Source: Candidatus Woesearchaeota archaeon
GTDB taxonomy: Archaea > Nanobdellota > Nanobdellia > Woesearchaeales > GW2011-AR9
Reading direction: 5' to 3'
NCBI GenBank assembly: GCA_016185625.1
Contig: JACPND010000019.1
Location: 1-62,864, forward strand
Length of the DNA stretch: 62,864 nucleotides
The translations under genes were made by a program, and so were the position numbers. Within the stretch, counting starts at the first letter, position 1; every line of letters begins with the position of its first letter. Positions 1 to 62,864 of the stretch are shown here, in pieces. The notes below the pieces were generated by a model. It saw only the letters and a program-made list of their open reading frames with translations, made no database searches and was not told the origin of the DNA.

Positions 1-432
1 AAAGGAAGTAAACCAAGAATTCTTTCTACGGGTTCACACCGAAAAATTGTTTTTTACGGAGCTATTTCAGAAGATGGGAAACAGTGCTTCAGGAAATATC
101 CCGAAGCAGACAGTGATGGATTTCTTGAATATCTCCATGTCCTTCTCAGAAAGTTTCCAAAAATGATTCTATTTATGGACAAAGCGACGTGGCATAAAAA
201 AGAGGCAAGGGTTAAAAGATTTCTGAGAAAACATAAAGAGCAAATTATAGTTAAGTGGTTTCCATTGGGATTCCCTGAAGCAAATCCGATTGAAGAATGT
301 TGGAATCAAGGTAAAGATGATGTTCTTGGTTCAAAGTTCTTTGACTCATTTGAAGAATTTGAAAAAGCAGTAATAACTTATTATCGGACAAAGAGATTTA
401 AACTTGATTTGTATGAATATTTATGTTACTAG
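1..432 (+). CDS. IS630/Tc1-mariner family transposase, C-terminal DDE part (5' end outside window)
   Basis: Frame 1 is open from nt 1 (KGSKPRILSTGSHRKIVFYGAISEDGKQ...). Motifs FMDKATWHKK and ANPIEECWN fit the second D and the E of the IS630 DDE triad. Confidence 0.7.
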   Translation, partial: KGSKPRILSTGSHRKIVFYGAISEDGKQCFRKYPEADSDGFLEYLHVLLRKFPKMILFMDKATWHKKEARVKRFLRKHKEQIIVKWFPLGFPEANPIEECWNQGKDDVLGSKFFDSFEEFEKAVITYYRTKRFKLDLYEYLCY

Positions 433-572
433 CTATATATGGCCGCGGGGAATGGTGAGTAAGTTGTCTAAGCCAATGTTTTATTTTTATTCTCTCGGTT
501 CGTTTAAAAACATTATGAAACACCACTTCAACACCACAATTCATTTAAAGTTATTTTTATTTTCCTCAGTAC

Positions 573-1793
573 ATGAAATACGCCCACCTGGCAGACCTGC
601 ATCTCGGCTCATGGAGAGAAGATAAAATGCGCCAGCTCTCTACCCAGGCTTTTCTGCAAGCGATTGATGACTGCATTCAAAGAGATGTTGATTTCATCCT
701 CTTTTCCGGAGACATCTTCAACACTTCTCTCCCTTCACTGGACACGCTTAAGATCGTCACCAAAAAACTCAAAGAATTAAATAATGAAAATATCCCCCTC
801 TACGTCGTCGCCGGCTCGCACGACTTTTCTCCCAGCGGCAAGACCATGATTGACGTGCTGGAAAATGCCGGCTTGCTCAAAAATGTCTGCAAAGGAACAG
901 TTGATCCGGAAACGCAGCAGCTCCATCTCAATTTTACTCTCGATCAAAGAACCGGTGCAAAGATTACCGGTCTTCTTGGTAGAAAAGGCCTGCTCGATCG
1001 CACCTACTATCAAAATCTCGCTCTCGAATCACTGGAACAGGAGTCCGGCTACAAAATCTTTATGTTTCATACGACGTTAACGGAACTGAAGCCCAAGCAT
1101 CTTGAGATGATGGAAGCCCATCCTGTCTCCTTTCTGCCGAAACATTTTAACTATTATGCCGGAGGCCATATCCATCATAAGACGCTGGTGGAATTGCCGG
1201 AATATGGGCCATTGACGTACCCTGGTGCTTTATTCCCAAACAATTTTGCGGAAGTAGAAAAGTACAGCCATGGCGGATATTATCTCATTACCGTTGAGGA
1301 AAAACCGACTATCGAGTGGATTCCGGTCATCACTGCCCAGCACCTTCATTTAGGCTACGACTGCTCTCATAAATCGCCGGAAGTAGCGACCTTTGAAATT
1401 ACCAACCACTTCCTTAATCAGGACCTCACCAACACTATCATCACCCTCAGAATTCATGGAACGCTTGAGCATGGTCGAATCGCCGACATCAATTTTAAAG
1501 AGATCTTCAACAGATTATATGAGCAAGGCGCCTACTTTGTCATGAAAAATACGGCTGCGGTCCAATCTCTAGAATTTGAGGAAATTAAAATTGCCACGTC
1601 CTCTCCTGAAATGATGGAAGAAGAGATCATCAAAGAGCATTTACAACAGAGTACTCTCTTCGATAAGGAAACTGAAAGGCATCTGATTCATTCATTGCTG
1701 GCAGCGCTCAACACGATAAAAACCGAAGGTGAGACTGTCAAAGATTTTCAGGATCGGGTCACCAGCGAGACCAGGAAGTTATTGGCGCAGTAG
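573..1793 (+). CDS. mre11: Mre11-type DNA repair nuclease (calcineurin-like metallophosphoesterase)
   Basis: Ordered motifs DLHLG, SGDIFN, AGSHD, FHTT, GGHIHH. TATA-like CATTTAAAG lies about 30 nt upstream of the ATG. Confidence 0.85.
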   Translation: MKYAHLADLHLGSWREDKMRQLSTQAFLQAIDDCIQRDVDFILFSGDIFNTSLPSLDTLKIVTKKLKELNNENIPLYVVAGSHDFSPSGKTMIDVLENAGLLKNVCKGTVDPETQQLHLNFTLDQRTGAKITGLLGRKGLLDRTYYQNLALESLEQESGYKIFMFHTTLTELKPKHLEMMEAHPVSFLPKHFNYYAGGHIHHKTLVELPEYGPLTYPGALFPNNFAEVEKYSHGGYYLITVEEKPTIEWIPVITAQHLHLGYDCSHKSPEVATFEITNHFLNQDLTNTIITLRIHGTLEHGRIADINFKEIFNRLYEQGAYFVMKNTAAVQSLEFEEIKIATSSPEMMEEEIIKEHLQQSTLFDKETERHLIHSLLAALNTIKTEGETVKDFQDRVTSETRKLLAQ

Positions 1794-1844
1794 GATGTTA
1801 ATTATTCTTGACCGGTGTCAAATTATTTTAACATAAAAAGAAAA

Positions 1845-1982
1845 CGCCAGCGCTCGGACATTCTCACTGGCGTTCGAAGCATTGTCGCTTCAGGCGCCAA
1901 TATTTGAACCGAGAATCCCAGAGGGAGCAGTTCTCTAGATGAGTTTCGAGACTGCCGCAATACCGGATTATGCGACGCTGGC
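1845..1982 (-). tRNA. tRNA-Ser(CGA) with a 12-nt anticodon-loop intron and a 44-nt T-loop intron
   Basis: Acceptor GCCAGCG/CGCTGGC. Anticodon stem GCAGT/ACTGC, loop CTCGAA..A. Long variable arm TCCC-TCT-GGGA. T stem CTCGG/CCGAG; T loop TTCAAAT followed by an insert at fwd 1858-1901. No encoded CCA. The 5' end could instead be the upstream repeat at 2035. Confidence 0.75.
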
Positions 1983-2059
1983 TTTTAGCCGAGTCGCGCC
2001 CAAAGGACGTATTCCTTGGAGGATGCGACGCTGGCGTGAATTTGCTACTGGCTTGTTTC

Positions 2060-2067
2060 TTTATAAA
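2060..2067 (-). promoter_or_regulatory. TATA box (TTTATAAA) 32 nt upstream of the upstream copy of the tRNA-Ser(CGA) 5' end
   Basis: Same 30-32 nt spacing as at the other tRNA genes in the window. Confidence 0.55.
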
Positions 2068-2081
2068 AATATCCACAATTT

Positions 2082-2267
2082 GTATGTATTGAGTTAAGTC
2101 TGCCTGCTAGGCCAAGAAGTTAGCTGAGAACCACATTTGTTAATGAGGATTAGTTGGTGCTTTCTTTGAAACAAAAAAGCCATTTTTGGACAAGAAATCT
2201 AGCGAGAAAAGCACGAAGCTAACGGCCAGCAGGCAGACTTAATACATACCCTCCTTTTTAATACATA
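2082..2267. mobile_element. MITE-like hairpin element (GGCC-bulge family) with 9-bp target-site duplication
   Basis: Flanked by CCACAATTT at 2073-2081 and 2268-2276. Termini GTATGTATT / AATACATA. Long stem ..TTAAGTCTGCCTGCT-A-GGCC / GGCC-AGCAGGCAGACTTAA.. Confidence 0.7.
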
Positions 2268-2316
2268 CCACAATTTATTTAAAGAATGAAGATATCCGAA
2301 AGCAGAGGTGAAATTT

Positions 2317-2508
2317 ATGGCATCAAGAAGCGTTTCGGTTGTGTCCGGAGTAGTATTTGCCATTATTGCCCTACTCCATCTGTTGAGGTTGATTTTCAGC
2401 TGGCCGGCTCAGATCGCCGGTTGGCAAGTTCCGGCATGGCTGAGTGTTGTGGGAGTGATAGTCGCAGTAGCATTGGCCTGGGGGAATCTTAAGTCTCCAG
2501 CAGCATAA
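2317..2508 (+). CDS. small two-helix membrane protein
   Basis: Hydrophobic 63-aa product (VVSGVVFAIIALLHLL..., WLSVVGVIVAVALAW). AGAGGTGA lies 7 nt before the ATG; TATA-like TTATTTAAAG is upstream. Confidence 0.45.
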   Translation: MASRSVSVVSGVVFAIIALLHLLRLIFSWPAQIAGWQVPAWLSVVGVIVAVALAWGNLKSPAA

Positions 2509-2538
2509 AGTATTTATACTCCTTTATTCTTTTTTGTC

Positions 2539-3027
2539 ATGATGGTAAGAAAGCCTTTGTTTACTTCGGAAACCTTGGAAGCCATTATCATTCCCGTCGA
2601 TATGTTTGGTCAGGAATCTCCAGTAGATGAGTGGACGTACAGGGCTGTGGCAGGAAAGTCTGTCGAGGCTGTAGATTAAATTGCGCGCCAGTCTTTTCCA
2701 AATGCAGAAAGAATAGGTGAATCTCCTGAATCAGACTCAGCTTTCTATAACCTTCGGGGGATTGACACGGCTATTCATTATATTTGGGGTTACCCTTTCC
2801 AACGGCCATTTATACACCTCCTTAGAGGATCAATGGAAAACATGCATCAGTTTTATTACGGAACATTCCAAGTTGTGACAACCGGACCGCTGAATCGCGA
2901 CTTTGTTGGAGGGTTGCTCTATCGGCTTATTGGCAGCACCGATAGCCCCTTTGCTTTGTTTGAAGATACCGATAGCAGTTATGCAGTCAAATACGATGGA
3001 AAAAGGCCTGAAGAATGGTTTGAATAA
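2539..3027 (+). pseudogene. 162-codon reading frame interrupted by one in-frame TAA (2677-2679)
   Basis: ATG 2539 and the track ORF 2833..3027 are in the same frame. The only stop between them is the TAA at 2677. Confidence 0.35.
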
Positions 3028-3254
3028 CTATCCAATTTGTCAAACCATTCTAAGAAGAACTTTGAATTTTAATACAAAATAGGGATTATTCAAAGTTCTC
3101 TGAACTTAAAGTCAACAACAGCCGTCTTTTACCAGGACAGTTCATGGGATCTTCTCTAGCCCAGCGAATCTGCAGGCGGGAAGACGGCATTTTTCGAGAA
3201 GTTACATACGATTCAATGAGAAGAATAGCATAAAAAAGAGAATAAAAAAAGAAT

Positions 3255-3482
3255 TTATCTCTTCTTTTTCATTTCCATCATTTCTGTTCCACAGTGTCCG
3301 CAGGTAGGCATCACTAACTTGATGAAGCCGCCAAGAACCATCAGCACTGCCACATACGCAACCCAGCCGTCAATACCTAGCCACAATGGCCAGACAAACG
3401 CATTCAGAAGTAACAAAGCTCCTACCACCAGCTTCATTACGCCGTGGCATTTTCCACACATTCCATGATAACACATTCCCAT
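3255..3482 (-). CDS. small Cys/His-rich membrane protein
   Basis: CGKCHG and CGHCG motifs flank two hydrophobic helices. GAGGTGA lies just upstream of the ATG. Confidence 0.5.
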   Translation of the reverse strand: MGMCYHGMCGKCHGVMKLVVGALLLLNAFVWPLWLGIDGWVAYVAVLMVLGGFIKLVMPTCGHCGTEMMEMKKKR

Positions 3483-3538
3483 AGTATCACCTCAATGGTT
3501 ATTTTAGGATAGGAATGTTTCACAGTATAAAAAGGTTA

Positions 3539-3627
3539 TGGACGCGTCGGGATTCGAACCCGAGGCCCCAACGTTGCGAACGTTGTGCTCTATTGCCCGT
3601 TTTCACTCCAGGCTGAGCTACGCGCCC
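3539..3627 (-). tRNA. tRNA-Ala(CGC) with about 15-nt D-loop insertion
   Basis: Acceptor GGGCGCG/CGCGTCC with the G3:U70 Ala identity pair. D arm GCTC-AGCCTGGA[GTGAAAACGGGCAAT]A-GAGC. Anticodon arm CAACG-TTCGCAA-CGTTG. T arm TCGGG-TTCGAAT-CCCGA. Discriminator A. Confidence 0.85.
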
Positions 3628-3649
3628 ATGGAAGCAAAAGAGGGCGTTT

Positions 3650-3657
3650 ATTTTTAA
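3650..3657 (-). promoter_or_regulatory. TATA box (TTAAAAAT) 30 nt upstream of tRNA-Ala +1
   Basis: Position and AT-rich octamer. Confidence 0.5.
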
Positions 3658-3720
3658 GATTGTCGCTTTAAAGAATTTCTGAAACAAAAGTAATTAATAG
3701 CTCTTCAGTACATATGGTGT

Positions 3721-3837
3721 ATGGCCGTTATCTGCGAGAACTGTCGGAATCTCATGGAGCACATCAAACAGAAATACATCTGTCCCAACTGTCATCACAT
3801 TAAGCCCTGTTGTGAAGGAGAGATTTGTAATGAGTAA
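3721..3837 (+). CDS. 38-aa zinc-ribbon peptide (MAVICENCRNLMEHIKQKYICPNCHHIKPCCEGEICNE)
   Basis: Two CxxC pairs. Below the ORF-track length cutoff. Ends 2 nt before the tRNA-Gly 3' end. Confidence 0.35.
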   Translation: MAVICENCRNLMEHIKQKYICPNCHHIKPCCEGEICNE

Positions 3838-3839
3838 AA

Positions 3840-3994
3840 TACGGCTGCCGGGACTTTCCGTAGTAACCTTTGTTCCAAGGTCGTGGGGTCGAATGCAGTG
3901 AGTGCCCCACTTGAGTAACTTGCATAGGTTACTTGCAATTGAACCCGGACTACAAGCTTGGGAAGCTCGTGTCATGCCGTTAGACCACAGCCGT
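3840..3994 (-). tRNA. tRNA-Gly(CCC) with 84-nt T-loop intron
   Basis: Acceptor ACGGCTG/CAGCCGT. D arm GTC-TAACGGCAT-GAC. Anticodon arm CGAGC-TTCCCAA-GCTTG. T stem CCGGG (fwd 3944-3948) and CCCGG (3848-3852) are separated by T loop TTCAATT plus an insert at 3853-3936. Confidence 0.7.
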
Positions 3995-4017
3995 ATGAAC
4001 GTAAATATACCTTGTGT

Positions 4018-4056
4018 GAGTTTATAATACTAGTGAGCTTGAGCGAAGCGAAACTC
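4018..4056. mobile_element. 39-nt mini palindromic element flanked by ACCTTGTGT / ACCTTGGTGT
   Basis: Termini GAGTTT...AAACTC. Imperfect 9/10-nt direct repeats at 4009-4017 and 4057-4066. Confidence 0.45.
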
Positions 4057-4062
4057 ACCTTG

Positions 4063-4096
4063 GTGTCAATGGACGAAACCATTGGACTACAGCCGT
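4063..4096 (-). pseudogene. tRNA-Gly-like 5' fragment (acceptor 5' strand plus D arm) about 100 nt upstream of tRNA-Gly(CCC)
   Basis: ACGGCTGTAGTCCAATGG[TTTCGTC]CATTGACAC versus the gene's ACGGCTGTGGTCTAACGGCATGACAC. No matching anticodon or T arm follows. Confidence 0.45.
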
Positions 4097-4120
4097 ATGA
4101 GCCATTTGGAAGTCTATTTT

Positions 4121-4128
4121 TATTTAAA
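4121..4128 (-). promoter_or_regulatory. TATA box (TTTAAATA) 32 nt upstream of the tRNA-Gly-like 5' fragment
   Basis: Spacing identical to the other tRNA promoters. Confidence 0.5.
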
Positions 4129-4136
4129 GATTACGG

Positions 4137-4296
4137 GTATTTGTTTAGCAATCAGCGGTCGCCCTGCTCGCCCCGCTCCTGCGTGTATCACTTGATGAAA
4201 CGAGAAAAGTGTTTCCAGAAGAGCAGGTAACTTAACTTCGTACAAGCAAAAGTTCAGCTCACAGGGCATCTTGACCGCGCCGAGCTAAACAGATAC
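4137..4296. mobile_element. MITE-like hairpin element with 8-bp target-site duplication
   Basis: GATTACGG (4129-4136) / GATTACAG (4297-4304). Termini GTATTTGTTTAGC / GCTAAACAGATAC. The internal core is shared with 53995..54149. Confidence 0.65.
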
Positions 4297-4357
4297 GATT
4301 ACAGTATTCTATTTTTCATCGAAAGCTTTAAGAATCATACGTATTTATACGTATAAA

Positions 4358-4690
4358 ATGTTAAACAAGAAAGACCTCCTGGCGCTCAACCAGCAGTTCA
4401 GCCATGGCCGAATAGTTAATCCCAGTAGTTTGGACTTTGTGCTCAGCCAAACACATCATTCCCGTGACTGGTTCAAAGCCATGTGTTTGTTGGCGCGAGC
4501 CATCCTTGTCGATCACGTCTTTGAGGATGGCAACAAACGCACTGCGGCGGCGGTCATAATGTTGTATCTGAATGTGAATGGACAGAGTTTCAATGCCGAC
4601 AACATTGCGAAAATAGTACTTCAAATTTCCAAAAAAAATATCAAAAACATCAATACGATAGGGAGGTTGATCAACCATGGCGCCGCGTAA
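4358..4690 (+). CDS. doc: Doc/Fic-family toxin
   Basis: Fic/Doc motif HVFEDGNKRTA. 110 aa. Confidence 0.85.
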   Translation: MLNKKDLLALNQQFSHGRIVNPSSLDFVLSQTHHSRDWFKAMCLLARAILVDHVFEDGNKRTAAAVIMLYLNVNGQSFNADNIAKIVLQISKKNIKNINTIGRLINHGAA

Positions 4691-4919
4691 ATATCTCAAA
4701 TATGCTTTAAACATCATCAAAGAACATCCTCAGGTATTTGAGGCTCTTGCTGAATACGATCGAACGGGAAAATTACCGAAGACAATCTATCGGGAGCGTT
4801 TGAACATCACCATCGACAACACTCTCTTGCGCAAATTCAAGCAATACGCTCGCGAGCGCGGATTGAATATGTCCCGGGTCATTGAAAAGCATATCAAAGA
4901 AGAGATGGGATTGAAATAG
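4677..4919 (+). CDS. ribbon-helix-helix (CopG-like) putative antitoxin
   Basis: C-terminal RLNITIDNTLLRKFKQYARERGLNMSRVIEKHI fits an RHH fold pattern. Overlaps the doc stop by 14 nt. Confidence 0.55.
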   Translation: MAPRKYLKYALNIIKEHPQVFEALAEYDRTGKLPKTIYRERLNITIDNTLLRKFKQYARERGLNMSRVIEKHIKEEMGLK

Positions 4920-4937
4920 ATGATTCCCTTCAAAACC

Positions 4938-4945
4938 TATAAAAA
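4938..4945 (+). promoter_or_regulatory. TATA box (TATAAAAA) 30 nt upstream of tRNA-Arg +1
   Basis: Position and sequence. Confidence 0.5.
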
Positions 4946-4967
4946 TAAGCTTCATTCTTTTCCCTTT

Positions 4968-5102
4968 GGCCCAGTCGCCTAACCTGGATTTACGATAAGG
5001 GTATATAGGGCAGCAGCGTCCTACTCAGAAGGGTAGAGCTGTTTGTTGGGGGTTCAAATGCACGTAACCGCTGGTTGCGGTGTGAAAGTCCCCTCTGGGC
5101 CG
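4968..5102 (+). tRNA. tRNA-Arg(CCT) with three insertions (D loop, anticodon loop, T loop)
   Basis: Acceptor GGCCCAG/CTGGGCC. D stem GCCT/GGGC with a 27-nt loop. Anticodon stem GCAGC/GCTGT, loop GTCCTA[13 nt]A. T stem GGGGG/CCCCT; T loop TTCAAAT followed by a 30-nt insert at 5060-5089. Confidence 0.7.
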
Positions 5103-5136
5103 TTTTATAGTATATTAATCAAACATTACATAAACC

Positions 5137-5502
5137 ATGAATCGCATATCTCTGGATGAGTTCCTGGAAAAAAATACTGTTCCCGTCCGTGTACATGAAA
5201 GTTCTGCTCCTGTAACTATAGGGAACATTACTTTTGCTCCCGGCTTGCAGATTGATCTGATGGCTTTATGTGGTCAGGGCTATTTTTTAGAAGAACAAAA
5301 TCTTCCTGACGCCATCGAGGAAATAACGTACGCCTACTTACTGAATACAGACGAAAGCAGGACTGGGTATCACCTAATCTCCACCGGACCACCTCCAGAA
5401 TACGTGCTAGAGGATGACGGAATTAGTGAAAGATTCCAACGTCATATAGCCAAAAGAGGCGGATTGGAATTGTTTGGCAAATTTTACTGGAGAAAAAGGT
5501 AA
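5137..5502 (+). CDS. hypothetical protein
   Basis: 121-aa ORF with TATA-like TTTTATAG about 30 nt upstream. No recognisable motif. Confidence 0.45.
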   Translation: MNRISLDEFLEKNTVPVRVHESSAPVTIGNITFAPGLQIDLMALCGQGYFLEEQNLPDAIEEITYAYLLNTDESRTGYHLISTGPPPEYVLEDDGISERFQRHIAKRGGLELFGKFYWRKR

Positions 5503-5556
5503 AACACCTAGTCCACCCCACAAAACTATTTAAATTACTTTCTATTTTCTGCGCTC

Positions 5557-6636
5557 ATGACCTCTCCCCTCCACTACCTGACGCAGGGAACCAGAATTCT
5601 CGCCAGCAGCCTGAAAAGCAGAATCGCGCCCAAGCACTATTTCGGCGATGCCGACACCATCTGCAAAGAAGTCGTCAGCGACTGCTGGAACGGAAAGTAT
5701 TTTCAGACCTCGACAACCAACTTCCCGCAGTTCTGGACGCGCGATTTCGGCTGGTGCACTCAATCATTGATGAAACTCGGCCATGAAGAAAAAGTCCATC
5801 ATACTTTACGTTTTGCTTTAAACAATTTCCAGCAGCATCATGCCATCACCACCACCCAGACGCCAGGAGGAAAACCATTTGACTTTCCCACCTTTGCGGT
5901 GGATTCTCTGCCTTGGTTGATCCACAGCATCAAGATATCTAAATTCCCTTATTACATTTATAAAGATTTCCTCAACCAGCAGATTCAAATCTATCATAAA
6001 AAATTCATTCGGCCGGCGACGGGATTGGTGGATCCCGATTTGCATTTCTCCTCCATTAAAGACTTTGCGGTGAGAAAAAGTTCCTGTTACGATAACTGCA
6101 TGGCCGGATTGTTAGCCCACGATTTGCAGGAGATGAAACTCATCAATCCGTTCAAGCATGATCCAGAAAAAATCCTGATGAAGTATTTCTGGAATGGAAA
6201 CTATTTTTATGATGATCTGCACAAAAAGGAGTACGTCGCCGGAGATGCTAATCTATTCCCTTTTGTCTCCGGAATAATAAGAGATGCTGTTATGGTCAAA
6301 TCTTCTTTTGCCCAGATACAGGCGGCAGGATTGGATCAGCCCTTCCCTTTAAAATACACGGCCATCCGGCAGCAGATTAATTTCATCCCTCAGGAAATTC
6401 TCATGCACAATTACGAGAGCAACGCCATCTGGACGCATCTGGGACTATTCTACATCAAACTCCTAAAGCAAATAGATTCAAAAAAAGCAGCAGAGCATAA
6501 AGAACAATATCGTCAATTAATCGAAAAACACCAGAATTTCCTGGAAGTATTTACCGCTGACGGCCAGCCCTATAGCAGTCCATTCTATGTCTGCGATCGC
6601 GGGATGTTGTGGGCGGCGAATTATGTCACGCTGTGA
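5557..6636 (+). CDS. putative (alpha/alpha)6 six-hairpin glycoside hydrolase-like protein
   Basis: FPQFWTRDFGW resembles the WxRD motif of GH63/GDE-type glycosidases. 359 aa. TATA CTATTTAAAT is upstream. Confidence 0.4.
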   Translation: MTSPLHYLTQGTRILASSLKSRIAPKHYFGDADTICKEVVSDCWNGKYFQTSTTNFPQFWTRDFGWCTQSLMKLGHEEKVHHTLRFALNNFQQHHAITTTQTPGGKPFDFPTFAVDSLPWLIHSIKISKFPYYIYKDFLNQQIQIYHKKFIRPATGLVDPDLHFSSIKDFAVRKSSCYDNCMAGLLAHDLQEMKLINPFKHDPEKILMKYFWNGNYFYDDLHKKEYVAGDANLFPFVSGIIRDAVMVKSSFAQIQAAGLDQPFPLKYTAIRQQINFIPQEILMHNYESNAIWTHLGLFYIKLLKQIDSKKAAEHKEQYRQLIEKHQNFLEVFTADGQPYSSPFYVCDRGMLWAANYVTL

Positions 6637-6654
6637 TAATTGTTCTGATTGTGG

Positions 6655-6819
6655 GTAATACTTCAGCATCCTGAAGTGAAGCGTTACCGTCTTCTCGCCT
6701 CTGGATGTTTTTATCGAGGACAGACATCTCCGTAAGAGACAACCCTCTTGTCGGCTTGAGGTATTTATCGAGAAAGCTCGACCTTATGACGGTGGTGCTT
6801 CATATTACTGAAGTATTAC
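6655..6819. repeat. MITE-like element, GTAATACTTCAGC family (short copy)
   Basis: 13-nt terminal inverted repeats GTAATACTTCAGC / (G)CTGAAGTATTAC. Shares the internal block ACCCTCTTGTCGGCTTGAnGTAT with 43187..43534. Flanking duplication not clear. Confidence 0.6.
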
Positions 6820-6833
6820 AATGTGTCGAAACA

Positions 6834-6841
6834 TTTAAAAA
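6834..6841 (+). promoter_or_regulatory. TATA box (TTTAAAAA) 32 nt upstream of tRNA-Ser(GCT) +1
   Basis: Position and sequence. Confidence 0.5.
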
Positions 6842-6865
6842 ACATCATTCTTCTTACCGATTTAT

Positions 6866-7046
6866 GCCACGGTGGCACAACCCGGTACTGCGCAGGATTG
6901 CTAGATGCGCTGGTTGATGTGGAATATTTCCAAAGATGAAAACCAGTTCCGCGCAGAGATTCTGTCCCGTAAGGGATTCCCGGTTCAAATATTGGCGCCT
7001 GAGCGACAATGCTTCGAACGCCAGTGAGAATGTCCGGGCCGTGGCG
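6866..7046 (+). tRNA. tRNA-Ser(GCT) with about 55-nt anticodon-loop intron and 43-nt T-loop intron
   Basis: Acceptor GCCACGG/CCGTGGC. Anticodon stem CAGGA/TTCTG, loop TTGCTA..A. Variable arm TCCC-GTAA-GGGA. T stem CCCGG/CCGGG; T loop TTCAAAT followed by an insert at 6991-7033. Discriminator G. Confidence 0.75.
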
Positions 7047-7070
7047 CTTTTTTAAGAATCAACGCAGAAC

Positions 7071-8210
7071 TTAATCCGGTGGACAGACTTTCAAATTTTT
7101 AAAATACCCCTCAGTATTCACAGTTGCAAACCCGAATTTTCCGGAGGTATTAATGGTGTCAGTGACCGTAAATTCCTCCTTCCCGTCAAGCATGGCTGTT
7201 ATTTGATTTCCATACGCTTTAACACCTAAAGTATGCCACTGTCCCATCTCACCGATGAAAGGGACAAAATAGAGTCCTTCATTAGCATAATCAATAGCAT
7301 TAAAATAAAGAGAGTTTCCTGAAGAGCATTCTCCGCTGGACATGCATTGCCCAGGCCAATTACCAAGCCACAGCGTATAGCCTGTGTTGTTGGGAGGATT
7401 CCCATTCGGAGTATACCTAAAAAAGAAATGTATTGCATGAGTTGTTCCAGGACTAACTAATTTCACATCGATGCTAGCTTGAAAATCAGCCCATTCCGGA
7501 GTATTCAGATAAGCTATCATTCCTGATGAACCAGTGGGAGTTACTTTGAGATAGCCATTTGGATCGAATGACCATATTCCGCTTTGCGTAACAAGATCGC
7601 TTAAATCAGCTTCCGTACTGAAATTATTTTGGTAGCAAGGAGGTGGTGATGGTTCCGAATCTGCTACTTCAATGATGTCCTTCTTTGGTTCAGTTATAGC
7701 TTCTTGGACCTTATCCGGAACAATATCTAATAGGTCTGAAAGATTGGTATCTTTTATGTCAGGAACTGTTAAGTCAGTGTCTTTTGTATCAAAAACTGCC
7801 AAATCAGGAGAACTCTTATCTGGAGCAGAACTATCATATGCGGTGTCCACTTCTGATACTTCCATTATAACGGTATCAATTTTCTGAGAATCTGGCGATG
7901 AATAGCTGTCTGCGACTTGATCCTTTGTTTCGGATATATAGGCTGAGGTATCAATTTCTTTAAAGTCAAACACTGAATAATTATCCTGATCTCTGCTCTC
8001 GGTTTCAAAAGGGAAATCACTATTCACCAAGTCTGGTCGTGCTAGAAGTTCTGGAGTTGTTTCTGGTTGAGGTGATGCATTGGTTATCTCATAGGTGTCT
8101 TTAAGCTTTCCTTTTTCTTCTTGTTCGGAAGGACGGTATCGGTCTTCCGGGAAACAGCCAACAGTAGAGAGAGCAAGGGCGATGGTGGCTAAGGTTTTTT
8201 TTAGGGCCAT
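7071..8210 (-). CDS. secreted lipoprotein with acidic linker and C-terminal ConA-like lectin/glucanase (DUF1080-like) domain
   Basis: Signal peptide ending STVGC. D/E/S/T-rich low-complexity region. The C-terminal beta-sandwich pattern (HFFFRY..., YTLWLGNW..., GKFGFATV...) is typical of LamG/DUF1080 domains. Confidence 0.55.
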   Translation of the reverse strand: MALKKTLATIALALSTVGCFPEDRYRPSEQEEKGKLKDTYEITNASPQPETTPELLARPDLVNSDFPFETESRDQDNYSVFDFKEIDTSAYISETKDQVADSYSSPDSQKIDTVIMEVSEVDTAYDSSAPDKSSPDLAVFDTKDTDLTVPDIKDTNLSDLLDIVPDKVQEAITEPKKDIIEVADSEPSPPPCYQNNFSTEADLSDLVTQSGIWSFDPNGYLKVTPTGSSGMIAYLNTPEWADFQASIDVKLVSPGTTHAIHFFFRYTPNGNPPNNTGYTLWLGNWPGQCMSSGECSSGNSLYFNAIDYANEGLYFVPFIGEMGQWHTLGVKAYGNQITAMLDGKEEFTVTDTINTSGKFGFATVNTEGYFKNLKVCPPD

Positions 8211-8257
8211 AGGGATTAAATTGCGGGGGTAAGTTATAAAGGTTATGATATATTTTT

Positions 8258-8869
8258 TTATACTCTCTCGGAAAGGTCGTTTACTCTCTTCTCAAAGTCA
8301 TTTATGATTACCAATAAACCAACCTGAGAGTGATATCCTTTACTAATGCTATCTTTATCCCAAGGGAAAGATTTCCATTTTTCATCTAAAATCTTATTTT
8401 TCTTAATTTTTATATCATTATGTAATAAGTAAGTTATAGTGTGCGAAATTAGAAGTATTAAAAGTAAAATCCCCAGCAAAGAACTGACTAAGAAAGCAAA
8501 ATATAAAATTTCCATAGAGACAAGAAGTAAAATGGTAAAGCTGACACTGATGCTAAAATGTCTCCAATAAATATGTGCTGTATCTCTGTCCTCCATGCCT
8601 TCTGGGAATATTTTACTAAATACTTTACTGTAGATTCTAAGTCCAAATAGGTAAATATGTGAACCTATTGCAAAAATAAAAACTAAAAAGAAAAATAAAA
8701 GAAGAAGGGGGTTATTTGCAATTATGGTTAATGAGAATAAACTATTCAAATTAGAAAAGTCAATCAATAGTAGGTATAAAAAGAATAGAGATCCCGATAC
8801 AAAAATTGAAGCATATTTTATAATAATCTCCAGATTTAATGGTGTTGATATCTCCCCTATTTTTCTCAC
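8258..8869 (-). CDS. multi-pass membrane protein (GTG start, overlaps upstream stop as GTGA)
   Basis: Four to five hydrophobic helices. Very AT-rich. Translationally coupled to 8866..11379. Confidence 0.5.
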   Translation of the reverse strand: MRKIGEISTPLNLEIIIKYASIFVSGSLFFLYLLLIDFSNLNSLFSLTIIANNPLLLLFFFLVFIFAIGSHIYLFGLRIYSKVFSKIFPEGMEDRDTAHIYWRHFSISVSFTILLLVSMEILYFAFLVSSLLGILLLILLISHTITYLLHNDIKIKKNKILDEKWKSFPWDKDSISKGYHSQVGLLVIINDFEKRVNDLSERV

Positions 8870-11379
8870 TTAATGTTAAAATTCCCCGTTCTCTGATTAT
8901 CATGCCTTTCAATCGGCCATAGTGCGTCTTTGTCTAACGGCTGTGTACCACAGACGGCGTAAACCCGGTTATTTACCGAATTGCAGAAATAAAGAGTTCC
9001 GTTATTTCCTATGGCTAAATTTGCTGGAGATATGCCATTCATTGTTTTGTTATCAAAATTTTGACTCCAAAGTTCTTCTCCGTTCTTTGGATTTAATGCG
9101 AATAAGCCAGCTTCTCCGAAAACGTAAAGCGTTCTTTCTGTTTGTATGTCTCCATTCACTTCTGTTGATTTTGAGGCAATGGCAACGTCGGAAGTATTAT
9201 CCTTAATACCGTTTTGCCAGTAAACATTACCATTTTTAGTTAGAGATCCGTGTCTTGAGTATAAATTACCTTCTGCATCAATAACCGGAAGCTTGTCACC
9301 TACTTTTTCCTGAATCCATATAACTTGTTCATTTGTGGGATGGTATTTTACTAATTGATCATTCGATGTTGTGAAATATAAATTCCCCTCATTATCAAAT
9401 ATGGGGTAACTGGTTATACTACTTTTGATGATAGACGACAAATCTTTCTTCCACTTTTCAGTTCCATTGGGATTTATAGCATAAAGTGTGTAGTTATTGG
9501 CTGCATAAATAGTTTCTTTTGGACCAACGGATGTACCTACATGATTGTAACCAGGATTATATTCCCATTGTTCTTTGCCATTGAGATTTATTGCAGAGAA
9601 AAAGCCGCGATATTTATTAGCCCAGTCGTAATCTGCTAAATTAGCACTTACATAAGCAGTTCCGGCAAGTGAAACTGTAATTTGAAATATACCCCCGCTA
9701 TCAGCATCGCCACTTGCCCCACCCCCCTCTAAGTCTGGGAGATATTGTACCCAATTTTCTTTTAGAATATCACTTGAAATGGACGTTACTTTCAAATTGT
9801 AATACTTATCATCTCTTACGTATACGGCGCCGTTGTTACTAATAGTTGGGTCTATTGCAATTTTGCCATCTCCGTAAAGCTTGAGATTTCCATCTGTTGG
9901 ATTTAGAGCATACAAGAAACCTTTATCATCATTTACAAAGATAGTCCCATTATGGCCTAGAGCTATGAAGGGATACTTTTCAATACTACATTTTAATTTT
10001 GATACCCCGTCTACCCCGTCTGCTGAACTCCATAGCACACTACCAGCCTTAACATTTGGATTGTTGTCATCACAATCCCAGCTGTTCTTTACATAACCTT
10101 CTGGCTGTTGACAAGACGGCGGCATTAAACTATCCGGGTCACCATCTCCGTCACCATCAGAGTCCTTAAACCATACAAATTGCTCAAATCCTTCATCAAT
10201 TTTTCCATCACAGTTATCATCTATTAAATTACAAATTTCCTTTGCCGTTGGATTTACGGCTGGATTCGAATCGTTGCAATCAGTTGCCAGCTTGACATAG
10301 CCAACTGGTTGCTTGCAATCATTGATGATGGCATCTAAAGTTCCAAAGCCATCGTTGTCATTGTCAAAGTACCAGTTTATAGATACAACGTTGTCATCTT
10401 TGACCCCATTACAATCATTGTCAATGCCGTCGCAAAGTTCAGGTTCTGGCTTTGGTGCATCACATTTCCATTCTCCATTAACACATTCTTCAGACCATTC
10501 ACCGCAGCCCATATCGCACTTTTTCGTTAGATTCTCATCAGTTTGACCATTGCAATCATTATCTAAACCATCACATTGTTCTTTGGTAGGCCACACGTAG
10601 CCAATACACTCGCTCAAGACGCCGTTTGTACAATTTCGTATGCCGTATTCGCATTCGCCAGCATCGGTTTCGCCACAGTTTTGAGGAATTCCATCAATGC
10701 ACTCGCACCCCTCGTCTACTGTTTTATCGCAGTTGTCATCTATGCCGTTGCATAGTTCTGGAAATTCTGGAATACCTGGTCTTATTTTAGGATTGTCATC
10801 ATCACAATCGCCTTGAACATCAACAAAACCTTCTGGTTTACAGTAATTATCTATTTCGCCCAATCCCCCATACTCGTCGCCGTCGTTGTCTTGATACCAC
10901 TTTTTGAGTTTTAACTTATGTTCTTGAAAAGGATCAGATATTTTATCATTAAATCCAGGTTTATCAGTAGAACCATCACAATTATCATCAATGCCGTTGC
11001 ATCCTTCTTCGGCATAAGGATTAATAGGCTTAACCTCGTCATTGCAGTCATCTGCATTATCGGCATAGTTTTCCGGTTTGTCTTTTGGGCAATAAAATTT
11101 TGATGGTTTATTAGGATCTCCAAAATGGTCTTTATCACCATCATAAAAGAACTCTTTTTCTTCACATTTAGTTTCTGCTTCATGTTGAACATCATTATAA
11201 ACTGAAACACTATTCCCAAATCTTATCTCTTGGCGGTTATTTTCTAATTCATAAATGTCTTGCTCGGCAGTGATATCAATATTTTTTTGCGCATTGCCAG
11301 AGATATCATTACTGCCGCAAGATAAAGCAATGGCTGACAATCCGGGTACTAATATTTTTTGTATGATTTTTTCTAGCAT
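8866..11379 (-). CDS. surface lipoprotein: MopE-like Cys/Asp repeats plus C-terminal PQQ/BamB-like beta-propeller
   Basis: Start taken at MLEKIIQKILVPGLSAIALSCGSN, homologous to its neighbours' N-termini and 1 nt after the upstream stop. Repeats CNGIDDNCDG..DE and DGDGFG. Propeller repeats such as LYALNPTDG, LYAINPNGTEKW, LFALNPKNGEELW. Confidence 0.7.
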   Translation of the reverse strand: MLEKIIQKILVPGLSAIALSCGSNDISGNAQKNIDITAEQDIYELENNRQEIRFGNSVSVYNDVQHEAETKCEEKEFFYDGDKDHFGDPNKPSKFYCPKDKPENYADNADDCNDEVKPINPYAEEGCNGIDDNCDGSTDKPGFNDKISDPFQEHKLKLKKWYQDNDGDEYGGLGEIDNYCKPEGFVDVQGDCDDDNPKIRPGIPEFPELCNGIDDNCDKTVDEGCECIDGIPQNCGETDAGECEYGIRNCTNGVLSECIGYVWPTKEQCDGLDNDCNGQTDENLTKKCDMGCGEWSEECVNGEWKCDAPKPEPELCDGIDNDCNGVKDDNVVSINWYFDNDNDGFGTLDAIINDCKQPVGYVKLATDCNDSNPAVNPTAKEICNLIDDNCDGKIDEGFEQFVWFKDSDGDGDGDPDSLMPPSCQQPEGYVKNSWDCDDNNPNVKAGSVLWSSADGVDGVSKLKCSIEKYPFIALGHNGTIFVNDDKGFLYALNPTDGNLKLYGDGKIAIDPTISNNGAVYVRDDKYYNLKVTSISSDILKENWVQYLPDLEGGGASGDADSGGIFQITVSLAGTAYVSANLADYDWANKYRGFFSAINLNGKEQWEYNPGYNHVGTSVGPKETIYAANNYTLYAINPNGTEKWKKDLSSIIKSSITSYPIFDNEGNLYFTTSNDQLVKYHPTNEQVIWIQEKVGDKLPVIDAEGNLYSRHGSLTKNGNVYWQNGIKDNTSDVAIASKSTEVNGDIQTERTLYVFGEAGLFALNPKNGEELWSQNFDNKTMNGISPANLAIGNNGTLYFCNSVNNRVYAVCGTQPLDKDALWPIERHDNQRTGNFNIK

Positions 11380-11380
11380 T

Positions 11381-13459
11381 TTAATCCGCCTTCCCGCATT
11401 TTCCTGATTTTGCAACAAATTTTCCATCTGAGCATTCAGACCAACCATCGCAGTCTAGCGAGATGTAAGCTTTAGTAAACCACTCTTTAATCTGTGGATA
11501 GTCAGATCCTATATGTAAATATTCCCCTACTCCTGCTGTTAAAATTCCTAAGTAGTTTGGATTAGCAAATCCAAATCCCAACGCACAAATCTCAATATTA
11601 TTGTTGTTTGCTTTTTCATTTAGCAGCTCGGGAGCATCACTAGATTGGCCGTCAGTAAAAAGAACAATAGCTCTTTGTCGTTCATTATCTTGGAATTGAC
11701 CTATTGCTGCAAGAACTGCCTTACCAATTTCAGTTCCACCGCCAACGCCTAGAGCTTTCACTCCGTCAAGATATTCTTCAAGTTCGACTTTATCCGAAGT
11801 AAATGAATATTGGTTAAAAGGATAAAACTCGTGGTCAAAAGCAATCATTATACCTCGGTCTTTTTGATTCCAGACTTGGATTACGCTTTCCAACCCATTA
11901 TAGACATAACCAATACTACCCTCCATGCTTCCAGATTTATCAATTACGAATACAATATCATAACCTAAGTTTGTACACTTTGTTTTATCAATAACTATAT
12001 CAGTCAACCCATCACAATCATCGTCAACGCCATTACAGATTTCTTCCATATTTGGATTAACATTGGGATTATCACAGTTGCAATCATCTGAGATCGCAAC
12101 ATATCCTTCTGGCTGTTGGCAATAGAAATCTGATTCGTCAGAGCATCCAAATCCATCTCCGTCAGAATCTTTATAGTATTTAGTTAAACCAAGTAATTCA
12201 TTGTTATTGCCGTCGCAATTATTGTCAATATTATCGCATATTTCAACAGCATTGGGGTTAATGTCTGGATTATCACAATCACAATCATCCCCATTGGTTA
12301 CATATCCCTCCATTAGTTGTTCACACTGTTCTTTTAAGATGTCACTAGGGCATCCAAAGCCATCATTATCAGAATCTTTATATAGGATGTATTTTGTGAA
12401 CCCCTCATCTGTTGCCCCGTCACAATCATCATCCTTACCATTACAAATTTCTGGTTCCAGTTGTGGAGCAGTACAATTAACATAAATTCCATTTAGACAG
12501 GTTTCAAATCCATTTTCTTCACAAAGGTTAGAACAATCTTGAGTTAGGTTTTCATCAGTCTGACCATCACAATTATTATCTAATCCGTCACATTCTTCCT
12601 TGGTTGGATTAATTGCTCCCTTACACTCGCCCCACGTTCCCTCAAGACACTTCTGAACGCCATAACTACATTCACCAACATTGGAAGTACCGCAAGGTTC
12701 GGTTTTTCCATTAATACAGGCGCATTTCTCATCTATCGTACCATCAGAGTTATTATCAATCCCGTCACAGATTTCGGGTATATTGGGATTAACATTGGGA
12801 CTTGTATCGTCGGTGTCATTAGGATTTTGTACATAGCCATTATCAGGATGGGTACAAAATAACTTTTTACCGTTAGGATCACCAAACCCATCTCCATCAT
12901 TGTCTTTATACCATTGAGAATGAATTAATCCTTCATTTACGCCATCATCCCCAGGATCGCAGAGTATACCATCCTTATTGGTATCCTCTTCACAATCACA
13001 ATTATCATCTACGTCATTGCATATTTCTGCCGCAGCTGGATTACGATAAGGATTATCATCGTCACAATCATTAAGTGGGGGATTTGAAGGAATCTGGCAA
13101 GCTTTAGCCCAATTTTTATAGGCTTGGCTCCCAGTATCAATATAACCATCTTTGTCTTTATCGGTCTCCGAATTTAGATAAGTGCTGCAATCAATCTCAT
13201 TCTCAGTATCCTTTGAAGATTCTTCTACTGTAGAATCTTGTTGATCAACGGAATAATTATCTGCTTTTGGAGTAGAAGAATCTGGTTTTGAATAAACCCA
13301 CCCATTTATGCTGCTGCCAGTATCACCACTAACATTGATTCTGTTATTATCGTTAGCACCTATATTATCACCACAACCATGCAGGCCTAAAAGTAAGGAC
13401 GTGGTGAGCAGAGTTCTTCTGAACGGTATTTTTTGAAGTATTTTTTCTAGCATTTTCAT
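11381..13459 (-). CDS. surface lipoprotein: MopE-like Cys/Asp repeats plus von Willebrand factor A domain
   Basis: Signal plus GCGDN lipobox. Repeats CDGxDNNCDG. VWA MIDAS DKSGSM and LFTDGQSSD. Confidence 0.7.
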   Translation of the reverse strand: MKMLEKILQKIPFRRTLLTTSLLLGLHGCGDNIGANDNNRINVSGDTGSSINGWVYSKPDSSTPKADNYSVDQQDSTVEESSKDTENEIDCSTYLNSETDKDKDGYIDTGSQAYKNWAKACQIPSNPPLNDCDDDNPYRNPAAAEICNDVDDNCDCEEDTNKDGILCDPGDDGVNEGLIHSQWYKDNDGDGFGDPNGKKLFCTHPDNGYVQNPNDTDDTSPNVNPNIPEICDGIDNNSDGTIDEKCACINGKTEPCGTSNVGECSYGVQKCLEGTWGECKGAINPTKEECDGLDNNCDGQTDENLTQDCSNLCEENGFETCLNGIYVNCTAPQLEPEICNGKDDDCDGATDEGFTKYILYKDSDNDGFGCPSDILKEQCEQLMEGYVTNGDDCDCDNPDINPNAVEICDNIDNNCDGNNNELLGLTKYYKDSDGDGFGCSDESDFYCQQPEGYVAISDDCNCDNPNVNPNMEEICNGVDDDCDGLTDIVIDKTKCTNLGYDIVFVIDKSGSMEGSIGYVYNGLESVIQVWNQKDRGIMIAFDHEFYPFNQYSFTSDKVELEEYLDGVKALGVGGGTEIGKAVLAAIGQFQDNERQRAIVLFTDGQSSDAPELLNEKANNNNIEICALGFGFANPNYLGILTAGVGEYLHIGSDYPQIKEWFTKAYISLDCDGWSECSDGKFVAKSGKCGKAD

Positions 13460-13472
13460 TCTTCCGTTATCA

Positions 13473-15272
13473 TTATTGGCACTGCCCTTTCAGACAGCCA
13501 TTCAGGCAATAAGTCTTCCCTTGAAGCTGACAATTACTTTCCTGAAATACTTTATATATTGTGTCAAAACATTTCCAGCCTTCAGTACAGTCGGAAGTCT
13601 TATTCTGGACGGCATATTCATCCGTTGGTTCTTCACACGACAAATCACAAGTAAACATTATATCAAAGTCGTCTAAATTTATGTTTGAAGCGCTCACAAA
13701 TTTGTAACACTCGCCTTGCCATTTTAGAGTGAAACAGGCTTTATCTTCACACATCCCAACAGCATATTCGAGCGTTTCACCGGTATTGACACTCTTTATC
13801 TTAATTTTTGGACTACTTTTAGTAGATTTGTCTGCACCTTTGTACTCAAATATTTGACTATCAAGACCAAATATCTCTCCTTTAGAGAATATATCGTTAC
13901 AAGCTAATGCACTAAGTTCTTTACACACACCGTTTATATAATAACTGGCAAAAGAATCGTCGCAATCTAATTTATTATCTATAAATCCTTCTGGTTTCCC
14001 GCAATCAAACATGAAAACATCTGGATTGCCAAAACCATCACCATCGACATCCTCATAGAACTTACTGAATGGCAGCCCTTCGTCAACAGAACTGTTACAA
14101 TTATTATCTAAACCGTCACACACTTCTACAGCACCGGGATTGATGTATTTATCATTATCATTGCAATCTCCAGATTTAGGCGCATAGCCTTCTTCTAACT
14201 CTTTACAATCAACCTTAAACGTAGATGAGCCAAAACCATCACTGTCAGCATCTTTATATCCCGTTGTAAATACCAAGCCTTCATCTATTGCCCCATTACA
14301 ATTATCATCCTCTCCATTACATATCTCTTCTTTCGGTTTTGGTGCAGTACAATTAACATAACTTCCGTTTACACAAGTTTTATCTCCAGGTCCACACTGG
14401 TTTGAACAATCTTGAGTTAGATTTTCATCTGTAAGACCATTGCAGTTATTATCCAACCCATCACATTCTTCTTCAACTGGATTTATTGCTCCTTTGCACT
14501 CGCCCCACGTTCCTTCAACACACTTTTGAACTCCATAACCACATTCACCACCATCAGTAAGACCGCATTTCTGAGTAGTTCCATCAATACACTCGCACGT
14601 CTCATCTACATTATTATCACAGTTATCATCTATACCGTTGCATAGTTCTAAAGCAACGGGATTAAGATAGCTGTTATTGTCATTACAGTCATCTTTATTC
14701 TTAACATATCCTTTGGTTGGTTCGTTACAAAATAATTTCTCTAAGCCGCCGGAGTTACCAAATCCGTCTCCATCGTTGTCTTTATGCCAAGGGAAACGGA
14801 GAAAGCCTTCATCGGCATTACCATTACAATTGTCGTCTATGCCATTACAGGTTTCTTTAGCAAAAGGATGAATCTTATCATTACTATCATTACAATCCCC
14901 ATTCCAATCCTCATTCCATGGATCTGGAACGGAGATGTAGCCTCCTGGTGGATTACATGCTTCTATACCGTATTTAATCGGGAAGCCATCTTCATCTCCA
15001 TCCCAGTAGAATTTTTTCTTCTCGCAAGCCGGCTCAATAATTTCTTCGGAGAAACCATCTTGATAAGTTACTTCATCTTTCCCTACAAATTCGTCAATTC
15101 GTCCAGCGTCAGCTTCATTTCCGCTCAAATCAGTTGCTTCATACGTAGAATCAGGATTGATGATATTCTTAGGAGTGTTAGATAGCTCAGAATTCCCACA
15201 ACCCGACAACGTGTACACCAGCGCAGATATCTTTACAACGGGGGCGAATGATCGTAACAGTTTCTCCAGCAT
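13473..15272 (-). CDS. surface lipoprotein: MopE-like Cys/Asp repeats plus Cys-rich C-terminal domain
   Basis: Start at MLEKLLRSF...SGCGNS. Same repeat units as the two downstream paralogues. Confidence 0.65.
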   Translation of the reverse strand: MLEKLLRSFAPVVKISALVYTLSGCGNSELSNTPKNIINPDSTYEATDLSGNEADAGRIDEFVGKDEVTYQDGFSEEIIEPACEKKKFYWDGDEDGFPIKYGIEACNPPGGYISVPDPWNEDWNGDCNDSNDKIHPFAKETCNGIDDNCNGNADEGFLRFPWHKDNDGDGFGNSGGLEKLFCNEPTKGYVKNKDDCNDNNSYLNPVALELCNGIDDNCDNNVDETCECIDGTTQKCGLTDGGECGYGVQKCVEGTWGECKGAINPVEEECDGLDNNCNGLTDENLTQDCSNQCGPGDKTCVNGSYVNCTAPKPKEEICNGEDDNCNGAIDEGLVFTTGYKDADSDGFGSSTFKVDCKELEEGYAPKSGDCNDNDKYINPGAVEVCDGLDNNCNSSVDEGLPFSKFYEDVDGDGFGNPDVFMFDCGKPEGFIDNKLDCDDSFASYYINGVCKELSALACNDIFSKGEIFGLDSQIFEYKGADKSTKSSPKIKIKSVNTGETLEYAVGMCEDKACFTLKWQGECYKFVSASNINLDDFDIMFTCDLSCEEPTDEYAVQNKTSDCTEGWKCFDTIYKVFQESNCQLQGKTYCLNGCLKGQCQ

Positions 15273-15398
15273 ATCTTCTCCCACACACCATTCACCACTG
15301 GGATATAGGTACTTACTTATAAATCTTTTGGTATTTCAGTAGTTTTTCGGTATTTATTCAGAACTATCATTAAATTACCGAAACAGTTCTGGAATTAG

Positions 15399-15662
15399 AT
15401 GGACAAAGAACTGATTAACGATTATTCATGGATCCTGCGCGGCAAGCAGCGACGCACCATCCTGAAATTCTTGAACGCCCCAAAAACACCGACGCTGATC
15501 ATGGAGGAGACGAAGATAAAAGTAAGCAACGTCTCCGATGTCTTGCGAGCCATGGAAAATTACGGCCTGGCAAAATGTCTGAATCCAAAAGAGAAACAGG
15601 GAAGATTGTATCAACTGACGAAGAAAGGCAAGAAAGTTCGTGAAATGCTGTATCCGGAGTAG
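15399..15662 (+). CDS. small winged-helix transcriptional regulator
   Basis: 87 aa; RRTILKFL....TPTLIMEET..KVSNVSDVLRAMENYGL fits the wHTH pattern. TATA CATTAAAT about 30 nt upstream. Confidence 0.55.
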   Translation: MDKELINDYSWILRGKQRRTILKFLNAPKTPTLIMEETKIKVSNVSDVLRAMENYGLAKCLNPKEKQGRLYQLTKKGKKVREMLYPE

Positions 15663-15757
15663 GAAGTGTTTGACGAGATAGGGGAATAATAGTAAGAGCA
15701 TATTGTTCATCCATAGTGAACAAAAAGTAGTCTTTTTGTGCAATTATAATGAAAACA

Positions 15758-15765
15758 TTTATAAA
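15758..15765 (+). promoter_or_regulatory. TATA box (AACATTTATAAAT) 29 nt before ATG 15787
   Basis: Matches the window consensus. Confidence 0.6.
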
Positions 15766-15786
15766 TAACCCAGTTATTACCTGGTT

Positions 15787-17049
15787 ATGCTATCCGAAGC
15801 AGAAATAAAAGAAATACTGGTACGGCAAAGAGAAACTATCCTTAACAAGAAGTACGGCTTAGAAAGAACGGTCTTAAAAGAAGTTGAGTCCAAGCTCAAA
15901 TTACCGCATATTGTCGTTTTAACCGGTCTAAGAAGAAGCGGCAAGTCCACTTTATTAAGGCAGTTAATACAAAAACAATATCAAGATGAGGACTTTTATT
16001 ACCTCAACTTTGAAGATGAAAGATTGTTCAATTTCCCGGCAAGTGAATTTAATAAGCTTTACGAAGGATTAATAGCTCTCTATGGAAAAAAGAAAACCTT
16101 CTTTCTCGATGAAATCCAAAACGTAACTCATTTTGAGACTTTTGTAAGAAGGTTTTATGAAGAAGGATTTAAATTTTTCATAATCGGCTCCAGCGCCACG
16201 CTATTGAGCAAAGAATTAGGAACAAAACTTACCGGCAGGCACGTGGACATCATTGTCCGGCCCTTCTCCTTTTTGGAATTTCTAGAATTAAAAGGAATTA
16301 AGATAAATAAAGAAGCTATGTACAAAACTGAGACCAAAGTAGAAATTAAAAAATATTTTGAAGAGTATTTGATAAAAGGGGGCATGCCAGAATATCTGAT
16401 TCATGACGATCCCGAGATCTTAACCAGAGTTTATGAAGACACCATCATCAAAGACATTGCGGTTCGGTATAAAGTAAAGGATGTCGTAGTTCTAAAGCAG
16501 TTATATTCTTACTTAATCTATAATTTTGCGAATAAGTTCAGTTATAATTCCCTTAAGAAGTTTATGGCCATAAATAGCGTCAACACTATTAAAAAATTTA
16601 TATCCTATCTCGAGGAAACTTATTTCGCCAAAACAATCCATAAATTTGATTATTCATTTAAGAAACAGATCCTGAGCGATAAGAAGTTTTATGTTTTAGA
16701 TAATGGATTTATGGGAGTTCTTTCCAAAAAAATAACGAAAGACAATGGATGGCTATTGGAAAATTTAGTTTTCAATTGCTTACATAAAGATTATGAAGTA
16801 TTTTATTATTCTGGTGAAAAAGAGTGTGATTTTCTCACGGTCAAAAACAAAGAAATAAAACAAGCGATACAGGTTTGTCATGAATTAAATGACGAAAATA
16901 AAGAAAGGGAACTTTCCGGATTAAAAGAAGCAATGGCGAAATTCAAGCTTAAGGAAGGATTGCTTTTGACTAATAGTCAGGAAGAAGAAATAAGATCAGA
17001 TGGAAAAAAGATAATTATTAAGCCGGTTTGGAAATGGCTGCTGGAGTGA
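15787..17049 (+). CDS. AAA-type ATPase of the AAA_14/DUF4143 family
   Basis: Walker A GLRRSGKST, Walker B FFLDEIQ. C-terminal DUF4143-like region with CDFL. Confidence 0.75.
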   Translation: MLSEAEIKEILVRQRETILNKKYGLERTVLKEVESKLKLPHIVVLTGLRRSGKSTLLRQLIQKQYQDEDFYYLNFEDERLFNFPASEFNKLYEGLIALYGKKKTFFLDEIQNVTHFETFVRRFYEEGFKFFIIGSSATLLSKELGTKLTGRHVDIIVRPFSFLEFLELKGIKINKEAMYKTETKVEIKKYFEEYLIKGGMPEYLIHDDPEILTRVYEDTIIKDIAVRYKVKDVVVLKQLYSYLIYNFANKFSYNSLKKFMAINSVNTIKKFISYLEETYFAKTIHKFDYSFKKQILSDKKFYVLDNGFMGVLSKKITKDNGWLLENLVFNCLHKDYEVFYYSGEKECDFLTVKNKEIKQAIQVCHELNDENKERELSGLKEAMAKFKLKEGLLLTNSQEEEIRSDGKKIIIKPVWKWLLE

Positions 17050-17288
17050 AACGGAAGCAACTAGAGAATCCTCATATTCACGTGGTTACTGGAAACGGTA
17101 TGTGGACATGATTGAAGACAAATTGTATGTGCCTCACGAATTATTCACCGAAGATGATGCTGAGAAAGCGTTAAGTGACTGTAATATGTCTTGCAGAAGA
17201 TAAAAGGATGCATCTAGAAGTTAAAATTATCAAAACCAAAGACTTTATTTGAAAAACCTTTATATACGTGAATACTTCTTATTGCCTT

Positions 17289-17852
17289 ATGGACCTTCGT
17301 GAGTTAAAAAAAGAGGTAGAGAAACTTCCCAATCTGGAACTGGATGCCAAGAAGCTTAACGAGTCATTAATCCGCCCCATCCGGACAGGAATCCTGCCTT
17401 TCTGGCCGACAATACAAAAGGATCAAAAGCGTGAGATCAATCGCCATATCACGAGAATAGCGGATCTGCTGCCAGCCCTGAAAAGCGGGCAGTTCGTGAA
17501 TGAAAAGTTGAGGCAATATGCTCATTATCTTATCGAACTGAAATTGGCGACGATAAACGGCCATGAACAGAAGAAGAGATTACTGGTGCAGCACCTGCTG
17601 AATGATAATGTGCTGAGTTTGCAGCAGACGATTGCTGATGTTTCCTCATTCCAACAGACCATTTCACTCCTTAAGCAGTATTACGAAGAAGCCTCAGCAA
17701 CGATAGATAGGAATCTGAAGCTGGAAGATCGGGTGGCGTTCCAGGAATTGCCGCATCGAAGACATATGAAGAAGATTGAACAGACGGCCCAAGATCAGCA
17801 AAAGTTAGCAAGTGCTTTGGGCAAGCATTTTGTGGTATTGGCGAGGAGATGA
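17289..17852 (+). CDS. hypothetical coiled-coil protein
   Basis: ATG 17289 lies about 30 nt from TATA CCTTTATATA; the track's GTG 17268 falls within that spacing. Stop overlaps the next start (ATGA). Confidence 0.45.
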   Translation: MDLRELKKEVEKLPNLELDAKKLNESLIRPIRTGILPFWPTIQKDQKREINRHITRIADLLPALKSGQFVNEKLRQYAHYLIELKLATINGHEQKKRLLVQHLLNDNVLSLQQTIADVSSFQQTISLLKQYYEEASATIDRNLKLEDRVAFQELPHRRHMKKIEQTAQDQQKLASALGKHFVVLARR

Positions 17853-18088
17853 TGGCAGCAGCATTGATTGTCGGCATTGCAGGAATGTTCTGTATTTTGA
17901 TAGCCTTTGTTCTGGATGAATTTGAGTGGTATCTGACGAGAGATACGAAAGGATACAACCTCTTTAATATTTTTGGCTCTGGTGCGCTGCTGTATTATGG
18001 GTATACGTTGCAGGCCTGGCCGTTCGTGATTTTGAATTTAGTGTGGTTGGCGGTGGCGGTGATTAAGTTGATGAGAATAATAAAATGA
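17849..18088 (+). CDS. small membrane protein (3 helices)
   Basis: Hydrophobic 79 aa, coupled to the upstream ORF. Confidence 0.5.
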   Translation: MMAAALIVGIAGMFCILIAFVLDEFEWYLTRDTKGYNLFNIFGSGALLYYGYTLQAWPFVILNLVWLAVAVIKLMRIIK

Positions 18089-18160
18089 CAACCAGGTGTT
18101 CAGTCAGCATAAAATTGAGCCTTTCATAAGATTTTTAAATAGGTTCCTTGTAGGAAAAAG

Positions 18161-19375
18161 ATGGTGCGGGGTGTTTTTGATAAAATGACACACTTAGAAG
18201 ACCAACTCGGCGATGGCTTTTATGCTTTTATTAATCCTGAAGGCATTAATTATTCCCGTTTTGATAAAGCAAAATTAACAGAACGAGTGTTTTCCGGTTT
18301 TTGGTCGCCTGAAACACGATTTGGAGTTTTATTGGAAAATGAGGATAAGAGAAAAACAGAATTGTTGGGTGTCTTTCGGCCTTTTCAAAGACGTGCCGCA
18401 TTAACGAGACCAGTTGAATTACCTGTTGATGCGCTTTATGATGAAGGAATGGCACTCTCTCCTGAATTGTTTCGTCACCTGGCAACTTTCTTTAGGGAAC
18501 TAGGAGAAATAGAGTTTCCCCGACGGGAAATAACTATTTGCTATGAAGGAGAATTTAAGAGAGTTCAAGTCACCAGAATTATGCCTGAAAGGAAATGGTG
18601 GAAAGGCATGTTCATCGATGTCTATGTTGAAAGTGACGCCCTTATCGATAAATTCTCATCCCTGGATGAACAGAGCAGAAAAATTCTTGAAGAAAGCGAC
18701 CAGTGGAAAAGATATGAAAAAGCAGAAAGATATGTTAGAGCACAACAAGAAAAGTGGGGAAGATTTTTTCATGATAAAGAGCTGGAAGAAGATGAAATAC
18801 TAAACCTCTTACGATGGCAGGCAGCGTCTATCCGTCCAGCTCTGTTCAGAAATCCAGAAGATTACAAATATTTCTTATTAGGGTTTCATCACGTCGGCTT
18901 TGATACTGCAAAAATACATGAAGAGACATTAAAGTATTTTAGAGACCAACGGGCCTTGGAGAGGCACATTGACACTTTTAATTCATCTGTAACTGGGCTA
19001 TATGCGTTGTGGAGCCCAGATAGTGAGACTGACCCGCCTCATCTCAGAATACCTCGTCAATATCAAATTTTTGAAAAGGGCGTCTCGGAAGAGCGATTGC
19101 AGGAAGCGTATGAACAAATAATAAAGGATGGAGATCGGATGAGAAGCCCCATCAAAATTTCCGAGGATTTATGGGAACTCGGTTTTCTGACGTTAAAAAG
19201 AACTCGATGGCGTGATAAACAGCCAACGAAGGAATCGTACGCTTTTGTCAGAATTAAAGGAATGAAACCAATACTGCAGGGAAGTTTACCTTTTAAAGAA
19301 TTTGGTGAAGTTGAGTTAGAAAGAGAGTATAATTCTCTACCAAAAAGGCCTTCCCCTTTAGGATTTTTTTATTGA
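18161..19375 (+). CDS. hypothetical protein, 404 aa
   Basis: Long ORF with TATA GATTTTTAAATA about 30 nt upstream. No motif recognised. Confidence 0.5.
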   Translation: MVRGVFDKMTHLEDQLGDGFYAFINPEGINYSRFDKAKLTERVFSGFWSPETRFGVLLENEDKRKTELLGVFRPFQRRAALTRPVELPVDALYDEGMALSPELFRHLATFFRELGEIEFPRREITICYEGEFKRVQVTRIMPERKWWKGMFIDVYVESDALIDKFSSLDEQSRKILEESDQWKRYEKAERYVRAQQEKWGRFFHDKELEEDEILNLLRWQAASIRPALFRNPEDYKYFLLGFHHVGFDTAKIHEETLKYFRDQRALERHIDTFNSSVTGLYALWSPDSETDPPHLRIPRQYQIFEKGVSEERLQEAYEQIIKDGDRMRSPIKISEDLWELGFLTLKRTRWRDKQPTKESYAFVRIKGMKPILQGSLPFKEFGEVELEREYNSLPKRPSPLGFFY

Positions 19376-19422
19376 TTCTACCAAAAATTACAAAATATTC
19401 CTTACAAAATACTCTCAACCAA

Positions 19423-19587
19423 CTATTTCTTCTTCCAATACGACGTCCTGCGCTTCTTAATCTCACCAAAACCACAAGAGGAACAGCGCTTATGAATCAT
19501 ATGATACGAATGATGCCCGCAGCGACGACAGCGAATATGGGTCTTCTTTCCTGATTTCTTTCCATGCGATGCAGTCCCTTTGGTCAT
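19423..19587 (-). CDS. rpl37e: 50S ribosomal protein L37e
   Basis: Not in the ORF track (54 aa): MTKGTASHGKKSGKKTHIRCRRCGHHSYHMIHKRCSSCGFGEIKKRRTSYWKKK, with the C4 zinc ribbon of L37e. Sits directly downstream of LSm as in other archaea. Confidence 0.9.
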   Translation of the reverse strand: MTKGTASHGKKSGKKTHIRCRRCGHHSYHMIHKRCSSCGFGEIKKRRTSYWKKK

Positions 19588-19594
19588 AGTTCAC

Positions 19595-19819
19595 CTACGC
19601 AGGAGAAATGATCGTGATCGTATCCCCGCGGATAAACACATTTCCCAGCTTGCGCTTGATTTCGCCGCCATAATGCTCTTCGGCATCATCCAGGACAATG
19701 TTGATGTGAATGTCAAAAGATTTTAATTTGCCGACATAGCGGTAGCCATTCTTCAGATCTACCATGACATTTTTATTTCGGGCTGCATTCAGCGCGTCTA
19801 ACGGTCTTAATTCTTCCAT
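19595..19819 (-). CDS. Sm-like (LSm/SmAP) protein
   Basis: MEELRPLDALNAARNKNVMVDLKNGYRYVGKLKSFDIHINIVLDDAEE...IRGDTI contains Sm1/Sm2 motifs. The track's 10-aa N-terminal extension was discarded. Confidence 0.85.
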   Translation of the reverse strand: MEELRPLDALNAARNKNVMVDLKNGYRYVGKLKSFDIHINIVLDDAEEHYGGEIKRKLGNVFIRGDTITIISPA

Positions 19820-19945
19820 AATGGTACACCCCCTGCAATAAGTTCTCAAACGCCGTTTTGTTTATAAAGATTGCGTCTGGATTTGAATGAAACGATTTAT
19901 TTTTTATTCGAAAACATTATAAAGTAATCCCTAGTTTACAGGAGC

Positions 19946-20506
19946 ATGATCAATTTTTCAAAACTGCAGCAGGAAATCAAAGAGTATGATACGGAACGAG
20001 AACGCTTGATTTTGAAGAGCAGGGAAGTTCTCAAATTGAGCAAGCAGGTCATCTACGCCGTGCATCGGGATGAAATAAAGAATGCGGCACAATTGGTGAA
20101 AGAAATCCAGCAGAAGAAAAAAGAGCTGGATAAAATAGCCCTGCACAGCAATAAGATGGAGACCGAAGGCAGCTATAAGATAGCGGTGCAGGAATATGTG
20201 GAAGCCCTGTTATATTTCTATTTTGTGCGCGACGGAGAATTAGTGAGCATAGAAGCCTCCCCCGAACATTTTGTTTTAGGCTTGGCGGATCTGCCAGGAG
20301 AATTAAACCGCAGAGCAGTATTTCTGGCCGGAAAAGGGCAAGTGGCCGAGGTAAGTAAGATCCGCGATGCGGTGGATATGATCTATGGCGAATTATTGAA
20401 ATTTGATTTCCGCGATAATGATATCAGGCGTAAAGTAGATGCAGTTAAGTACGAATTACGGAAGCTGGAAGATTTGGTGCTGGACCTGAAATTGAAAGGG
20501 CGTTAA
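19946..20506 (+). CDS. translin-family protein
   Basis: 186 aa helical protein with GLADLPGELNRR, characteristic of translin/TRAX. Confidence 0.7.
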   Translation: MINFSKLQQEIKEYDTERERLILKSREVLKLSKQVIYAVHRDEIKNAAQLVKEIQQKKKELDKIALHSNKMETEGSYKIAVQEYVEALLYFYFVRDGELVSIEASPEHFVLGLADLPGELNRRAVFLAGKGQVAEVSKIRDAVDMIYGELLKFDFRDNDIRRKVDAVKYELRKLEDLVLDLKLKGR

Positions 20507-21201
20507 ATCAAGCCGAAAGAATTTAACAGCAGGATAAACGCGGCATAGACAATGACTCCGAGTGTGAAGTAGAACGGATTACTGGCTTTGTATTGTGGCA
20601 ACACTTCTTTTCCAATGATGTAAATGAGCACCCCGCTGACAAAACCAAGGGCAGGATATAAAAAAGCATTACTGACGTGCAGAACTTCAGCGATAATCGC
20701 TCCAAACAAAAATGTTGCGGCAGAGAGAATCCTCTTGAGGAGGAGATAACGTTCTTGTTTAGCATGCAGATCTTCAAAGAGGGCACTAGTGGTGAGGTAC
20801 ACGAAACTTAGCGAGATGGCGAACAAGAAACCAGAGAGCTGTTGGATTTTCAAGAGTTCGATAAGTGCGATGCCGACCATAGTGTGGTAAAAGAAAAAAA
20901 CACTTAAATGCAGGTAGCTTAAGTCACGTCGTAATTTAGGTTTCTTTTCGTATTTTACAATGGATTTTTCAGCGATGTGGAAAACGGAAAAACCGATTAA
21001 AGTCGTTAGAAAAATACCCAAGCCGAAGATGTCAATGCCTTGATATGCTTCCGGCAGCAGCTGAAGAAAAACATATACTGTTGCCAAACCAATCGTAAAT
21101 GATGCAAATTTGTTTTTGTGATGTTCAAATTTTTGCAGAAATTGAGGACTTAAAAAACTAGCCGCACCCAAGAGAATGCTTAATAGATAGCCTATTATCA
21201 T
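20503..21201 (-). CDS. integral membrane protein (possibly a metal-ion transporter)
   Basis: Seven to eight hydrophobic segments. LLPEAYQ and HIAEK motifs resemble ZIP-like carriers only weakly. Confidence 0.4.
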   Translation of the reverse strand: MIIGYLLSILLGAASFLSPQFLQKFEHHKNKFASFTIGLATVYVFLQLLPEAYQGIDIFGLGIFLTTLIGFSVFHIAEKSIVKYEKKPKLRRDLSYLHLSVFFFYHTMVGIALIELLKIQQLSGFLFAISLSFVYLTTSALFEDLHAKQERYLLLKRILSAATFLFGAIIAEVLHVSNAFLYPALGFVSGVLIYIIGKEVLPQYKASNPFYFTLGVIVYAAFILLLNSFGLI

Positions 21202-21257
21202 AAAAGAAGGTTATTCTTTAGATATAAAAAACTTTCTTTATAATGATACTGTTTACT

Positions 21258-21380
21258 AAATGAATGACGGCTAGGCCAAGAGGTTTGCGAGGTAAAGCTA
21301 CATACTGTTCTTGGAACGGCTTTTCCTCGAAACTGAGTTATCGAAAAAGCCGCCGAGCAAACGGCCAGCCGTCATTCTTT
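21258..21380. repeat. hairpin element, GGCC-bulge family
   Basis: AAATGAATGACGGCT-A-GGCC-AAGAG-GTTTGC ... GCAAAC-GGCC-AGCCGTCATTCTTT. Confidence 0.55.
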
Positions 21381-21449
21381 CGTTAAGAACACGTATCTTT
21401 TATAAGGCGAATAAGGATAAAACAATAAGAAGAATGAAATAAGAAGATA

Positions 21450-21602
21450 CTACCTTTTCTTCTTTCCCTTTTTCCGTTTTCTCGACACCGCCAGTCTCTT
21501 TAATTTCCGCACTTTAGAATCCTTGCTCTTGCGGCTGGGACGGCGAGATCGCTTCCCGTGACGATGAACTACTTTCTTTGCTGACTTTTTCCTCTTTTTC
21601 AT
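21450..21602 (-). CDS. 50-aa extremely basic peptide (MKKRKKSAKKVVHRHGKRSRRPSRKSKDSKVRKLKRLAVSRKRKKGKKKR)
   Basis: Open frame below the track cutoff. About 60 percent K/R/H. Function unknown. Confidence 0.3.
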   Translation of the reverse strand: MKKRKKSAKKVVHRHGKRSRRPSRKSKDSKVRKLKRLAVSRKRKKGKKKR

Positions 21603-22124
21603 GATTTATACCTCTGGACTCAGTGAGGAAGTGCCTCAAACGGCGTACCGACATCACGCTTAACCTACCAGTGCGTTTTAGAGGTTATCTCCTCGCGCTA
21701 TGGACAAGCTTACCCCGATGCAGATTTCATACGGTGAGTTATAGTCCAGCCACCTCTTGATAGTTGAACATCTGGCAGAGGCTGCTATAGTCGCATCCTT
21801 TTCAGGACAACTGAATTGTCCGAGTAAATTTTAGAAAAGAGGTTAAAGTTTATATTTTTTTAGGACTACTTTAGGATAGAAATTTTGTCTCAACTTTTGC
21901 GGTACCTGAATTTTGCTAGATTTTTATACACTACCTGCAATCGAGGCATTAGAATCTTCGCGATATGGTTACAAAGTAAGTCTAAAAGATTTTACATCTA
22001 ATCATGAATGGAGTGTTCATGTTCCTCTCGAACCAAAACAAAAAGAGATTTTAAAAGAGTTAAATGTAGTGTATAAAAAATAGGGAAAATTCGGGTAGCT
22101 ATGATGCGCCAGAAGATGAAGTGA

Positions 22125-22985
22125 TTATTGCAGATATTTCGTATATCTATTGGCATGATCGTGGAAGAGCATCACATAATTCCCTTTCTTTGGAAGGTGA
22201 TTAAGTGCTGCGGCAAGAACTGCGCCAGACGAGATGCCCACGGAAATACCATCATTGTTTAATTTTTTGAAATACGTAATGGCTTCTTCATCTTCTATGA
22301 AAATACGCTGCTCTTCAAATGGTTGCGGACGATCCAGCCAAATCTTAAAGTCGCCCCGGATCTGTCCCGGATGAAGCCCCTCTATCTTTGTGGGAGATGA
22401 CTTTGAACTGACAGCATAAATTTTGCAATAGGAATACTCTTCACGAATTCTTTTAGCTAATCCAATCAGGCTTGCGCCCGTTCCTACGCCGGCAACCACA
22501 GCATCGATAGAAACATGCCGCTCTCTTGATTGATTAAGAACTTCCTGTCCTAAACTATGATAATAGGCCTCGATGTGATACGGGTTTTCAAACTGGTTGA
22601 GGAAATACCAATCAGATTGTTTCCCAAATTCACGCGCAGCGTCGATGTCTGCTTCCGTGTCTTTAGTGGTGTCATATTCACAAATTTCAGCTCCATTCTG
22701 TCGAATGAACCATTTTTTATCAGCGGAGATGTGTTTAGGCATGCAAATCACAATTTTATATCCTCGTTCTGTTCCTCCTTTAGACAGAGCAATTCCAGTA
22801 TTCCCTGAGCTTGCTTCAACGATGGTCATCCCTTTGCGGAGTACTTTGTCTTGTTCTAATCTCTGAATGGCGTAGCGCACAAAACGATCTTTCATCGAGC
22901 CAGTTGGATTCTGTGCTTCGATTTTCGCAAAGAGCCGTCGTTCCGGTGTTTGGTACTGTTTCAATTCGATAAGTGGTGTGGTCAT
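22125..22985 (-). CDS. cysteine synthase / cystathionine beta-synthase family PLP enzyme
   Basis: PLP-lysine motif NPTGSMKDR, SSGNTG loop, GVGTGASL. Start at MTTPLIEL; the track's extension runs into tRNA-Pro. Confidence 0.8.
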   Translation of the reverse strand: MTTPLIELKQYQTPERRLFAKIEAQNPTGSMKDRFVRYAIQRLEQDKVLRKGMTIVEASSGNTGIALSKGGTERGYKIVICMPKHISADKKWFIRQNGAEICEYDTTKDTEADIDAAREFGKQSDWYFLNQFENPYHIEAYYHSLGQEVLNQSRERHVSIDAVVAGVGTGASLIGLAKRIREEYSYCKIYAVSSKSSPTKIEGLHPGQIRGDFKIWLDRPQPFEEQRIFIEDEEAITYFKKLNNDGISVGISSGAVLAAALNHLPKKGNYVMLFHDHANRYTKYLQ

Positions 22986-23044
22986 GGCGTTAAAATTACT
23001 CTCTGCTTGTGTCTTCTCTTTGAGACTATAAAAATATTGTGAAA

Positions 23045-23180
23045 TGGGGCTGCGAGGACTTTCACGCCGCAACCATCGGTTACCTGCATTTGAACCCCGG
23101 TCACGCGGCCCCGAACCGCGTATCTTATTGCTCAGGTACATGCTTTTACACATGTAGGTACCAAGCTGGACTACAGCCCC
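23045..23180 (-). tRNA. tRNA-Pro(CGG) with D-loop insertion and 30-nt T-loop intron
   Basis: Acceptor GGGGCTG/CAGCCCC. Anticodon arm CGCGG-TTCGGGG-CCGCG. T stem CGGGG/CCTCG; T loop TTCAAAT followed by an insert at fwd 23058-23087. About 34 extra nt in the D loop. Confidence 0.75.
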
Positions 23181-23187
23181 ATAGCAC

Positions 23188-23784
23188 TTATTTCTGAGGG
23201 GGGGTAATTAAATCTTTCTCCCGGAAAAAGAAAAACACTTCCAGCATCGCGGAGAGAACATAATACAGAACGCCCCAGAACATGAAGATAAGCGGCCTGG
23301 TTTCTAAGCCGCTGGATCGTTCCAGAATCGCTTCATAAATGCCAGTGGGCAGCGGCGAATGCGATTGGAGTAATTGCGCCGGGAACATGGCTAGGCCCAT
23401 CGAGCCGATCAGTAACAAGCCAGAAATCCAGAGTTTGCCATCGGCTGGTTTTAGTCCGGCAACTTTTGCGATCAGACTCACAAAAAAGATGATAGGAACC
23501 AGCCAATTTTTGGCCATGAAACCAGCACCCAAGGCAAATACAGAATACAACGCTATCAACATGAAACTTCTGGGAATTGCCCGCCAGCCGAGATGTTCTC
23601 GTTCAGACAGCATGATGCCGGAGTGCACCGACAGAAATTCGATGACATAAATCATGATCCCAATTTTGAGGATAAAATTGGCATATTGTTCGGGGGCAAT
23701 GATTGCTCTCAGGAAGAGCCAGGCGAGGAAGAGATTTCCCACTACAGAGATGGCAGGGGATGGGAACTTTAAAACGTGCTGCAT
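23188..23784 (-). CDS. multi-pass membrane protein, paralogue of 24151..24768
   Basis: Shared N-terminal pattern (VVGNLFLAWLF / AVGNLFLVGLF; EFLSVHSG / EFLSLHSSG) and C-terminal WGVLYY / WGILYY. Confidence 0.55.
   Translation of the reverse strand: MQHVLKFPSPAISVVGNLFLAWLFLRAIIAPEQYANFILKIGIMIYVIEFLSVHSGIMLSEREHLGWRAIPRSFMLIALYSVFALGAGFMAKNWLVPIIFFVSLIAKVAGLKPADGKLWISGLLLIGSMGLAMFPAQLLQSHSPLPTGIYEAILERSSGLETRPLIFMFWGVLYYVLSAMLEVFFFFREKDLITPPQK
23205..23212 (-). promoter_or_regulatory. TATA box (TTTAATTA) 32 nt upstream of tRNA-Pro +1
   Basis: Position and sequence. Confidence 0.45.
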
Positions 23785-24150
23785 GTATTGTCAGATTATG
23801 GCTGGATATAAAATACTTTAGATGATGTTCTGTAGAATATAAAAAATATATACTCCTAACTCCACAACATTTTTAATGGTGGAATACGGATTAACTATTG
23901 TCAAATTACCGGATGGTGCTTACCAAGTTTCTCATTACCATAAAAGTAGCCCAGAGCATGTTCCTGACATGGATGCAGTTATTGTTCACATGGCTTGATT
24001 ATACCAACGTATTCCTTCTGCACTTCAATCAGAACCGACCCTCGTTGATTTAGATGCACACGATTCCAAGCGGGTGATGGTTGTAAGAGAAGGATTGGAA
24101 TCAAGAGTATAAATTCTTTCTGTAAGATACAATCTTCTATGCGGCATTAG

Positions 24151-24768
24151 TCAACTTTCCTTTTGGCGGCGAAAGGAGATAACTTCAATTATGCCGAGGA
24201 GACCATAATACAAAATACCCCAGACCAGCATCGTCTGCGGGATATCTACCCAAATGCCGGACGAGCCAGACATTTTCTGCTGGAGGACAGACTCGGGAAA
24301 CGGGAAAAGAACGCTCCAGAGCGGAGCCAGCAAGGTAACGATAAAAACGGTGCCAATCAGCAAAAGAACAGAAATCCCCGCACTGGTGTGGTGCGTGTGT
24401 GTCTTCTTCCCGAAATATTTTGCTCCTAAGCTGATCATGAACACGACGGGAACAGCCCAATTCTGGAAGGCAAATCCGAACACAAGCATAAAGAGCAGAT
24501 AGACGCCGACCAGTATGAACTTTATGGGCACGGTGAAAATTTTCCACAGCAGAAATAACTTCCGCGACTGAACGGTCCTCGCCTCCGGGCTGAAGATCAT
24601 GCCGCTGGAATGCAGGCTGAGGAATTCGACGAGAAAAATAAGCATGCCGCTGTTGAAAATGAATTTGACATTATCCTCCGGAAACAAGAGCGCCTGGGTG
24701 AAGAGTCCGACCAGGAAGAGATTGCCAACAGCAGAGACGATTAATGAAGTGGTTTCTGGAAAGCGCAT
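24151..24768 (-). CDS. multi-pass membrane protein, paralogue of 23188..23784
   Basis: See the paralogue. Confidence 0.55.
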   Translation of the reverse strand: MRFPETTSLIVSAVGNLFLVGLFTQALLFPEDNVKFIFNSGMLIFLVEFLSLHSSGMIFSPEARTVQSRKLFLLWKIFTVPIKFILVGVYLLFMLVFGFAFQNWAVPVVFMISLGAKYFGKKTHTHHTSAGISVLLLIGTVFIVTLLAPLWSVLFPFPESVLQQKMSGSSGIWVDIPQTMLVWGILYYGLLGIIEVISFRRQKES

Positions 24769-24812
24769 GGTTTGGTGAATAGAGAGCGGTTTTTAATGGT
24801 TTGGAAAGAAAA

Positions 24813-24845
24813 TGCGGACGGCAGGGTTCGAACCTGCGCAAGCAC
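24813..24845 (-). pseudogene. orphan copy of the last 33 nt of tRNA-Leu(CAG) (variable-arm end, T arm, acceptor 3' strand)
   Basis: Identical to 24905-24937. No matching 5' half in the 59 nt between the copies. Preceded by the 9-bp hairpin ATAAGGGGG-AAG-CCCCCTTAT. Confidence 0.6.
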
Positions 24846-24904
24846 CGCGCATAAGGGGGCTTCCCCCTTATCAACCCCAGAGCTTTGCAATGATCGTACT
24901 GAAA

Positions 24905-25026
24905 TGCGGACGGCAGGGTTCGAACCTGCGCAAGCACTAAGCTACTGGACGTTTCTCACGAGAAACCTCAGAGGTTTTGCCTCTCGTGCCTGAATCCAGC
25001 CCGTTTGGCCACTCCGGCACGTCCGC
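24905..25026 (-). tRNA. tRNA-Leu(CAG) with about 38-nt anticodon-loop intron
   Basis: Acceptor GCGGACG/CGTCCGC. Anticodon stem CTGGA/TCCAG, loop TTCAGG..; intron contains the hairpin CACGAGA/TCTCGTG. Long variable arm. T arm GCAGG-TTCGAAC-CCTGC. Discriminator A. Confidence 0.8.
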
Positions 25027-25042
25027 GAATACAGCGTATTTA

Positions 25043-25450
25043 TCAGAATTCTTTAAAAGCATTTCTTCTCTGGATGAAAGAATACAAATGCTCAATATGC
25101 TTTACGCCCGTCTCACGCATCAGGAAATGCCGCAGCTGGTTATTCACTCTTATGCCTCGCTGGCTGCATTCGTGGTTGATTTTGGCGTAGAGTTTTTTCC
25201 CAGCCTGGTCGAAATCAGTTAAAATGATGACTTCATTCCTAGGGAATTGCTCGATCAACTCATAGACCGGCTTGTTAAGGAGAAGAATATTCGCTAGTCC
25301 CAGCTTCTCCAAGGAGTTTTTATCGTTGATTCCTTCCACGATGATCGGTGTTTCCTGCTCCTGAACTTCTTTCAGAAGTGCGAGTAGTTCCGGTATTAGT
25401 GTATTCATCTTTGTTAAAATATTCTCTGCCGCTTTTTTTTCTGCTTCCAC
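25043..25450 (-). CDS. small Toprim-domain protein (RNase M5/primase-like)
   Basis: IIVEGINDKNSL (Toprim Glu) and IILTDFDQAGKKL (DxD). Confidence 0.7.
   Translation of the reverse strand: MEAEKKAAENILTKMNTLIPELLALLKEVQEQETPIIVEGINDKNSLEKLGLANILLLNKPVYELIEQFPRNEVIILTDFDQAGKKLYAKINHECSQRGIRVNNQLRHFLMRETGVKHIEHLYSFIQRRNAFKEF
25051..25058 (-). promoter_or_regulatory. TATA box (TTTTAAAG) 32 nt upstream of tRNA-Leu +1
   Basis: Position and sequence. Confidence 0.45.
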
Positions 25451-25594
25451 CGCTTTTTTTCGTCGTTACCTTTTTAAATGTATTTGCTTTTGCCTGAGAT
25501 ATGGATAAAGGGCTACTCATCTTAATGTGGTTGGGGGTAATTAGTATCGTGCTAGTTTTAATCTTGTTAGCAAAGAGTTTTGTGGGGAGTTAGG

Positions 25595-25888
25595 ATGAAG
25601 GATTATGTTGAGGTTTTACTGATCTTTTTTGCCGTCATATTTAGCCTGCTGGCGATAGGTTTGATGTTCTGGAAACTTGTTGGAAATAGTCCCACCATCG
25701 AAGAGATAACTCTCGGTCTGATGGCGATGACAGCTTCGTGGTTGGTCACTCTGTCTTACAAATTTGGGAAGATGGAAGGAAAAACAGAGCTGATAGATTT
25801 GAATATGAGAACCTCATTTGACAGAGTAAAAGATGATTTACAAGAATTGAAACTACAATTGAAAGAAATAAGGCAACGGTTGAAATAA
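25595..25888 (+). CDS. small membrane protein with C-terminal coiled coil
   Basis: Two hydrophobic helices followed by KDDLQELKLQLKEIRQRLK. Stop lies 1 nt before the gatE ATG. Confidence 0.45.
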   Translation: MKDYVEVLLIFFAVIFSLLAIGLMFWKLVGNSPTIEEITLGLMAMTASWLVTLSYKFGKMEGKTELIDLNMRTSFDRVKDDLQELKLQLKEIRQRLK

Positions 25889-25889
25889 A

Positions 25890-27713
25890 ATGTCAGAACT
25901 CGGGTTGAAATGCGGACTGGAAATCCACCAGCAATTGGAAGGAAAGAAATTATTCTGCTCCTGTCCAACGCTTCTGCGAGAGGATGAACCTCATTTCAAA
26001 ATCAAACGGAAATTACGGGCCACGGCCGGCGAAAGCGGAGAGATTGATGTAGCAGCACTTCAGGAACAACTGAAAGGCAAGACGTTTGTCTATGAAGGAT
26101 ATCATGATACGACCTGTTTAGTGGAAACGGATTCCGAGCCGCCGCATGAGGTGAATAGAGATGCGCTGTACACGACCTTACAATTCTCGGCTTTCATGAA
26201 AGCCAACGTTTCTCCAATCGTGCAATTTATGCGGAAAACAGTGGTGGATGGTTCAAATACATCCGGATTTCAACGCACGGGGTTGATTGCCCAGAACGGA
26301 ATCATGGAGACAGATCAGGGAAAAATACATATTACTAATATTTCGCTGGAAGAGGATGCGTGTAAGATCATTTCTGAGACTGCCAATGAGAAAACGTATC
26401 GCCTCGATAGGCTGGGCATTCCGCTCATCGAGATTGGCACTGGTCCGGACATCACCTCGCCGGAACAATGCTTAGACGTTGCGAAAAAGATCGGCTTGCT
26501 GCTGCGCAGTTTACCCGGTGTGAAGCGTGGCTTGGGAACGATTCGGCAGGACGTCAATGTTTCGATTGCCGGAGGAACTCGTATTGAAATTAAAGGCGCG
26601 CAGGAGTTGCGCCTGCTGCCGTTGTTTGTGGAATTGGAAGCCAAAAGGCAACAGGAATTGCTGAAGATAAAAGAAGAATTGAAAAACAAGAAATTGAACG
26701 CCTTCAGTATTTCTGATTTGACTTATGTTCTGAAAAATTCAAGTTCTAGCATTATCCGGAAAACTCTGGACAAGAATGGAAAAATTCTCGGCCTCAAACT
26801 CTCTGGTTTCTCCGGACTTCTAGGGCGAGAATTGATGCCCAAGTATCGTGTAGGCACGGAATTGGCAGGCAGAGCGAAAGTGAAAGCCGGTGTCGGAGGT
26901 ATCTTTCACTCGGATGAATTACCTAATTACGGGATTACTGAACAGGAAGTGCGTGCTCTTCGGAAGGAGCTGGACTGCGGGCCAGAAGATGCGTTGGTGC
27001 TGGTTGCCGACGAAGAGAACAAAGCGCGGACTGCCCTGAGTGCTGTCTATGAACGGCTGCAGGAATTATTTCTTGGTGTTCCTGCGGAAGTCCGCAAAGC
27101 GAATGATGATGGCACGACTTCGTATATGCGGCCCATGCCGGGAGCCGCACGTATGTATCCCGAGACGGATGTACCTCTTATTTTCCCGAATGCCAAAAAC
27201 GTGCACTTGCCGGAATTGCTGGAGCAGAAAATAGTGCGCTTCCAGACGCAATATGGCTTAAGCAAAGATTTAGCGGAATTTGTGGTTAAATCAGAGAAAT
27301 TATTTTTATTCGAAGAGTTGGTACAGAAATATCCGGATATGAAAGCAGCGTATATCGCCGAGACGCTGACGTCAACCTTACTGGACATCAAGCGGCAATA
27401 TCAACTGGATCCGGAGAAATTGACGGATGAAAACTTTAAGGAGTTATTCCGGTATTTATCTGAAAACAAAATACACAAAGGTATTGTATTAGACGTCCTG
27501 ATTGACATGCTGCGCGGCTCATTCAGCATTCGGCATTATGAGACGCTGTCGACGGAGGATATGCATAAAACGCTGAAGGAAATTGTGCAGAAGAATCTGG
27601 GCGCTCCGTTTTCTGCATTAATGGGATTGGCGATGAAGCAGTTGGCGGGAAAAGCTGACGGGAAGACGATTTCGCAGGAATTACAGAAGATTCTGAAGGA
27701 AGGGCACGGGTGA
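25890..27713 (+). CDS. gatE: Glu-tRNA(Gln) amidotransferase subunit E
   Basis: N-terminus LKCGLEIHQQL, 607 aa, archaeal GatE insertion domain and YqeY-like tail. Confidence 0.92.
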   Translation: MSELGLKCGLEIHQQLEGKKLFCSCPTLLREDEPHFKIKRKLRATAGESGEIDVAALQEQLKGKTFVYEGYHDTTCLVETDSEPPHEVNRDALYTTLQFSAFMKANVSPIVQFMRKTVVDGSNTSGFQRTGLIAQNGIMETDQGKIHITNISLEEDACKIISETANEKTYRLDRLGIPLIEIGTGPDITSPEQCLDVAKKIGLLLRSLPGVKRGLGTIRQDVNVSIAGGTRIEIKGAQELRLLPLFVELEAKRQQELLKIKEELKNKKLNAFSISDLTYVLKNSSSSIIRKTLDKNGKILGLKLSGFSGLLGRELMPKYRVGTELAGRAKVKAGVGGIFHSDELPNYGITEQEVRALRKELDCGPEDALVLVADEENKARTALSAVYERLQELFLGVPAEVRKANDDGTTSYMRPMPGAARMYPETDVPLIFPNAKNVHLPELLEQKIVRFQTQYGLSKDLAEFVVKSEKLFLFEELVQKYPDMKAAYIAETLTSTLLDIKRQYQLDPEKLTDENFKELFRYLSENKIHKGIVLDVLIDMLRGSFSIRHYETLSTEDMHKTLKEIVQKNLGAPFSALMGLAMKQLAGKADGKTISQELQKILKEGHG

Positions 27714-27803
27714 GTTGCCGAAGTGATGTTTTGAACGAAAGGTTTTCATAACCGTCTGAGAATTCCCAAAAGCCGATACCTTTATATAGCAGATGCAACA
27801 TTT

Positions 27804-28337
27804 ATGTTGCAGATGATACGGAAATGGAGCAGATATCGGGTTTTGCAGCAGTTTTTCGATTTTCCACGCAAAGCTTTCCTGATTCGCGAACTCTCCAGGA
27901 ATACGAAGCTCGCCCAGACCGCTATTCGAGTTGCCTTGAAAGCGTTGCTCGCGGAAGGACTTATAACGAAGGACAAAAAGGGCTTGTATCCGTCATTCAG
28001 AGCAGTAAGAGAAAGCCTCCTTTTCAAGATTATGAAAGCCCAGAATATCATCTTAAGGCTACATCAGACAGGTATTTTGAGCACGGTTGAGAAAGCAGCA
28101 TATCCATCGTGCATTGTGCTTTTTGGCAGTGCCTCCCGAGGGGAGGATACTGAAGAAAGTGATATTGACCTGTTCGTCCAGGCAAAGAGAATGAAGCTTG
28201 ATTTCAGCAAGTTTGAAAAGGCATTGAACCGCAAGATTAATCTGTTATTCGAGCCTGACCTGAAAACCATCAGTCCAGAATTGCTTAACAATTTGGCTAA
28301 TGGTGTCGTCGTGTATGGATATTTGAAGGTGGTCTGA
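27804..28337 (+). CDS. wHTH plus minimal nucleotidyltransferase (MNT antitoxin-type)
   Basis: LFGSASRGEDTEESDIDLFV NTase motif. N-terminal winged-helix-like region. Confidence 0.8.
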   Translation: MLQMIRKWSRYRVLQQFFDFPRKAFLIRELSRNTKLAQTAIRVALKALLAEGLITKDKKGLYPSFRAVRESLLFKIMKAQNIILRLHQTGILSTVEKAAYPSCIVLFGSASRGEDTEESDIDLFVQAKRMKLDFSKFEKALNRKINLLFEPDLKTISPELLNNLANGVVVYGYLKVV

Positions 28338-28339
28338 AA

Positions 28340-28771
28340 ATGCTTCCCTGGGACGAATCGTCGGATAAAGTAAGCAAAATTCGCCCTGATAGCGAAAAAG
28401 CCAAAGCACTACAGAAAATGACTGAAATGCACGAAAAGCGTGCCAAAATAACTCCTTTGCCGGACATGGCCACGTTGCTCGTCGAGGAATATTATGAAAT
28501 TGTCAAAGAACTCATCACGGCAATCATGAGTTGTGACGGTTGGAAAACCACCAGCCACGAGTTTCTCATCAGCTACTTGGCAAAATTCTATCCTGAATTT
28601 ACTGCTGCCGAAATCGCTTTGATTGACCAGCTCAGGCAAATGAGAAACGACATTGGTTATCGAGGCGTCATGATCAACCCTGAATATGTCCAGAGGAACA
28701 AGGCAGCAATAATCGATGTTATCACCAGACTCAAGGACGTAACGAATAAGCGAATAGCCAAACAACACTGA
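28340..28771 (+). CDS. HEPN-domain protein (toxin-type partner of MNT)
   Basis: Helical 143 aa with LRQMRNDIGYRG at the expected HEPN motif position. Starts 2 nt after the MNT stop. Confidence 0.7.
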   Translation: MLPWDESSDKVSKIRPDSEKAKALQKMTEMHEKRAKITPLPDMATLLVEEYYEIVKELITAIMSCDGWKTTSHEFLISYLAKFYPEFTAAEIALIDQLRQMRNDIGYRGVMINPEYVQRNKAAIIDVITRLKDVTNKRIAKQH

Positions 28772-28789
28772 GGCGCACAATGACGAAAA

Positions 28790-28906
28790 CCTGGTGCGCC
28801 ATTTTCGGCATTAATGGGATTGGCGATGAAGCAGTTGGCGGGAAAAGCTGACGGGAAGACGATTTCGCAGGAATTACAGAAGATTCTGAAGGAAGGGCAC
28901 GGGTAA
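28790..28906 (+). pseudogene. relic copy of the gatE 3' end (last about 38 codons plus TAA)
   Basis: 28808-28904 is identical to 27615-27711. Upstream codons still encode GAPFS with synonymous differences. Confidence 0.85.
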
Positions 28907-28932
28907 AAAGTAAGTTTGGAGACGTTTTTAAA

Positions 28933-29763
28933 TTATTGAATGAGTGTTTCTATGGAATTCAGAATTCTTCTTTTTGCAGAAATTGCCGCAGAAACAAATT
29001 CTCTGGTCCGATCAAAATAAGGAACTTTAATCTCTATTTCATCTGTAATGGCACCCTTATTATTTGGATCGAGGCTGCGTAATATAAACACCCGTAGTGA
29101 AGCATCCTCTGATGGTTTTTCAAAAAAATGCAGGACAGGATAATCATCGTAACCCAAATATACTTCAGGGTGTTCTTCTTCCGGAGGGCAGGGGGGTTTG
29201 TAAGAGATATCTAGCGTACCATCATTAAAAAGAAACAGATCGCTTAATGAAGCATCAGCTGAAGGATAATAATGTAAATTTACGCGTTTTTTTTTAGGTT
29301 TTGGATAGAAACTTATTTCTCTCACCTCTTTAAACATTTCCTCCAAACGTTTTTTTTGTCTCCTACCCCGAACGGAATTCTTAGCTTCTTCTTTCATGTG
29401 ATGATAGGTGTCAGGAGAGTATCTTTTTAGAAACAAATATATAAAAGAATACACTTTGTCCAATTCAGAAGGAGAAGAGGGGGATTGACTTTTGTTTGGT
29501 TCGAAATAAGGCACTCTTAAGTGCATCTCATGCCCAATATCACCTGATGGAGAATAATCTTGTAGTACAAACGCTCGTCGTGAAGCATCCTCTGACGGTT
29601 TTTCAAAAAGATGCAAGACCGGATGCATACTTAAAGGCTTTGGTGCTCCCCAATCTATTCTCAAAGTCTCCTGTTCCCAATAAAGAAACGAATCCCTAAT
29701 TAAAAAATCAGTGGCGGGATGATAATGAAAGTTTGCAATCCCGTAGTTAGATGTTGAAGTCAT
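28933..29763 (-). CDS. hypothetical protein with internal tandem duplication (DUF2283-like halves)
   Basis: Repeated blocks HYHPATDF...HLFEKPSEDASRRAFVL...RVPYFEP and HYYPSADA...HFFEKPSEDASLRVFIL...KVPYFD. Confidence 0.45.
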   Translation of the reverse strand: MTSTSNYGIANFHYHPATDFLIRDSFLYWEQETLRIDWGAPKPLSMHPVLHLFEKPSEDASRRAFVLQDYSPSGDIGHEMHLRVPYFEPNKSQSPSSPSELDKVYSFIYLFLKRYSPDTYHHMKEEAKNSVRGRRQKKRLEEMFKEVREISFYPKPKKKRVNLHYYPSADASLSDLFLFNDGTLDISYKPPCPPEEEHPEVYLGYDDYPVLHFFEKPSEDASLRVFILRSLDPNNKGAITDEIEIKVPYFDRTREFVSAAISAKRRILNSIETLIQ

Positions 29764-29908
29764 TGTAGTTTTTCTCTAAATATTTCTTAATGTATAATAT
29801 TTGGCCTATTTATAAACCTTTTGCTAAATGGTATTATTTGACAGGGGTACTATTGGTGGCAACTGACCCTGTCTTTAGTGTTACTTTATAGTAATTATCT
29901 TAGAAACA

Positions 29909-29916
29909 TTTATAAA
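29909..29916 (+). promoter_or_regulatory. TATA box (AACATTTATAAAT) 30 nt before ATG 29939
   Basis: Consensus match. Favours ATG 29939 over 29924. Confidence 0.55.
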
Positions 29917-29938
29917 TAGGTATATGTACTATATTCTT

Positions 29939-30886
29939 ATGGAACCAAAAAGAAGTGCTGACCTGCCGTATGGCAAGTTGTTTCCTTCCTATATTCATCC
30001 GCCTAAACGCAGTTCTTGGCTAAAGAAAACGCTAACCGGGGCAGCTCTGATGGGGATGTTCTATGGGATGGGCTATCTGCGCGAGCAGACATTGAGCAGG
30101 TCTCATCTTCCTAACCCCTCCGCCGTAATTCAGAGTGGTCAAGCAGAAGAGAATGTAGAATCCCGCTTGGAACGGAAAACAGCAGAAGCAGATTATCCAA
30201 TAGCTCGTCCGGTAACAGTACAACTTCCGATCGGGCCTTTGCATGAGCGAGTACAGGAGGCCTATGATTATCACCGTCGTTTTGAAGAGCTGACTGAGGT
30301 AAAGTTAGAACGAACCCTAAAGTATGATCTGCTTATTGGCCAGGCGGCTACGCAGTACAATATTCCCCGGAATCTTTTATTTGCCATTATCATCAGGGAA
30401 AGCGGCGGCAATCCAGATGCTGTGTCCTCAACGGGTGTTCGTGGCATCATGCAGATGCAGGGAAGTACTGCTCAAGCTCTCGGCGATGATTGTGTGCCAG
30501 TTACCAATCCGGCTCGGAATATCGAATGCGGGGCACGCTACCTTTCGCAGATTTTTATGCGATACAGGCAAGCCTATCCGAATCTGGATAATGAAGAAGT
30601 CTGGAATCTTGCCCTCGCTGGGTATAATAAAGGCCCGAATGGGCTGCAGGGAGCATATGATCGATTACGTCGAACAGGAAAAGATTCTTTCTGGGATCTG
30701 CAAGTGAAGGATATCGGCGGGCAGGCGTTTGCCTATGTGCCCCATGTGCGAGCGTTGGAGCGGTTTGTCCAAGAAGATGTTCCCTGGCTGCGGCTGCGTA
30801 AATTTGTGGAACCAGTTACCACGCAAGTGCGCACAGCATCAGCTTCGCTTGTCAATAAGGTAGAATATCTCGCCCAGGAATTCTAG
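29939..30886 (+). CDS. membrane-anchored lytic transglycosylase (SLT domain)
   Basis: SLT catalytic motif IIIRESGGNPDAVSSTGVRGIMQM and AGYNKGP. N-terminal hydrophobic anchor. Confidence 0.8.
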   Translation: MEPKRSADLPYGKLFPSYIHPPKRSSWLKKTLTGAALMGMFYGMGYLREQTLSRSHLPNPSAVIQSGQAEENVESRLERKTAEADYPIARPVTVQLPIGPLHERVQEAYDYHRRFEELTEVKLERTLKYDLLIGQAATQYNIPRNLLFAIIIRESGGNPDAVSSTGVRGIMQMQGSTAQALGDDCVPVTNPARNIECGARYLSQIFMRYRQAYPNLDNEEVWNLALAGYNKGPNGLQGAYDRLRRTGKDSFWDLQVKDIGGQAFAYVPHVRALERFVQEDVPWLRLRKFVEPVTTQVRTASASLVNKVEYLAQEF

Positions 30887-31732
30887 TGTTTTGTATTGGT
30901 AACCTAACCGCTTGGCCATCAGTTCAATCCATGTCCTTCGGGGAAAATTCATCGGCCTGCCGCTCATGGTTTTCGTGGGAAAGCTGACGATGACGAATTT
31001 TGCCGGCACATTCTTGATCACTTCTTCGCTGCGCTGGTGACCTTTTCCCTGATCGAGCACGTCGGTCATTTTGAACAGAAAGCAGATCTCCGCTTTGACG
31101 AGTTGGCGAAGTTTTACCCAATGCAGGGTGTCTAGAATTTCTGCTTTTCCAGAAAAATGCTTGTTTCGTTTATGGAGATATTTGAAATAGTCATCAACCA
31201 GCTCTACTTCTTCAATGTTTACATCACAAGCGAAGTATTTCATGTTTTTGAGCTGCATGAAAGAAAATGAAAACGGGTTAATGCCGCAGCCAAGGTCAAG
31301 GATGGTTTCTGGGTTGCCGGTATGATGGAAGATGCTGGCGTAGAGTTTGGCGTAAAACGGCATTCGCTCACGAGTGGAAGCATGAGTCTGGAGTATTTTG
31401 GTCAGCATCTCTGTTTTTGTTTTTTCGGAATCAGCCTTAAGCAGTTCGGCAAAGTACGCTCTTCTTTGCTGCACTTCATCGGTAATGCGGAATACGCCGT
31501 GAATTCGCCGCAATTGAGCGCGCAAATGTTTGACTGTTTGCCTGTATTCTGCTGATTTGGGATTACACTTCTGAGCGAAGAGATGTGTAATTTTTGGTTC
31601 TGACTGCAGAAATTGGAATAATTTGTCTTTTACAAAATCATCACTTAACGCACGCAGTTCTTTCTTCTTCTTGATTTCAGCGATGAGCTTCTGGACGTCA
31701 AGTTCAGGAATGAGATGGTTATGGACGAGCAT
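30839..31732 (-). CDS. 16S rRNA (guanine1405-N7) methyltransferase family protein (ArmA/RmtB/FmrO type)
   Basis: Blocks LQTHASTRERM, ILDLGCGINPFSF, VSFPTKTMSGRPMNF and EIFYLIDK align by eye with RmtB LSLHASTKERL, VLDIACGLNPLAL, VSFPTRSLGGRGKGM and ELIYLIKK. Confidence 0.8.
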   Translation of the reverse strand: MLVHNHLIPELDVQKLIAEIKKKKELRALSDDFVKDKLFQFLQSEPKITHLFAQKCNPKSAEYRQTVKHLRAQLRRIHGVFRITDEVQQRRAYFAELLKADSEKTKTEMLTKILQTHASTRERMPFYAKLYASIFHHTGNPETILDLGCGINPFSFSFMQLKNMKYFACDVNIEEVELVDDYFKYLHKRNKHFSGKAEILDTLHWVKLRQLVKAEICFLFKMTDVLDQGKGHQRSEEVIKNVPAKFVIVSFPTKTMSGRPMNFPRRTWIELMAKRLGYQYKTLEFLGEIFYLIDKRS

Positions 31733-31803
31733 GGGGAAGGAATATTTTCTTCTATTTAAAAGCTACCGTAAAGCTTATATATTTTGAGCTGGTTCTATGA
31801 TTC

Positions 31804-32256
31804 ATGGCAAGAAGTCAACGGACAGTGCAGCGGCCAACAGGAGTAACGGTGTTTGCGGTATTGGAAATCATTTTTACGGTCATGTCGTTTTTGTTCTGGA
31901 TTTTTGTGGCTTTGGTATCGGCGATTGTTCAGCTGGTTCCGGAAGCAAAACAAATGATGGGTGCGGCGCTGGCTGAGGCTGAAGTAAGCATTGCATACCT
32001 TGCGGTTACGGCTGTTGTTTCGGTGATGGTGTCGGTTGCTGGTTTTATCGCGGCAATGGGCGCTCTGAAGCTGCGGGTCTGGGGAAGAAAGATGATGATG
32101 GTTGTGGCCGGGTTTAGTATTTTGTACGGAATCGTGAATCAGGTTGCTTTTAACCAAATTGAAACTGGGTTTTTTTTTCTGCTGCCTGGTTTGGTATACA
32201 ATGGCCTGATCCTGTGGTACTTTAACCGCAAGGACGTGAAAGCCGTTTTCTCCTAA
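31804..32256 (+). CDS. membrane protein (4 helices)
   Basis: Hydrophobic 150 aa. TATA GCTTATATAT upstream. Confidence 0.5.
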   Translation: MARSQRTVQRPTGVTVFAVLEIIFTVMSFLFWIFVALVSAIVQLVPEAKQMMGAALAEAEVSIAYLAVTAVVSVMVSVAGFIAAMGALKLRVWGRKMMMVVAGFSILYGIVNQVAFNQIETGFFFLLPGLVYNGLILWYFNRKDVKAVFS

Positions 32257-32288
32257 ATCTTTTTAAACCATCATGATTTTATTTCAGC

Positions 32289-32951
32289 ATGGAGAAAAAA
32301 GAGCATTTCGTTCACCGGCACGGCAAGCGGTTCTGGCACTTCATCTGGCATGAGGATTCAATCTGGAGCTGGCTAGCGAATGTTATTATTGCGTTTATGC
32401 TGATCCGGTTTGTGGTGTATCCATTGCTGGGTGTGCTGCTGGGAACAAGTTTTCCTATTGTGGCTGTGGTTTCTGAAAGCATGGAGCATGGATTGCATAA
32501 TGAAGTGTTGTGCGGGCAAAAGTTTGATGAGTTTGCGGAATCGTTTGATGCCTATTGGAACACCTGCGGGAAATGGTATGAGAATATGGGCATTACAAAA
32601 AGTGAATTTCGTAAATTTCCCTTTGACAATGGATTCAATAAAGGTGATGTGATAATCCTGTGGCGGGCGAATGCCGGAAACGTAGATGTGGGCGATATTC
32701 TGATATTTCAGGGCCCCAAGCCGCAGCCGATCATCCATCGCGTGGTAAAGGTGACGGAGAAAGGTGGAACATTTGTATATCAGACGAAAGGAGATCACAA
32801 TAGCGACAGTTTGGGCGGGGCTTATGGGGAGACGGAAATTACGTTGGAGCGAGTTTTGGGCCAGGGCGTGGTTCGCCTTCCGTATTTGGGCTGGATCAAG
32901 ATTTTGTTTGTGGATGCAGTGAAGCCGCTGGGGATTAGGATACAGCGTTAA
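32289..32951 (+). CDS. signal peptidase I, archaeal/Sec11 type
   Basis: VVSESMEHGL (catalytic Ser box), GDVIILWR, IIHRVV, TKGDHN. Confidence 0.8.
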   Translation: MEKKEHFVHRHGKRFWHFIWHEDSIWSWLANVIIAFMLIRFVVYPLLGVLLGTSFPIVAVVSESMEHGLHNEVLCGQKFDEFAESFDAYWNTCGKWYENMGITKSEFRKFPFDNGFNKGDVIILWRANAGNVDVGDILIFQGPKPQPIIHRVVKVTEKGGTFVYQTKGDHNSDSLGGAYGETEITLERVLGQGVVRLPYLGWIKILFVDAVKPLGIRIQR

Positions 32952-32963
32952 GATCATACCGCG

Positions 32964-33965
32964 ATGAAGAAATACACTCTTTTGATGGGAATTCTGGTTT
33001 TAATTTTCTCTCTGTCGTACTGGGCGTGGGATAAAACTGGTTTTGTGGTCTACAAAAATGATGTCACTTCATTAGTCCATGACGAAGGTACTCTGCAGGT
33101 CTATTTCTGCCCCCGCGAAGCGTGCGAAGAAAAACAGGTGGAACTGTTGACTTCGGCGCAGGAATCAATTCATTGTGCGTTGTATGATATCGGCCTGCCC
33201 TCGGTGCAGCAGACGCTGCTGGAAAAATCACAGAAGATGGATGTTCGCGTGGTGACCGATAGTGATTACCTGAAAAAATTCAATCATAGTTTCGTGCATG
33301 CTGATACCTCTGGCCTGATGCATAATAAATTCTGCATTGTTGATGGGAGAAAGCTCTCTGCAGGTTCGATGAATCCCACCAATAATGATGCTCATAAGAA
33401 TAACAATAATTTCATTCTTGTCGAGTCTGAGGTTGCGGCCAGGAATTATGAAGCTGAATTTCAGGAGCTCTGGAGCGGCGTGTTTAAGAAAGGCGATCCC
33501 GTGGCCAATCCTAAAATCATGCTGGGTGAGATCCCGATAGAGACCTATTTCTGTCCGGAAGATCATTGCGCTGCCCGCGTGAAGGAAGAGCTCAAAAAAG
33601 CCACAATTTCCATCTATTTCATGACCTTTTCGTTTACGCATGAGGGAATTGCGGATATCCTTTTGCTGAAGCATATTGATGGAATCGCCATCAGTGGCGT
33701 GATGGAAACAAGGCAGATCAGCCAATATTCTGTTTTTTCACTTCTTGAATATCAGGGGATCCCAGTGCGCCAGGACGGCAATAAGAATAACCTGCATCAT
33801 AAGGTGTTTATTATTGATAATGAGACGGTCATCACGGGTTCATTTAATCCTACGGATGGCGGAGACCGGAGGAATGACGAGAATCTGATGATCATCCGTG
33901 ATAAATCCATTGCGGCGCAATTCTTGCAGGAATTTAAGTATGTGTGGAAGGAAGCGGAGGAATGA
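32964..33965 (+). CDS. phospholipase D / Nuc-like protein with two HKD motifs
   Basis: MHNKFCIVDG...GSMNPT and LHHKVFIIDN...GSFNPT. N-terminal anchor. Confidence 0.85.
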   Translation: MKKYTLLMGILVLIFSLSYWAWDKTGFVVYKNDVTSLVHDEGTLQVYFCPREACEEKQVELLTSAQESIHCALYDIGLPSVQQTLLEKSQKMDVRVVTDSDYLKKFNHSFVHADTSGLMHNKFCIVDGRKLSAGSMNPTNNDAHKNNNNFILVESEVAARNYEAEFQELWSGVFKKGDPVANPKIMLGEIPIETYFCPEDHCAARVKEELKKATISIYFMTFSFTHEGIADILLLKHIDGIAISGVMETRQISQYSVFSLLEYQGIPVRQDGNKNNLHHKVFIIDNETVITGSFNPTDGGDRRNDENLMIIRDKSIAAQFLQEFKYVWKEAEE

Positions 33966-34007
33966 CACGACAATAAGTTTTATTAAGTTCCTTCTTTTTA
34001 TTCTTCC

Positions 34008-34190
34008 ATGCGAAAGCGCCTGATAACCCTCTCCAAATGGCTGTTAGTTGTTCTCTTGCTCATGATTGTCGTGCCTATTCTTTATCCGAATCCAGTATTA
34101 GTATGGATCAGCAACGGAATTATTTTTGTGGTGGCATTGGCGATGGTGATTGCGCTCCTGCGGAAAAGAATTCAGCTGATTGAAAAGTAA
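34008..34190 (+). CDS. small membrane protein
   Basis: 60 aa with two hydrophobic helices. TATA GTTTTATTAAG about 30 nt upstream. Confidence 0.4.
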   Translation: MRKRLITLSKWLLVVLLLMIVVPILYPNPVLVWISNGIIFVVALAMVIALLRKRIQLIEK

Positions 34191-34215
34191 GAAGAAATGA
34201 TGAAGAAGGGACAAA

Positions 34216-34264
34216 TATACCAAAGGACATAAATAATTATACAGATTGTTATGTCCTTTGTATA
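34216..34264. repeat. mini palindromic element of the TATA(G/C)CNAAGGACATAA family
   Basis: TATACCAAAGGACATAA-16 nt-TTATGTCCTTTGTATA. The same arm sequence occurs at 40945-40968, 54345-54367, 62724-62745 and 62797-62817. Confidence 0.55.
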
Positions 34265-34383
34265 TAGCGACTGTGTATAATTGTCTAAACACGAGAAATT
34301 GGCGTGCAATTTCTGTGCCCCAGAAACTTCCAGTTTCTCAGGGTATTAATGTCAGTCGCTATAGGAGAGAAAGAAGAAGGCAT

Positions 34384-34587
34384 TTATTTTTTACTGAATT
34401 CCACATAGGCGCATTTCCCGCAGACCACGCGATCATTGTGGATGCCCAGGAAGGTTCCCGCTCCGCATTTCGGACAGGATTTATTCTTACATTCAATTCT
34501 TTCTCCAGAAACAGTATATAATGCACTTAACTTTCGACTAGCTTTCTTTTTAGGCGGACCGCCTTTGGCTTTGGGTTTTTCGGCCAT
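34384..34587 (-). CDS. rps27ae: 30S ribosomal protein S27ae
   Basis: CPKCGAGTFLGIHNDRVVCGKCAY zinc ribbon. Position after S24e. Confidence 0.9.
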   Translation of the reverse strand: MAEKPKAKGGPPKKKASRKLSALYTVSGERIECKNKSCPKCGAGTFLGIHNDRVVCGKCAYVEFSKK

Positions 34588-34588
34588 A

Positions 34589-34894
34589 TTATTCCTTCTT
34601 TACCTCTTTCTTGGCTTCTTTTAATTTTTTCTTTTCATGCGGCGCCATGACTTCCACGTTTTTCCGCGCTTCGATACTGTCGTATTTGTACGCCTGAAAA
34701 CGGGCGATTTGTTCACCGAATTGAGTATAAACGTGCCTCATCACGATGACGTTGGCATCAACATTTAGATTCTTTGCCAGCGTGTCGGCCACCAGTGTAT
34801 TACTAGGGGTTGCGCCCTCGAACTGGATGACTCCCATAAGTTCGCTTCGCCCTAAAAAGGGATTTTCTGTTTTTTGTTGGATAGTCAGGTTCAT
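34589..34894 (-). CDS. rps24e: 30S ribosomal protein S24e
   Basis: NPFLGRSELMGVIQFEGATPS... matches the S24e pattern, and synteny fits. Confidence 0.88.
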   Translation of the reverse strand: MNLTIQQKTENPFLGRSELMGVIQFEGATPSNTLVADTLAKNLNVDANVIVMRHVYTQFGEQIARFQAYKYDSIEARKNVEVMAPHEKKKLKEAKKEVKKE

Positions 34895-35079
34895 CGTACT
34901 TTTAAAGCATATTCACCCTTTTGTTTGACGCCTATTTTCTCGGCAATGAATGAGCGCTGGGGATCATTGATGAACACACGTCCCTGCCAACTGTCAGTAA
35001 AATTGGTGGATTTACAGATAGGACAGACATCGCCATGGACGAAATATCGGCAGGTCTTGCAGGCTTTTTTCTTGCTCAT
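34891..35079 (-). CDS. spt4: transcription elongation factor Spt4 (RpoE'')
   Basis: ACKTCRYFVHGDVCPICKS zinc ribbon, 62 aa, lies between Rpo7 and S24e. Confidence 0.88.
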   Translation of the reverse strand: MSKKKACKTCRYFVHGDVCPICKSTNFTDSWQGRVFINDPQRSFIAEKIGVKQKGEYALKVR

Positions 35080-35669
35080 TTTTTAGTCTCCTTCTTTGAT
35101 TCTGCTTTCGGTTCGGCTTTGGGCTCTGCTTTGGCTGCTTCTTTGGCTTCTAGCCATTCCAATTTACCGAGACCTTCTTGTCGCATGCTTAATCCGATTT
35201 TTGGATTATTTAAATCTTTGTAGCTGACAGCAATGATTCTCGCCTTGCATTTATCCCCCACTTTGATGCTCTGGCCAGTTTTTTTGCCCTGAAGCACCTT
35301 GTCTTTGCTGAAAGAGACGAAATCGTCCATCGACTGGGAGATATGTGCCATCCCTTCGCAGCCGCCTAAATCAAGGAACGCGCCAAAGTCGGTGATATCG
35401 CGTATTTTGCCGTACACGAGTTCATTTAATTCGGGCTTGAAGGTCAATAGTTCGAATTCAGTCTCATAAAAGCCAGCACCGTCGCCCGGAACAATGACGC
35501 CTTCTTTGATTTCTCCGGCGTCGATGACATTAACCACAAAACCGAGTTCTTTGGAGATATAGCCATCGTAGGCGGCGTGAATATTTTTCAGCACAGCCTC
35601 TCTTTTGGGAAGATTAAACATGGCTGGCGGTACACGGACGTGGTCTTTGACCTTAACGCGGTAGAACAT
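35076..35669 (-). CDS. rpoE: DNA-directed RNA polymerase subunit Rpo7 (E')
   Basis: MFYRVKVKDHVRVPP N-terminus and an S1 domain. TATA CCTTTATAAAC about 27 nt upstream of this ATG; the track's extension overlaps the MFS gene. Confidence 0.88.
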   Translation of the reverse strand: MFYRVKVKDHVRVPPAMFNLPKREAVLKNIHAAYDGYISKELGFVVNVIDAGEIKEGVIVPGDGAGFYETEFELLTFKPELNELVYGKIRDITDFGAFLDLGGCEGMAHISQSMDDFVSFSKDKVLQGKKTGQSIKVGDKCKARIIAVSYKDLNNPKIGLSMRQEGLGKLEWLEAKEAAKAEPKAEPKAESKKETKK

Positions 35670-35694
35670 TTTTATCTTGATTTTAATTGTTTGT

Positions 35695-36900
35695 TTATAA
35701 AGGTTGTGGTGGAACTTTTTGCAGCGCCAGATAGCCAAGGACTAATGTGATCCAGACAAAAATTAAAGCCGCATTGTACCCAAATCCGACAATCAGCCAT
35801 CCTGCCACCACCGGCCCAAATAATCCGGTAAACTTTCCCACAATCTGGCTATACCCAAAGAATTCTCCAGTTTTGCGTGTTGGAGAGAGCTGGATCAGTA
35901 AAGTCCGGGAGGTGCTAAACACGGCGCCAAAGGCGATGCTCCCCAGCAAGCCGGCAATCCAAAAGATAATCAGATCCTTAGAAAGCAGGAAAAGACTGAT
36001 TACCACGATCCACAAAAATCCGGCGAGGGACAATGATTTTTTGGCGCCGATTTTATCTGACAACCAGCCGAAGAAATACGCTCCCCCAGAGGCGCCCAGT
36101 GATTGGAAGGCAAAGAGGAGCATGAAACCAGCTAGTCCAATTCCAAATTCTTTCTTGGCGAAGAGAAAGAAAAAGACATCAATCGCCGCCAAGGCATTGG
36201 CAAAGAGAAAGGTGGAAATGGCAAAAGGAATGATGCCGGGAAGTTTCTGGACGTTCTTCAGAGTGAGGTAGATTTTTTTGTACAGAGTGGTGATGGAAAA
36301 TAACGTGGAGGTCGTTCTGGTATCTTTGATGATGAAAAACAGGGGAAGCGAAAAAATAAGAAAAAAAGTCGCCATGACCGGGAACGTTGCTTTGACTCCA
36401 GAAAGAGTTTCCAGATTTTTTCCCTCTGCAAAATAGAGCAGTGTGAGATAGGTCGCTCCCAGGCTGAACATCGTTCCCAAAAAACCAACGGCCATGCCGA
36501 TGCCGGATATTTTCCCGAGTTCTTTGGGCCGGGCAATGAACGGAAGAAGAGAGTTATACGCCGTTAAGGCAATGTTGTAAAGAATGATGATCAAGGCGGT
36601 CATGATAAGATTGGTGCTCAGGCTGAAGAGCGGAATAAGAGCGATGAGGAGGACGGAGAGCAATGAACTTACGATAATGATAGGCATTCTTCGGTTAGCG
36701 GCGTCGGCGTAGGCGCCGAAGGCAGGAGCAGTAAAGGAAACAAGCAACAAGGCAATTCCCACGGTCAATCCTAATTGAAATTCATTGCCGCCGAGAAAAG
36801 AAACGACTAATAACGGCCAGAAGATGGTGCGAAAGGGACTGGTGAACGCAGTATTGGCGAAGTCGTACAGGCTCCAGGCGAGCACTTCTTTTTTGGACAT
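35695..36900 (-). CDS. MFS transporter (UMF1/Atg22-like)
   Basis: N-terminus LAWSLYDFANTAFTSPF and 12 hydrophobic segments. Confidence 0.7.
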   Translation of the reverse strand: MSKKEVLAWSLYDFANTAFTSPFRTIFWPLLVVSFLGGNEFQLGLTVGIALLLVSFTAPAFGAYADAANRRMPIIIVSSLLSVLLIALIPLFSLSTNLIMTALIIILYNIALTAYNSLLPFIARPKELGKISGIGMAVGFLGTMFSLGATYLTLLYFAEGKNLETLSGVKATFPVMATFFLIFSLPLFFIIKDTRTTSTLFSITTLYKKIYLTLKNVQKLPGIIPFAISTFLFANALAAIDVFFFLFAKKEFGIGLAGFMLLFAFQSLGASGGAYFFGWLSDKIGAKKSLSLAGFLWIVVISLFLLSKDLIIFWIAGLLGSIAFGAVFSTSRTLLIQLSPTRKTGEFFGYSQIVGKFTGLFGPVVAGWLIVGFGYNAALIFVWITLVLGYLALQKVPPQPL

Positions 36901-36984
36901 ATAAAGAGTAAATTCTTACTGTTTTTAAAGATAATTGATTACTGGCAATTTGCAAAAGTTCTTATATAAAATTTGATGGAAAAT

Positions 36985-39090
36985 TCACCTCACCGGCGCG
37001 CCATCTACGACATCCCGAACAACCACATCCTCATTGACACTCGCTAACTTCTTGCCATCAAACATCACCCGACAGCCGCGTACCAGCATCTGCAACTTCT
37101 TGAACTCCTCAAACGTCACTTCCTTTTTACAGTTTTCCATCCCCGTAAAACACGCCTCTTTTCCTATTGGCGTCTTCTGCACTTCCAGCAGACCGACGTT
37201 CTGTCCGTCATCCGCCACTAAAATCATCGCTTCGCTCAGCTCCCCGCGAATCTTGGCTGGTTTCATGTTGGCGCAGAACACCACTGTTTTATTCAATAAC
37301 GATTTCGCCGGCAAATATTTTTTCAGCCCCGCCACCACCTGCCGTTTTCCTTTCTCACCCAGATCCACGCTCAATACATACAGTGAATCAGCATTTGGAT
37401 GATCTTTCACATCAAGAATTTTACCCACCGTCAATTGTAGGGGAAATACTGCCTGCGACGGCACTTTCTCGATTTTCTGCACGACCATTTCCGGCTGCAC
37501 AATCTTCCCTTTCCAGGAAAAATCAACGCTGCCCCAGGACCATTTCTTTTCGCCAAACGCTGTTTGTAGCTTCATCGAAAATTCCGGCAGGATCGGGCTT
37601 ACGACCATCGCCAGATTCCGCACCAGATTCACGCACCAGCCGACAGCAGCCTTGGCTTCCTTGCTGTCTTTATTTTTCCAGACTTCCGCCTGCTGGAAAT
37701 AACTATTGCCCTGATCAGAAATCTGCAGGACAGTCTTCACCGCAGACTTGAAATCCTGTTGTTCATAATGGCGTTTAACCAGATCAATCAACTTCAAGAT
37801 TTCTTTCTCGTGTTCTTTCTCCACCGCAATCATCCCCACTTTTCCATAATTTTTCGCCGCAAAGCTGAGTACCCGATAGCAAAAGTTCCCTAGATTGCCC
37901 ATCAGCACATTATTGGTCACGGCTTTGAAATCCTCAAAATTCAAATCCACGTCCACGACCGATCGATCGAGATGGCTGGCATAATAAAACCGCAGCGCTT
38001 CTGCCGGATACAATTTCAAAAAGTCCTTCGCGGTGAAGAAGGTGCCGCGAGACTTGCTCATCTTCTCGCCATTCACAGTGATGAAGCCATGCACGGTTAA
38101 TTTGGGAACGGGAATGTTTACGGCCATTAACAACGCTGGCCAGAACAAAAAGTGGAAATACGAAATATCCTTGCCGATGAGATGATAGACTTGACCTTTG
38201 TGCCAGTAGTCTTTCCAATTGCATTTTCCAGATTTCCCTGATTCACAGTAATTTTTCGTTGACGAGATGTATCCGATCGGCGCATCCAGCCACACATAGA
38301 AATATTTCTTTTCTCCGCATTCTTTCTCAGAATCCGGAATCACAAACCCAAAGTACGGGCCATCACGGGAAATGCACCAGTCTTCCAATCCTTTCTCCAT
38401 CCAGCCATTGAGCCAATGAAGAACTTCCGGCTGCAATCCTGAATCTGGCGACTTCATCCATTTCTTCAGCTTGTCGGCAAAGGCGCTCAGCCGGAAAAAA
38501 TAATGCTCGCTTTCCTTCTGGTTCGGAGTCCGTCCGCAGAGCGAACATTTGGGATTGATCAAATCTACTCCTTTCAGCGCATTCCCGCAGTTCTCACAGA
38601 CATCACCGTATTGTTCCACTGCCGAGCACAGAGGACAGGTTCCGCGCACAAATCTATCCGGCAGCGAGCGGGCACAGTACGGGCAGTAGATTACTCTTAT
38701 TTTTTTTCGATAGATGTACTTTTTTTTCTTCAGTTCTGCAAAAAAATATTCTGCCAATTCCCTGTTTTCCGGGGAATGTGTTTTGTAATAATTGTCAAAC
38801 AGGATAAAGAATCTCATAAAGTCTTCCTGATGCTCTTTCCAATATTCCAGTGCGAATTTCTCCGGTTCTTTCCCGGCTTTCTGTGCATTGACTTCTACCG
38901 GAGTTCCGTGCATATCTGAGGCGCAGATGTAGAGGGCATCTTTTCCTGTCAATTTCAGAAACCGCGAAAAAATATCCGCTTGGATATATTCCAGCAGATG
39001 GCCGATGTGGATGGAGCCGTTGGCGTAGGGAAGGGCGGCGGTGACGATGATTTTTTCTGAGTTTTTATCGGAGTTCGTTTTTCGTGGCAT
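36985..39090 (-). CDS. metG: methionyl-tRNA synthetase with C-terminal tRNA-binding (EMAP/Trbp111-like) domain
   Basis: HIGH-type motif SIHIGHLLEY, KMSKSRG, four-Cys knuckles, C-terminal KHPNADSLYV. Confidence 0.93.
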   Translation of the reverse strand: MPRKTNSDKNSEKIIVTAALPYANGSIHIGHLLEYIQADIFSRFLKLTGKDALYICASDMHGTPVEVNAQKAGKEPEKFALEYWKEHQEDFMRFFILFDNYYKTHSPENRELAEYFFAELKKKKYIYRKKIRVIYCPYCARSLPDRFVRGTCPLCSAVEQYGDVCENCGNALKGVDLINPKCSLCGRTPNQKESEHYFFRLSAFADKLKKWMKSPDSGLQPEVLHWLNGWMEKGLEDWCISRDGPYFGFVIPDSEKECGEKKYFYVWLDAPIGYISSTKNYCESGKSGKCNWKDYWHKGQVYHLIGKDISYFHFLFWPALLMAVNIPVPKLTVHGFITVNGEKMSKSRGTFFTAKDFLKLYPAEALRFYYASHLDRSVVDVDLNFEDFKAVTNNVLMGNLGNFCYRVLSFAAKNYGKVGMIAVEKEHEKEILKLIDLVKRHYEQQDFKSAVKTVLQISDQGNSYFQQAEVWKNKDSKEAKAAVGWCVNLVRNLAMVVSPILPEFSMKLQTAFGEKKWSWGSVDFSWKGKIVQPEMVVQKIEKVPSQAVFPLQLTVGKILDVKDHPNADSLYVLSVDLGEKGKRQVVAGLKKYLPAKSLLNKTVVFCANMKPAKIRGELSEAMILVADDGQNVGLLEVQKTPIGKEACFTGMENCKKEVTFEEFKKLQMLVRGCRVMFDGKKLASVNEDVVVRDVVDGAPVR

Positions 39091-39142
39091 GGTCTTTCCA
39101 AAAAGCTATGATTTTATAAACGTTACGAGGAAATTTAATAGG

Positions 39143-39190
39143 GGTTGGGTCTAAATCCCCACAGCAAGCTGTGGGGATTTAGACCCAACC
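39143..39190. repeat. 48-nt perfect palindrome (23-bp arms, 2-nt loop)
   Basis: GGTTGGGTCTAAATCCCCACAGC-AA-GCTGTGGGGATTTAGACCCAACC, located about 25-70 nt upstream of the metG TATA. Confidence 0.8.
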
Positions 39191-39553
39191 AAAATTAATG
39201 CCATATTCAAATGGCTTGATATCAAAGAGATTCCAATTTTTCTTCAATTCTTTGGTCTGCTCCAGAATATACTGAAGGGCATAAACAATCAAACCTATTT
39301 GTTATGCCCTTCATATATAGTGGCGGAATTATTTGTTCGAATATTAATGGCCGCCACTATATATCCTGCCACTTGGTCAGCCGATACGTGTCCAGCAGTA
39401 CCACAATAATATCCTGTTGCCCAGGAATCTACGGACCTAGCCACAGCGTAGTCCGGAGAGGTTCAATTAACTTTTCAGACAAGACGGAGGTATGAAGAGT
39501 TACAATTCTAATTTCAGCACCAGAACAGAAGAAAAAAACCAAACCTAAACCCC

Positions 39554-40021
39554 TTAATCCTTCCCTTTTTTCTTCTTCCCCTTCTTTGCCATCTCTAACC
39601 ACTTTCCGGCATTCTCATCATTGACAAAGCGATATATTTCGCCTTTGTATTCCAGTTCGACCACATCTTCAACATTCAACAACGGTTCGCCGGTCAACGC
39701 ATCTTTTCCTAATTGACCGCCATCATGGGCACCTTCCATAAAACCTTCTTCCCAAGTGTCGATTTCATCATCCTCTTCGAGAAGTTCACGGCCTTCTTTT
39801 TCATAAATATCCTCGTTCTTCTTCCCGGTTTTCATGTCTTGTTCGATTTCTTCACTGGTCTCTTCCGGAAGGATGCCCTGCTCATTATCAGGATAGACTT
39901 CAGTAAGAGCTTCTTCTTCCTTCGTCTTAGGCAGAGACGGCGTAGGAACTGTCGTTGGTTTGTTAAGGATAGGACCTGCTTTCTTGGCTGCCGTCGCTAT
40001 CCTTGCCTTTTTTTTGACCAT
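39554..40021 (-). CDS. hypothetical acidic protein with lysine-rich termini
   Basis: 155-aa ORF, E/D-rich centre, K-rich ends. No motif recognised. Confidence 0.45.
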   Translation of the reverse strand: MVKKKARIATAAKKAGPILNKPTTVPTPSLPKTKEEEALTEVYPDNEQGILPEETSEEIEQDMKTGKKNEDIYEKEGRELLEEDDEIDTWEEGFMEGAHDGGQLGKDALTGEPLLNVEDVVELEYKGEIYRFVNDENAGKWLEMAKKGKKKKGKD

Positions 40022-40106
40022 GACAGAAGGAATTTTTTAGGCTTTAAAAGGATTGTGGTTATGAACTGGATAAAGATATTTAAGGCGGTGGCGTCTGCAC
40101 TTAGGG

Positions 40107-40802
40107 ATGGGTCTCCATAACCTGCTTTGGGACGAACTCCTGGCAGTGAGTGAACAGGTTAGCAATCATCTTGAGATGCTTCAGCAACCACCACCCTTAC
40201 ACTCACCGTCGCCAGCGCCAGCTACGAGCTTGCCTCTAGTGGTTCTGCTTCACGGCTATTTGGTAGGAAGCCCGTCGTTGAGAGGGATGAGCCGGTATCT
40301 AGCTAAGAATGGTTTTACCGCCATCCGGGAGAAATATCCATTCTGGCAGGATTTAGAGAAAAGTGAAGAACAGCTCCGGGAACGAATGGAGGAGCATTGC
40401 CAGCGGGTCGGCCGCAAAGTAGATATTATCGGCCATAGTCAGGGCGGCTTGCTGGGGTTTGGTGTGGCGAGAAGGCATCCTGATTTAGTAGAGCGAGTAG
40501 TTGCCTTGGGAGCGCCATTCCGGGGAACGTACACGGCTTATCTGCATTATCCTGTTCCCAGTGCGCGGCAGATGGTTCCGGGAAGCAGTTATTTGCAGGA
40601 ATTAGCGGAGCGGGATTTTCCGGAGGAAGTGCAATTTTACTCTGTGTATTCACCATTGGATCCGGTTGTTTTTCCGCCATGGAATGCAAAATTACCGGAA
40701 GCGAAGAATGTGCACACCATTCCCGTAAGGAATGTAAGCCATGGTGGTTTGACGCGCAAGAGATGTTATGGTTTGCTGGTGGAATTGTTGAGAGGAAGGT
40801 AG
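40107..40802 (+). CDS. alpha/beta hydrolase (lipase/esterase-like)
   Basis: VVLLHGY and the nucleophile elbow IIGHSQGG. Confidence 0.75.
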   Translation: MGLHNLLWDELLAVSEQVSNHLEMLQQPPPLHSPSPAPATSLPLVVLLHGYLVGSPSLRGMSRYLAKNGFTAIREKYPFWQDLEKSEEQLRERMEEHCQRVGRKVDIIGHSQGGLLGFGVARRHPDLVERVVALGAPFRGTYTAYLHYPVPSARQMVPGSSYLQELAERDFPEEVQFYSVYSPLDPVVFPPWNAKLPEAKNVHTIPVRNVSHGGLTRKRCYGLLVELLRGR

Positions 40803-40810
40803 CACTTCAC

Positions 40811-41012
40811 TAATATAGCTAATGTGTCAAATATTCGAAAATATCGATAATTCTGTTAAATCAAATAAGCAGAAATCTCCAAGATTCATCTTTGGAGATG
40901 AATGCTAGTGAAGGAGCAAGGCAACTCACGAACGAAGTGACTTGAATTATTTATGTCCTTTGGTATAGTTGATGCAATCACCAGAATGATCTATAATTCA
41001 CAATTACTATAC
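40811..41012. repeat. MITE-like element, TAATATAGCTAATGT...AATTCACAATTACTATAC family
   Basis: Both ends match 49619..49774 (28 nt and 20 nt). The ends are imperfect inverted repeats of each other. Confidence 0.55.
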
Positions 41013-41126
41013 TTCTTTTTGTAGAATTCACACTGCAAAAAATCAGCTGACTGAGCGGCCAAGATGATTATCATCTCTTTTTGGGATTAGTGCCTGTGGG
41101 AAGTTTGTAGAAAGTCGATAAAAACA

Positions 41127-41134
41127 TTTATAAA
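41127..41134 (+). promoter_or_regulatory. orphan consensus TATA box (AAAACATTTATAAAG) with no ORF at the expected +32
   Basis: Perfect consensus. The next credible ATG (rps2) is 237 nt downstream of the predicted start site. Confidence 0.45.
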
Positions 41135-41395
41135 GAGCCTGCCTTTTTCTTTCTTAAAGCCAATCTTGGCTCGTTGTAGAGCCGGGAGAGCTGCCTGAGG
41201 CAAAAAATAGGGCAGACAGATGATTATATTCTCTGTTTGGCATCTATTTCAGGATAAACAACAAGGAGGTCGAACTGTGAGTTAGTGAGACTGAGCAACG
41301 AAGCTGCGAAGTCGCACCTCGCTCCTAACGAAAACCAGCGGGTTTTCGGGAGGTTCCGAAAATATCGATTTTCGTTACCAGTTGGCGAAAGAACT

Positions 41396-41998
41396 ATGGT
41401 CGAACAAGAAACATTATTAATCGATTCCAATGAATATTTGAAAAGCGGCGTCCATATCGGGACGAAGTTCAAGACGAGATACATGGCTAATTTTATTTAC
41501 AAGACTCGTCCGGATGGATTGAGCGTCTTGAATCTGAAGAAGATCGATGAGAGGATTTCCATGGCCGCTAAAGTGCTGGCGCAGTACGAACCGCAGGATA
41601 TTGTTATAGTGAGCCGTCGGGAGAATGGATGGAGAGCATTAAAGTTATTGAATAAACTGCTGGGAATGCGCGTGTTCTCCGGACGATATCCACCGGGCAT
41701 CGTCACCAATCCTGATTTGGAGACGTTTTTTGAGCCGAAGATCATGGTGGTATGCGATCCCTGGCCGGACAAGAATGCGGTGGAAGATGCCGTTCGTATC
41801 GGCATTCCGGTGATTGCCTTATGTGATACCAACAATCAGTCTAATAATATTGATTTGGTGGTGCCCTGCAACAATAAAGGGAAAAAATCTGTGGGCATTG
41901 TCTTTTATCTGATGGCGCGGGAATACATGCGCAAGAGAGGACTGTTAACCGGTGACGCAGAAATGCCAGCGAAGATGGAAGATTTCATGGAGGAGTAA
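41396..41998 (+). CDS. rps2: 30S ribosomal protein S2
   Basis: LKSGVHIGTKFKTRYMANFIY..RPDGLSVLNL and VVCDPWPDKNAV..IPVIALCDTN. Confidence 0.9.
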   Translation: MVEQETLLIDSNEYLKSGVHIGTKFKTRYMANFIYKTRPDGLSVLNLKKIDERISMAAKVLAQYEPQDIVIVSRRENGWRALKLLNKLLGMRVFSGRYPPGIVTNPDLETFFEPKIMVVCDPWPDKNAVEDAVRIGIPVIALCDTNNQSNNIDLVVPCNNKGKKSVGIVFYLMAREYMRKRGLLTGDAEMPAKMEDFMEE

Positions 41999-42124
41999 TT
42001 TTAATATCTTTTTTTCAGGAGATTTTACTTGTATCCTGTAATATATATTTCAGAGAATTTTATCTGGCCTCCCAGCATCCAACCAGACCAACGCTATTAC
42101 TTTATTACAAGACTCCAAGAAAAT

Positions 42125-42316
42125 ATGAACAGGATTCTCGACCTGAGGAGAGGTCCACTCAAAAGAAGCACTAAAGTATGGGTATGCCTCTACTACGGCG
42201 ATGAGACCAGAAAGCTGTGTTTTTGGACGTACAATAATTGCGGGGAATTATATCTCAACAGGAAAAAGGAAAGATTTAACAATCATCTTAAACTAAGAGA
42301 AGATAATGAGATATAA
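42125..42316 (+). CDS. hypothetical 63-aa protein
   Basis: ATG-initiated part of the TTG-started track ORF. Overlaps the pth2 start by 11 nt. No motif. Confidence 0.25.
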   Translation: MNRILDLRRGPLKRSTKVWVCLYYGDETRKLCFWTYNNCGELYLNRKKERFNNHLKLREDNEI

Positions 42317-42650
42317 ACAAGTGATCTTAATAAGAAAAGACATCAAACTGCCGGCCGGAAAAGCCTGTGTACAAGCAGCGCACGCTTCCGTCGAAGCCGT
42401 TCTCAAATCCGATAAAGACGTCATCAAAGCCTGGCGCAGCGAAGGCATGCCTAAGATTGTGGTCAAAGTAAAAGACGAAAAAGAATTATTGTTATATTAC
42501 CAGAAAGCTAAGGATGCCGGACTGACTGCCGCTCTGATTGCCGATGCCGGAAAAACAGTGATTGCTCCAGGAACGAAAACTTGCGTCGGCATCGGTCCGG
42601 ATGAAGAAAAGAAGATTGATCAGATATCTGGCACGTTGCCGTTATTGTGA
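42306..42650 (+). CDS. pth2: peptidyl-tRNA hydrolase, archaeal Pth2 type
   Basis: KQVILIRKDIKLPAGKACVQAAHAS...DAGKTVIAPGTKTCVGIGP. Confidence 0.9.
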   Translation: MRYKQVILIRKDIKLPAGKACVQAAHASVEAVLKSDKDVIKAWRSEGMPKIVVKVKDEKELLLYYQKAKDAGLTAALIADAGKTVIAPGTKTCVGIGPDEEKKIDQISGTLPLL

Positions 42651-42654
42651 AAAC

Positions 42655-42662
42655 CTTTATAA
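42655..42662 (+). promoter_or_regulatory. TATA box (ACCTTTATAAAT) 31 nt before ATG 42686
   Basis: Consensus match. Confidence 0.55.
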
Positions 42663-42685
42663 ATAACCTGCCTTCTCAACGTCTC

Positions 42686-42994
42686 ATGAAAGTTCCTAAA
42701 ACCGTTCATCGTTTCTGCAAATACTGCAGGAAACATACCGAGCAGAAAGTTTCGCAAAACAAAAAGAAAGCTGCTTCCTCATTAAGCCACGGCTCAAAAG
42801 TCCGGGCGCGTCTGCGGGGTCAGGCACGAGGCTTTGGCAACCTGGGCAGATATTCCAAGCCTGCAGTCACCAAATTCAAGCGCTCCAACGCCAAAAGCAC
42901 CAAAAAAACTGATTTTCGCTACACCTGCAGTGTCTGCCATAAAATGAACTTGCAGCGTGAAGGCATTCGTGCTAAAAAAGTGGAGTTCATCTAA
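42686..42994 (+). CDS. rpl44e: 50S ribosomal protein L44e
   Basis: [12 protein letters not shown]...YTCSVCHKM zinc motif and basic composition. Confidence 0.88.
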
Positions 42995-42995
42995 C

Positions 42996-43178
42996 ATGAG
43001 ATCCAACCTTCCCAAAAGCCGGTTCATCAAAGTGCGCTGCAACAAATGCAAGAACGAGCAGATTATTTTCGGCTGCGCCTCGACCTTCATCAACTGTCTC
43101 GTCTGCAACAAGGAAGTCGCCTTTCCTACCGGCGGCAAGGCGAAGATTGCGGCGAGGGTCTTGGAAGTGTTGGAATAA
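42996..43178 (+). CDS. rps27e: 30S ribosomal protein S27e
   Basis: [32 protein letters not shown] (C4 ribbon). Starts 1 nt after the L44e stop. Confidence 0.88.
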
Positions 43179-43186
43179 AAATTCTC

Positions 43187-43534
43187 GTAATACTTCAGCT
43201 TCTTGAAGTTAGAAGCTCTGCTATCTTCTCGCTTTTGAAGTGTAAGTCGAGAGCAGACGCAAGAAGGGAGCGTTGCAAGACGGGATAGGTTTCCCGTCTG
43301 CACAGGAAAGAAATCGTTGTTTCTTTCCTTGTGTCCCTTCTGCGCCGAAGGGGAATTCCCTTCGTGCGTTCTCCGTAAGTCTAGTCACTCCGCTTTGCTC
43401 CGTTCGTGTCAAGTCACTAGCGTTCGTGAGTTACCTAACGGTAACAGTTGCTTGTCAGCAACAGACGACCCTCTTGTCGGCTTGATGTATCTATTGAGAA
43501 AGCGCGACTGAGGATAGCAGAGCTTCAGAAAGCT
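43187..43534. mobile_element. MITE (GTAATACTTCAGC family, long copy) with 8-bp target-site duplication, inserted between rps27e and the aIF2alpha gene
   Basis: AAATTCTC at 43179-43186 and 43535-43542. 13-nt perfect terminal inverted repeats. No credible ORF. Confidence 0.8.
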
Positions 43535-43558
43535 GAAGTATTACAAATTCTCTAAACA

Positions 43559-43566
43559 TTTATAAA
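43559..43566 (+). promoter_or_regulatory. TATA box (AACATTTATAAAT) 32 nt before ATG 43591
   Basis: Consensus match. Lies just downstream of the MITE duplication. Confidence 0.6.
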
Positions 43567-43590
43567 TGGCGTTCCTTAAAAAACCTTAAA

Positions 43591-44370
43591 ATGCTCTACA
43601 AACGCACGGGAATGCCGGAAGAAGATGAAATCGTGTTCTGCAAAGTCAGCAAAATCTTTCCTAACTCTGTCTTCGTCGACCTTCTTGAATTCGGCACTCA
43701 GGGCATGATTGACATCTCCGAGATTGCACCTGGAAGAATCCGCAACCTTCGTGATTTCGTCACCCAAGACCGCCAGATCGTCTGCAAAGTGCTTCGCATC
43801 GACCAGCGCCAAGGTCATATTGATCTCTCGCTGCGCCGTGTCAATTCACACGAACGCGCGGGAAAATTAGAAGAAATAAAACAAGAGCTCAAAGCGGAAG
43901 CCTTAGTCAAAAGCCTTTCCGAAAAACTCAAAGTCACTTTCCCTGAATTATACCAAAAAATCTCTCCCCCCATTTTCAAAGAATTCTCCCATCTCTATCT
44001 CTGCTTCAAGGAAGTAGTCGCTGGCGCCGTCGACCTCCAAAAAATCGGCATCGAGCAAAAGATTGCGCAGGAATTGACTACTGCAATCATCGACAAATTC
44101 AAGCCGCAAAAAATAGCCATTGGCGGTGAAATAAAAATGCAGACGTACGCCAGCGATGGTGTCGATAAAATTCGTTCCACCCTGCTGGTCATCGAAAAAA
44201 TATCCTCCACGATCGCCCTGTTCTATCTTGGCGGCGGCCGGTATAAGCTCACCATCGAAGACGTCGATTACAAACCGGCGGAACAAACGCTCGACAAAAT
44301 AGTAAAGATTCTGGAAAAATTCAACGACAAGCAGTCCACTGCTTCCTTTGAGCGGGAGAAAAAAGAATAA
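43591..44370 (+). CDS. eif2a: translation initiation factor 2 alpha subunit
   Basis: N-terminal S1 domain (PEEDEIVFCKVSKI...GMIDISEIAPGRIRN...) and 259 aa. Confidence 0.9.
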   Translation: MLYKRTGMPEEDEIVFCKVSKIFPNSVFVDLLEFGTQGMIDISEIAPGRIRNLRDFVTQDRQIVCKVLRIDQRQGHIDLSLRRVNSHERAGKLEEIKQELKAEALVKSLSEKLKVTFPELYQKISPPIFKEFSHLYLCFKEVVAGAVDLQKIGIEQKIAQELTTAIIDKFKPQKIAIGGEIKMQTYASDGVDKIRSTLLVIEKISSTIALFYLGGGRYKLTIEDVDYKPAEQTLDKIVKILEKFNDKQSTASFEREKKE

Positions 44371-44540
44371 TGGTCCACATCCGGAAATGTCTCAGCTGCC
44401 AGAAATATACCCTGCAAGAGCAGCATTGCAACACTTCAACTATCCTGCCTCGCCCGCCGAAGTTCTCGCTTCAGGACAAATACGAATCCTATCGCCGGGC
44501 CGTCAAGAAAAAAGAATTACAAGAGAAAGGCCTCTATTAA
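44370..44540 (+). CDS. nop10: H/ACA RNP protein Nop10
   Basis: Not in the track (56 aa): MVHIRKCLSCQKYTLQEQHCNTSTILPRPPKFSLQDKYESYRR.... ATG overlaps the eif2a stop (TAATG). Confidence 0.88.
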   Translation: MVHIRKCLSCQKYTLQEQHCNTSTILPRPPKFSLQDKYESYRRAVKKKELQEKGLY

Positions 44541-44548
44541 GTGCTGAA

Positions 44549-47236
44549 TCACTTTTTCTTCTTAATTTCGTGTGGTGATTTCTTCCTTTTTAGAAACAGA
44601 GCCAGAAGCACGATTAATATCAGTGCGCCGCTGACCCAGTACACCGGTGAAAAAATGCGCTGCTCTTCAACAGGTGATGATTCGGTGATTTCTACAACCT
44701 TTGCTTTTTCTGGAAGTTGCGGCACTGCTTCTGGTTCCTTTGGCTTTTGGGGCATTTCAGCTCTTCCCATCGTTAACAGCTCCATACTTACATTAACAAA
44801 GTGCAAGGCATAATTGAGGTCTATCAGAGTTAATTTCAGATCAGGAATAGTATCACCGTCCAGATTTAGTTCCGCACTTGCACCCTTGTTTAAGACAACT
44901 TCCTGTGATGTACTGGAAATAACAAAATTAGCAAATGATGGCCCTACTCTCGTAACAGTAATGGTATGCTCTTCTGCCGTTGTTTTTGTCGAGGTCTTGA
45001 TCATAAACTTGGCTTTGGTGCCTTCTTTTAAATACGCCAGAACTTCCTGGAATGGTATTTTTCCTTCGGTTATAGTTGGTTCAGGGAGCGTAATCGTTAT
45101 CTCTTTCTCGAGAGAGACTTCTGGCGGAAGCGAACCCGCAGAACTTGTGGAACTGCTAGAACTACTTTCACTGCTCCCACCACCTGTATTTGGAGTGCTA
45201 GTGCTGGCCACCGCTGTTCCCGTTACCGCAGGGCCGGTGCCGGAGAAATGGGGCAGGCGTACCCAAATGACATTACTGCTCGTATCAATATAGCAGGGAG
45301 TCGTTGTATTAATGAGAGTTTGATCGGTTGTACAGGCACTTGATTTCAATAACATACCCCATTGCTCTGCAAAGGCTGAATAATGTGAATTGTTTGCGGC
45401 CAAATTAGTGGCGTTCGTCCCATTCGTGGTTACATTCCAAATAACCTTCCAGTTCTCATCATAAAGAGTAGGAATGGATATATTGACAACACTAGCATCA
45501 TTCAATCCCGATCCCGGGGTTTCCGTGTAGGGAAGAGAAACAAGAACGTAATCGTAAATTGTTGGTCCTCCAGATCCAAAGCGGACAGCCGCATCAAAGG
45601 TGCTGGCACTCGCGGAAGAAGTTGTGCTGCTATCGAACAAGACATCAGGCGGTCCGGAAGCAAGCAGATCCACATTCACATAATGAATTTTAATATTTCC
45701 TGTGCCCATCCTGAAGCTGAGTTTACCTCCACCTAAAATGGCGGACATAGGTTTAAAACTGTCCATGGTCTGTGAACCACCCAACAGACAGTCACTAGAA
45801 GGATTGGGCAGATCACAGGTGGCATTAGAAAGATATAACGCCATGGAAATCGCAGATGCAGTTAACTGCGAATCGATGGCTTGTGGATTAAAGCTAGACA
45901 GTGCAATGCTGCTATTAGTGGCGATTTCCGCAGCAGTTTTGGCGATACTTTTAGGTGCATAATTAGACCCGCCGCCACTGACAAACAGATCAATTTTTTT
46001 AACTCCCGTGGCATTAATTAAAGGCAGGGAGAAGACGGCAGCAGCCCCCTGTTGAATATTAGTCATCCAGGTAAAATCTATTGACCCAAAATTGCTATAA
46101 TCCACTTCTGCTTGCACATGAGCAAACACGTTCGTTAAACTGACATTAGTGCTATTAAGAAGGTCAAATTGCTGAAGGGCAGTTGTAAAATTAATCAGCC
46201 CGCCCGTGGTAGTGTCTTGGGTGATATTGCCTGAGGCGCCCAACAAGCCGAACATGGAAATATTAATCTGGAGCTCGGCAGCCGGATTGTTATAGCTCAA
46301 ACTTACATTTTTGAATGCGCCGTAAAAAGACGTTCCATTGGTAGCGGTAGCAAAGAGCATCATGTTTGAGGTTTCAGTGGTAGCGGGTAAAGAGATGTTA
46401 TAAAAGCCATTGGAGAGGGTGTGGTTGTCCTTACCCCCGGTGAACTCGCTAAGGTTATTGGGAAGTGTGCCACGATTTACATCAATCATATTTCCTGGTT
46501 CCATCAGATAAGGAATGACACGAAAAGTAGTCCATCCATTGATGCCTGAATAGTTAATATAGCCGCTGACACGATCCAGACGGAGGGTGGTATTAAATTG
46601 TTTTTGTAAAGTTCTGGTGGTTACATTATAACTGGAAATACTATTTATGCTATAAGATTGTGTAGCCGTAAAATTATTCCAGTTAAAACTAACTGGCATA
46701 CTAGCTGCGGGATAGACCATGATGGAATAATTTCTGTCCCGAGGCAAGTAGACAGTGGCATTAGCTACGGGATTCGTAAAAGCTTCCGCAACCGGATAGC
46801 CTAACTTTACATCTTTGATTTGATAACGGAAAGAAACATTGCCGCTGGTACTATTAATGACGGTAATAATAATCGTGCCTGCTGGCTTGAGATAAAACTT
46901 GGTTTGGTCTAATTGAAATGAAAATATCTGACTGGGGAAGGAGGGTAATGTCTGACCGACAAAATCAACCACGCTGCCATTATAATGAATAATATTGGGC
47001 TGATAGAGGCCACCGGTTACTTCTGTCACCGTCATATTAAACCATCCCGAAGCATTGGTGGTAGTGGAATTATATCCTACAATGTTAAAATTACTGTCCC
47101 GGACGGTTACATTAATATAGGTATTATTCAGAGCGATACCATTCACATCGGTAACCGTTCCATTAAAGGGAAAGGCTAAGGCAGAAGCAACTAGTACCAA
47201 GGAAATGAATAAGATAATTACTTTCACCATTAACAT
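44549..47236 (-). CDS. large cell-surface (S-layer-like) glycoprotein with C-terminal membrane anchor
   Basis: Signal peptide, dozens of N-x-S/T sequons, Ser-rich linker GGGSSESSSSSSTSSAG. C-terminal hydrophobic helix followed by KRKKSPHEIKKKK. Confidence 0.65.
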   Translation of the reverse strand: MLMVKVIILFISLVLVASALAFPFNGTVTDVNGIALNNTYINVTVRDSNFNIVGYNSTTTNASGWFNMTVTEVTGGLYQPNIIHYNGSVVDFVGQTLPSFPSQIFSFQLDQTKFYLKPAGTIIITVINSTSGNVSFRYQIKDVKLGYPVAEAFTNPVANATVYLPRDRNYSIMVYPAASMPVSFNWNNFTATQSYSINSISSYNVTTRTLQKQFNTTLRLDRVSGYINYSGINGWTTFRVIPYLMEPGNMIDVNRGTLPNNLSEFTGGKDNHTLSNGFYNISLPATTETSNMMLFATATNGTSFYGAFKNVSLSYNNPAAELQINISMFGLLGASGNITQDTTTGGLINFTTALQQFDLLNSTNVSLTNVFAHVQAEVDYSNFGSIDFTWMTNIQQGAAAVFSLPLINATGVKKIDLFVSGGGSNYAPKSIAKTAAEIATNSSIALSSFNPQAIDSQLTASAISMALYLSNATCDLPNPSSDCLLGGSQTMDSFKPMSAILGGGKLSFRMGTGNIKIHYVNVDLLASGPPDVLFDSSTTSSASASTFDAAVRFGSGGPTIYDYVLVSLPYTETPGSGLNDASVVNISIPTLYDENWKVIWNVTTNGTNATNLAANNSHYSAFAEQWGMLLKSSACTTDQTLINTTTPCYIDTSSNVIWVRLPHFSGTGPAVTGTAVASTSTPNTGGGSSESSSSSSTSSAGSLPPEVSLEKEITITLPEPTITEGKIPFQEVLAYLKEGTKAKFMIKTSTKTTAEEHTITVTRVGPSFANFVISSTSQEVVLNKGASAELNLDGDTIPDLKLTLIDLNYALHFVNVSMELLTMGRAEMPQKPKEPEAVPQLPEKAKVVEITESSPVEEQRIFSPVYWVSGALILIVLLALFLKRKKSPHEIKKKK

Positions 47237-47279
47237 CTCTTTAGTTCTACTTAATTTTTGGCGGTTTTTAACATTTTTC

Positions 47280-48059
47280 TTAGCGGATATTCAGCCCTAA
47301 CACATCGCCGCTGACTTCTATCCCGGAAGTGGTGCCTGCCAACGCCAACACTCGCTGCGCGTTTCGATCTACGGTCAACGCCCCTTCAAAATCATTCACC
47401 GTCACGTCATCGTTTTTCAGTTCATAATTCAGGCGTTCTCCTACCTGAACATTTCCATCTCCTTCACCCAGAGGCAAATTGCTCATTTGCAGGTCTTCGA
47501 CTTTCAGCCAGGTATAGGGTAAACCACTAAATGCAATATCAATCTTGCCTTTAGAAACCAGCGCCACATCATTTACTTTTATTTTTCCAGCCGTTCCGTC
47601 AACAGAAAGCCCATGGCCACTGAATTCCAGCGCTCCTTCATAGCCCAGCATCTCCAGTGTCACTTGCTGCAGGTTGCTCAGCTCCAATTTATCGTCATTA
47701 ATAGTGATTTGGTCCGGCACTTGGTTAAACGTCACGGCAACTGACTGTATCTTTGCCTTGCTCTTTACTGTTGGGACGTCACTAAAAGCTAAGGTAAAAG
47801 CTAAATCCCGCCCGCTTTTTGCTTTTATTTTTGTCGCTGCACTGGCACTGCCCGACACGGCTGACGAATCACCAGCAACGGTATCTTTCTCTTGTCTTTC
47901 ATCTCCTACTGTCCCGGCAAGCGCTCCGGACAGGCTCTGGTTTTTATTATTATCCAGCATCAGGACGATAAAAATAACACCTATAACAATAGTAATCAAA
48001 ACAACATAAAACCGCGTATGACTTTGATGGGAAACATGGCCTTCGCTCATGAGCAACAC
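47280..48059 (-). CDS. N-terminally anchored extracellular protein, unknown function
   Basis: A single N-terminal helix followed by a beta-rich sequence. Adjacent to the surface glycoprotein. Confidence 0.5.
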   Translation of the reverse strand: MLLMSEGHVSHQSHTRFYVVLITIVIGVIFIVLMLDNNKNQSLSGALAGTVGDERQEKDTVAGDSSAVSGSASAATKIKAKSGRDLAFTLAFSDVPTVKSKAKIQSVAVTFNQVPDQITINDDKLELSNLQQVTLEMLGYEGALEFSGHGLSVDGTAGKIKVNDVALVSKGKIDIAFSGLPYTWLKVEDLQMSNLPLGEGDGNVQVGERLNYELKNDDVTVNDFEGALTVDRNAQRVLALAGTTSGIEVSGDVLGLNIR

Positions 48060-48154
48060 CTCTTTTGTTAATTTACTCTTTTTACTCTTGTAACTTCTTA
48101 GTCTTTTTATACTTTTCTATAGGGAACTTTGAATAACCCTCTTTTCATCACTCT

Positions 48155-48619
48155 TCAACCCCTTCTCAACTCCGTTGCCGCACGATGAATCAACTCTTCC
48201 AGCCTTTCCATGGTCTGTCCGGGATTGCTGATATCTTTTGCTTCCAGGATCTGCCCCGAGGAGGACTTGATATGCAGGTTTCCATAGCCCAGTAGCCGTT
48301 GGCTTACTTTCTGGTTTACATCCACATCGGTAATAGAAGAAAGGAACAAGTGTTTTTTGGATCGTTTAATCAATCCATCACAGATCATAACTTTAGAGTT
48401 CGTCACGATAAAACGATGGCTGAATCGTGTTACCTCTATGGCCAAGATCACCACCACGACAACGGCTAGAATAAAACGGGTCAGGATGGCACTCCCGGCG
48501 ATTCCCTCCCACTGCAGCACTCCCAGTCCAAATAACAGGAAACCGGCACAGCCATATTCGACTAAAAAAGCCTTTCGTGAACGGCACAAATCCATCAGCA
48601 CTCTCTCTTCCCCATCCAT
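48155..48619 (-). CDS. membrane protein with bacterial PH (bPH_2/YdbS-like) domain
   Basis: Two helices then RFIVTNSKVMICDGLIKRSKKHLFLSSITDVDVNQKVSQRLLGYGNLHI. ATG 48619 is 31 nt from the shared TATA. Confidence 0.65.
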   Translation of the reverse strand: MDGEERVLMDLCRSRKAFLVEYGCAGFLLFGLGVLQWEGIAGSAILTRFILAVVVVVILAIEVTRFSHRFIVTNSKVMICDGLIKRSKKHLFLSSITDVDVNQKVSQRLLGYGNLHIKSSSGQILEAKDISNPGQTMERLEELIHRAATELRRG

Positions 48620-48641
48620 AGTGGCTGTAAAATGATAAAAG

Positions 48642-48650
48642 TTTATATAA
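48642..48650. promoter_or_regulatory. palindromic TATA element (TTTATATAA) serving divergent genes
   Basis: 30 nt to fpg ATG 48672 and 31 nt to minus-strand ATG 48619. Confidence 0.5.
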
Positions 48651-48671
48651 TTTTGTGTACTTTGCTGTTCC

Positions 48672-49457
48672 ATGCCCGAATTACCTGAAGTGGAGACGAT
48701 GGTGTGCCAGCTGCAGAAAAGCTTGGCAAATAGAAAGATTCTCAAAGCTAAAATCATTGACCATAAAATCATTGATCCCCGGCTGCCGGCTCTTTTTCCT
48801 GCGACCGTCAAAGAAATACGAAGGCGAGGGAAAGCTATTATCATCGAACTGCAGCCAAAATACTATCTCTACATCCATCTGCGCATGACCGGCCATTTTC
48901 ATCATCTCAGAACGTCAACATTAGAAAAATATACCGCCGCCGTGTTCTATCTTGACGATGGCTCACTGCTGACGTATAATGAAATCAGGCGATTTGGCTT
49001 TATTAAAGTCATGACAGAAAGGCAACTGGAACAGGAATTGGCTAAGCTGGGCCCGGAGCCGCTTTCTGTCCCGGAAAAGGAATTTTTGAGTTTATTACAA
49101 AAAAAGCCGGCCTCCCCGATAAAAACAGTGTTGATGGATCAAATGGTCATCACTGGTATCGGCAACATCTATGCGCAGGAAATCTGCTATTATGCGCGGG
49201 TTCGCCCACAGCGCAGAATACGCTCACTTTCTTCTGCGGAACTTCATCGGCTGTATTTGGCGATGGAATCGGTCTTGCGAAAAGCAATTAAATACTGCGG
49301 CACTACCATCCAAAACTATTCGCATCTGGAAGGATCAGGCGGCTTCCAGAAGTTCCTTACGGTCTATCAGCAGGAACGGTGTCCGAAAAATCATACTTTA
49401 AAGCAAATAAAACAGGGTGGGCGAGGCACTTCCTATTGTCCAACCTGCCAGAGGTAA
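48672..49457 (+). CDS. fpg: formamidopyrimidine-DNA glycosylase (Fpg/Nei family)
   Basis: N-terminal MPELPEVE, H2TH region, C-terminal zinc finger CPKNH...CPTCQ. Confidence 0.88.
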   Translation: MPELPEVETMVCQLQKSLANRKILKAKIIDHKIIDPRLPALFPATVKEIRRRGKAIIIELQPKYYLYIHLRMTGHFHHLRTSTLEKYTAAVFYLDDGSLLTYNEIRRFGFIKVMTERQLEQELAKLGPEPLSVPEKEFLSLLQKKPASPIKTVLMDQMVITGIGNIYAQEICYYARVRPQRRIRSLSSAELHRLYLAMESVLRKAIKYCGTTIQNYSHLEGSGGFQKFLTVYQQERCPKNHTLKQIKQGGRGTSYCPTCQR

Positions 49458-49460
49458 TAA

Positions 49461-49621
49461 GTTAAGTCAGGGCCGGCGTGGTCAATAGTGGCTAGCGGCT
49501 GCCGAGCTAGGCTACTCATAAGAAAAAGGATAGATGCGAAAAATAGAATACAACCGCGAATGTAAAGCGACAATCGAATCGAGTTTTCGCCGAGGCAGCC
49601 GACCGCCAAGCCCCGACTTAA
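49461..49621. repeat. long hairpin element with TTAAGTC...GACTTAA termini
   Basis: GTTAAGTCAGGGCCGGCG... pairs with ...CGCCAAGCCCCGACTTAA. Termini are shared with the elements at 2082 and 53995. Confidence 0.5.
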
Positions 49622-49774
49622 TATAGCTAATGTATCAAATATTCGAACATTATTTTACACATTTGCTTACATGAAATGAGAAAACTATCTCATTTCAGTA
49701 CCGAAAATTGCGTATAAATTTTCGTGTATTAGTAATGTGAACAAATGTTCGAAAATAATTCACAATTACTATAC
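49619..49774. repeat. MITE-like element, TAATATAGCTAATGT...AATTCACAATTACTATAC family
   Basis: Ends match 40811..41012. Internal stem ATATTCGAACATT / AATGTTCGAAAAT. Confidence 0.55.
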
Positions 49775-49786
49775 CTACAAAGTAAG

Positions 49787-50026
49787 ATGTTCAAAAAACT
49801 ATTTGCAAAATTACGGGGAAAGAAAGAATATCCTAATCGTTTCCTGAAGTTTTACCATCTTCATCACGACCGGCTGATTGAGGAGCGCCGGGGAAGCTAT
49901 GCCGAGCGGAAGAAAACGGGAATTTGCGTGCGGTGTAAAAAGCCATCATTATCCGGCATTGTGTTTTGTGAATATCATCAGAGTAGACAGAAGGAATATA
50001 ATGCCAAAGCGAGAGGGAAGTTATAA
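49787..50026 (+). CDS. small basic Cys/His protein (possible zinc finger)
   Basis: CVRCKK...FCEYH pattern. ATG lies about 30 nt from an AT-rich box at the right end of the preceding element. Confidence 0.4.
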   Translation: MFKKLFAKLRGKKEYPNRFLKFYHLHHDRLIEERRGSYAERKKTGICVRCKKPSLSGIVFCEYHQSRQKEYNAKARGKL

Positions 50027-50116
50027 TCTTTTTTAGAACTATTCTTATTAAAAGCTTTTTCTGGTTTTTCCCGGGCTTTTTATTCCACATCCTCCATCCC
50101 GCTGAACGGCAACAAA

Positions 50117-50524
50117 CTAAATAACTGTTGTTTTCATCTCCTCAATGCCTTCAAAATCTGGATCGCCAGAATACAGAACTGTGCAATTGGCAAGTATGGC
50201 CGTCGCCAGATGAATCATGTCCGCATAAGATACTCTTCGTTCTTTGCTAAAGTATTTTTTCCTCAAGTCGGCAGCTAATGAAGCCACGGGCAAAACAACA
50301 GGAACAATAACCAGATTTGGAAATGTTTCGATTATGTGTACTTGTTCATGTGCTAATTCCTCATTGATCTTGCCCAACCTGTACTTGATCTCTGTAATGT
50401 TTAACGCATTGATCATGGCCTTCTCTCTCCCACTCTGTACCGACTCTAGGATTTCCTTACAACGTTCAAACTTCTTTCCTTCCGCAAAAAACTCGATCCA
50501 AATCCAAGAATCAAGAAAAATCAT
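50117..50524 (-). CDS. vapC: PIN-domain toxin VapC
   Basis: MIFLDSWIWIEF... (N-terminal Asp) and ...VLYSGDPDF. Confidence 0.85.
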   Translation of the reverse strand: MIFLDSWIWIEFFAEGKKFERCKEILESVQSGREKAMINALNITEIKYRLGKINEELAHEQVHIIETFPNLVIVPVVLPVASLAADLRKKYFSKERRVSYADMIHLATAILANCTVLYSGDPDFEGIEEMKTTVI

Positions 50525-50759
50525 GGGACCACTCTTTTTTACCTTCTTTGATCATCGCTTTGATTTCAGAGTCAGAAAACCGCAGCAGCTGCCGAAGTTC
50601 CAGCATTCGAGCTACAGGATTTTTATATGTTGGAACAAGAACAACTTCTCCATGTTCAGGGATGAACGCAATTCTCCTTCCTTTTTCCAACCCATATTTT
50701 TCTCTGATCTCTTTCGGTATGGTCACCTGTCCTTTCGAAGAGATTATCGCTTCAGCCAT
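50511..50759 (-). CDS. vapB: AbrB/SpoVT-type antitoxin VapB
   Basis: SSKGQVTIPKEIREKYGL. Overlaps vapC by 14 nt. Confidence 0.85.
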   Translation of the reverse strand: MAEAIISSKGQVTIPKEIREKYGLEKGRRIAFIPEHGEVVLVPTYKNPVARMLELRQLLRFSDSEIKAMIKEGKKEWSHDFS

Positions 50760-50801
50760 CTTACTTTTCTGAAAGAAGTAAGAATTTATAAATGTTTTGC
50801 T

Positions 50802-50925
50802 TTAATCTTCCTTTCTCCTTAACCCCTTCACCGTCCCAAACGCAAACACCTCTCCTTTGCTCACGATAAACACCTCAAAATCGTCGAGCTTCTGCAAATA
50901 CGGACTGAGCAGCTGCTCTTTCAAA
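50802..50925 (-). pseudogene. relic copy of the 3' end of the metallophosphoesterase gene 53261..53971
   Basis: 50834-50925 is identical to 53293-53384. The remaining codons read FGTVKGLRRKED* versus FGKVKGLRRKEE* in the intact gene. Confidence 0.85.
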
Positions 50926-51436
50926 CCTGCTCATAAATAAGCAACCTCGCCTTTTCAAGAACTTCCTTACACGTTTCAGACAAGAGAGTAAAGAGCTTTC
51001 TATCGGTGAAAGTTTGCTCCAGCCCATACTGAAAATCTTCCCGTACTTCAATGATACTCAAATCAATTTCTTTGGCTTTGGCAATTAAGAACATATCAAT
51101 GAAAGACTGGTCTAAGGAAATAATGCCCTGTTCTCTTAGGAGTTCAATTATTGCTAAAGTGCATTCCTGATTCCTGCTTTCATAACCGTGTTTTCTGATG
51201 ATTGCCAAGAAGCAGTGATAGGCACAATAAAAGAATCCGCTGGCAGACCAGTCAGAATATCCATGCTCATCAAAAAAAAGGGCCGCCTCGAAATTATGCT
51301 GTGCTTTATCGAGATGCCTTTTTGCGCTATTGTTGTCAGGTTCAACTTGGATTAAGCCACGATGGATGCCTTGCTCTTCTAATTCCCGTTTGGCTTTATT
51401 TAAGCACCACTGCACTTTCTTTTCTGTTTGTAACAT
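50921..51436 (-). CDS. HEPN-domain protein (toxin-type partner of MNT)
   Basis: Helical 171 aa with VREDFQYG at the same relative position as RNDIGYRG in 28340..28771. Lies 3 nt after the MNT stop. Confidence 0.65.
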   Translation of the reverse strand: MLQTEKKVQWCLNKAKRELEEQGIHRGLIQVEPDNNSAKRHLDKAQHNFEAALFFDEHGYSDWSASGFFYCAYHCFLAIIRKHGYESRNQECTLAIIELLREQGIISLDQSFIDMFLIAKAKEIDLSIIEVREDFQYGLEQTFTDRKLFTLLSETCKEVLEKARLLIYEQV

Positions 51437-51439
51437 GAT

Positions 51440-52069
51440 TTACCTCGATTCAGGCTTAGGAATGGCAAAATAACCATAGCCCTGCTGTACCTGCAAGATG
51501 GTTTGAATAATCACCTCATACCCCCGCAGAACATAGCCAAATTTAATGGCGTTGAGGAGCACGGAATCAGGTTTCTGGATATTATTTTTGAAATCCTTTG
51601 GCGACTGCCAGACAACGTGGATCGGCTTCAAAGAAACTTTATTTTCTTTTTGTACTATCTGTTGGGCAGCAGTAAGGTGTTTCTCTTGAACAACCACCAG
51701 AAGATCTATATCTCTGGCTTTGGCATAGTCTCGTACAGCCGAGCCAAAGATAATAACTGCCTCTGTTATCGGAAAGAGTTTTTCAAATTGATGCCGCCAT
51801 CGTTGTGCCTGTTGCTGTGTTTCGGTCATCAGAAGCATTTTGACCATGTCGCAACCATAGGGGTTAGCAAGATTTGCTTTGTAAAAAATTGCTCTTCCGT
51901 ATCGTCTGCTGATGACCAGTTCCTCTTGGTGGAGTGTTTTCACCACATTCAGCGCTCCCCGACGAGTAATTCCTAGTTTGGCAGCGAGCGTATTGGCATT
52001 ATAATCACTGGCAAAATCTTTGTACAGGAGCAAAAGTGCTTTTCCTTCAGTGGTGGTAATGAGTTTCAT
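51440..52069 (-). CDS. wHTH plus minimal nucleotidyltransferase (MNT antitoxin-type)
   Basis: IIFGSAVRDYAKARDIDLLVVV. N-terminal HTH-like LAAKLGITRRGALNVVKTL. Confidence 0.8.
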   Translation of the reverse strand: MKLITTTEGKALLLLYKDFASDYNANTLAAKLGITRRGALNVVKTLHQEELVISRRYGRAIFYKANLANPYGCDMVKMLLMTETQQQAQRWRHQFEKLFPITEAVIIFGSAVRDYAKARDIDLLVVVQEKHLTAAQQIVQKENKVSLKPIHVVWQSPKDFKNNIQKPDSVLLNAIKFGYVLRGYEVIIQTILQVQQGYGYFAIPKPESR

Positions 52070-52261
52070 TGTGAATAATTATTTCACATATGTGAAATTA
52101 TATTTCCTATATAAATGTTTTGGTGATTTTGGTCAACAGGATGACAGACAAATCTCTGGTGGCAATGAAATATATTCTCCAACATATATTTTGGATATAT
52201 ATATATATATTTAAATGGTTGTTTCTTCTTTCTAACATCATATCAAAAATGAGGTGTCCTT

Positions 52262-53206
52262 ATGAATAAACTGAAACAGTTCATTCTACCATTAGTTTTA
52301 TTGAGTATCCTAATCTTACTTGTCAGTTGTGCGCCGAAAACAGAATATACTGGCGACGTCACTCCGGAAGAAGCGGCTGCCGTATCCACAGAAGAAGGAA
52401 AAACGTTGGCTGGTCAGGCCGTGAAGGTTAATTTTGAAAATTGCGCCGATCCGGATGCGACGAGTCAATTTGATCAGAACCAGTTACTAACCAAATCCGT
52501 TACTACTTTTGGTTCCGGTTCACGAGAGGATAAATGTTATACGTGGAATAAGGGAACACCATCAGAAAAAACGAGGTTGATCGAAGGAACGTGCAAGCAA
52601 GAAGGCGGAAAGTCAAAATTCATATATTGGTATGCGGATTGTGATGTGACGTTTGGGAAAGGGACGAAATGTGTTGATGGTGCTTGTGTGCCGAGTTGCG
52701 ATCCTATTCAGTTGAGTCCTTACTGTACTTTTGATACATTGAATAATGTTGACACACTAGTTGACGTATCAAAGAATCCCTGTACTGGCTTAGTAAATGT
52801 TGTACAAACATCTTGTCCTGGTGGATGTACTAATGGGGATTGTATACAGGGTGGTTCGTCGGGTGGCGGAGGCGGATATGGTTTCATTTCCGGTGATTCG
52901 TGTGAGGCCGATATCCTGGTAATAAATAAAGATAAAAAATATGATTGCTCAAAAGAAGCGGGGTGGATATTCAAAGCAAAAACCTGTGCGCCCCCCATTG
53001 AAGAATATTCTTCGTTGGTCAAGTATGTCTGTGCAGAAGCATGTACCCCTGGGCAGACCGCCATTTCCTGTGACGAGGATGGTGATTTCCACGAACAGAC
53101 CTGCAATCAGAATGGATTTGGTTGGAGCCTTGCGAAGAAGAAGGGATGTCCTGAAGGCCAAACCTGTAAAGTAGATCCTGTAAAAAAATCTGGTATTTGT
53201 AAATAA
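52262..53206 (+). CDS. secreted Cys-rich lipoprotein
   Basis: Signal ending LLVSC, about 30 Cys, G-rich linker. GAGGTG lies 7 nt before the ATG. Confidence 0.55.
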   Translation: MNKLKQFILPLVLLSILILLVSCAPKTEYTGDVTPEEAAAVSTEEGKTLAGQAVKVNFENCADPDATSQFDQNQLLTKSVTTFGSGSREDKCYTWNKGTPSEKTRLIEGTCKQEGGKSKFIYWYADCDVTFGKGTKCVDGACVPSCDPIQLSPYCTFDTLNNVDTLVDVSKNPCTGLVNVVQTSCPGGCTNGDCIQGGSSGGGGGYGFISGDSCEADILVINKDKKYDCSKEAGWIFKAKTCAPPIEEYSSLVKYVCAEACTPGQTAISCDEDGDFHEQTCNQNGFGWSLAKKKGCPEGQTCKVDPVKKSGICK

Positions 53207-53260
53207 TGCCGAAAAGCTCTTTCCACTTTTTAGGCTTCAGAAGTTACCGTTTTTTTTTCT

Positions 53261-53971
53261 TTACTCTTCTTTCCTTCTTAACCCTTTCACTTTCCCAAAC
53301 GCAAACACCTCTCCTTTGCTCACGATAAACACCTCAAAATCGTCGAGCTTCTGCAAATACGGACTGAGCAGCTGCTCTTTCAAAACATCCGTCCCTTCCG
53401 TCAATGGATTGAAACTCGGCATGGCGATCAATTCTTTGCGCTTCCATTTCCCTTTCAGAAAACATTTGTATTTCTCCCGTTTACTCTTCTCCCTCAGGGT
53501 AATCGCCGGATGCTCGTGCCCGATAATGATCCGTTTCGCTTTCGTATTATGAAGTTCATCACCATGGAAAATAGCGGTGTCACCAATCGCTAAATCTTTT
53601 ACCACGTTGATGTTTCGTCTCTTTGCCAGCGGACCGATAATCATATCGTGATTCCCTTTCACAATAATCAATTCATGGCCATGCTCCAATAAAAAATCAA
53701 TCAGTTGCAGCACTTCTTTCCATTCCTGCCGTAATACTCTGCCAAATTCATGTTTTAAATCTCCATTAATGACGATTCTTGCCGGTGTTACCCTCTTGAA
53801 AATCTCCCTTAATTTTTGGAGTATTTCTTCTAACTGAAACTTCGGCACCATCATGCCCTGCTGCTGCAAGGCTTCTTCATAGCCGACATGAAGATCACTG
53901 ATAATCAGCGTTTTCTCTTTCTTCAGCCATAAAGCGGTTTCAACAATCTCCATTCCTGTGGTTATTTCCAT
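53261..53971 (-). CDS. metallophosphoesterase (MJ0037-like)
   Basis: ISDLHVG, INGDLKH, VKGNHD, GHEHP. Confidence 0.85.
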   Translation of the reverse strand: MEITTGMEIVETALWLKKEKTLIISDLHVGYEEALQQQGMMVPKFQLEEILQKLREIFKRVTPARIVINGDLKHEFGRVLRQEWKEVLQLIDFLLEHGHELIIVKGNHDMIIGPLAKRRNINVVKDLAIGDTAIFHGDELHNTKAKRIIIGHEHPAITLREKSKREKYKCFLKGKWKRKELIAMPSFNPLTEGTDVLKEQLLSPYLQKLDDFEVFIVSKGEVFAFGKVKGLRRKEE

Positions 53972-53994
53972 ATTCTCTCCTGAAGCAGTACCTA

Positions 53995-54149
53995 TTAAGT
54001 CGTGTTCCGCAGCGCCACCCGACTCGCCCCGCTCTGAAAGTTTTTGTAGCCGACAATTCGACTTTCCATTTGAAGAGCGGGTAACTCAACTTCGTGCAAG
54101 CAATCGCTCAGCTCGTCAGGTACAATTGGCTGCGCCGAACACGACTTAA
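53995..54149. repeat. long hairpin element sharing its core with 4137..4296
   Basis: Shared blocks CTCGCCCCGCTC and GAAGAGCRGGTAACTYAACTTCGTRCAAGCAA. The outer stems differ in sequence but still pair. Termini TTAAGTCG / CGACTTAA. Confidence 0.55.
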
Positions 54150-54151
54150 CT

Positions 54152-54195
54152 TATAGTAAGTGACCTAAATTTTTATACAAATGTCACTTACTATA
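54152..54195. repeat. 44-nt palindromic element
   Basis: TATAGTAAGTGAC-18 nt-GTCACTTACTATA. Confidence 0.5.
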
Positions 54196-54292
54196 GAAGG
54201 GTTTGAATAACCTATCTTAATAGTTCAAACCCTTCTAAGTAGGATACCAACAGACAGAAATGATTGATGAGATAGTTCTGTCTGTTGTATCC

Positions 54293-54367
54293 AATTTTGT
54301 ATATCTTGGGCTAGGCACAAGACTTGAAATCCGTAGATTTCATTGATTATTTATGTCCTTCGCTATA
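54293..54367. repeat. 75-nt partial copy (one arm) of the element at 62724..62817, inverted orientation
   Basis: Exact reverse complement of 62724-62798. Confidence 0.85.
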
Positions 54368-54432
54368 ACACATATCAGAAGCAGAAATCTTTATAAAGAT
54401 TTGTGACACTCTCCCTTCAAGAGGTCTGTGTT

Positions 54433-55554
54433 ATGTTGCATCCTTTCTGGTGGCGTTTTTTCCCGGACTCGAGATTGCGGCAGATTTACTTCTCCACCGC
54501 TCTCCGCTCTTTTGCTGTCTCCCTGATAGGATTGTTCATCCCTTTATATCTGCATCATGAACTCGGATATTCGCTGAGCCAAACGTTGTATTTCTATCTC
54601 TTTTATTCCCTCATCTTCGCCATCGCCACGCCACTGGCCGCCGCGTTTGCCGCACGCTTTGGTATCAAGCATACGATTCTCGGGAGTACTCCTTTCTATA
54701 TCTTATTCGTCGGTCTGCTTTTCCTCTTAGCCACGGTCAGAATACCGCTGATGCTTATCGCTTTCGTGGCTGGCGTTTCAATGGCATCTTATTGGATAGG
54801 CATGCATCTGCTGTTCTATCAATGCAGCAACTGCACCCAGCGCGGAGAGGAGGTGGGGAAACGGGACGCCGTCCAGGTATTGGCGGCTCTTGCGGCGCCG
54901 TTTATCGGTGGAACATTGATTGTGCTCATCGGCTTCCCCATTGTTTTTCTGCTGGTGACCCTGCTCCTGCTGGGATCTGGATTGATTTTACTCTTGACGA
55001 AAGAGAATCACATCCGCTATCGCTTTTCGCTTCGCACTCTCTGGAGCCAGCATGAATGGCGTAATTCTTTGTTTTTCATTTCTCGGGGAACCAGAATAAT
55101 GGCCGATGGCGTAATCTGGCCGCTGTTCCTTTTCTCTATTGTCGGCAGCTATTTTACCCTCGGCGTGGTCGGTTCGCTCCTCTCTGGGCTCAGTGCCATA
55201 CTTCTGCTTGTGGTTGGAAAATATAGTGACAGACACGATAAAACGGCTCTCGTGCGGCGAGTCACCTGGCTGGAAAGTTTGTCGTGGATTGGCCGGGCGC
55301 TGGTAGCTTCTGTCACAGAGATATTTGCCATATCGGCGATGGCGGCCGTGGCGCATGGCCTTCAGGAATCTCCCCTTGCGGCTCTGGAGTACGATAAAGC
55401 GCGGCGACAGGACGCCGTGGCGTATTTTGTCCAGAAAGAGATTTTCATCTGTCTAGGACGCATGCTGATGCTTATCTTTGTGCTCATGGCCAACAGCCTT
55501 TCAGGCGGGCTGTTATTTCAGGCAGCGATGAGTCTGGGAGCGTTGCTGTTCTAG
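54433..55554 (+). CDS. MFS-type transporter
   Basis: About 12 hydrophobic segments. ATG 54433 lies downstream of TATA TCTTTATAAAG; the track start is GTG 54403. Confidence 0.6.
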   Translation: MLHPFWWRFFPDSRLRQIYFSTALRSFAVSLIGLFIPLYLHHELGYSLSQTLYFYLFYSLIFAIATPLAAAFAARFGIKHTILGSTPFYILFVGLLFLLATVRIPLMLIAFVAGVSMASYWIGMHLLFYQCSNCTQRGEEVGKRDAVQVLAALAAPFIGGTLIVLIGFPIVFLLVTLLLLGSGLILLLTKENHIRYRFSLRTLWSQHEWRNSLFFISRGTRIMADGVIWPLFLFSIVGSYFTLGVVGSLLSGLSAILLLVVGKYSDRHDKTALVRRVTWLESLSWIGRALVASVTEIFAISAMAAVAHGLQESPLAALEYDKARRQDAVAYFVQKEIFICLGRMLMLIFVLMANSLSGGLLFQAAMSLGALLF

Positions 55555-55562
55555 GATATACA

Positions 55563-56195
55563 ATGGATACGGAAACGGAATTCTTGACTGGCATGATGGA
55601 ACTGCATTTTGGCGGGAAGGTTAAGGGCCAGTTACAAAAAATCGCAAAAAAAGTGGCTTGGGCGAAAGGCTGGCCGATAAGAAAAGAAGCTTTCTGGAAT
55701 GCTGAAGCCTTCATGTGGCGGCACAAGATTGATAAGAAAGTCCGTCAGGCGATAGAGAAAGAATTTTCTTTTTTACGTGCTGGATACAATCTGGATCTGG
55801 GCTGCGGAGCATACAGTTACGTTCCATCTGTGGGATTTGATGTTTCGGAAAAAATGCTGTTATTTAATGAGCAGTGTTATGAGAAAGTACAGGGAGATAT
55901 AGAGAAGAAATTGCCTTTTCGGGATGGTGAGTTTGATTCAGTGACCGCAGTTTTTATCTTGAATTATGTGCAGAATGTGCGGGAACTGTTAGGTGAAATA
56001 AAACGGATTTTGAAGCCGCAGGGAGTTTTGATGGCAGTGTTGTCCAGTTGCGGGATCAACGGCTGGCAGAAACAGAAGGAAGTGCATGAGTTCTCCAAAA
56101 GAGAATGGAAAAAAGTACTTTTGGATGCTGGTTTCGTCGTCAGGAGTCATGAGAAAGAAAAACTCTGGTTTTTTAGGTGTGAAAAAGAGCAGTAA
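55563..56195 (+). CDS. class I SAM-dependent methyltransferase
   Basis: LDLGCGAY (motif I), FDSVTAVFILNYV, LKPQGVLM. Confidence 0.75.
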   Translation: MDTETEFLTGMMELHFGGKVKGQLQKIAKKVAWAKGWPIRKEAFWNAEAFMWRHKIDKKVRQAIEKEFSFLRAGYNLDLGCGAYSYVPSVGFDVSEKMLLFNEQCYEKVQGDIEKKLPFRDGEFDSVTAVFILNYVQNVRELLGEIKRILKPQGVLMAVLSSCGINGWQKQKEVHEFSKREWKKVLLDAGFVVRSHEKEKLWFFRCEKEQ

Positions 56196-56241
56196 AGCTT
56201 ATTAACAATAACAGTATTTTTACTTTAAAGCAGGTGATGGC

Positions 56242-57735
56242 ATGGCCAGTTCGGAACTTTTAGTCAAATATGGATTCATTAAAGATTCGCAGAGAGAGAA
56301 TTATGCTTATAATGCTGAAACGAAAGAGTATGGGCCAGCAGAAGGCTATACTTTGAGTAAGGATGATGCTCATGAAGAAGTTATTGAAGTTGCGTTTGAT
56401 CTTCATGATAAAACCGGCTTTCCCAAACCGTTGAAACGCTATAACCTCTCCTGGGAAGTGTTTGATCTCAGTCTAGAGGAACCCTATTTTTGGGTTTTAG
56501 ATGTCTTAAAGCAGTTTTATCCACGGATAGATAAAGTGGAAGATTCCTTTGCTGCTGCAGAAAACAGCGCTTTTTTTGGCGTAACACAACAAAGGTTGGG
56601 CGCACAGCAGGACAAAGTCGGGCAATATCTGGCTCAGACGGGAAAAATGATCAAGGAGTTATTTCAGATGGTGCGGGAGATCCGTATCATAGAAGAACGT
56701 CTGGGGTATTATGAAGAAGTAGAAAATGAAGTGCAGAAACCATTGAATGAACGGAAGAAAGGCGCGGAAATTACGCTGAAAGGATTTTTTGTGGATCTGG
56801 TGCAGGGTGGCGGCAAGAGTCCAGCATCCGTCTATGGCATGTCGCGGGAATTAGAGTTTATCACGCTGCCTGATTTGTTTTTCGACGCACCGCCGTTCAA
56901 GAATACGGATGAACTGGAGGGATATACTGAAAAACTAAAAGAGAATTTCAACCAGAATGTGCTGCGGGTGCTCGCCAGGCATCTGCGGCAGTATTGGGAA
57001 TGGAGAGTGCGCACGCACAAGGAGCATAAAGACCGGAAGACATTCATGCTTCAGTATCTGGTGCAGCATTATGAGATTATCCGGATGTATATCGAATGGC
57101 TCAAGCCGTATCTGAAACATACCCAACGGCTGACGTTAAAAGAAGGACATATGGCCTCTCCCGATATGGTATCGGCGTTTGAAGGCAGCCGCTTAGATGT
57201 GGAACTGATGGCCATCCGGCGGGATGAGAAAAGAAAGGGGACTAATGGCATTATCTTGGCCACGTTCAATTACCGCACTCGTCCGGAACTGAAAGTGGTG
57301 CAGGAAGGATACCAGCGCGGGCCGGTGCACATCGGTAAATTTGAGATGTTCCTGCGGGCGTATATATGGACAGATCAGGAGGTAGAATCATATAAGAAGA
57401 TGAAAGAACAGGAAGGGTTTGATCTGATGGGTGATGTTTCTGAGTCGGTCAAGCAGGCGATGGAATCGCTGGGCGATGAGTTAAAGAGATACGTGAATCT
57501 TGCGAAAGGCATTGAAGAAAAGAAGAAACAGGAAGCGGCGCCCGGGAAGAAGACCTTAACAGAACGCTGGTTCGGTGACTTTTTGCCGGAGAAGAGACAG
57601 AAAGAGGAGAAAAAAGAAGAAAAGCCGCTTCATTTGACGGATCAACAGCGGGAAGCTGCCGCTTTCGGTGTGCGGCTGGGTGCCTGGAATACTTTTCAAA
57701 ACTTCAAGAAGGCACATAAGCTGATAGCGTGGTAG
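56242..57735 (+). CDS. hypothetical protein, 497 aa
   Basis: Long ORF with a K/E-rich C-terminal third. No motif recognised. Confidence 0.5.
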   Translation: MASSELLVKYGFIKDSQRENYAYNAETKEYGPAEGYTLSKDDAHEEVIEVAFDLHDKTGFPKPLKRYNLSWEVFDLSLEEPYFWVLDVLKQFYPRIDKVEDSFAAAENSAFFGVTQQRLGAQQDKVGQYLAQTGKMIKELFQMVREIRIIEERLGYYEEVENEVQKPLNERKKGAEITLKGFFVDLVQGGGKSPASVYGMSRELEFITLPDLFFDAPPFKNTDELEGYTEKLKENFNQNVLRVLARHLRQYWEWRVRTHKEHKDRKTFMLQYLVQHYEIIRMYIEWLKPYLKHTQRLTLKEGHMASPDMVSAFEGSRLDVELMAIRRDEKRKGTNGIILATFNYRTRPELKVVQEGYQRGPVHIGKFEMFLRAYIWTDQEVESYKKMKEQEGFDLMGDVSESVKQAMESLGDELKRYVNLAKGIEEKKKQEAAPGKKTLTERWFGDFLPEKRQKEEKKEEKPLHLTDQQREAAAFGVRLGAWNTFQNFKKAHKLIAW

Positions 57736-57844
57736 AAAGACAACTGCGCGGTAGAATTGGTATGTGAAAGAGATATATGGAAGGGTTATTCTTTCGTTTT
57801 CCAAGTTCTCTATAGTGCCTTAGCCTAAAATAGGAAGGAACATT

Positions 57845-57852
57845 TTTATAAT
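57845..57852 (+). promoter_or_regulatory. TATA box (CATTTTTATAAT) 30 nt before ATG 57875
   Basis: Consensus-like sequence and spacing. Confidence 0.5.
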
Positions 57853-57874
57853 CCTTTCTCCTTCGGTTCTCTCA

Positions 57875-58567
57875 ATGCCCAACGAAGACCTAAAGAAACT
57901 TCCGCCGGAAGAGCGCATCAAGCGGCTGAAGAAACTGGAAGAGGAACGTAAGAAAGAGATCGATGACGCCCGCAAGCAGATTCAGGAAAGCGAGCAGGAG
58001 CTCACGGAACGGCAGAAAGTGAAGGACAAAGTGCCGATTCCGCAGGTGGCGAGGGAGAATCTGGAAGGCCTGACGCGGGAAGAACGGGAGATTCTGAAAG
58101 TACATAAAGGCTTGAAGGAAAAAAGAGGAGAAGACAGAGAGGGAAGAGAAGGAGAAGGTGGAAAAGAAACGGGAAAAACCTTCCAGCGAGGAGAAGAAAC
58201 CACCAGTCTGGAAGAAGCAGTAGCGAAAGGCAGGATGGAATTGCCGCCCCAGCTGCTGCAGTCGCAGTATGCCATCCAATTAAGCAAATCGCCCATCCAG
58301 GCTTTGTATCAGGAAATGCGAGAGATCAGGGAAACCGCGGTCGATAAGGGGTATTTAAATGCGGAAGAGCAGCGGAAAGTGACGTACCTGAGTTCTGCGG
58401 TAGAACGAAAACTGGAAGATGTGGAAGCTGGGCGATATTCGCTGACAGAGGAGGTAGCGAGGACAGCTCTCTTGACAGCTCAGATTGGTTCTGACCTGCG
58501 AAGTATGTATAAGGGAAGAGAAGGCAAAGACCGAAAAAATGAATGGTACACCGGCACGACTGGCTAG
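57875..58567 (+). CDS. hypothetical charged coiled-coil protein
   Basis: 230 aa, E/K/R-rich heptad-like sequence. Confidence 0.45.
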   Translation: MPNEDLKKLPPEERIKRLKKLEEERKKEIDDARKQIQESEQELTERQKVKDKVPIPQVARENLEGLTREEREILKVHKGLKEKRGEDREGREGEGGKETGKTFQRGEETTSLEEAVAKGRMELPPQLLQSQYAIQLSKSPIQALYQEMREIRETAVDKGYLNAEEQRKVTYLSSAVERKLEDVEAGRYSLTEEVARTALLTAQIGSDLRSMYKGREGKDRKNEWYTGTTG

Positions 58568-59127
58568 TCGCCAAAGTATCGTGCGCCATCCTTTCTGCGG
58601 GCCTGTTTCTCTGCAACTAAGGCATAATCATGAGCATTATCATAATCCGTGCCTTTTTTCATCAGCTTTCTCTCGTGCAGTTCGTGGATGAGCGTGTAAC
58701 GGTATTCTTTTTTTCCCATCACTGCGTCAATCCAAATCTGGTTCTTGGGGATGTAAGGATAGACATAGCCATGGCCGCCGAGAATGAACTCGGGGTCAAG
58801 ATATTTACGGATGATTTCGCCGCGGACATACACCACTTTGATGCCGTTCGATACATTGGTTCTTATTTTGAATAGCGGAATTCTTCGGACTTTCTGGATC
58901 ATGCGGTTGCAGATGTAGGTTCGCTGTCTGAAGTAGGATAGTCCTCCGGGCATCTTCTGGTAGAGGCGATGGATTTTCATCATGAATTCCAGCTCTTTTC
59001 TGTAATTTTTATCAAACCAGAGCTCTCCCTTGGGGACGAAAGGGCTGTATTCGTGGCAGGCGGTGACCGCAAAATCAGGCGTGATGGTATTGCGGATTTT
59101 ATGTCCGTCGACAAAGCGAATTCTCAT
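58564..59127 (-). CDS. hypothetical protein with HExxH motif (possible zincin-like metallopeptidase)
   Basis: TLIHELHERKLM. 187 aa. Convergent 4-nt overlap with the upstream gene. Confidence 0.4.
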   Translation of the reverse strand: MRIRFVDGHKIRNTITPDFAVTACHEYSPFVPKGELWFDKNYRKELEFMMKIHRLYQKMPGGLSYFRQRTYICNRMIQKVRRIPLFKIRTNVSNGIKVVYVRGEIIRKYLDPEFILGGHGYVYPYIPKNQIWIDAVMGKKEYRYTLIHELHERKLMKKGTDYDNAHDYALVAEKQARRKDGARYFGD

Positions 59128-59180
59128 AAGTGAAGAATATTGTGGAAGTATAAAATATTTTCTACAGAGCCTGCAAAAAG

Positions 59181-59413
59181 GGCACTATCCGTTTGGTGAG
59201 TGATGGCTTGGCCAGTAAGTGTCTGACCAAGAGAACGATCTGCTCAAGTTAAGGTCCGAAAACAATCTAAAGCCTATGAATTATGCATCCAGAGAAAAGT
59301 CTAGTCTTCGGTTGGTCAGACGGCCAGCCATCACCCGCTCACGAGATGAGGCAACGACCTCATCTGTGCACCAGTGAAGTATAGTTTCTTCACTTTGTGT
59401 TTTGGATAGTGCC
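59181..59413. mobile_element. MITE (GGCC-bulge hairpin family) with 8-bp target-site duplication
   Basis: GCAAAAAG at 59173-59180 and 59414-59421. Termini GGCACTATCC / GGATAGTGCC. Core GATGGCT-T-GGCC...GGCC-AGCCATC. Confidence 0.75.
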
Positions 59414-59428
59414 GCAAAAAGGGTGCCG

Positions 59429-59579
59429 TTGAAAAGTTCTGCCGCCGCTCGCCAAGTCGCTTTCTTGCGAACATCTTTCGCTGCTCTGTGCTATTGCCCG
59501 ATAGGAAGAAAGCAACCAATAATCATCTGTAACTTACTGCTGTTCTTGGCTCGCACTATCTGGCGGCAGAACTTTTCAA
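59429..59579. repeat. 151-nt hairpin element with 18-bp perfect terminal inverted repeat
   Basis: TTGAAAAGTTCTGCCGCC ... GGCGGCAGAACTTTTCAA. Its left 75 nt recur at 62459-62535. Confidence 0.6.
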
Positions 59580-59629
59580 TATGGCCGCAAAAAGAAAAAA
59601 TATTTAAGGGAGAACATTTTCCTTTTGCC

Positions 59630-61192
59630 ATGAAAAGGGGAGGTAAGAAAGGTTCGGTGAGCATGCTGCCCGTGGCGCTGCTGCAAGAAACCGCCCCTGA
59701 ATCGCCGGAGTCCATTTCTACGACGGGAGATCTGGCAGAAACCCAATTTGTCCTGGTTGCTGCACCGCCAGAGCAGTTTCAGACTGCCTATGGCACACTC
59801 CAGCCTACCGAAATACAGGTGAATACTGCGGTGGCGAAACAAGGGATTGAAATCAATATGGCGCAGGGCGAATTACAGAAATCCTTTGCGGTGAGTTTCC
59901 CTTCGGAGATCTGGAATGCGCTGCCGAAACGCGTGAAACCATTCTTTCGCGACCATCTGGCGTATTTATCGACCATCGAACTGGCGATGACCGCCAACCT
60001 GAGGAAAATTTCTTACAATACTCCGCTTCCCTTGTTCAAGCCCTATTTCACCGAATTGATGCTGCGCTGTGCGCTCTCCAGCGGTGATGCTGATGACCGC
60101 ACAACTGAGTATGTGCAGCGTCTCTGTAATGTAAGATGCTCGTTTTCGCCGGGAGCATCCGGCGGCCAGCTGATTTGGAGTGCAGAAGAGCGAAGCGTGA
60201 ACACGATTACCTTTGGAAAGGAGAGTTTGGTGAGCTTGGGGCTGGCGTGGGAATTGGGACTCGATCCGGTGCTGATGACTTCAGTTGAATCTGACTGGAA
60301 CTTTTATGATGGAAAAAAATTCCTGCGTACTTATGAGAATAAGCACAAATTGAGATTAGTGGATAAGTTTGAAAAGGAGTTTAGCAAGAAGGTTTATACT
60401 GTCCAGAATGGATTTGAGAACCTGCGCTTCTTCAAGCATTGGAATCTGGAAAATACTGATCTCGGATGGAGCAGCCAGTTAACCGAATATATGTTCTTCA
60501 TGCTGCCTTTTGCCTATTATCACCGCTGCAAGTATATGCTTTATGGCCATGAGCAGAGCTGTGACAGCTCCTATTATAATAAAGAAGGATTTAAGTGCAA
60601 TCCAGTGTACGACCAATCCTCAGAATGGATCCAACACCAAAATGCGATGCTGCAAAATTTGACTGCCGGCTCGATGCAAGCCGTGTCATTAGTCCAGCCA
60701 ATCCATGAAATCGCGATTTGCAGGATTTTATATCAGCGTTATCCTTATCTGGCAAAGTACCAGATGAGTTGTCATGCCGATAATGAGGGATCAGTGGAGA
60801 CGCGCTGGTGCCAGCAGTGTTCAAAGTGCGCCCGGATTTTTGTATTCATGAAAGCGCTGGGCTTTGATCCCGCCAGTGTGGGATTTACCAAAGACATGTT
60901 CCGGAAGGAGAACAAAAAACATTTTCCCTTGTTTGATGTGAGCAAGGAGATGCGTGGATTCGATTCCTGTGGATTGAGCCGGAACGAGCAGATGTTTGCC
61001 TTCTTTCTGGTTGCGGAGAGAGGCGTGCAGGGTGAATTAGTGGATTTGTTCAAAAAGAAGTATTACGATGAAGCCAGGAAAAGGGAAGCAGAGTTTCGGG
61101 CGGAGTTTTTTAGCGTGCATGAGCCGAAGAATATTCCGGAGCATCTTTGGGAGAAGCTAAAGCCGATTCTGGAGAAAGAATTAGAAGAGTGA
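59630..61192 (+). CDS. putative PP-loop (adenine nucleotide alpha-hydrolase) superfamily protein with C-terminal CxxCxxC
   Basis: TFGKESLVSLG resembles the SGGKDS PP-loop. WCQQCSKCARIF cysteine cluster. ATG 59630 lies about 30 nt from AATATTTAAGG; the upstream part of the track ORF (TTG start) lies on repeats. Confidence 0.4.
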   Translation: MKRGGKKGSVSMLPVALLQETAPESPESISTTGDLAETQFVLVAAPPEQFQTAYGTLQPTEIQVNTAVAKQGIEINMAQGELQKSFAVSFPSEIWNALPKRVKPFFRDHLAYLSTIELAMTANLRKISYNTPLPLFKPYFTELMLRCALSSGDADDRTTEYVQRLCNVRCSFSPGASGGQLIWSAEERSVNTITFGKESLVSLGLAWELGLDPVLMTSVESDWNFYDGKKFLRTYENKHKLRLVDKFEKEFSKKVYTVQNGFENLRFFKHWNLENTDLGWSSQLTEYMFFMLPFAYYHRCKYMLYGHEQSCDSSYYNKEGFKCNPVYDQSSEWIQHQNAMLQNLTAGSMQAVSLVQPIHEIAICRILYQRYPYLAKYQMSCHADNEGSVETRWCQQCSKCARIFVFMKALGFDPASVGFTKDMFRKENKKHFPLFDVSKEMRGFDSCGLSRNEQMFAFFLVAERGVQGELVDLFKKKYYDEARKREAEFRAEFFSVHEPKNIPEHLWEKLKPILEKELEE

Positions 61193-61210
61193 TTTGCGCT
61201 TACGGATGTC

Positions 61211-62200
61211 TCAGAGAGCCCCTATTTGTGGTGTGGTCATGATCCCTTTTTCAGTGATGTATGCCGTTACCAGATCCGCAGGAGTGACATCAAATGCCGG
61301 ATTGTACACGCCGGTTCCTGATGTGTAAATGGGTGTTCCACGAATCTCTAAAACTTCTTTTGAAGGCCTTTCTTCTATGGGGATCTGGCTGCCATCGGAT
61401 AGACTGAAATCGAATGTTGTCAAGGGAGCGGCGACGTAAAAAGGCAGGCCATGATGTTTTGCCAGCACGGCGACATCATAAGTACCGATCTTGTTGGCGA
61501 AGTCCCCATTCCCACAGATCCTATCTGCGCCGACAATGGCGAGATCTATTCTTTTTTTCTGCATTAACAGGGCTCTGGCATTGTCAACTATAACCTCATG
61601 AGGCACGCCATATTTCGATAACTCCCAGGAAGTCAGGGCACCTTGATTCCGGGGACGTGTTTCATCAACGTAGACAAAAATGTTTTTCCCCTGTTCATGG
61701 GCGATTCTTATTGCCGCAAAGGCAGTCCCATACTCTACTGTTGCCAGACTGCCGGTATGGCAATGGGTGAGTATTCTGGCGCCATCGGGTATCAATGTTG
61801 CTCCAAATTCCCCTATTCGTCTGCAGGCTGAAACAATCCCCTCAACTGCTTTTTCAGCTTCTTGTTCTAAATCAGAAATGGATCCATTCTTCTCTGTTAT
61901 AGCAGTGAGTGTCTGAAGTATATTAAATAGGTCTACCGCAGTAGGCCGGGTGGATCGTATTTCTGTTGCTGCCGTTTTTAATTGTTGTCGGTTGTTAGTG
62001 CATCCTATCGCTGCCTGGACATAGGCATATGCTCCGGCTGCTCCGATGGCCGGTGCTCCCCGCACAACCATGTCTTTGATTGCCTGACAGGTTGTTTGAT
62101 AGTCCTCACTGCAGAAGATAGCTTCTTCATGCGGCAATTTTGTCTGATCTACGAGAAAAACTCGTTTTCCCTCTCTTCTGACAGAGCGATGATTGTCCAT
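61211..62200 (-). CDS. mtnA: S-methyl-5-thioribose-1-phosphate isomerase / eIF-2B-like family
   Basis: LVDQTKLPHEE, MVVRGAPAIGAAGAYA, IVGADRICGNGDFANKIGTY. Confidence 0.85.
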   Translation of the reverse strand: MDNHRSVRREGKRVFLVDQTKLPHEEAIFCSEDYQTTCQAIKDMVVRGAPAIGAAGAYAYVQAAIGCTNNRQQLKTAATEIRSTRPTAVDLFNILQTLTAITEKNGSISDLEQEAEKAVEGIVSACRRIGEFGATLIPDGARILTHCHTGSLATVEYGTAFAAIRIAHEQGKNIFVYVDETRPRNQGALTSWELSKYGVPHEVIVDNARALLMQKKRIDLAIVGADRICGNGDFANKIGTYDVAVLAKHHGLPFYVAAPLTTFDFSLSDGSQIPIEERPSKEVLEIRGTPIYTSGTGVYNPAFDVTPADLVTAYITEKGIMTTPQIGAL

Positions 62201-62248
62201 GTGATTACGGTTTAAAAGGGGTGATGTTTATAAGATTTATGCGTAATT

Positions 62249-62450
62249 GGCACTATCCGTTTTGTGAGTGATGGCTAGGCCAATAAGTGTCTGACCAAGA
62301 GAACTATCTGCTCAAGTTAAGGTCCGAAAACTATGAATAATTACGTGAGTTGTGCAGCTTGGAAAAAATCTGGTTTTCGGTTGGTCAGGGAAAAAATCTG
62401 GTTTTCGGTTGGTCAGACGGCCAGCCATCACTCACTTTTGGGGTTGTGCC
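62249..62450. mobile_element. MITE (GGCC-bulge hairpin family) with 8-bp target-site duplication; contains a 2 x 28-nt internal tandem duplication
   Basis: GCGTAATT at 62241-62248 and 62451-62458. The left 85 nt are nearly identical to 59181-59265. Tandem units at 62361-62388 and 62389-62416. Confidence 0.7.
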
Positions 62451-62723
62451 GCGTAATTGGTGCCGTTGAAAAGTTCTGCCGCCGCTCGCCAAGTCGCTTT
62501 CTTGCGAACATCTTTCGTTGCTCTGTGCTATTGCCCCATTTAATATGCTTGTTTGAGGAAGAAGGGGTATTGGTTTTTTTTGTATTTTTTGAGCTCTCGC
62601 TCAAGTTCTTCAATCTTTTTATCTCTTTCAATAATGAGATCCATTAATTCCTCTTTACTCCTTTCTAAGAGATGAATCTGAAAAGCCATGAAAGAAGGAT
62701 AATGTCTCTATTTAGAAGTGTGC

Positions 62724-62817
62724 TATAGCGAAGGACATAAATAATCAATGAAATCTACGGATTTCAAGTCTTGTGCCTAGCCCAAGATATACAAAATTGT
62801 TATGTCCTTCGAATATA
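62724..62817. repeat. 94-nt MITE-like element of the TATAGCGAAGGACATAA family (complete copy)
   Basis: Arms TATAGCGAAGGACATAAATAAT / TTGTTATGTCCTTCGAATATA. Confidence 0.6.
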
Positions 62818-62864
62818 GAGGACTTTGAATAACCATCCCATTCATCGATATTCAAAGTCTACCA

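Follow-up and report, generated by a model that had tools for sequence, protein, structure and literature searches.

Near-identical T-loop inserts in tRNA genes of different identity: a probable family of protein-spliced introns in a Woesearchaeota-type archaeon

Results

Interrupted tRNA genes of the window

The window analysed here, a stretch of 62,864 nt (62.8 kb), is a Woesearchaeota (DPANN) contig from a tiny groundwater archaeon. It encodes aIF2-alpha, Rpo7 and S2, and the matches of its GatE carry the names Woesearchaeota or Nanoarchaeota, which together place it among archaea and within DPANN. Every one of the window's seven tRNA genes is interrupted, with the acceptor stem, the T-stem and the anticodon arm intact in each. 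In the raw window, ARAGORN detected none of the seven and Rfam two.

A scan for T-arms and acceptor stems located tRNA-Arg(CCT) at 4968-5102 (plus strand), with a TATA-like box about 30 nt upstream; a promoter box is found at a similar distance upstream of tRNA-Pro. The Arg gene carries three introns. The first (4988-5004, plus strand, 17 nt) lies in the D-loop at 19/20 and fits the bulge-helix-bulge (BHB) rule described below, with A:A' of 4, B:B' of 4 (ACCU:GGGU) and an inner helix of 2 bp; the cloverleaf requires its removal. The second, a canonical 37/38 intron of 13 nt (5024-5036, plus strand; A:A' 5, B:B' 4), was reported by ARAGORN. The third is a T-loop intron of 30 nt, at 5059-5088 (plus strand) in the 59/60 register or 5060-5089 in the 60/61 register. 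The same scan revealed tRNA-Pro(CGG) at 23045-23180 (minus strand), which has a D-loop insert of about 33 nt with approximate bounds and a T-loop intron of 30 nt (minus strand; 23059-23088 in the 59/60 register, 23058-23087 in the 60/61 register). In tRNA-Gly(CCC) (3840-3994, minus strand), a T-loop intron of 84 nt is the sole insert (minus strand; 3854-3937 in the 59/60 register, 3853-3936 in the 60/61 register). The two registers can both be written because the flanking T is repeated.

A sequence-only reading of this DNA had described these three inserts in the 60/61 register and assigned the genes to tRNA-Arg(CCT), tRNA-Pro(CGG) and tRNA-Gly(CCC); its coordinates were exact to the base and its identities were correct. 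The check with a tRNA finder that it had proposed was carried out with ARAGORN, which accepted the three spliced forms as cloverleaf tRNAs of these identities, with lengths of 75 nt (Arg), 74 nt (Pro) and 71 nt (Gly). For Arg and Pro, the other inserts were taken out besides the T-loop intron.

The four remaining genes do not belong to this group. Two tRNA-Ser genes located by the T-arm/acceptor scan, tRNA-Ser(GCU) (6866-7045, plus strand) and tRNA-Ser(CGA) (1846-1982, minus strand), carry T-loop introns of a second family, of 43 nt (6990-7032) and 44 nt (1859-1902), respectively. Rfam model RF00005 identified tRNA-Ala(CGC) (3539-3627, minus strand, 55.8 bits), which has a D-loop insert, and tRNA-Leu(CAG) (24905-25026, minus strand, 44.4 bits), which has a canonical intron. 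Neither contains a T-loop intron, and their T-loops read UUCGAAU and UUCGAAC, respectively.

Homology of the T-loop inserts

The T-loop inserts of Arg and Pro are identical at 27 of 30 positions (3 differences), whereas the spliced tRNAs of Arg, Pro and Gly are 58-63% identical and their T-stems differ. This supports the earlier proposal that the intron had spread between tRNA genes rather than having been duplicated with them. No other position of the 62.8 kb comes within 11 mismatches of the Arg or Pro insert. Two places in the window match the pattern GTAACC-N-GGTTRC-N-GAAAGT, which was absent from 100 shuffles. The Gly insert has in common with the other two GCAAGTAACC...GGTTAC-TACG-GAAAGT. 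Its length of 84 nt and its shared ends had been recognised from the letters; the addition inside the GTAACC/GGTTAC stem amounts to 58 nt instead of the roughly 55 first given, and includes a hairpin GUGGGG...CCCCAC. Independent Logan contigs from four runs contained the insert sequence without differences, and it is therefore not an assembly artefact. The four runs are DNA metagenomes; the locus was found in no RNA run.

The family thus comprises a short form of 30 nt and a long form of 67-84 nt, the latter with a variable GC-rich hairpin in the intron stem. In the alignment, the short form resembles a long form with an internal stretch deleted. Helix-preserving changes are seen among the aligned copies (U7:G to U7:A, G6:C to G6:U and G2:U to G2:C). 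Host T-loops read UUCAAAU or UUCAAUU, so that residues 54-57 are UUCA in every tRNA seen carrying the intron.

Copies in other genomes and metagenomes

Another Woesearchaeota genome, Ca. Woesearchaeota CG10_big_fil_rev_8_21_14_0_10_36_11, has a long form in the T-loop of its tRNA-Tyr(GUA). The first 20 nt of this intron are identical to the Gly copy, and ARAGORN called the gene as tRNA-Tyr(gta) once the insert was removed. At least three more contigs from the source metagenomes also had the 5' part of the intron; in these, the T-loop and the first 31-35 intron nt are 92-95% identical while the T-stems and upstream exons are different; one of them reads CCACG-CUCAUAA-CGUGG upstream (anticodon CAU). 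Scanning 185,579 species genomes and the JGI metagenomes for exact patterns yielded one other copy only, so the family is either rare or fast-diverging. A hairpin module inside the intron (3878-3914) was also seen between other flanks, and its loop varies freely between copies.

tRNA-Pro is missing from the orthologous locus of the closest relative found, whose PALP is 76% identical. The GatE proteins of the nearest relatives are about 70% identical, and the tRNA-Gly genes of other organisms in the same samples have either no T-loop intron or a different one. Judged from these alignments, introns of different anticodons are far more alike than the tRNA bodies that hold them, and related genomes have members in tRNA genes that are not orthologous, as is the case for transposed intron families.

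Splice-motif geometry

The BHB rule applied here reads, from the 5' side, outer helix, 4 nt, 2 nt and first cut and, at the far end, 4 nt, 2 nt, second cut, 1 nt and outer helix. It fits the 19/20, 37/38 and 59/60 introns of Arg, the Pro intron and the Tyr intron, with an outer helix of 4-5 bp and 4/4 pairs in the central helix. In every T-loop intron the outer helix is the T-stem, of 5 bp. For the Arg and Pro T-loop introns, A:A' is thus 5 bp and B:B' 4 bp (UUCA:UGAA). This central helix has all four pairs in Arg, Pro and Tyr and three of four in Gly, where A57 stands opposite G, and in the Ser family. The predicted splice sites fall within 3-nt bulges, AA/U and AG/U. This motif departs from a strict hBHBh' and counts as relaxed: one conserved G stays unpaired between the inner and the central helix, and the inner helix does not directly abut the bulge (C:C' = 0).

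A BHB-compatible fold, which the sequence-only reading had asked for, could be drawn for every copy. When constrained to the BHB, the six T-loop introns folded 0.6-1.9 kcal/mol above the minimum free energy (MFE; Arg 1.3, Pro 1.8, Gly 0.6), and a BHB-like suboptimal fold of the Arg T-arm, looser and obtained without constraint, lay 0.3 kcal/mol above it. In the MFE folds of the Arg, Pro, Gly and Tyr copies, UUCAA/GAAAG stays open as an internal loop and the BHB is not formed. The MFE fold of the tRNA-Ser(GCU) intron is itself BHB-like. Since a lenient BHB criterion gave 5-13 chance matches per shuffled pre-tRNA, only coincidence with the sites that restore the cloverleaf was counted as evidence. 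A 4-bp central helix at such a site has a chance of about 0.02 per intron, GU pairs allowed. The modelled geometry favours the 59/60 register, which keeps the T-loop location first proposed (near nt 59-61) and refines its 60/61 boundary by one position.

No EndA or RtcB domain was present in the 36 window ORFs scanned. A group I or group II self-splicing intron was rejected: the inserts measure 30-84 nt as opposed to the >200 nt of introns with a ribozyme core (P3-P9, or domains I-VI), and Rfam intron families gave no match to them at the gathering threshold or at E<=5. An intron-borne C/D box guide RNA, as in tRNA-Trp introns, was likewise discarded, as reading the 30-, 67- and 84-nt sequences showed no C (RUGAUGA) or D (CUGA) box and they had no Rfam snoRNA match.

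A second T-loop family

The introns of the tRNA-Ser genes resemble the Arg/Pro/Gly family in their site, in the logic of the UUC(A):GAA pairing and in having spread across tRNA identities: they end in ...GAGAAUG, which pairs with UUC(A), and the flanks of family members in metagenome contigs read as Pro(UGG) and Arg(UCG). They differ from that family in sequence, being unrelated and not alignable, and are much the commoner in the community, each run containing at least 10 contigs with them versus 2 with the short Arg/Pro form.

Discussion

The inserts of Arg, Pro and Gly probably represent one family of protein-spliced (BHB) tRNA introns at T-loop position 59/60 of a Woesearchaeota-type DPANN archaeon. 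From their geometry we infer how excision may proceed. The host's T-stem (49-53:61-65) would serve as the outer helix, and U54-U55-C56-A57 of its T-loop would form one strand of the 4-bp central helix. The intron would contribute UGAA, just before its last two bases, together with its own hairpin (GUAACC/GGUURY). A splicing endonuclease would then cut within the 3-nt bulges, at A58 A59/U and A G/U60, and RtcB would join the exons. Since residues 54-57 (UUCA) are identical in all carriers, the same intron would fit any of these tRNAs without adaptation, and this fit would account for near-identical copies at the same position in tRNA-Arg, Pro, Gly and Tyr and in a CAU-anticodon tRNA, with unrelated exons. 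As to the manner of spread, we favour either DNA-level copying between T-arms or retro-insertion after reverse splicing, without choosing between them.

Near-identical BHB introns in tRNA genes of different identity, and intron families across isoacceptors, are known from Thermoproteales (Fujishima et al. 2010, Mol Biol Evol 27:2233; PMC4033280, PMC4090602). There too, the tRNA bodies are unrelated, a tRNA can hold several introns, and the pattern is read as gain by copying. The present family differs in lineage and setting (Woesearchaeota/DPANN, mesophilic groundwater, small genome), in that all copies seen occupy one site, 59/60, and pair with T-loop UUCA (54-57), and in its division into a short and a long form, with an inner hairpin that can be exchanged. 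Non-canonical 59/60 introns (Marck & Grosjean 2003; Sugahara et al. 2008, 2009; PMC4090602) share this site and a relaxed, HBh'/hBH-like BHB; those reports concern positions in Crenarchaeota and Nanoarchaeota and, according to reviews, no T-loop family common to isoacceptors (PMC4090602). Within the same superphylum, many non-canonical and multiple introns have been reported together with broad-specificity enzymes, namely the epsilon2 EndA of ARMAN (PMC3239211/PMC3488258) and the alpha4 EndA with an L3 loop, found in a Woesearchaeote among other DPANN archaea and linked to more tRNA disruption (PMC5829648). The subject of these papers is the enzyme and the numbers of each intron type, rather than families of intron sequences. 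Our finding is therefore a lineage extension of a known phenomenon: published work already covers the 59/60 site, tRNAs with several introns and the transposition of introns, the latter two for Thermoproteales as the sequence-only reading had noted (PMC4090602, PMC4033280). The earlier description of an example in a very different genome type holds as regards the lineage, but tRNA disruption in DPANN, a Woesearchaeote among them, had been noted before (PMC5829648).

A bolder form of this interpretation, which we regard as possible though rather unlikely, is that the family is a modular T-loop element, currently mobile, with exchangeable hairpin cargo, moving horizontally among the co-resident DPANN archaea of one aquifer. 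A constant adaptor, 5' UGCAAGUAACC and 3' GGUURY-NGYG-UGAAAG, would form the splice motif with the UUCA (54-57) and the T-stem of the host, and the element could enter any tRNA with that T-loop. The T-arm is the usual attachment site of integrases, and its interruption could shield tRNA genes from integrating elements.

The similarity of the inserts might instead result from selection on the excised intron or on the pre-tRNA (as a stable circular RNA, a protein-binding hairpin or a means of ordering T-loop modification) and not from recent copying. The 5' portion of the long form remains 92-95% identical over 31-35 nt across different hosts, against only about 70% identity for the GatE of the nearest relatives, and the inner module (3878-3914) recurs with other flanks. 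However, selection leaves the same sequence in unrelated tRNAs unexplained, so that copying would have to be invoked anyway; the inner module, whose hairpin loop varies freely, is missing from the short forms, and the inserts have no Rfam match and showed no C/D boxes on reading. We consider this explanation improbable.

Shared descent, in which an ancestral tRNA held the intron and Arg, Pro and Gly are old duplicates with diverged exons, is much less probable again. It agrees with the common position of all copies and with their UUCAAAU or UUCAAUU host T-loops. Nevertheless, it would require exons under strong purifying selection to have fallen to 58-63% identity while the normally freer intron kept 90%, and tRNA isoacceptor families are older than archaea. 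The absence of tRNA-Pro from the orthologous locus of the closest relative found and the missing or different T-loop introns of other tRNA-Gly genes in the same samples also speak against it.

Slightly further down in likelihood, the inserts may be retained, either in pseudogenes or in tRNAs working with an enlarged T-loop. The failure of standard finders on these genes and the restriction of the locus to four DNA metagenomes, with no RNA run, are compatible with retention. Yet an insert of 30-84 nt between residues 59 and 60 would wreck the elbow formed by the T-loop and the D-loop, the three arms are preserved in seven of seven interrupted genes, promoter boxes precede Arg and Pro, and the BHB geometry is improbable by chance at the cloverleaf-restoring sites. 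Convergence, whereby any 59/60 intron must pair with UUCA and similar ends arise independently, as the end of the unrelated Ser-family intron might suggest, is refuted by full-length identity: pairing constrains about 4 nt, whereas the identity runs through all 30 nt, GUAACC/GGUUGC hairpin and unpaired positions alike, and the non-alignable Ser family is what an independent solution looks like.

Read as a family of transposed, protein-spliced introns, the inserts extend intron copying between tRNA genes, so far described for Thermoproteales, to DPANN archaea. One intron sequence would work in many tRNAs because each host seen supplies the UUCA strand and its own T-stem. Incomplete DPANN tRNA sets have explicitly been put down to undetected disrupted genes (PMC3239211/PMC3488258, PMC5829648), and such sets are routinely reported because standard finders miss genes of this kind. 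The two T-loop families can be used as search seeds for tRNA annotation in Woesearchaeota MAGs. The short and long forms, together with the variation in presence or absence among co-occurring populations, offer a natural system for the study of BHB intron gain.

tRNA genes of the window

By its sequence the window is archaeal, with genes for GatE, MetRS, aIF2-alpha, an Rpo7-like subunit and ribosomal protein S2; the closest relatives of its GatE share at most 72% identity and bear the names Woesearchaeota or Nanoarchaeota. ARAGORN detected no tRNA in the raw window and Rfam reported two, tRNA-Ala and tRNA-Leu. A simple scan for G53-TTCRA with a T-stem and an acceptor stem revealed seven tRNA genes. 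Five carry a T-loop insert: tRNA-Ser(CGA) (1846-1982, minus strand; 44 nt at 1859-1902), tRNA-Gly(CCC) (3840-3994, minus strand; 84 nt at 3853-3936), tRNA-Arg(CCT) (4968-5102, plus strand; 30 nt at 5060-5089), tRNA-Ser(GCT) (6866-7045, plus strand; 43 nt at 6990-7032) and tRNA-Pro(CGG) (23045-23180, minus strand; 30 nt at 23058-23087). The tRNA-Ala(CGC) (3539-3627) and tRNA-Leu(CAG) (24905-25026) genes, both on the minus strand, have none. The T loop reads UUCAAUU in tRNA-Gly and UUCAAAU in the four other genes with an insert, versus UUCGAAU (Ala) and UUCGAAC (Leu) in the two without, the sample being only five genes against two. This division fits a pairing of UUCA with UGAA, or a joint transfer of loop and intron.

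Homology of the Arg, Pro and Gly inserts

The sequence-only reading had described the Arg, Pro and Gly inserts as copies of one intron, and re-reading of the window recovered all three sequences at exactly the same coordinates. The Arg and Pro inserts (short form) are indeed near-identical, differing at 3 of 30 positions, and the Gly insert (long form) shares its first 10 and last ~16 nt with them. Its extra nucleotides, previously put at about 55 and counted here as 58, lie in the loop of the GUAACC/GGUUAC stem. In the alignment, changes between copies preserve the helices (U7:G to U7:A, G6:C to G6:U, G2:U to G2:C), and removal of one internal block from the long form gives the short form. 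This suggests that the short form arose by deletion or, in reverse, that a cargo hairpin was inserted into a short form.

Mis-assembly is excluded, since independent Logan contigs of the four source groundwater runs carry the same loci with zero differences. The core pattern GTAACC-N-GGTTRC-N-GAAAGT occurs twice in the window versus none in 100 shuffles, and no other window site lies within 11 mismatches of the Arg or Pro insert. Duplication of whole tRNA genes would also produce shared inserts, but the host exons are unrelated, as had been claimed: the spliced tRNAs are 58-63% identical, which is the ordinary level for unrelated tRNAs, and their T-stems differ. With the Arg and Pro introns at 90% identity versus 58-63% for the tRNA bodies, the comparison supports spread between tRNA genes rather than gene duplication.

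Cloverleaf restoration and bulge-helix-bulge geometry

Removal of the inserts restored tRNAs accepted by ARAGORN. A tRNA-Gly(CCC) of 71 nt was obtained once the T-loop insert alone was taken out. For the 75-nt tRNA-Arg(CCU), a D-loop insert of 17 nt and a canonical intron of 13 nt had to go with the T-loop insert, and for the 74-nt tRNA-Pro(CGG) a D-loop insert of ~33 nt.

The register of the bulge-helix-bulge (BHB) splice motif was taken from the canonical case. In this rule the 5' exon ends with one outer-helix strand, 4 nt of the central helix and 2 bulge nucleotides, the 3' end of the intron comprises 4 nt of the central helix and 2 bulge nucleotides, and the 3' exon starts with 1 bulge nucleotide followed by the other outer-helix strand. 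The same rule suits the tRNA-Arg introns at 19/20, 37/38 and 59/60, the Pro T-loop intron and a tRNA-Tyr intron of another Woesearchaeote (see below), with 4-5 outer base pairs (5 in every T-loop intron) and 4/4 central pairs. A BHB can thus be drawn in which the T-stem forms the outer helix and U54-A57 (UUCA) pairs with UGAA. The insertion site had been placed in the T loop near nt 59-61; the T loop stands, and the range narrows to 59/60, since A58 A59|U and A G|U60 form the bulges. Further inside, a conserved G, left unpaired, stands between the central helix and an inner helix of 2 bp (G2:Y23, C3:G22), beyond which an internal loop precedes a 6-bp GUAACC/GGUURY stem. The Gly copy forms 3 of 4 central pairs. 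As modelled, the motif of this family is relaxed: its BHB conformer costs 0.6-1.9 kcal/mol more than the minimum-energy fold, in which UUCAA/GAAAG stays open.

BHB scoring was rejected as a stand-alone detector, being too permissive (5-13 hits per shuffled sequence). The weight of the evidence therefore lies in the agreement of the cloverleaf-restoring sites with the BHB rule, and not in the failure of other sites. The rule gave no placement of splice sites for the tRNA-Pro D-loop insert, which may consist of two introns or use a more relaxed motif. At the Gly locus, Rfam at E<=5 returned a weak tRNA match and nothing else.

Occurrence in other genomes

The exact pattern GGTTCAAWTGCANGTAACC was searched in one genome per prokaryote species, in JGI metagenomes and in viral contigs. 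Of 13 stretches in the species genomes, 12 were chance matches in bacteria and one was real; among 15 in the JGI metagenomes only L028 was real, with the same sequence as that genomic match, and none of the 81 viral stretches had the 3' half. The window's own genome is evidently absent from these collections. The real match is a tRNA-Tyr(GUA) of Ca. Woesearchaeota CG10_big_fil_rev_8_21_14_0_10_36_11 (locus L006, 687-875, minus strand), whose long-form intron of 67 nt occupies the T-loop site used by the window copies. Its first 20 nt are those of the Gly copy, as is its UGAAAG end; the gene holds a 50-nt canonical intron elsewhere. The four host T-stems are all distinct (GGGGG, CGGGG, CCGGG, CCCGG).

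No tRNA gene was found around the GatE and PALP enzyme loci of the nearest relatives when orthologous tRNA loci were sought by synteny. In the closest relative found (L035, 9600-10000; PALP enzyme 76% identical), tRNA-Pro(CGG) is absent upstream of the PALP gene; the 30 nt directly upstream of that gene are conserved with the window.

Source metagenomes

The window loci were compared with Logan contigs from each of the four source runs; host and flank readings are tentative, since they come from short pieces and 30-nt flank consensuses only. A search for RNA runs with the locus gave none. The short form appeared in two contigs only, both of this genome. The 5' part of the long form was present at 92-95% identity in other contigs. 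The first of these (2.8-12 kb) has the upstream flank CCACG-CUCAUAA-CGUGG, with anticodon CAU, and a depth profile (17/34/8.4/8.3) like that of the window (17.7/31/6.4/7.1), so its tRNA may be a fourth host of the family in this genome. A second combines the T-stem GCGUG with another inner hairpin, and the remaining ones are short, at ~2x window depth. The T-stem GAGGG was read among these contigs as well.

In tRNA-Gly of other organisms in these samples, the T-loop intron was absent or different; one carries a 45-nt T-loop insert with a GAAAGU end and CUCACUGCGUUCGG inside, to be compared with CUCACUGCAUUCGA of the window Gly copy. The inner hairpin of the Gly intron, UCAAGUGGGGCACUCACUGCAUUCGACCCCACGACCU (3878-3914, minus strand), recurs at ~92% identity in several short contigs with differing 5' flanks, and may be an exchangeable module. 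One of these flanks resembles a GAUCGAAAU T-loop.

The unrelated T-loop introns of the two tRNA-Ser genes form a second family. In the source metagenomes it is far commoner than the Arg/Pro/Gly one: each run yielded at least 10 contigs that match it at 80-100%, with flanks that point to tRNA-Pro(UGG), tRNA-Arg(UCG) and others as hosts.

Other features of the window

The Ser T-loop intron ends in GUGAGAAUG, opposite U54-A57 (UUCA), and the canonical intron of tRNA-Leu (gene 24905-25026, minus strand) ends in GUGAGAAAC, opposite U32-A35 (UUCA). Both can be drawn with a UUCA:UGAG helix and an enlarged 3' bulge, a hint of the relaxed motif accepted by the local endonuclease.

The last 33 nt of tRNA-Leu, with TTT, are exactly repeated 92 nt downstream (24905-24937 and 24813-24845, minus strand), with a hairpin in the spacer. 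Judged by sequence, this repeat is an att-like footprint; it sits at one of the two window tRNAs that have no T-loop intron.

Partial 5' copies precede tRNA-Gly (4063-4100, minus strand; acceptor and D-arm, 102-nt period) and tRNA-Ser(CGA) (1982-2035, minus strand; 13 nt, 53-nt period). They were considered as extra introns and rejected, no convincing BHB being found at equivalent positions; the best attempt (Gly 8/9) had 2 outer base pairs only, and two of its central pairs were G-U. Both genes probably carry long 5' leaders. For tRNA-Gly, the sole well-spaced TATA box (~-32) lies ahead of the upstream copy; TATATTT stands at ~-15 of the real gene.

Between tRNA-Gly and tRNA-Arg lies a small two-gene cassette (4359-4920, plus strand), in which, by eye, the first gene encodes a putative Doc/Fic-type toxin with the motif HxFxDGNKR and the second a putative ribbon-helix-helix-like protein. 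The products of three tandem genes (8866-15284, minus strand; 860, 692 and 603 aa) are secreted and contain many copies of a Cys-rich CNGxDDxCDG repeat; one has a VWA-like C-terminus and one a beta-propeller-like tail. A role at the surface of the episymbiont or in its adhesion is probable.

Discussion

Reviews list both tRNA introns at 59/60 and BHB motifs of relaxed form (PMC4090602). For Thermoproteales, different isoacceptors are described as sharing similar introns (Fujishima 2010, as related in PMC4033280), and increased tRNA disruption is reported in DPANN, including one Woesearchaeote (PMC5829648); the latter paper also reports an L3 insert in the alpha4 type of EndA from DPANN. A full-text literature search found no description of intron sequence families in Woesearchaeota tRNAs. 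Taken together, the sequence comparisons support the view that the shared T-loop introns are real and have spread between tRNA genes.

In the mechanism we propose, the host tRNA would supply the T-stem and the UUCA strand, and the intron would contribute UGAA and its own hairpin, together making a cleavable motif. By analogy with archaeal tRNA splicing (PMC4090602, PMC5829648), this motif would be cut by a broad-specificity EndA and the exons joined by RtcB. Because the host would bring the T-stem and UUCA, the intron would need only UGAA and a hairpin. A single intron sequence would then suit every host T-loop seen here, which would explain why the family keeps to one position.

Follow-up and report, generated by a model that had tools for sequence, protein, structure and literature searches.

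The window analysed here, a 62,864-nt stretch of DNA from a Candidatus Woesearchaeota archaeon, carries gatE, the gene for subunit E of the Glu-tRNA(Gln) amidotransferase, whose homologs in Woesearchaeota and Nanoarchaeota are annotated GatE. Behind it lie the genes for a putative nucleotidyltransferase-type antitoxin (MNT) and a putative HEPN toxin, followed by a relic copy of the gatE 3' end. A second insert of the same layout lies elsewhere in the window. The features of both are listed in Table 1.

Table 1. Features of the two inserts and their landing genes (positions counted from the first nucleotide of the window)
Feature	Position	Strand	Evidence or comment
gatE, intact landing gene	25890..27713	+	Pfam GatB_N, GAD, GatB_Yqey
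Repeat copy A, 3' end of working gatE	27600..27712	+	15 nt, probably host-type (27600-27614); exact 97-nt core (27615-27711); first base of the stop codon
60-nt stretch unique to this locus	27713..27772	+	First two bases, GA, complete the TGA stop; outside the homology to related cassettes
Cassette promoter/operator	27773..27803	+	TATA-like CTTTATATA; palindrome GCAACAT/ATGTTGC across the start codon
wHTH-nucleotidyltransferase (MNT/MntA-like putative antitoxin), 177 aa	27804..28337	+	Pfam Polbeta/NTP_transf_2; weak HTH/wHTH matches
HEPN-fold protein (putative toxin), 143 aa	28340..28771	+	AlphaFold model and Foldseek
Conserved cassette tail GGCGCACAATGACGAAAACCTGG, right end of the shared unit	28772..28794	+	Homologous cassettes in other contexts
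7-bp hairpin GGCGCAC(N15)GTGCGCC across the cassette/relic junction	28773..28801	+	-14.2 kcal/mol, z = -2.4
Repeat copy B, relic gatE 3' end	28793..28906	+	15 nt, probably element-type, with 4 synonymous changes (28793-28807); exact core (28808-28904); TAA stop (28904-28906)
Second instance, copy B, relic 3' end adjoining the HEPN2 stop codon	50795..50925	-	Repeat comparison
HEPN2	51436-50921	-	Pfam HEPN
MNT2	52069-51440	-	Pfam Polbeta/NTP_transf_2
314-aa ORF of second insert	52262-53206	+	No Pfam or NCBIfam match
Second insert, 2.3 kb	50926..53253	-	314-aa ORF, MNT2, HEPN2
Second instance, copy A, 3' end of working gene	53254..53384	-	Exact core 53293-53384
Metallophosphoesterase gene, landing gene of second instance	53261..53971	-	Pfam Metallophos

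The cassette behind gatE

The exact 97-nt repeat described in the initial annotation is reproduced here. As it had also stated, the sequence adjoining the core on its 5' side encodes GAPFS in both copies with synonymous changes (GGC GCT CCG TTT TCT versus GGT GCG CCA TTT TCG), and the stop codons differ, with TGA in gatE and TAA in the relic. All four differences in this 15-nt extension (C/T, T/G, G/A and T/G) fall at third codon positions. Comparison of the two copies detects no similarity past either end of the repeat. With 5 differences over 113 positions, the probability that all would fall within the 16 terminal positions is 6e-5 under a random spread. The flanking repeat at this locus (112 nt, 97 of them exact) is thus both longer than 30 bp and derived from the target. 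The third-position, synonymous nature of the differences bears out the view that the relic is a fragment of a diverged allele and not a simple tandem copy.

The initial annotation placed only two genes between the copies. Both the MNT and the HEPN genes are present, but the interval also contains, besides the conserved cassette, the 60-nt stretch unique to this locus. Homology to related cassettes begins at 27769-27775 in nine comparisons, and the 60 nt are probably flanking DNA brought from a donor. A conserved left end of the cassette is not upheld: the upstream sequence common to the related loci L089 and L009 is longer, by at least 45 nt, than that which either has in common with the window. 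At the right end, the window, L089 and L009 have a common tail up to ..GAAAACCYGG, beyond which they diverge completely. The motif CGATACATTTATATA..CAGaTG is kept 5' of MNT in most related loci.

The two genes are co-oriented with a gap of 2 nt, and most of the 80 related loci are paired in the same way. MNT matches Pfam Polbeta (4.7e-08) and NTP_transf_2 (1.5e-07); its score against NCBIfam MntA is below the cutoff (32.5 against 60 bits). The residues G108, S109, D120 and D122 of its GS...DxD motif are unchanged in 36 homologs. The HEPN protein has no match by sequence in Pfam, NCBIfam or a phmmer search of the PDB, its PDB profile matches are marginal, and 4 of the 46 members of its family match PF05168. 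Its AlphaFold2 model, made with the help of database homologs (pLDDT 95.9), is predicted to have a HEPN fold, since the best Foldseek match is 2hsb (probability 1.00, TM 0.63/0.71), followed by 7ae8, 1ufb, 7bxo and 6m6u. The canonical Rx4-6H RNase motif is absent from this protein. In its place we find R102-N-D-I-G-Y107, with a tyrosine where the histidine is expected. R102 is invariant in two alignments of the protein (A2 and A3), while Y107 is invariant in A2 and conserved in at least 90% of sequences in A3. H73, elsewhere in the protein, is invariant or nearly so.

No integrase or transposase was detected in Pfam scans of the insert genes and about 50 ORFs of the window (those of at least 100 aa were tested), and no terminal inverted repeats were found between positions 25 and 31 kb of the window; both absences had been noted at the outset. 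A transposon was rejected on the latter finding and on the variable length of the repeats. The hairpin at the cassette/relic junction, also noted at the outset, is present but folds only modestly better than shuffled sequence. Part of it is built from relic sequence. An integron gene cassette was rejected: we find no IntI and no attC (57 nt or more), and only 23 nt separate the HEPN stop from the relic. A diversity-generating retroelement was likewise rejected, as no reverse transcriptase was found and the differences between copies (C/T, T/G, G/A, T/G) are not adenine-specific. A retro-copy of an mRNA was also rejected, since a TATA box and an operator form part of the cassette.

Both junctions of the gatE locus are reproduced by Logan unitigs from five independent runs. 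These unitigs break exactly 30 nt (k-1) into the gatE repeat, and at k=31 the unitigs of an integrated form are identical to those of an empty site plus a free circle. A de Bruijn graph branches at a repeat of this kind, and an assembler could in principle have joined an empty gatE site to a separate circle of 1193 bp, or to a strain variant from a mixed population. We find this hardly credible: both junction sequences are real in all five runs, and the layout recurs in many other assemblies, where the repeats are imperfect (80-96% identity) and give assemblers no difficulty. Moreover, such a circle would still carry the gatE tail and would itself be the intermediate proposed below. An exact look-up of GatE gave no match, and the closest GatE found in a homolog search is 72% identical. 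In the two closest (at most 72% identity), gatE has no cassette, and its neighbourhood is not syntenic with the window.

A second insert and the survey of related cassettes

A further, unrelated MNT-HEPN pair accompanied by a relic of the neighbouring gene's 3' end, of the kind that the initial annotation proposed to look for, is found 22 kb away in the same window, at a metallophosphoesterase gene. The repeat is 131 nt long, with 92 nt exact. Copy B differs from copy A at 8 positions, all in the last 38 nt, and retains the stop codon. Seven of these differences lie inside the gene and six of the seven are at third codon positions. MNT2 is 27% identical to MNT1, and the HEPN proteins of the two inserts cannot be aligned. 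One Logan unitig (L007) covers the second insert and breaks at its repeats.

We surveyed related loci for direct repeats that are specific to the locus and hug the cassette. Such repeats occur at 14 of 53 loci compared with 4 of 220 control positions, the controls being pseudo-cassettes placed within the same loci. This is an enrichment of about 15-fold (Fisher p = 4e-8). None of 400 mismatched upstream/downstream pairs scores above 13. An independent metagenome set gives flanking repeats at 20 of 48 loci. The identity of the repeat varies from locus to locus: it may be the 3' or 5' end of a neighbouring gene or a promoter region, and one copy is always intact. There are at least 20 different target sequences, used in either orientation, and the repeats range from 20 to more than 200 nt. 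In more than 20 loci the distance from the repeats to the MNT start is no more than about 100 nt, and that to the HEPN stop no more than about 30 nt. Cassettes that are homologous but stand in unrelated surroundings keep the same limits of about 1.0 kb. About 60-75% of the cassettes have no detectable flanking repeat, which counts against a Campbell-type origin.

Where the repeats are coding, the copies differ at 68 sites, distributed over codon positions 1/2/3 as 11/10/47. The third-position excess is significant (p = 1e-4) against the 46% expected under neutral decay of a relic. At the codon level 42 changes are synonymous and 21 non-synonymous, and the frame and stop codon are retained. It follows from this predominance of synonymous and third-position differences that both copies evolved as working genes in different lineages; the relic is a foreign allele that was once functional and not a decayed target-site duplication.

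This has a direct bearing on the idea of a true long target-site duplication, in which a staggered double-strand break, with nicks 20-200 nt apart, is filled in by copying and the differences arise later. Such a picture is implied by the term 'insertion with long target duplication' applied to restriction-modification units (PMC2853133), and the identity of the 97-nt and 92-nt cores would agree with it. It would not explain why the differences cluster at the repeat ends, are overwhelmingly third-position or synonymous and exchange one stop codon for another. The HEPN RNase, in addition, offers no obvious means of breaking DNA, and the hybrid junctions described below show the cassette-side part of copy B travelling with the cassette and mismatching the host. 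We judge such a duplication to be very improbable.

The tight limits of the cassette also bear on the suggestion that each insert is what survives of a larger plasmid or virus, once integrated, which lost its integrase and other genes by deletion and kept only the addiction module between old att sites. Toxin-antitoxin modules are the genes likeliest to outlast the decay of an element, their loss being harmful, and the second insert does retain the additional 314-aa ORF. However, independent deletions repeated at more than 20 loci would end less neatly around the MNT start and HEPN stop than the repeats do, and homologous cassettes elsewhere would not be expected to keep the same extent. At the pair of loci discussed below the exchanged segment is just the cassette and a gene fragment. 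A remnant of this kind is very improbable.

Translation of the relic as a part of HEPN was considered and rejected. In three cases the two share a reading frame, but with stop codons between them, and so small a number may be due to chance.

Hybrid junctions and the route of entry

Hybrid junctions are seen directly at L112 and L113, which lie in deeply diverged hosts (42% third-position identity in the host gene) and carry, behind the same gene, a cassette that is 94-100% identical. This level of identity extends over the spacer, MNT, HEPN, the tail and the first part of copy B, so that the segment exchanged between the two is only the cassette and a gene-end fragment. A four-way alignment shows a 22-nt identical core, upstream of which the A copies follow the host and downstream of which they follow the element; the B copies show the reverse. 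These host/element and element/host hybrids are the mark left by one crossover with a copy of the gene end borne by the element. The core is short for homologous recombination, which counts against that route. On the other hand, element-borne homology extends to either side of the crossover, by 15 nt at gatE and by about 60 nt in L112; this argues for homologous recombination, where it is required, while a site-specific recombinase does not need it. By analogy with these two loci, the parts of the gatE repeat can be provisionally assigned as host-type or element-type, and the TAA of the relic is probably the native gatE stop, followed by native downstream DNA.

The Campbell-type model put forward in the initial annotation is thus supported by the second cassette of the same layout, the enrichment of repeats, the third-position differences and the hybrid junctions at L112 and L113. 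We consider it probable (roughly 60%) that a small addiction cassette, carrying the target's 3' end as a diverged copy, entered by a single crossover. Each insert would consist of an MNT antitoxin and a HEPN toxin with their own autoregulated promoter and no recombinase gene, and the right end of the cassette would bear a 3'-end fragment of the host gene from another lineage. This fragment was probably first picked up when a cassette lying beside that gene in a donor was excised aberrantly. The unit would arrive, as a circle or perhaps as a linear piece with matching ends, in a cell with the orthologous gene. One reciprocal crossover within the sequence common to both (97 nt at gatE, 92 nt at the phosphoesterase gene), most likely performed by the homologous recombination machinery of the host, would then insert it. 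To the left, the product would be the 5' part of the host gene joined to the element-borne tail and TGA, the 60 nt of donor flank and the cassette. To the right, it would be the start of the element-borne fragment joined to the native tail with its native TAA, followed by native downstream DNA. The empty gatE site is predicted to read GGCGCTCCGTTTTCT before a single tail, the native TAA and the downstream DNA.

Since the essential gene would be left intact, the insertion would be tolerated. Recombination between the flanking direct repeats would ordinarily remove the insert; cells without it would then presumably succumb to the longer-lived toxin, and the structure would persist for this reason. 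The absence of the canonical Rx4-6H histidine from the putative toxin counts against this role in addiction. In addition, the gatE alleles are identical over 97 nt but differ in 4 of the 5 adjoining codons, and single-crossover entry would need either later gene conversion or a mosaic donor to account for this.

The same hybrids can be read in another way. Attachment sites of the attL/attR kind, arranged around a short core, are the product of a tyrosine recombinase, and the layout in the window is compatible with this. The unit would then be a non-autonomous site-specific element whose two copies are attL and attR and on which an integrase encoded elsewhere acts in trans. The integrase would be supplied by a full-size integrative element or virus targeting the same gene end, an arrangement that resembles cis-mobilisable elements derived from ICEs. 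Archaeal elements that bear an integrase do often enter the 3'-distal part of protein-coding genes (PMC6563490). At a further related locus, L114, four copies of one sequence of about 45 nt lie between successive MNT/HEPN cassettes, an array easier to picture as accretion at the site of a recombinase. In three unrelated contexts the cassette has the same precise limit on its right side, which fits a defined site of cutting or joining better than random aberrant excision. Att-like scars also exist in this genome, as the 3' 36 nt of the tRNA at 24905-25026 are duplicated 92 nt away.

Several observations nevertheless weigh against an integrase supplied in trans. Neither the inserts nor the 63-kb window yielded an integrase, and no relatives of MNT were found among viral contigs. 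Many recombinase specificities would be needed to serve at least 20 targets, which include gene 3' ends, gene 5' ends and promoters in either orientation. The span of repeat lengths, from 20 to more than 200 nt, is a further difficulty, and the element-borne homology reaches well upstream of the crossover, which such systems do not require. We regard a site-specific element as unlikely.

In favour of single-crossover entry, a related unit is found both as a circularly permuted contig (L144) and in repeat-flanked (L143) and single-copy (L142) forms. For the gatE element itself no circle was seen, which counts against it.

Comparison with known systems

In the laboratory, one crossover in a cloned gene fragment (Campbell-type, or insertion-duplication, integration) gives the arrangement fragment - insert - fragment. 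If the fragment holds the end of the gene, one complete and one truncated copy result. The inserts described here share this arrangement, although the laboratory procedure relies on engineered, non-replicating circles. Our literature searches found no description of a natural cassette family that routinely uses Campbell-type integration. Nor did they find toxin-antitoxin cassettes with long target-derived repeats, in agreement with the initial statement that this had not been described for MNT-HEPN modules.

The closest precedent for the layout has been described for restriction-modification genes (PMC2853133). These insertions 'with long target duplication' are treated by Nobusato et al. 2000 (Gene 259:99), by Furuta, Abe and Kobayashi 2010 (PMC2853133) and in a review (PMC3874152). 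The units are flanked by target-derived direct repeats of variable length, from tens to hundreds of base pairs, which often span a start or stop codon and leave the target gene intact. As to the mechanism, the authors suspected that the restriction enzyme breaks the DNA; their screen found no archaeal case. The likeness to our inserts lies in a small addiction unit with no transposase or integrase and with long, variable, target-derived repeats. The cargo and host differ: here we have a putative toxin-antitoxin pair of the RNase type in an archaeon. What the two kinds of unit have in common therefore cannot be a cargo that cuts DNA. Neither the codon-position pattern nor the hybrid junctions are mentioned in the consulted passages of these papers; both speak for a crossover with a foreign allele carried by the element and not for a duplication made at insertion.

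Archaeal integrated elements that bear an integrase and target the 3'-distal region of protein-coding or tRNA genes offer a second comparison; among those of Thaumarchaeota (iMGEs), 14 of 68 are located in the 3'-distal part of protein-coding genes (PMC6563490). As in our inserts, the element carries the 3' end of the target, the gene is regenerated, and direct repeats (attL/attR) with hybrid junctions result. However, those elements are multi-gene, of kilobases to tens of kilobases, with their own tyrosine integrase, whereas the units here are 1.2 and 2.5 kb and contain a toxin-antitoxin pair, in one case with one 314-aa ORF, and no recombinase. As for the cargo itself, the order of MNT then HEPN, the 2-nt gap, the GS..DxD motif and a predicted fold near that of solved HepT toxins are all shared with Type VII MntA/HepT modules. 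It differs from these in the N-terminal wHTH of MNT and in the HEPN motif R-NDIG-Y, which has no catalytic histidine.

Chromosomal toxin-antitoxin loci are plainly mobile, yet transposases and integrases are missing from most of them, and the means by which they move has long been in question. The window and about 30 related loci offer a testable answer, in which the cassette moves with a piece of its landing gene by one crossover. The landing gene, often essential, stays intact and a relic of a foreign allele remains as a trace. It is possible, though on present evidence doubtful, that recombinase-free, 'homology-armed' mobility of this type is a general route by which addiction modules spread, both toxin-antitoxin pairs and restriction-modification units. 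If so, a fragment of a conserved host gene end would serve as the targeting arm, host recombination would regenerate the gene and the toxin would penalise loop-out between the flanking repeats. This would explain both the movement of toxin-antitoxin loci without transposases and the foreign-allele appearance of the relics. The property shared with the long target duplications of restriction-modification units, a puzzle since 2000, may then be the stabilisation of an unstable structure by addiction and not DNA cutting.

The relics could be used to trace gene flow between lineages. The flanking repeats also break metagenome assemblies of DPANN archaea at the cassettes, and many homologs are found on contigs of 1.0-1.5 kb.

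The gatE repeat and the cassette behind it

The 3' end of the landing gene gatE (Pfam GatB_N, GAD and GatB_Yqey) occurs twice in the window, as a 97-nt block in the working gene (copy A) and as a relic behind the HEPN gene (copy B), with zero mismatches between the two when the window is compared with itself. In the 15 nt upstream of the block, copy A reads GGC GCT CCG TTT TCT and copy B GGT GCG CCA TTT TCG; all four differences are at the third codon position and either copy encodes GAPFS. The gene ends with TGA and the second copy with TAA. Outside these limits (from the 15-nt extension to the stop codon) the copies are without similarity. If differences were scattered at random over the 113 positions, all five would fall within the 16 terminal positions with p = 6e-5. 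The exact repeat, its synonymous extension and the TAA stop codon are therefore as described in the initial annotation. The 7-bp hairpin it reported at the junction is also present, although this represents a modest gain over shuffled sequence (z = -2.4).

A search of 5.8 billion proteins found only 72% identity to the nearest GatE, and the GatE homologs place the host among the Woesearchaeota/Nanoarchaeota (DPANN). Three of four assemblies carrying P0123, the closest GatE homolog, stop 36-300 nt past the gatE stop codon (L184, L185 and L186); in these populations, too, the DNA 3' of gatE may vary or be repeated.

Table. Features of the window and of two related loci (window positions unless a locus is named)
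Feature	Position	Strand	Length	Remarks
gatE repeat, copy A	27615-27711		97 nt	in working gene
gatE repeat, copy B	28808-28904		97 nt	relic
DNA unique to window	27713-27772		60 nt	
Cassette homologous elsewhere	27773-28794			
wHTH-nucleotidyltransferase (MNT1)	27804-28337		177 aa	between copies; Pfam Polbeta/NTP_transf_2
HEPN-fold protein	28340-28771		143 aa	between copies; AlphaFold2 model
ORF downstream of relic	28933-29763	-	276 aa	
Duplication within this ORF	29079-29141, 29562-29624			86% identity
Metallophosphoesterase gene	53971-53261	-		landing gene, first in order
Unknown ORF	after phosphoesterase gene	opposite to phosphoesterase	314 aa	second in order
MNT2	52069-51440	-		third in order
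HEPN2	51436-50921	-		fourth in order
Relic, phosphoesterase 3' end	50795-50925	-		abuts HEPN2 stop codon
Phosphoesterase repeat	53254-53384, 50795-50925		131 nt	94% identity
Exact core of this repeat	53293-53384, 50834-50925		92 nt	
VapB, AbrB-type	50511-50759	-	82 aa	
VapC, PIN domain	50117-50524	-		
tRNA with intron	24905-25026	-		Rfam 44 bits
Repeat of tRNA 3' end	24810-24845		36 nt	exact
Repeat around IF-2B-family gene	59172-59502, 62240-62539		~330 nt	91% identity
Non-coding repeat	6729-6841, 43455-43566		~113 nt	80-85% identity
Three large tandem ORFs	8866-15284	-	860, 692, 603 aa	
Cassette array	L114 1-4324			both orientations
MNT-HEPN unit	L142 2118-4547			

Two genes lie between the copies, a nucleotidyltransferase (MNT, the putative antitoxin) and a putative HEPN toxin. 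Residues G108, S109, D120 and D122 of MNT1 are invariant in 36 homologs. The second protein has no sequence match in Pfam, NCBIfam or PDB; its AlphaFold2 model (from 45 homologs, pLDDT 95.9) has HEPN proteins as best structural matches, among them solved HepT toxins from MNT-HEPN pairs. Its conserved motif, R102-NDIG-Y107, is without the canonical histidine: in the family alignment (A3) R102 is invariant and Y107, present in at least 90% of members, replaces the histidine of Rx4-6H. In solved MntA/HepT systems the AMPylation site is a nearby Tyr. Judged by this motif, the family may represent a variant in which RNase chemistry is altered or lost. As the initial annotation stated, there is no integrase or transposase match among the tested window ORFs of at least 100 aa.

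An assembly artefact is disfavoured. In five sequencing runs, Logan unitigs (k = 31) recover the cassette with both junctions (one unitig, L001, equals window 27682-28837) as well as the downstream gene, so the junction sequences are real. Every unitig ends exactly 30 nt into the repeat, and the unitigs fit either an integrated cassette or a 1193-bp circle beside an empty site; such a circle, if present, would be the proposed intermediate itself. Many MNT homologs in the protein database come from contigs of just 1.0-1.5 kb and several GTDB contigs break off about 100 nt upstream of MNT, as expected if flanking repeats break assemblies.

Cassettes from unrelated contexts are homologous to that of the window over a limited interval only (see table), with 84% (L089), 80% (L009) and 71-75% identity (L090, L099 and L010). 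The right end is sharp: ..GAAAACCYGG, about 23 nt past the HEPN stop codon, is common to the window locus, L089 and L009, divergence is then complete, and the window relic begins exactly where this homology ends. The left end is not sharp, L089 and L009 having at least 45 nt in common beyond what either has with the window. The conserved part upstream of MNT contains CGATACATTTATATA..CAGATG together with a palindrome across the start codon; this region is a promoter/operator, as expected of an autoregulated toxin-antitoxin (TA) operon.

A second instance and recurrence at related loci

The initial annotation had suggested scanning for further MNT-HEPN pairs followed by a gene-end relic, and a repeat search of the whole window found such a layout at 50795-53384, behind a metallophosphoesterase gene. 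MNT2 and MNT1 have only 27% identity (catalytic core) and HEPN2 cannot be aligned with the first HEPN; two different cassettes of one architecture have thus been inserted independently. The phosphoesterase relic preserves its reading frame and stop codon, and six of the seven in-gene differences are at the third codon position. VapB and VapC genes follow directly after this relic, making a small TA island after the phosphoesterase gene; no further repeat of the gene end was detected behind them.

We aligned 36 MNT homologs (alignment A1) and took 80 loci from GTDB species representatives, most of which have the MNT-HEPN pair. The 300 nt upstream of MNT were compared with the 265 nt past the HEPN stop codon. 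A repeat score of at least 14 was reached by 14 of 53 loci, against 4 of 220 pseudo-cassettes at other positions in those loci (Fisher p = 4e-8); the 400 mismatched upstream/downstream pairs all scored 13 or less. An independent set, JGI metagenome loci, has flanking repeats in 20 of 48 usable cases. Copy A usually ends 45-95 nt upstream of the MNT start and copy B starts no more than about 30 nt past the HEPN stop codon. The repeats (20 to >100 nt) differ in sequence at each locus. They correspond to the 3' end of the upstream gene (the window and L112), the 3' end of a convergent downstream gene (L025 and L038, H+-pyrophosphatase), the 5' end of the downstream gene (L023, L076 and L161) or intergenic, promoter-like DNA (L052 and L068), and one copy is always intact. 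The feature is real and not a one-off.

One locus, L114, carries an array of MNT/HEPN-type cassettes. Here a sequence of about 45 nt, TTTTCATATCTTTCCTATCGTAAAGCCGAAATAAAAGGATTTT, occurs four times at cassette boundaries (69-91% identity to the reference copy; spacing 1056, 752 and 1360 nt), which suggests repeated insertion at a single landing sequence. Three lake-sediment samples contain one MNT-HEPN unit in three configurations: beside a single copy of the 5' end of a protein-kinase gene (L142), flanked by a second copy of that end (L143; 218 nt, 91% identity), and circularly permuted in a 2455-nt contig, with a terminal overlap of 147 nt and one mismatch (L144). The unit is a distant member of the family; its permuted form is consistent with either a circle or a tandem array.

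Origin of the copies and mode of insertion

If the target had been duplicated and the spare copy had decayed, all codon positions would be hit and third positions would make up at most about 46%, including synonymous drift in the working copy. Pooling the 17 repeat pairs that overlap a flanking ORF gave 11, 10 and 47 differences at codon positions 1, 2 and 3 (69% third; p = 1e-4 against 0.46 and 2e-9 against one third), with 42 synonymous and 21 non-synonymous codon changes and with frames and stop codons preserved. When the two window cases are left out, third positions account for 37 of 56 (p = 0.002). This excess implies that both copies were under selection, each within a working gene of a different lineage; either the relic or the working gene's tail is a foreign allele. 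All three 3'-end relics behind HEPN on the same strand (28772-28906, 50795-50925 and L112 4958-5085) are in frame with HEPN, with only stop codon(s) between, and none of the five differences between the L112 and L113 relics changes an amino acid. The relic might give rise to a small translated peptide, three cases being too few to judge.

L112 and L113 are syntenic loci of deeply diverged hosts. The gene before the cassette, an A24 prepilin-type peptidase (364 aa), has only 42% third-position identity between them. Identity is 96% in the spacer upstream of MNT, 94% and 79% at third positions of MNT and HEPN, 100% in the 47 nt past HEPN, 91% in copy B and 54% in the 140 nt past it. A four-way alignment of copies A and B revealed a 22-nt core, CAGGGCAGCCTTTTCTACTA, common to all. 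Host-specific sequence is found in the A copies on its 5' side and in the B copies on its 3' side (..IRLAL* and ..MLL*); the B copies resemble each other 5' of the core, and the A copies 3' of it (..CTGCATTTrTAA, giving ..FYYLHL*). Such host/element and element/host hybrids are expected of one reciprocal crossover between a chromosomal gene end and an element-borne copy. The alignment shows a mobile unit that includes a gene-end fragment, and a working gene whose present tail is element-borne at these loci. By analogy, in the window GGCGCTCCGTTTTCT, the TAA stop codon and the DNA past 28906 would be native, and GGTGCGCCATTTTCG, the TGA stop codon and the 60 nt unique to the window would have been brought by the element. 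True target-site duplication is disfavoured by these hybrids and by the codon-position pattern. A decayed larger element is also disfavoured, since the repeats lie close to the cassette across loci and the segment exchanged at L112/L113 comprises no more than the cassette and the gene-end fragment.

The best-supported reading is the Campbell-type (single-crossover, ends-in) insertion proposed in the initial annotation, which gains support from the second instance, the recurrence, the codon positions and the hybrid junctions. The incoming unit would consist of the cassette plus a piece of the target gene's end, inserted by one crossover. Host homologous recombination is favoured for this step because the targets are many and unrelated, the common blocks vary from 20 to >200 nt, element-borne homology flanks the crossover to left and right (15 nt in the window and about 60 nt in L112) and no recombinase is present. 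The rival is a site-specific recombinase acting in trans. Four points agree less well with the favoured reading and leave room for this rival: the precise right end of the cassette, the L112/L113 core of only 22 nt, the fourfold sequence between successive cassettes in L114, and the 97-nt identity beside four synonymous changes, which needs later gene conversion between the copies. With single-crossover insertion, addiction by the putative TA pair would keep the structure despite direct repeats of about 100 nt. The gene fragment would most likely have been acquired first when the cassette was aberrantly excised from a donor where it adjoined that gene.

The closest precedent is the 'insertion with long target duplication' of restriction-modification (RM) units. 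This was found first in Helicobacter and then in several bacteria. The units are without mobility genes, and their variable repeats of tens to hundreds of bp often run across a start or stop codon, which spares the target gene (PMC2853133; PMC3874152). DNA breakage by the restriction enzyme was suspected as cause, the screen retained no archaeal case and TA systems go unmentioned (PMC2853133); in the later review, long target duplication is ascribed to RM systems only (PMC3874152). The window cassettes likewise have no mobility genes, variable-length repeats and a preserved target gene but, unlike RM units, carry a putative RNase-type TA in DPANN archaea. Integrase-bearing archaeal elements insert into protein-coding genes at the 3'-distal part, regenerating the gene (PMC6563490); these are large and encode their own integrase, whereas the window cassettes have no recombinase. 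No account of TA cassettes with long repeats derived from their target turned up in our literature searches, in agreement with the initial annotation. The evidence supports an RNase-type TA form, in DPANN archaea, of the RM-type long duplication; new is the evidence that the apparent 'duplication' is a foreign allele, brought by the element and joined by a crossover. This bears on the movement of addiction modules without a recombinase and renders the question testable.

Other repeats and ORFs in the window

The 276-aa ORF downstream of the gatE relic has no Pfam match and contains an internal duplication. Most repeat families in the window derive from three large tandem ORFs with many Cys-rich MopE-type metal-binding motifs and PQQ/beta-propeller repeats. 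The non-coding repeat, whose copies lie 36.7 kb apart, has no Rfam match; it includes a hairpin (GCTTCAG..CTGAAG) and a TATA-like box at its end, and its second copy is immediately upstream of the aIF2-alpha gene. Another repeat, with small indels and copies 3.05 kb apart, spans the upstream region and first ~100 nt of an unknown 596-aa ORF and, in its other copy, the start of a 104-aa ORF, with an IF-2B-family gene on the opposite strand between them. It may be a gene-end duplication around an insert, or the two ORFs may be paralogs with a common promoter and N-terminus. Finally, a tRNA missed by ARAGORN has its last 36 nt (T arm and acceptor 3' strand) repeated nearby, the reported interval between the copies being only 56 nt, in which there is a GC hairpin (AAGGGGGAAGCCCCCTT). 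The arrangement resembles an att-type scar, or else a minimal insertion with target duplication.

Follow-up and report, generated by a model that had tools for sequence, protein, structure and literature searches.

How does a small cassette of putative toxin-antitoxin (TA) genes come to lie behind an intact metallophosphoesterase gene and in front of a second copy of that gene's end, with no recombinase gene in sight? We examined this question in a stretch of 62,864 nt from Candidatus Woesearchaeota archaeon (GCA_016185625.1, contig JACPND010000019.1), hereafter the window. As shown in Table 1, the 3' end of the phosphoesterase gene occurs twice, as a direct repeat of 131 nt with 94% identity that extends 7 nt beyond the stop codon, and the two copies enclose an insert of 2.46 kb. 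A sequence-only reading of this DNA had reported 92 identical nucleotides (50834-50925 and 53293-53384), and our repeat comparison bore this out; by our own estimate, an exact repeat of this length is unexpected by chance in 63 kb. The live gene was assigned to NCBIfam TIGR00024 SbcD_rel_arch with 202 bits (cutoff 115), and the alignment with its orthologues (233-237 aa) reaches the gene end. The downstream copy had been described as a diverged relic of the gene end; the relic is real, but it is an allele and not a decayed copy. All eight differences between the live and relic copies fall within the last 39 nt, where divergence is about 20%. Because the differing codons comprise four synonymous and two non-synonymous ones, an allelic origin of the relic is indicated. 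The translated ends read FGKVKGLRRKEE (stop) in the live gene and FGTVKGLRRKED (stop) in the relic.

Table 1. Positions of the repeat copies, cassette genes and neighbouring features in the window.
Feature	Position	Strand	Basis or remark
Live host gene, archaeal SbcD-related metallophosphoesterase, 236 aa, C-terminus complete	53261..53971	-	Pfam Metallophos; TIGR00024
Live repeat copy: last 41 codons, stop, 7 nt	53254..53384	-	Diverged tail 53254-53292
Cys-rich predicted lipoprotein, cargo, 314 aa, no known family	52262..53206	+	Signal peptide and LVSC lipobox
Divergent intergenic region with palindrome (52073-52106) just upstream of MNT start	52070..52261	.	Inverted repeat
wHTH-nucleotidyltransferase (MNT), 209 aa, putative antitoxin/regulator	51440..52069	-	Pfam NTP_transf_2, Polbeta, HTH_11
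HEPN-like protein, 171 aa, putative toxin	50921..51436	-	Pfam HEPN 21 bits, cutoff 22
Relic: displaced allele of phosphoesterase last 41 codons, stop, 7 nt	50795..50925	-
VapB, AbrB/MazE-type	50511-50759	-	Pfam/NCBIfam
VapC, PIN	50117-50524	-	Pfam/NCBIfam
gatE cassette: gatE 3' end 27600-27711, MNT 27804-28337, HEPN-like 28340-28771, relic 28793-28904	27600..28904	+

The phosphoesterase, MNT and HEPN genes and the relic follow one another on the minus strand as originally described, but the lipoprotein gene, placed on the same strand by that description, is on the plus strand, convergent with the phosphoesterase gene and opposite to the other cassette genes. It had been taken for passenger cargo and does lie in the insert, but it is private to this population, in which it was also found on Logan contig L001, and stands outside the conserved unit. 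A conserved three-gene unit of lipoprotein, MNT and HEPN was considered and dropped; the 314-aa neighbour at locus L003 shares no similarity. The intergenic region upstream of MNT is probably the promoter/operator of the MNT-HEPN operon. A similar palindrome precedes MNT at L008 and L077, and homology among related cassettes begins about 55-67 nt upstream of the MNT ATG. At the other end of the cassette, the HEPN protein stops 1-3 residues before the C-terminus of its relatives, and the stop codon of its gene, TGA, is provided by the relic, within whose first bases it falls (TTTGAAAG). The VapBC pair directly after the relic (50117..50759) may be a resident or an older occupant of the same hotspot. 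Relatives of the phosphoesterase locus keep the synteny phosphoesterase, variable small genes (often TA pairs), Fpg and bPH_2, indicating that the phosphoesterase-Fpg interval is a hotspot.

The MNT of the phosphoesterase cassette matched Pfam NTP_transf_2 with 25 bits (cutoff 21), and its motif IIFGS...A.DIDLLV, kept in 25 relatives, fits the nucleotidyltransferase pattern hG[GS]x9-13Dh[DE]h. The HEPN family of this cassette conserves GYESRNQxCT, with T where the H of the catalytic Rx4-6H is expected, and comparison of the motif with relatives showed that the canonical Rx4-6H is absent from it. The MNT and HEPN genes are adjacent and co-oriented, separated by 3 nt here (51436/51440) and by 2 nt in the gatE cassette (28337/28340). 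Both MNTs matched PADLOC model PDC-M05A over nearly their full length (E=5e-14 for the phosphoesterase cassette, E=4e-16 for the gatE cassette). PDC-M05B matched the gatE HEPN-like protein weakly (E=2.6e-4) and did not match the phosphoesterase-cassette HEPN; the gatE HEPN-like partner had no Pfam match. HepT/MntA type VII and PDC-M05 systems share with these genes the adjacent nucleotidyltransferase and HEPN-like pair and the GS..DxD residues kept in MNT. The window genes differ from type VII in that the MNT carries an N-terminal wHTH and the MntA equivalog model gave the window MNTs only 15.8 and 32.5 bits, far under the cutoff of 60, and in that the phosphoesterase-cassette HEPN has RNQxCT in place of Rx4-6H. 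The TA function of the pair is putative, and because its HEPN family lacks the canonical Rx4-6H, any argument from addiction leans on a candidate toxin.

A cassette of the same architecture had been described behind gatE, and its repeat proved real (112 nt, 96% identity), with 97 identical nucleotides in the repeat pair. The two MNT-HEPN pairs differ in sequence, as had been noted, and showed no pairwise BLASTP similarity, yet both MNTs belong to the PDC-M05A matches given above. Alignment of the junctions of the two cassettes did not yield the common recombination motif that had been envisaged; the only shared word was the 12-mer TTTTCGGCATTA, at non-equivalent positions and with a chance expectation of about 1% by our own estimate. 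Older decayed relics were found neither downstream of VapC nor downstream of the gatE relic, and the AAA_14-DUF4143 ATPase gene of the window is not bracketed by repeats.

Of 28 de-replicated loci with relatives of the phosphoesterase-cassette MNT, 7 had host-derived direct repeats tightly on either side of the cassette, as against 15 of 2,855 random placements (0.5%; binomial P about 1e-10 by our own arithmetic). Together with the examples at L008, L077 and L028, this count supported the sequence-only reading on its main point, a recurring insertion, free of any recombinase, of an MNT-HEPN pair plus a copy of the host gene end; the common orientation of cassette and host gene, proposed as part of the pattern, does not hold throughout, L008 being convergent. 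Among the five closest cassettes, three have relics, each of a different host gene, namely the phosphoesterase gene, a gene for a 507-aa protein (L008) and a MutS-like gene (L077); within this sub-family, which shares 68-79% amino acid identity, the cassette sits behind different host genes and the relic is that of the local gene. The cargo of repeat-bracketed cassettes is not limited to MNT-HEPN, and arrays of short TA-rich cassettes with similar repeats of about 100-200 nt between them occur at L025, L027 and L028. The duplicated host segment ranges from 37 nt to a whole 1-kb gene (1005 nt), and duplication also extends to 5' ends, complete genes and intergenic segments (L003, L014, L027, L025, L046). 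Such variety is hard to reconcile with a single att specificity. At L003 the Pelota start codon and 36 nt are duplicated (39/39 identical), the L008 repeat pair is identical at 54 of 55 positions, and L046 holds two intact full-length alleles. Relics were sought and not found in L011 and L003, nor was a phosphoesterase relic present in three orthologous loci, although the hotspot varies there; a weak candidate at L068 was rejected (score 26; shuffled sequences averaged 19.8±3 and reached 33). The repeats of L027 are not a gene 3' end; they consist of a small signal-peptide-like ORF and the 5' end of a paralogous gene family. L017 and L037 are structurally polymorphic but too tangled to be read as single events.

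At L028, a gene of the LPG-synthase family is followed by four different cassettes, each with a relic of that gene's 3' end; they carry, in turn, PIN, a protein without known identity, DUF2283 with a RelE-like gene, and MNT with HEPN. The relics are 71-85% identical and still encode the same peptide. Relics 1 and 3 are 96% identical to the left of a 28-nt invariant block and 71% identical to its right, and this mosaic structure implies crossovers inside the repeat. When three L028 relics and the phosphoesterase relic were taken together, third codon positions accounted for 86 of 115 differences (75%), and synonymous codons for 73 of the 95 that differed. Because the differences are mainly synonymous, the live and relic copies are different alleles and not decayed local copies, which fits the earlier guess that relics stem from other lineages; they are alleles moulded by purifying selection.

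The duplicated segment is thus a conserved neighbouring gene present as different alleles, and the non-homologous joint is imprecise and variable between events, two features expected of homology-anchored displacement. The 5' boundaries of relics vary within L028. The HEPN protein ends early in the window and in L024 and carries extra residues at its C-terminus in L077, the stop codon lying at the joint. Microhomology at the L024 joint amounts to only about 1 nt, a point against displacement. L023 and L024 agree in host gene and cassette (~90% identity), but in L023 the HEPN end is full and a relic is absent; identity between the two steps from 86% to 93% at the cassette promoter, not inside the host gene. 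Cassette ends are tight, at -25 to +63 nt from the HEPN stop. The identity step and the tight ends would fit a defined mobile unit too.

In our judgement, cassette and relic were probably, if by no means certainly, made by host recombination acting on the neighbouring-gene end of incoming DNA and displacing the resident gene end. The 2.46-kb block of lipoprotein gene, wHTH-MNT and HEPN-like gene would have been acquired horizontally, entering the hotspot behind the phosphoesterase gene and bringing its own allele of that gene's end. The crossover within the gene-end homology could have been performed by the general recombination machinery of the host with no dedicated recombinase, and the phosphoesterase gene would have stayed intact because the foreign gene end was joined to the resident gene body. 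The HEPN-stop end would have been joined imprecisely 41 codons before the resident stop, leaving the resident end downstream as the relic. The incoming DNA may have been a linear fragment, homologous at one arm and joined illegitimately at the other end (homology-facilitated illegitimate recombination, HFIR), or else a circularised cassette that integrated through one Campbell-type crossover. Recurrence at the same gene would produce arrays of cassette, relic, cassette, relic, in which the newest cassette is predicted to adjoin the live gene. The cargo consists mostly of addiction and defence modules, which may reflect the survival of inserts, because an insert between direct repeats of 40-260 nt would be easily lost unless its loss kills the cell. 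The 92 identical nucleotides followed by about 20% divergence are not expected of one crossover between diverged alleles, and an extra step would be required: the repeats may have undergone gene conversion afterwards, or a crossover may have taken place there before, e.g., with the arrival of VapBC. Displacement also means that the first placement beside every new host gene must be non-homologous.

It is also possible, though we consider it unlikely, that the repeats are attL and attR of a small integrative element whose attP includes the gene 3' end, the integrase being lost or never present, with mobilisation in trans as in bacterial cis-mobilizable elements (CIMEs) and tycheposon satellites; arrays would then result from accretion at one att site. 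Direct repeats do flank the insert and one of them completes the target gene, and gene-restoring direct repeats at a gene 3' end are the classical signature of such integration, as for phage 21 and e14 in icd and ICESt1/3 in fda. The 28-nt invariant core inside the L028 repeats, the tight cassette ends and the identity step at the cassette boundary point in the same direction, as does a tyrosine recombinase 1.3 kb from the L027 array. Our inspection covered 63 kb of a genome that we take to be around 1 Mb for this lineage, and an integrase could be encoded elsewhere in it or on a helper element. Against this reading, no integrase, transposase or recombinase domain was detected by Pfam in the approximately 50 ORFs of the window, in agreement with what had been claimed; L027 is the only locus with a recombinase, and tblastn, a weak test here, found relatives of its integrase in no other locus. 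Close cassettes use at least three unrelated target genes without a common att site, 5' ends and whole genes are found among the duplicated segments, the HEPN gene is cut short or lengthened by the joints at differing points, and the two window cassettes have no convincing junction motif in common. The only Rfam matches in the window were two tRNAs, and both of these intron-containing tRNA genes are unoccupied. Transposons and insertion sequences fit no better: there is no transposase, no terminal inverted repeats were found at the cassette ends, and the duplications are allelic and 37-1005 nt long in place of a short fixed length. No viral contig with the MNT family of the phosphoesterase cassette was found in IMG/VR.

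A local origin of the repeats, in which the insertion duplicated its target (through a long target-site duplication, slippage or tandem duplication) and the copies diverged in place, is improbable. It would suit near-identical pairs such as those of L003, L008 and the two window cassettes, but simulated in-situ duplication with neutral relic decay gave 44±4% third-position differences and 35±4.5% synonymous codons, and the observed values were reached in 0 of 300 simulations. The shared peptide and mosaic structure of the diverged L028 relics and the two intact alleles of L046 argue against it as well.

Very improbable, too, is an assembly artefact or mixed population, i.e., an empty-site strain merged through the 92-nt repeat with a separate 2.46-kb circle or with the locus of another strain. 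Logan contigs (k=31) from several SRA runs break exactly at both edges of the 92-nt block, so that they do not distinguish the integrated state from an empty site plus a circle. However, the HEPN-to-repeat junction and the junctions from the repeat to both tails were present in independent runs, the same architecture recurs in many unrelated MAGs and metagenomes, long contigs included, and both typical reads and the largest assembler k-mers, as we reason, exceed the repeat in length. Among the Logan contigs of the VapB/VapC genes, which break at the repeat edges, what looked like another downstream context at L076 was a Nextera adapter. Neither an empty site, a circular form nor an older relic was demonstrated among the orthologous loci and the Logan contigs that break at the repeat edges; the best homologue on record is 69% identical, and no close strain is on record. 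Finally, an integron-like array with the repeats acting as attC-type sites is scarcely credible in spite of the short TA-rich arrays and of integrons reported in Archaea (PMC9668308), given that the repeats are in-frame gene ends with synonymous variation, that they folded no better than shuffled sequence (z from -0.1 to -1.7, both strands), and that neither an integron integrase IntI in the window nor any Rfam match there beyond the tRNAs was found.

In the tiny genomes of DPANN archaea, recognisable mobile elements are few, yet toxin-antitoxin and defence genes abound. We suggest, tentatively and with more doubt than conviction, that these archaea may harbour recombinase-free mobile cassettes, each a TA or defence pair with a short copy of a neighbouring housekeeping gene end, which would excise via the repeats, re-enter relatives through homology, be protected by the toxin and give rise, with no integrase, to integron-like arrays at core gene ends. 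The scar around related cassettes in many archaeal genomes points to spread without a recombinase of their own. Gene-end relics offer a simple, searchable scar that records individual import events; the order in which these took place and, via the relic alleles, the donors may be legible from it as well. If only host recombination is needed, conserved gene ends throughout a lineage are open to colonisation by every cassette that punishes its loss, and this would explain the accumulation of addiction modules in such hotspots.

Several known systems resemble parts of this arrangement. Integrative elements that target gene 3' ends, and CIMEs, likewise show gene-end direct repeats, an intact gene, integrase-less derivatives and tandem arrays, but they need a tyrosine or serine recombinase and a fixed att core, whereas here no integrase was found, the targets are unrelated, and the variable boundaries cut into a cargo gene. 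Chromosomal integrons are also arrays of small, often TA-bearing cassettes between related repeats, and TA cassettes are thought to stabilise them; here, in contrast, IntI and attC structure are lacking and the repeats are coding gene ends. In HFIR, foreign DNA needs a homologous arm at one end only, and its other end is joined at sites of little or no homology; in Campbell-type integration a circle enters by one crossover, whereby the homologous segment is doubled (de Vries & Wackernagel 2002, Prudhomme et al. 2002 and Meier & Wackernagel 2003, as cited in PMC5361080). Both are phenomena of the laboratory, seen in transformable bacteria, and we found no description in the literature of their natural recurrence with TA cargo and arrays in archaea.

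The closest parallel is a very similar mechanism already proposed for bacterial T6SS effector-immunity arrays and for Rhs loci with their orphan 3' regions, where sequential displacement arrays were attributed to homology-facilitated illegitimate recombination (Kirchberger et al. 2017, PMC5361080); 'C-terminal displacement' at Rhs/CdiA goes back, by the citation given there, to Jackson et al. 2009. In those arrays, too, a conserved upstream gene serves as the homology anchor, the incoming module replaces the 3' part of the gene, older 3' ends and modules are pushed downstream, the copies are alleles that stem from different lineages and not duplicates, and site-specific recombinases play no part. 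There, however, the displaced end is a variable toxin domain and the retained immunity genes are obviously beneficial, whereas here an unrelated housekeeping gene, nearly constant at its end in protein sequence, provides the anchor, the duplicated segment can also be a 5' end or a whole gene, a self-contained TA or defence pair makes up the cargo, and the hosts are DPANN archaea. If our preferred reading is true, the 'sequential displacement' logic of bacterial toxin loci reaches housekeeping genes and the Archaea.

Self-comparison of the window showed that the end of a metallophosphoesterase gene is present twice in direct orientation, on either side of a cassette made up of a lipoprotein gene, an MNT gene (putative antitoxin) and a HEPN-like gene (putative toxin partner). 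One copy, the live copy, still completes the host gene, whereas the relic lies past the cassette (Table). In gene orientation, the 5' part of the repeat was free of mismatches, confirming the 92-nt identity noted in the sequence-only reading, and all eight mismatches were confined to the final 39 nt. The HEPN stop codon fell within the opening bases of the relic, which was followed by a VapB/VapC pair, Fpg and a bPH_2 protein. The gene order proposed earlier for the minus strand held for the phosphoesterase, MNT and HEPN-like genes and the relic, but not for the lipoprotein gene. Because the phosphoesterase C-terminus could be aligned with orthologues to the very end, the live gene was considered complete; its closest homologue was 69% identical, and the host is a Woesearchaeota-type DPANN archaeon with a GC content of 43%. 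The HEPN-to-repeat junction was present in independent Logan assemblies from several SRA runs, and Logan contigs ended precisely at both limits of the 92-nt block, a break that is to be expected where a repeat exceeds k = 31. The sister gatE cassette was found to follow the same pattern, as had been claimed, its repeat bracketing an MNT gene and a HEPN-like gene.

Table. Positions of cassette genes, repeats and relics in the window and in outside loci (L numbers; genomes and metagenomes collected around MNT relatives)
Locus	Feature	Positions	Strand	Remarks
Window	Metallophosphoesterase, 236 aa	53971->53261	minus	Pfam Metallophos; NCBIfam TIGR00024 'SbcD_rel_arch', 202 bits (cutoff 115)
Window	Cys-rich predicted lipoprotein, 314 aa	52262..53206	plus	opposite to other cassette genes
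Window	MNT (winged-helix + nucleotidyltransferase), 209 aa	52069->51440	minus	
Window	HEPN-like protein, 171 aa	51436->50921	minus	
Window	Phosphoesterase relic	50795-50925	minus	after HEPN-like gene, last in series
Window	Phosphoesterase direct repeat	50795-50925 / 53254-53384		131 nt, 94% identity
Window	Mismatch-free part of this repeat	50834-50925 / 53293-53384		92 nt
Window	gatE repeat	27600-27711 / 28793-28904		112 nt, 96%
Window	Two tRNA genes (Rfam)	3539-3627; 24905-25026	minus	89 and 122 nt; missed by ARAGORN
Window	~330-nt module, two copies	59172-59502 / 62240-62539		3.05 kb apart, ~90% identity
Window	81-nt inverted repeat	54292-54372 / 62719-62799		99% complementary, arms 8.3 kb apart
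Window	~93-nt inverted repeats	1838-1930 / 6962-7053		85-90%
Window	~113-nt direct repeat	6729-6841 / 43455-43566		36.7 kb apart
Window	Three very large neighbouring ORFs	8866-15284	minus	603-860 aa
L003	Perfect copy of Pelota start codon + 36 nt (first 12 codons)	14327-14365 / 15468-15506		39 nt
L008	Relic; host a convergent 507-aa gene			55 nt, one mismatch; stop TGA live, TAG relic
L014, L027	Duplicated 5' region of gene			
L017	Region related to L037	3771-7666		
L025	Whole small gene duplicated			five repeats
L027	Tyrosine recombinase (Phage_integrase + zinc ribbon)	720-2000		1.3 kb from array
L027	MNT-HEPN pairs alternating with S/N-rich paralogous genes	4157-9185		
L028	Array: live LPG_synthase_TM-family gene, then four unlike cassettes	2996-8269		PIN; unknown 179-aa protein; DUF2283 + RelE-like; MNT + HEPN
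L037	Region related to L017	4129-7135		
L046	MNT-HEPN pair between two full-length NAD-epimerase-like alleles	1-3429		86% aa identity
L046	AAA_14-DUF4143 ATPase gene between GT2 glycosyltransferase 3' end and its relic	4214-6010		next to this MNT-HEPN pair; relic 58 nt
L077	Relic; host a MutS-like gene			begins at HEPN stop codon

Other repeats were also observed in the window. Within the ~330-nt module, for which Rfam had no match, are a small conserved ORF on the minus strand (…GNSTEQRKMFARKRLGERRQNFSTAP…) and a long hairpin of high stability (-59 kcal/mol, z = -3.7). Its two copies precede different minus-strand genes by ~40 nt, one encoding a 187-aa protein and the other an eIF-2B-family protein; the module could be a common leader or regulatory module, or a relic-like duplication on the 5' side. 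The 81-nt inverted repeat spans the stretch from the MFS transporter to the eIF-2B-like gene, with one arm between the phosphoesterase and MFS genes. The ~93-nt inverted repeats surround a 5-kb segment with a tRNA gene and small ORFs, and one of their arms adjoins the ~113-nt direct repeat, a duplication of the sequence that precedes the eIF-2 alpha gene; together they may mark another rearrangement or import scar. The three large ORFs, with many internal 60-nt and 256-nt repeats and, in at least one of them, Cu-binding MopE-type (Cys-rich) repeats, probably encode surface proteins.

Only 15 MNT homologues were detectable in an index of 5.8 billion proteins; their contexts and 56 more loci from genome and metagenome scans formed the locus set. 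Self-comparison of every locus revealed, in many of them, direct repeats that lie 1.2-1.4 kb apart on both sides of the MNT-HEPN pair. Of the 28 testable loci left after de-replication, 7 were tightly bracketed, compared with 15 of 2,855 random pseudo-cassettes (0.5%) in the same loci, which bears out the earlier view of a recurring pattern rather than an accident; L037 and L048 were added when the criteria were loosened. Among the five closest cassettes (68-79% amino acid identity, that of the window included), three carried relics, from three separate host genes, and L011 and L003 had no relic of this kind. The clearest array is L028, where every cassette is trailed by a 120-220-nt copy of the 3' end of the host gene.

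The duplicated host segment was not invariably a 3' end, as the table shows; in L003, the relic of the Pelota 5' end lies beyond an inserted gene for a 305-aa wHTH/HVO_2833_C protein. Bracketed cargo further included AAA_14-DUF4143 ATPases, a wHTH protein, and a Bro-N protein with another HEPN/MNT pair. L017 and L037, from related genomes, have an AAA_14-DUF4143 ATPase gene (93.5%) and MNT (94.3%) in common, and a ~140-nt repeat unit varies between them in copy number and position; in L017 two ATPase genes stand in tandem and, with most of the HEPN gene lost, the MNT is an orphan. In L027, a repeated 29-aa signal-peptide-like mini-ORF precedes each S/N-rich paralogous gene.

Related cassettes shared homology from ~55-67 nt before the MNT start codon to the HEPN stop codon (~1.15-1.2 kb), the upstream part carrying a TATA-like element together with an operator that is palindromic or repeated. 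The lipoprotein gene, which had been counted as cargo, fell outside this conserved unit in the comparison and is a passenger of the window's own cassette. The far-end joint was imprecise: the HEPN C-terminus lacked 1-3 residues in the window and about 8 in L024, and carried roughly 15-20 extra residues in L077; in all three, the stop codon lay at the relic or inside it. The four L028 relics likewise had mutually different 5' boundaries. L023 and L024 have host genes and cassette in common (~88% identity across 3.8 kb); in L024 a truncated HEPN is fused to a 37-nt relic, whereas in L023 the HEPN end is complete and a relic is absent. Identity rose from ~86% in the host genes to ~93% in the cassette, the change falling at the cassette promoter, and the history of the cassette is therefore more recent than that of its flanks.

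Homology-anchored import would explain all these observations most simply, and we favour it with modest confidence. Donor DNA would enter the cell from a related lineage that already had the cassette beside the same conserved gene; host recombination would cross over inside the conserved gene end, and the non-homologous far end would be joined illegitimately slightly upstream of the resident stop codon. To keep the pair functional, this far end would have to fall just past the HEPN gene. Alternatively, the joint might be made earlier, when the cassette circularised, and the circle would integrate by a single crossover. Under both variants, the foreign end would become the live end, the resident end would stay as the relic, and repeated import would build arrays. 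The predominance of addiction and defence cargo is plausibly survivorship, since inserts between 40-260-nt direct repeats would be lost by recombination unless loss were lethal. Both window MNTs match the PADLOC candidate defence family PDC-M05A. The toxin role of the HEPN partner in the phosphoesterase cassette is putative, as RNQxCT stands in place of the catalytic Rx4-6H. The motif GYESRNQxCT, with T replacing the catalytic H, is kept in this HEPN-like family (50921-51436, L003, L008, L011, L077 and others), which may be inactive or mechanistically different. A single crossover of diverged alleles is insufficient for 92 identical nucleotides followed by ~20% divergence; a further step is required, either gene conversion between the repeats afterwards or a crossover at this position beforehand, and the relic tail may have come in with the VapBC pair directly behind it. 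A defined element mobilised in trans by an integrase would likewise be consistent with the sharply bounded cassettes and with the rise in identity at their edge, and the visible portion of the genome is only 63 kb; we regard this alternative as less likely than homology-driven import. Searches of the ~50 window ORFs revealed no domain of an integrase, a transposase or any other recombinase, in agreement with the sequence-only reading. Our confidence in the anatomy itself, namely an imported cassette, a foreign live end and a displaced resident end, is considerably higher than in either mechanism.

Differences between live and relic copies were largely synonymous. In the phosphoesterase pair, four differing codons were synonymous and two non-synonymous, with third positions accounting for 6 of 7 within-codon differences; the corresponding codon counts for L028 relics 1-3 were 29/12, 19/4 and 22/5. 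Pooled over these four relics, third codon positions held 86 of 115 differences, and synonymous changes made up 73 of 95 differing codons. Neutral decay of a local duplicate, with the live gene still under selection, was simulated in 300 runs and gave a third-position share of 44±4% and 35±4.5% synonymous codons; the observed values were matched by none of the runs, and a local duplicate decaying in place is disfavoured. Since these values lie beyond all 300 runs, we infer that the copies diverged in separate lineages, each as a functional gene end, and were then united by horizontal transfer. The L028 relics are mosaics with a 28-nt invariant block, TAACTCCCGCAGGTTTAGGAATAAACGA; relics 1 and 3 were 96% identical to its left and 71% to its right, indicating that crossovers took place within the repeat.

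An integron, a transposon and a classical integrative element were each rejected, as defining features of each were sought in the window and the collected loci and not found. The phosphoesterase cassette had no terminal inverted repeats, the repeats did not fold like attC sites (z from -0.1 to -1.7), and no viral contigs with this MNT family were found. The shared recombination motif envisaged for the junctions of the two window cassettes did not emerge convincingly when these were compared. Rfam detected only the two tRNA genes in the window (55.8 and 44.4 bits), which are probably intron-containing given their lengths; neither adjoins a cassette or any other insertion. A tyrosine recombinase was close by in only one outside locus, L027.

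In a limited literature search, no account of gene-end relics flanking TA cassettes emerged, either for DPANN or for other archaea. Such scars are of practical use because they mark import events. The import scheme favoured here corresponds to homology-facilitated illegitimate recombination, which has been proposed for Vibrio T6SS effector-immunity arrays and Rhs 'orphan' 3' regions (PMC5361080). Sequential displacement in bacterial polymorphic-toxin loci is functionally similar to the gene-end relic cassettes, and so is the accretion of integrase-less elements at att sites. The principle is already known; what is new is the setting, with housekeeping gene ends as anchors, TA/defence cargo, DPANN archaea as hosts, and integron-like arrays without an integrase.
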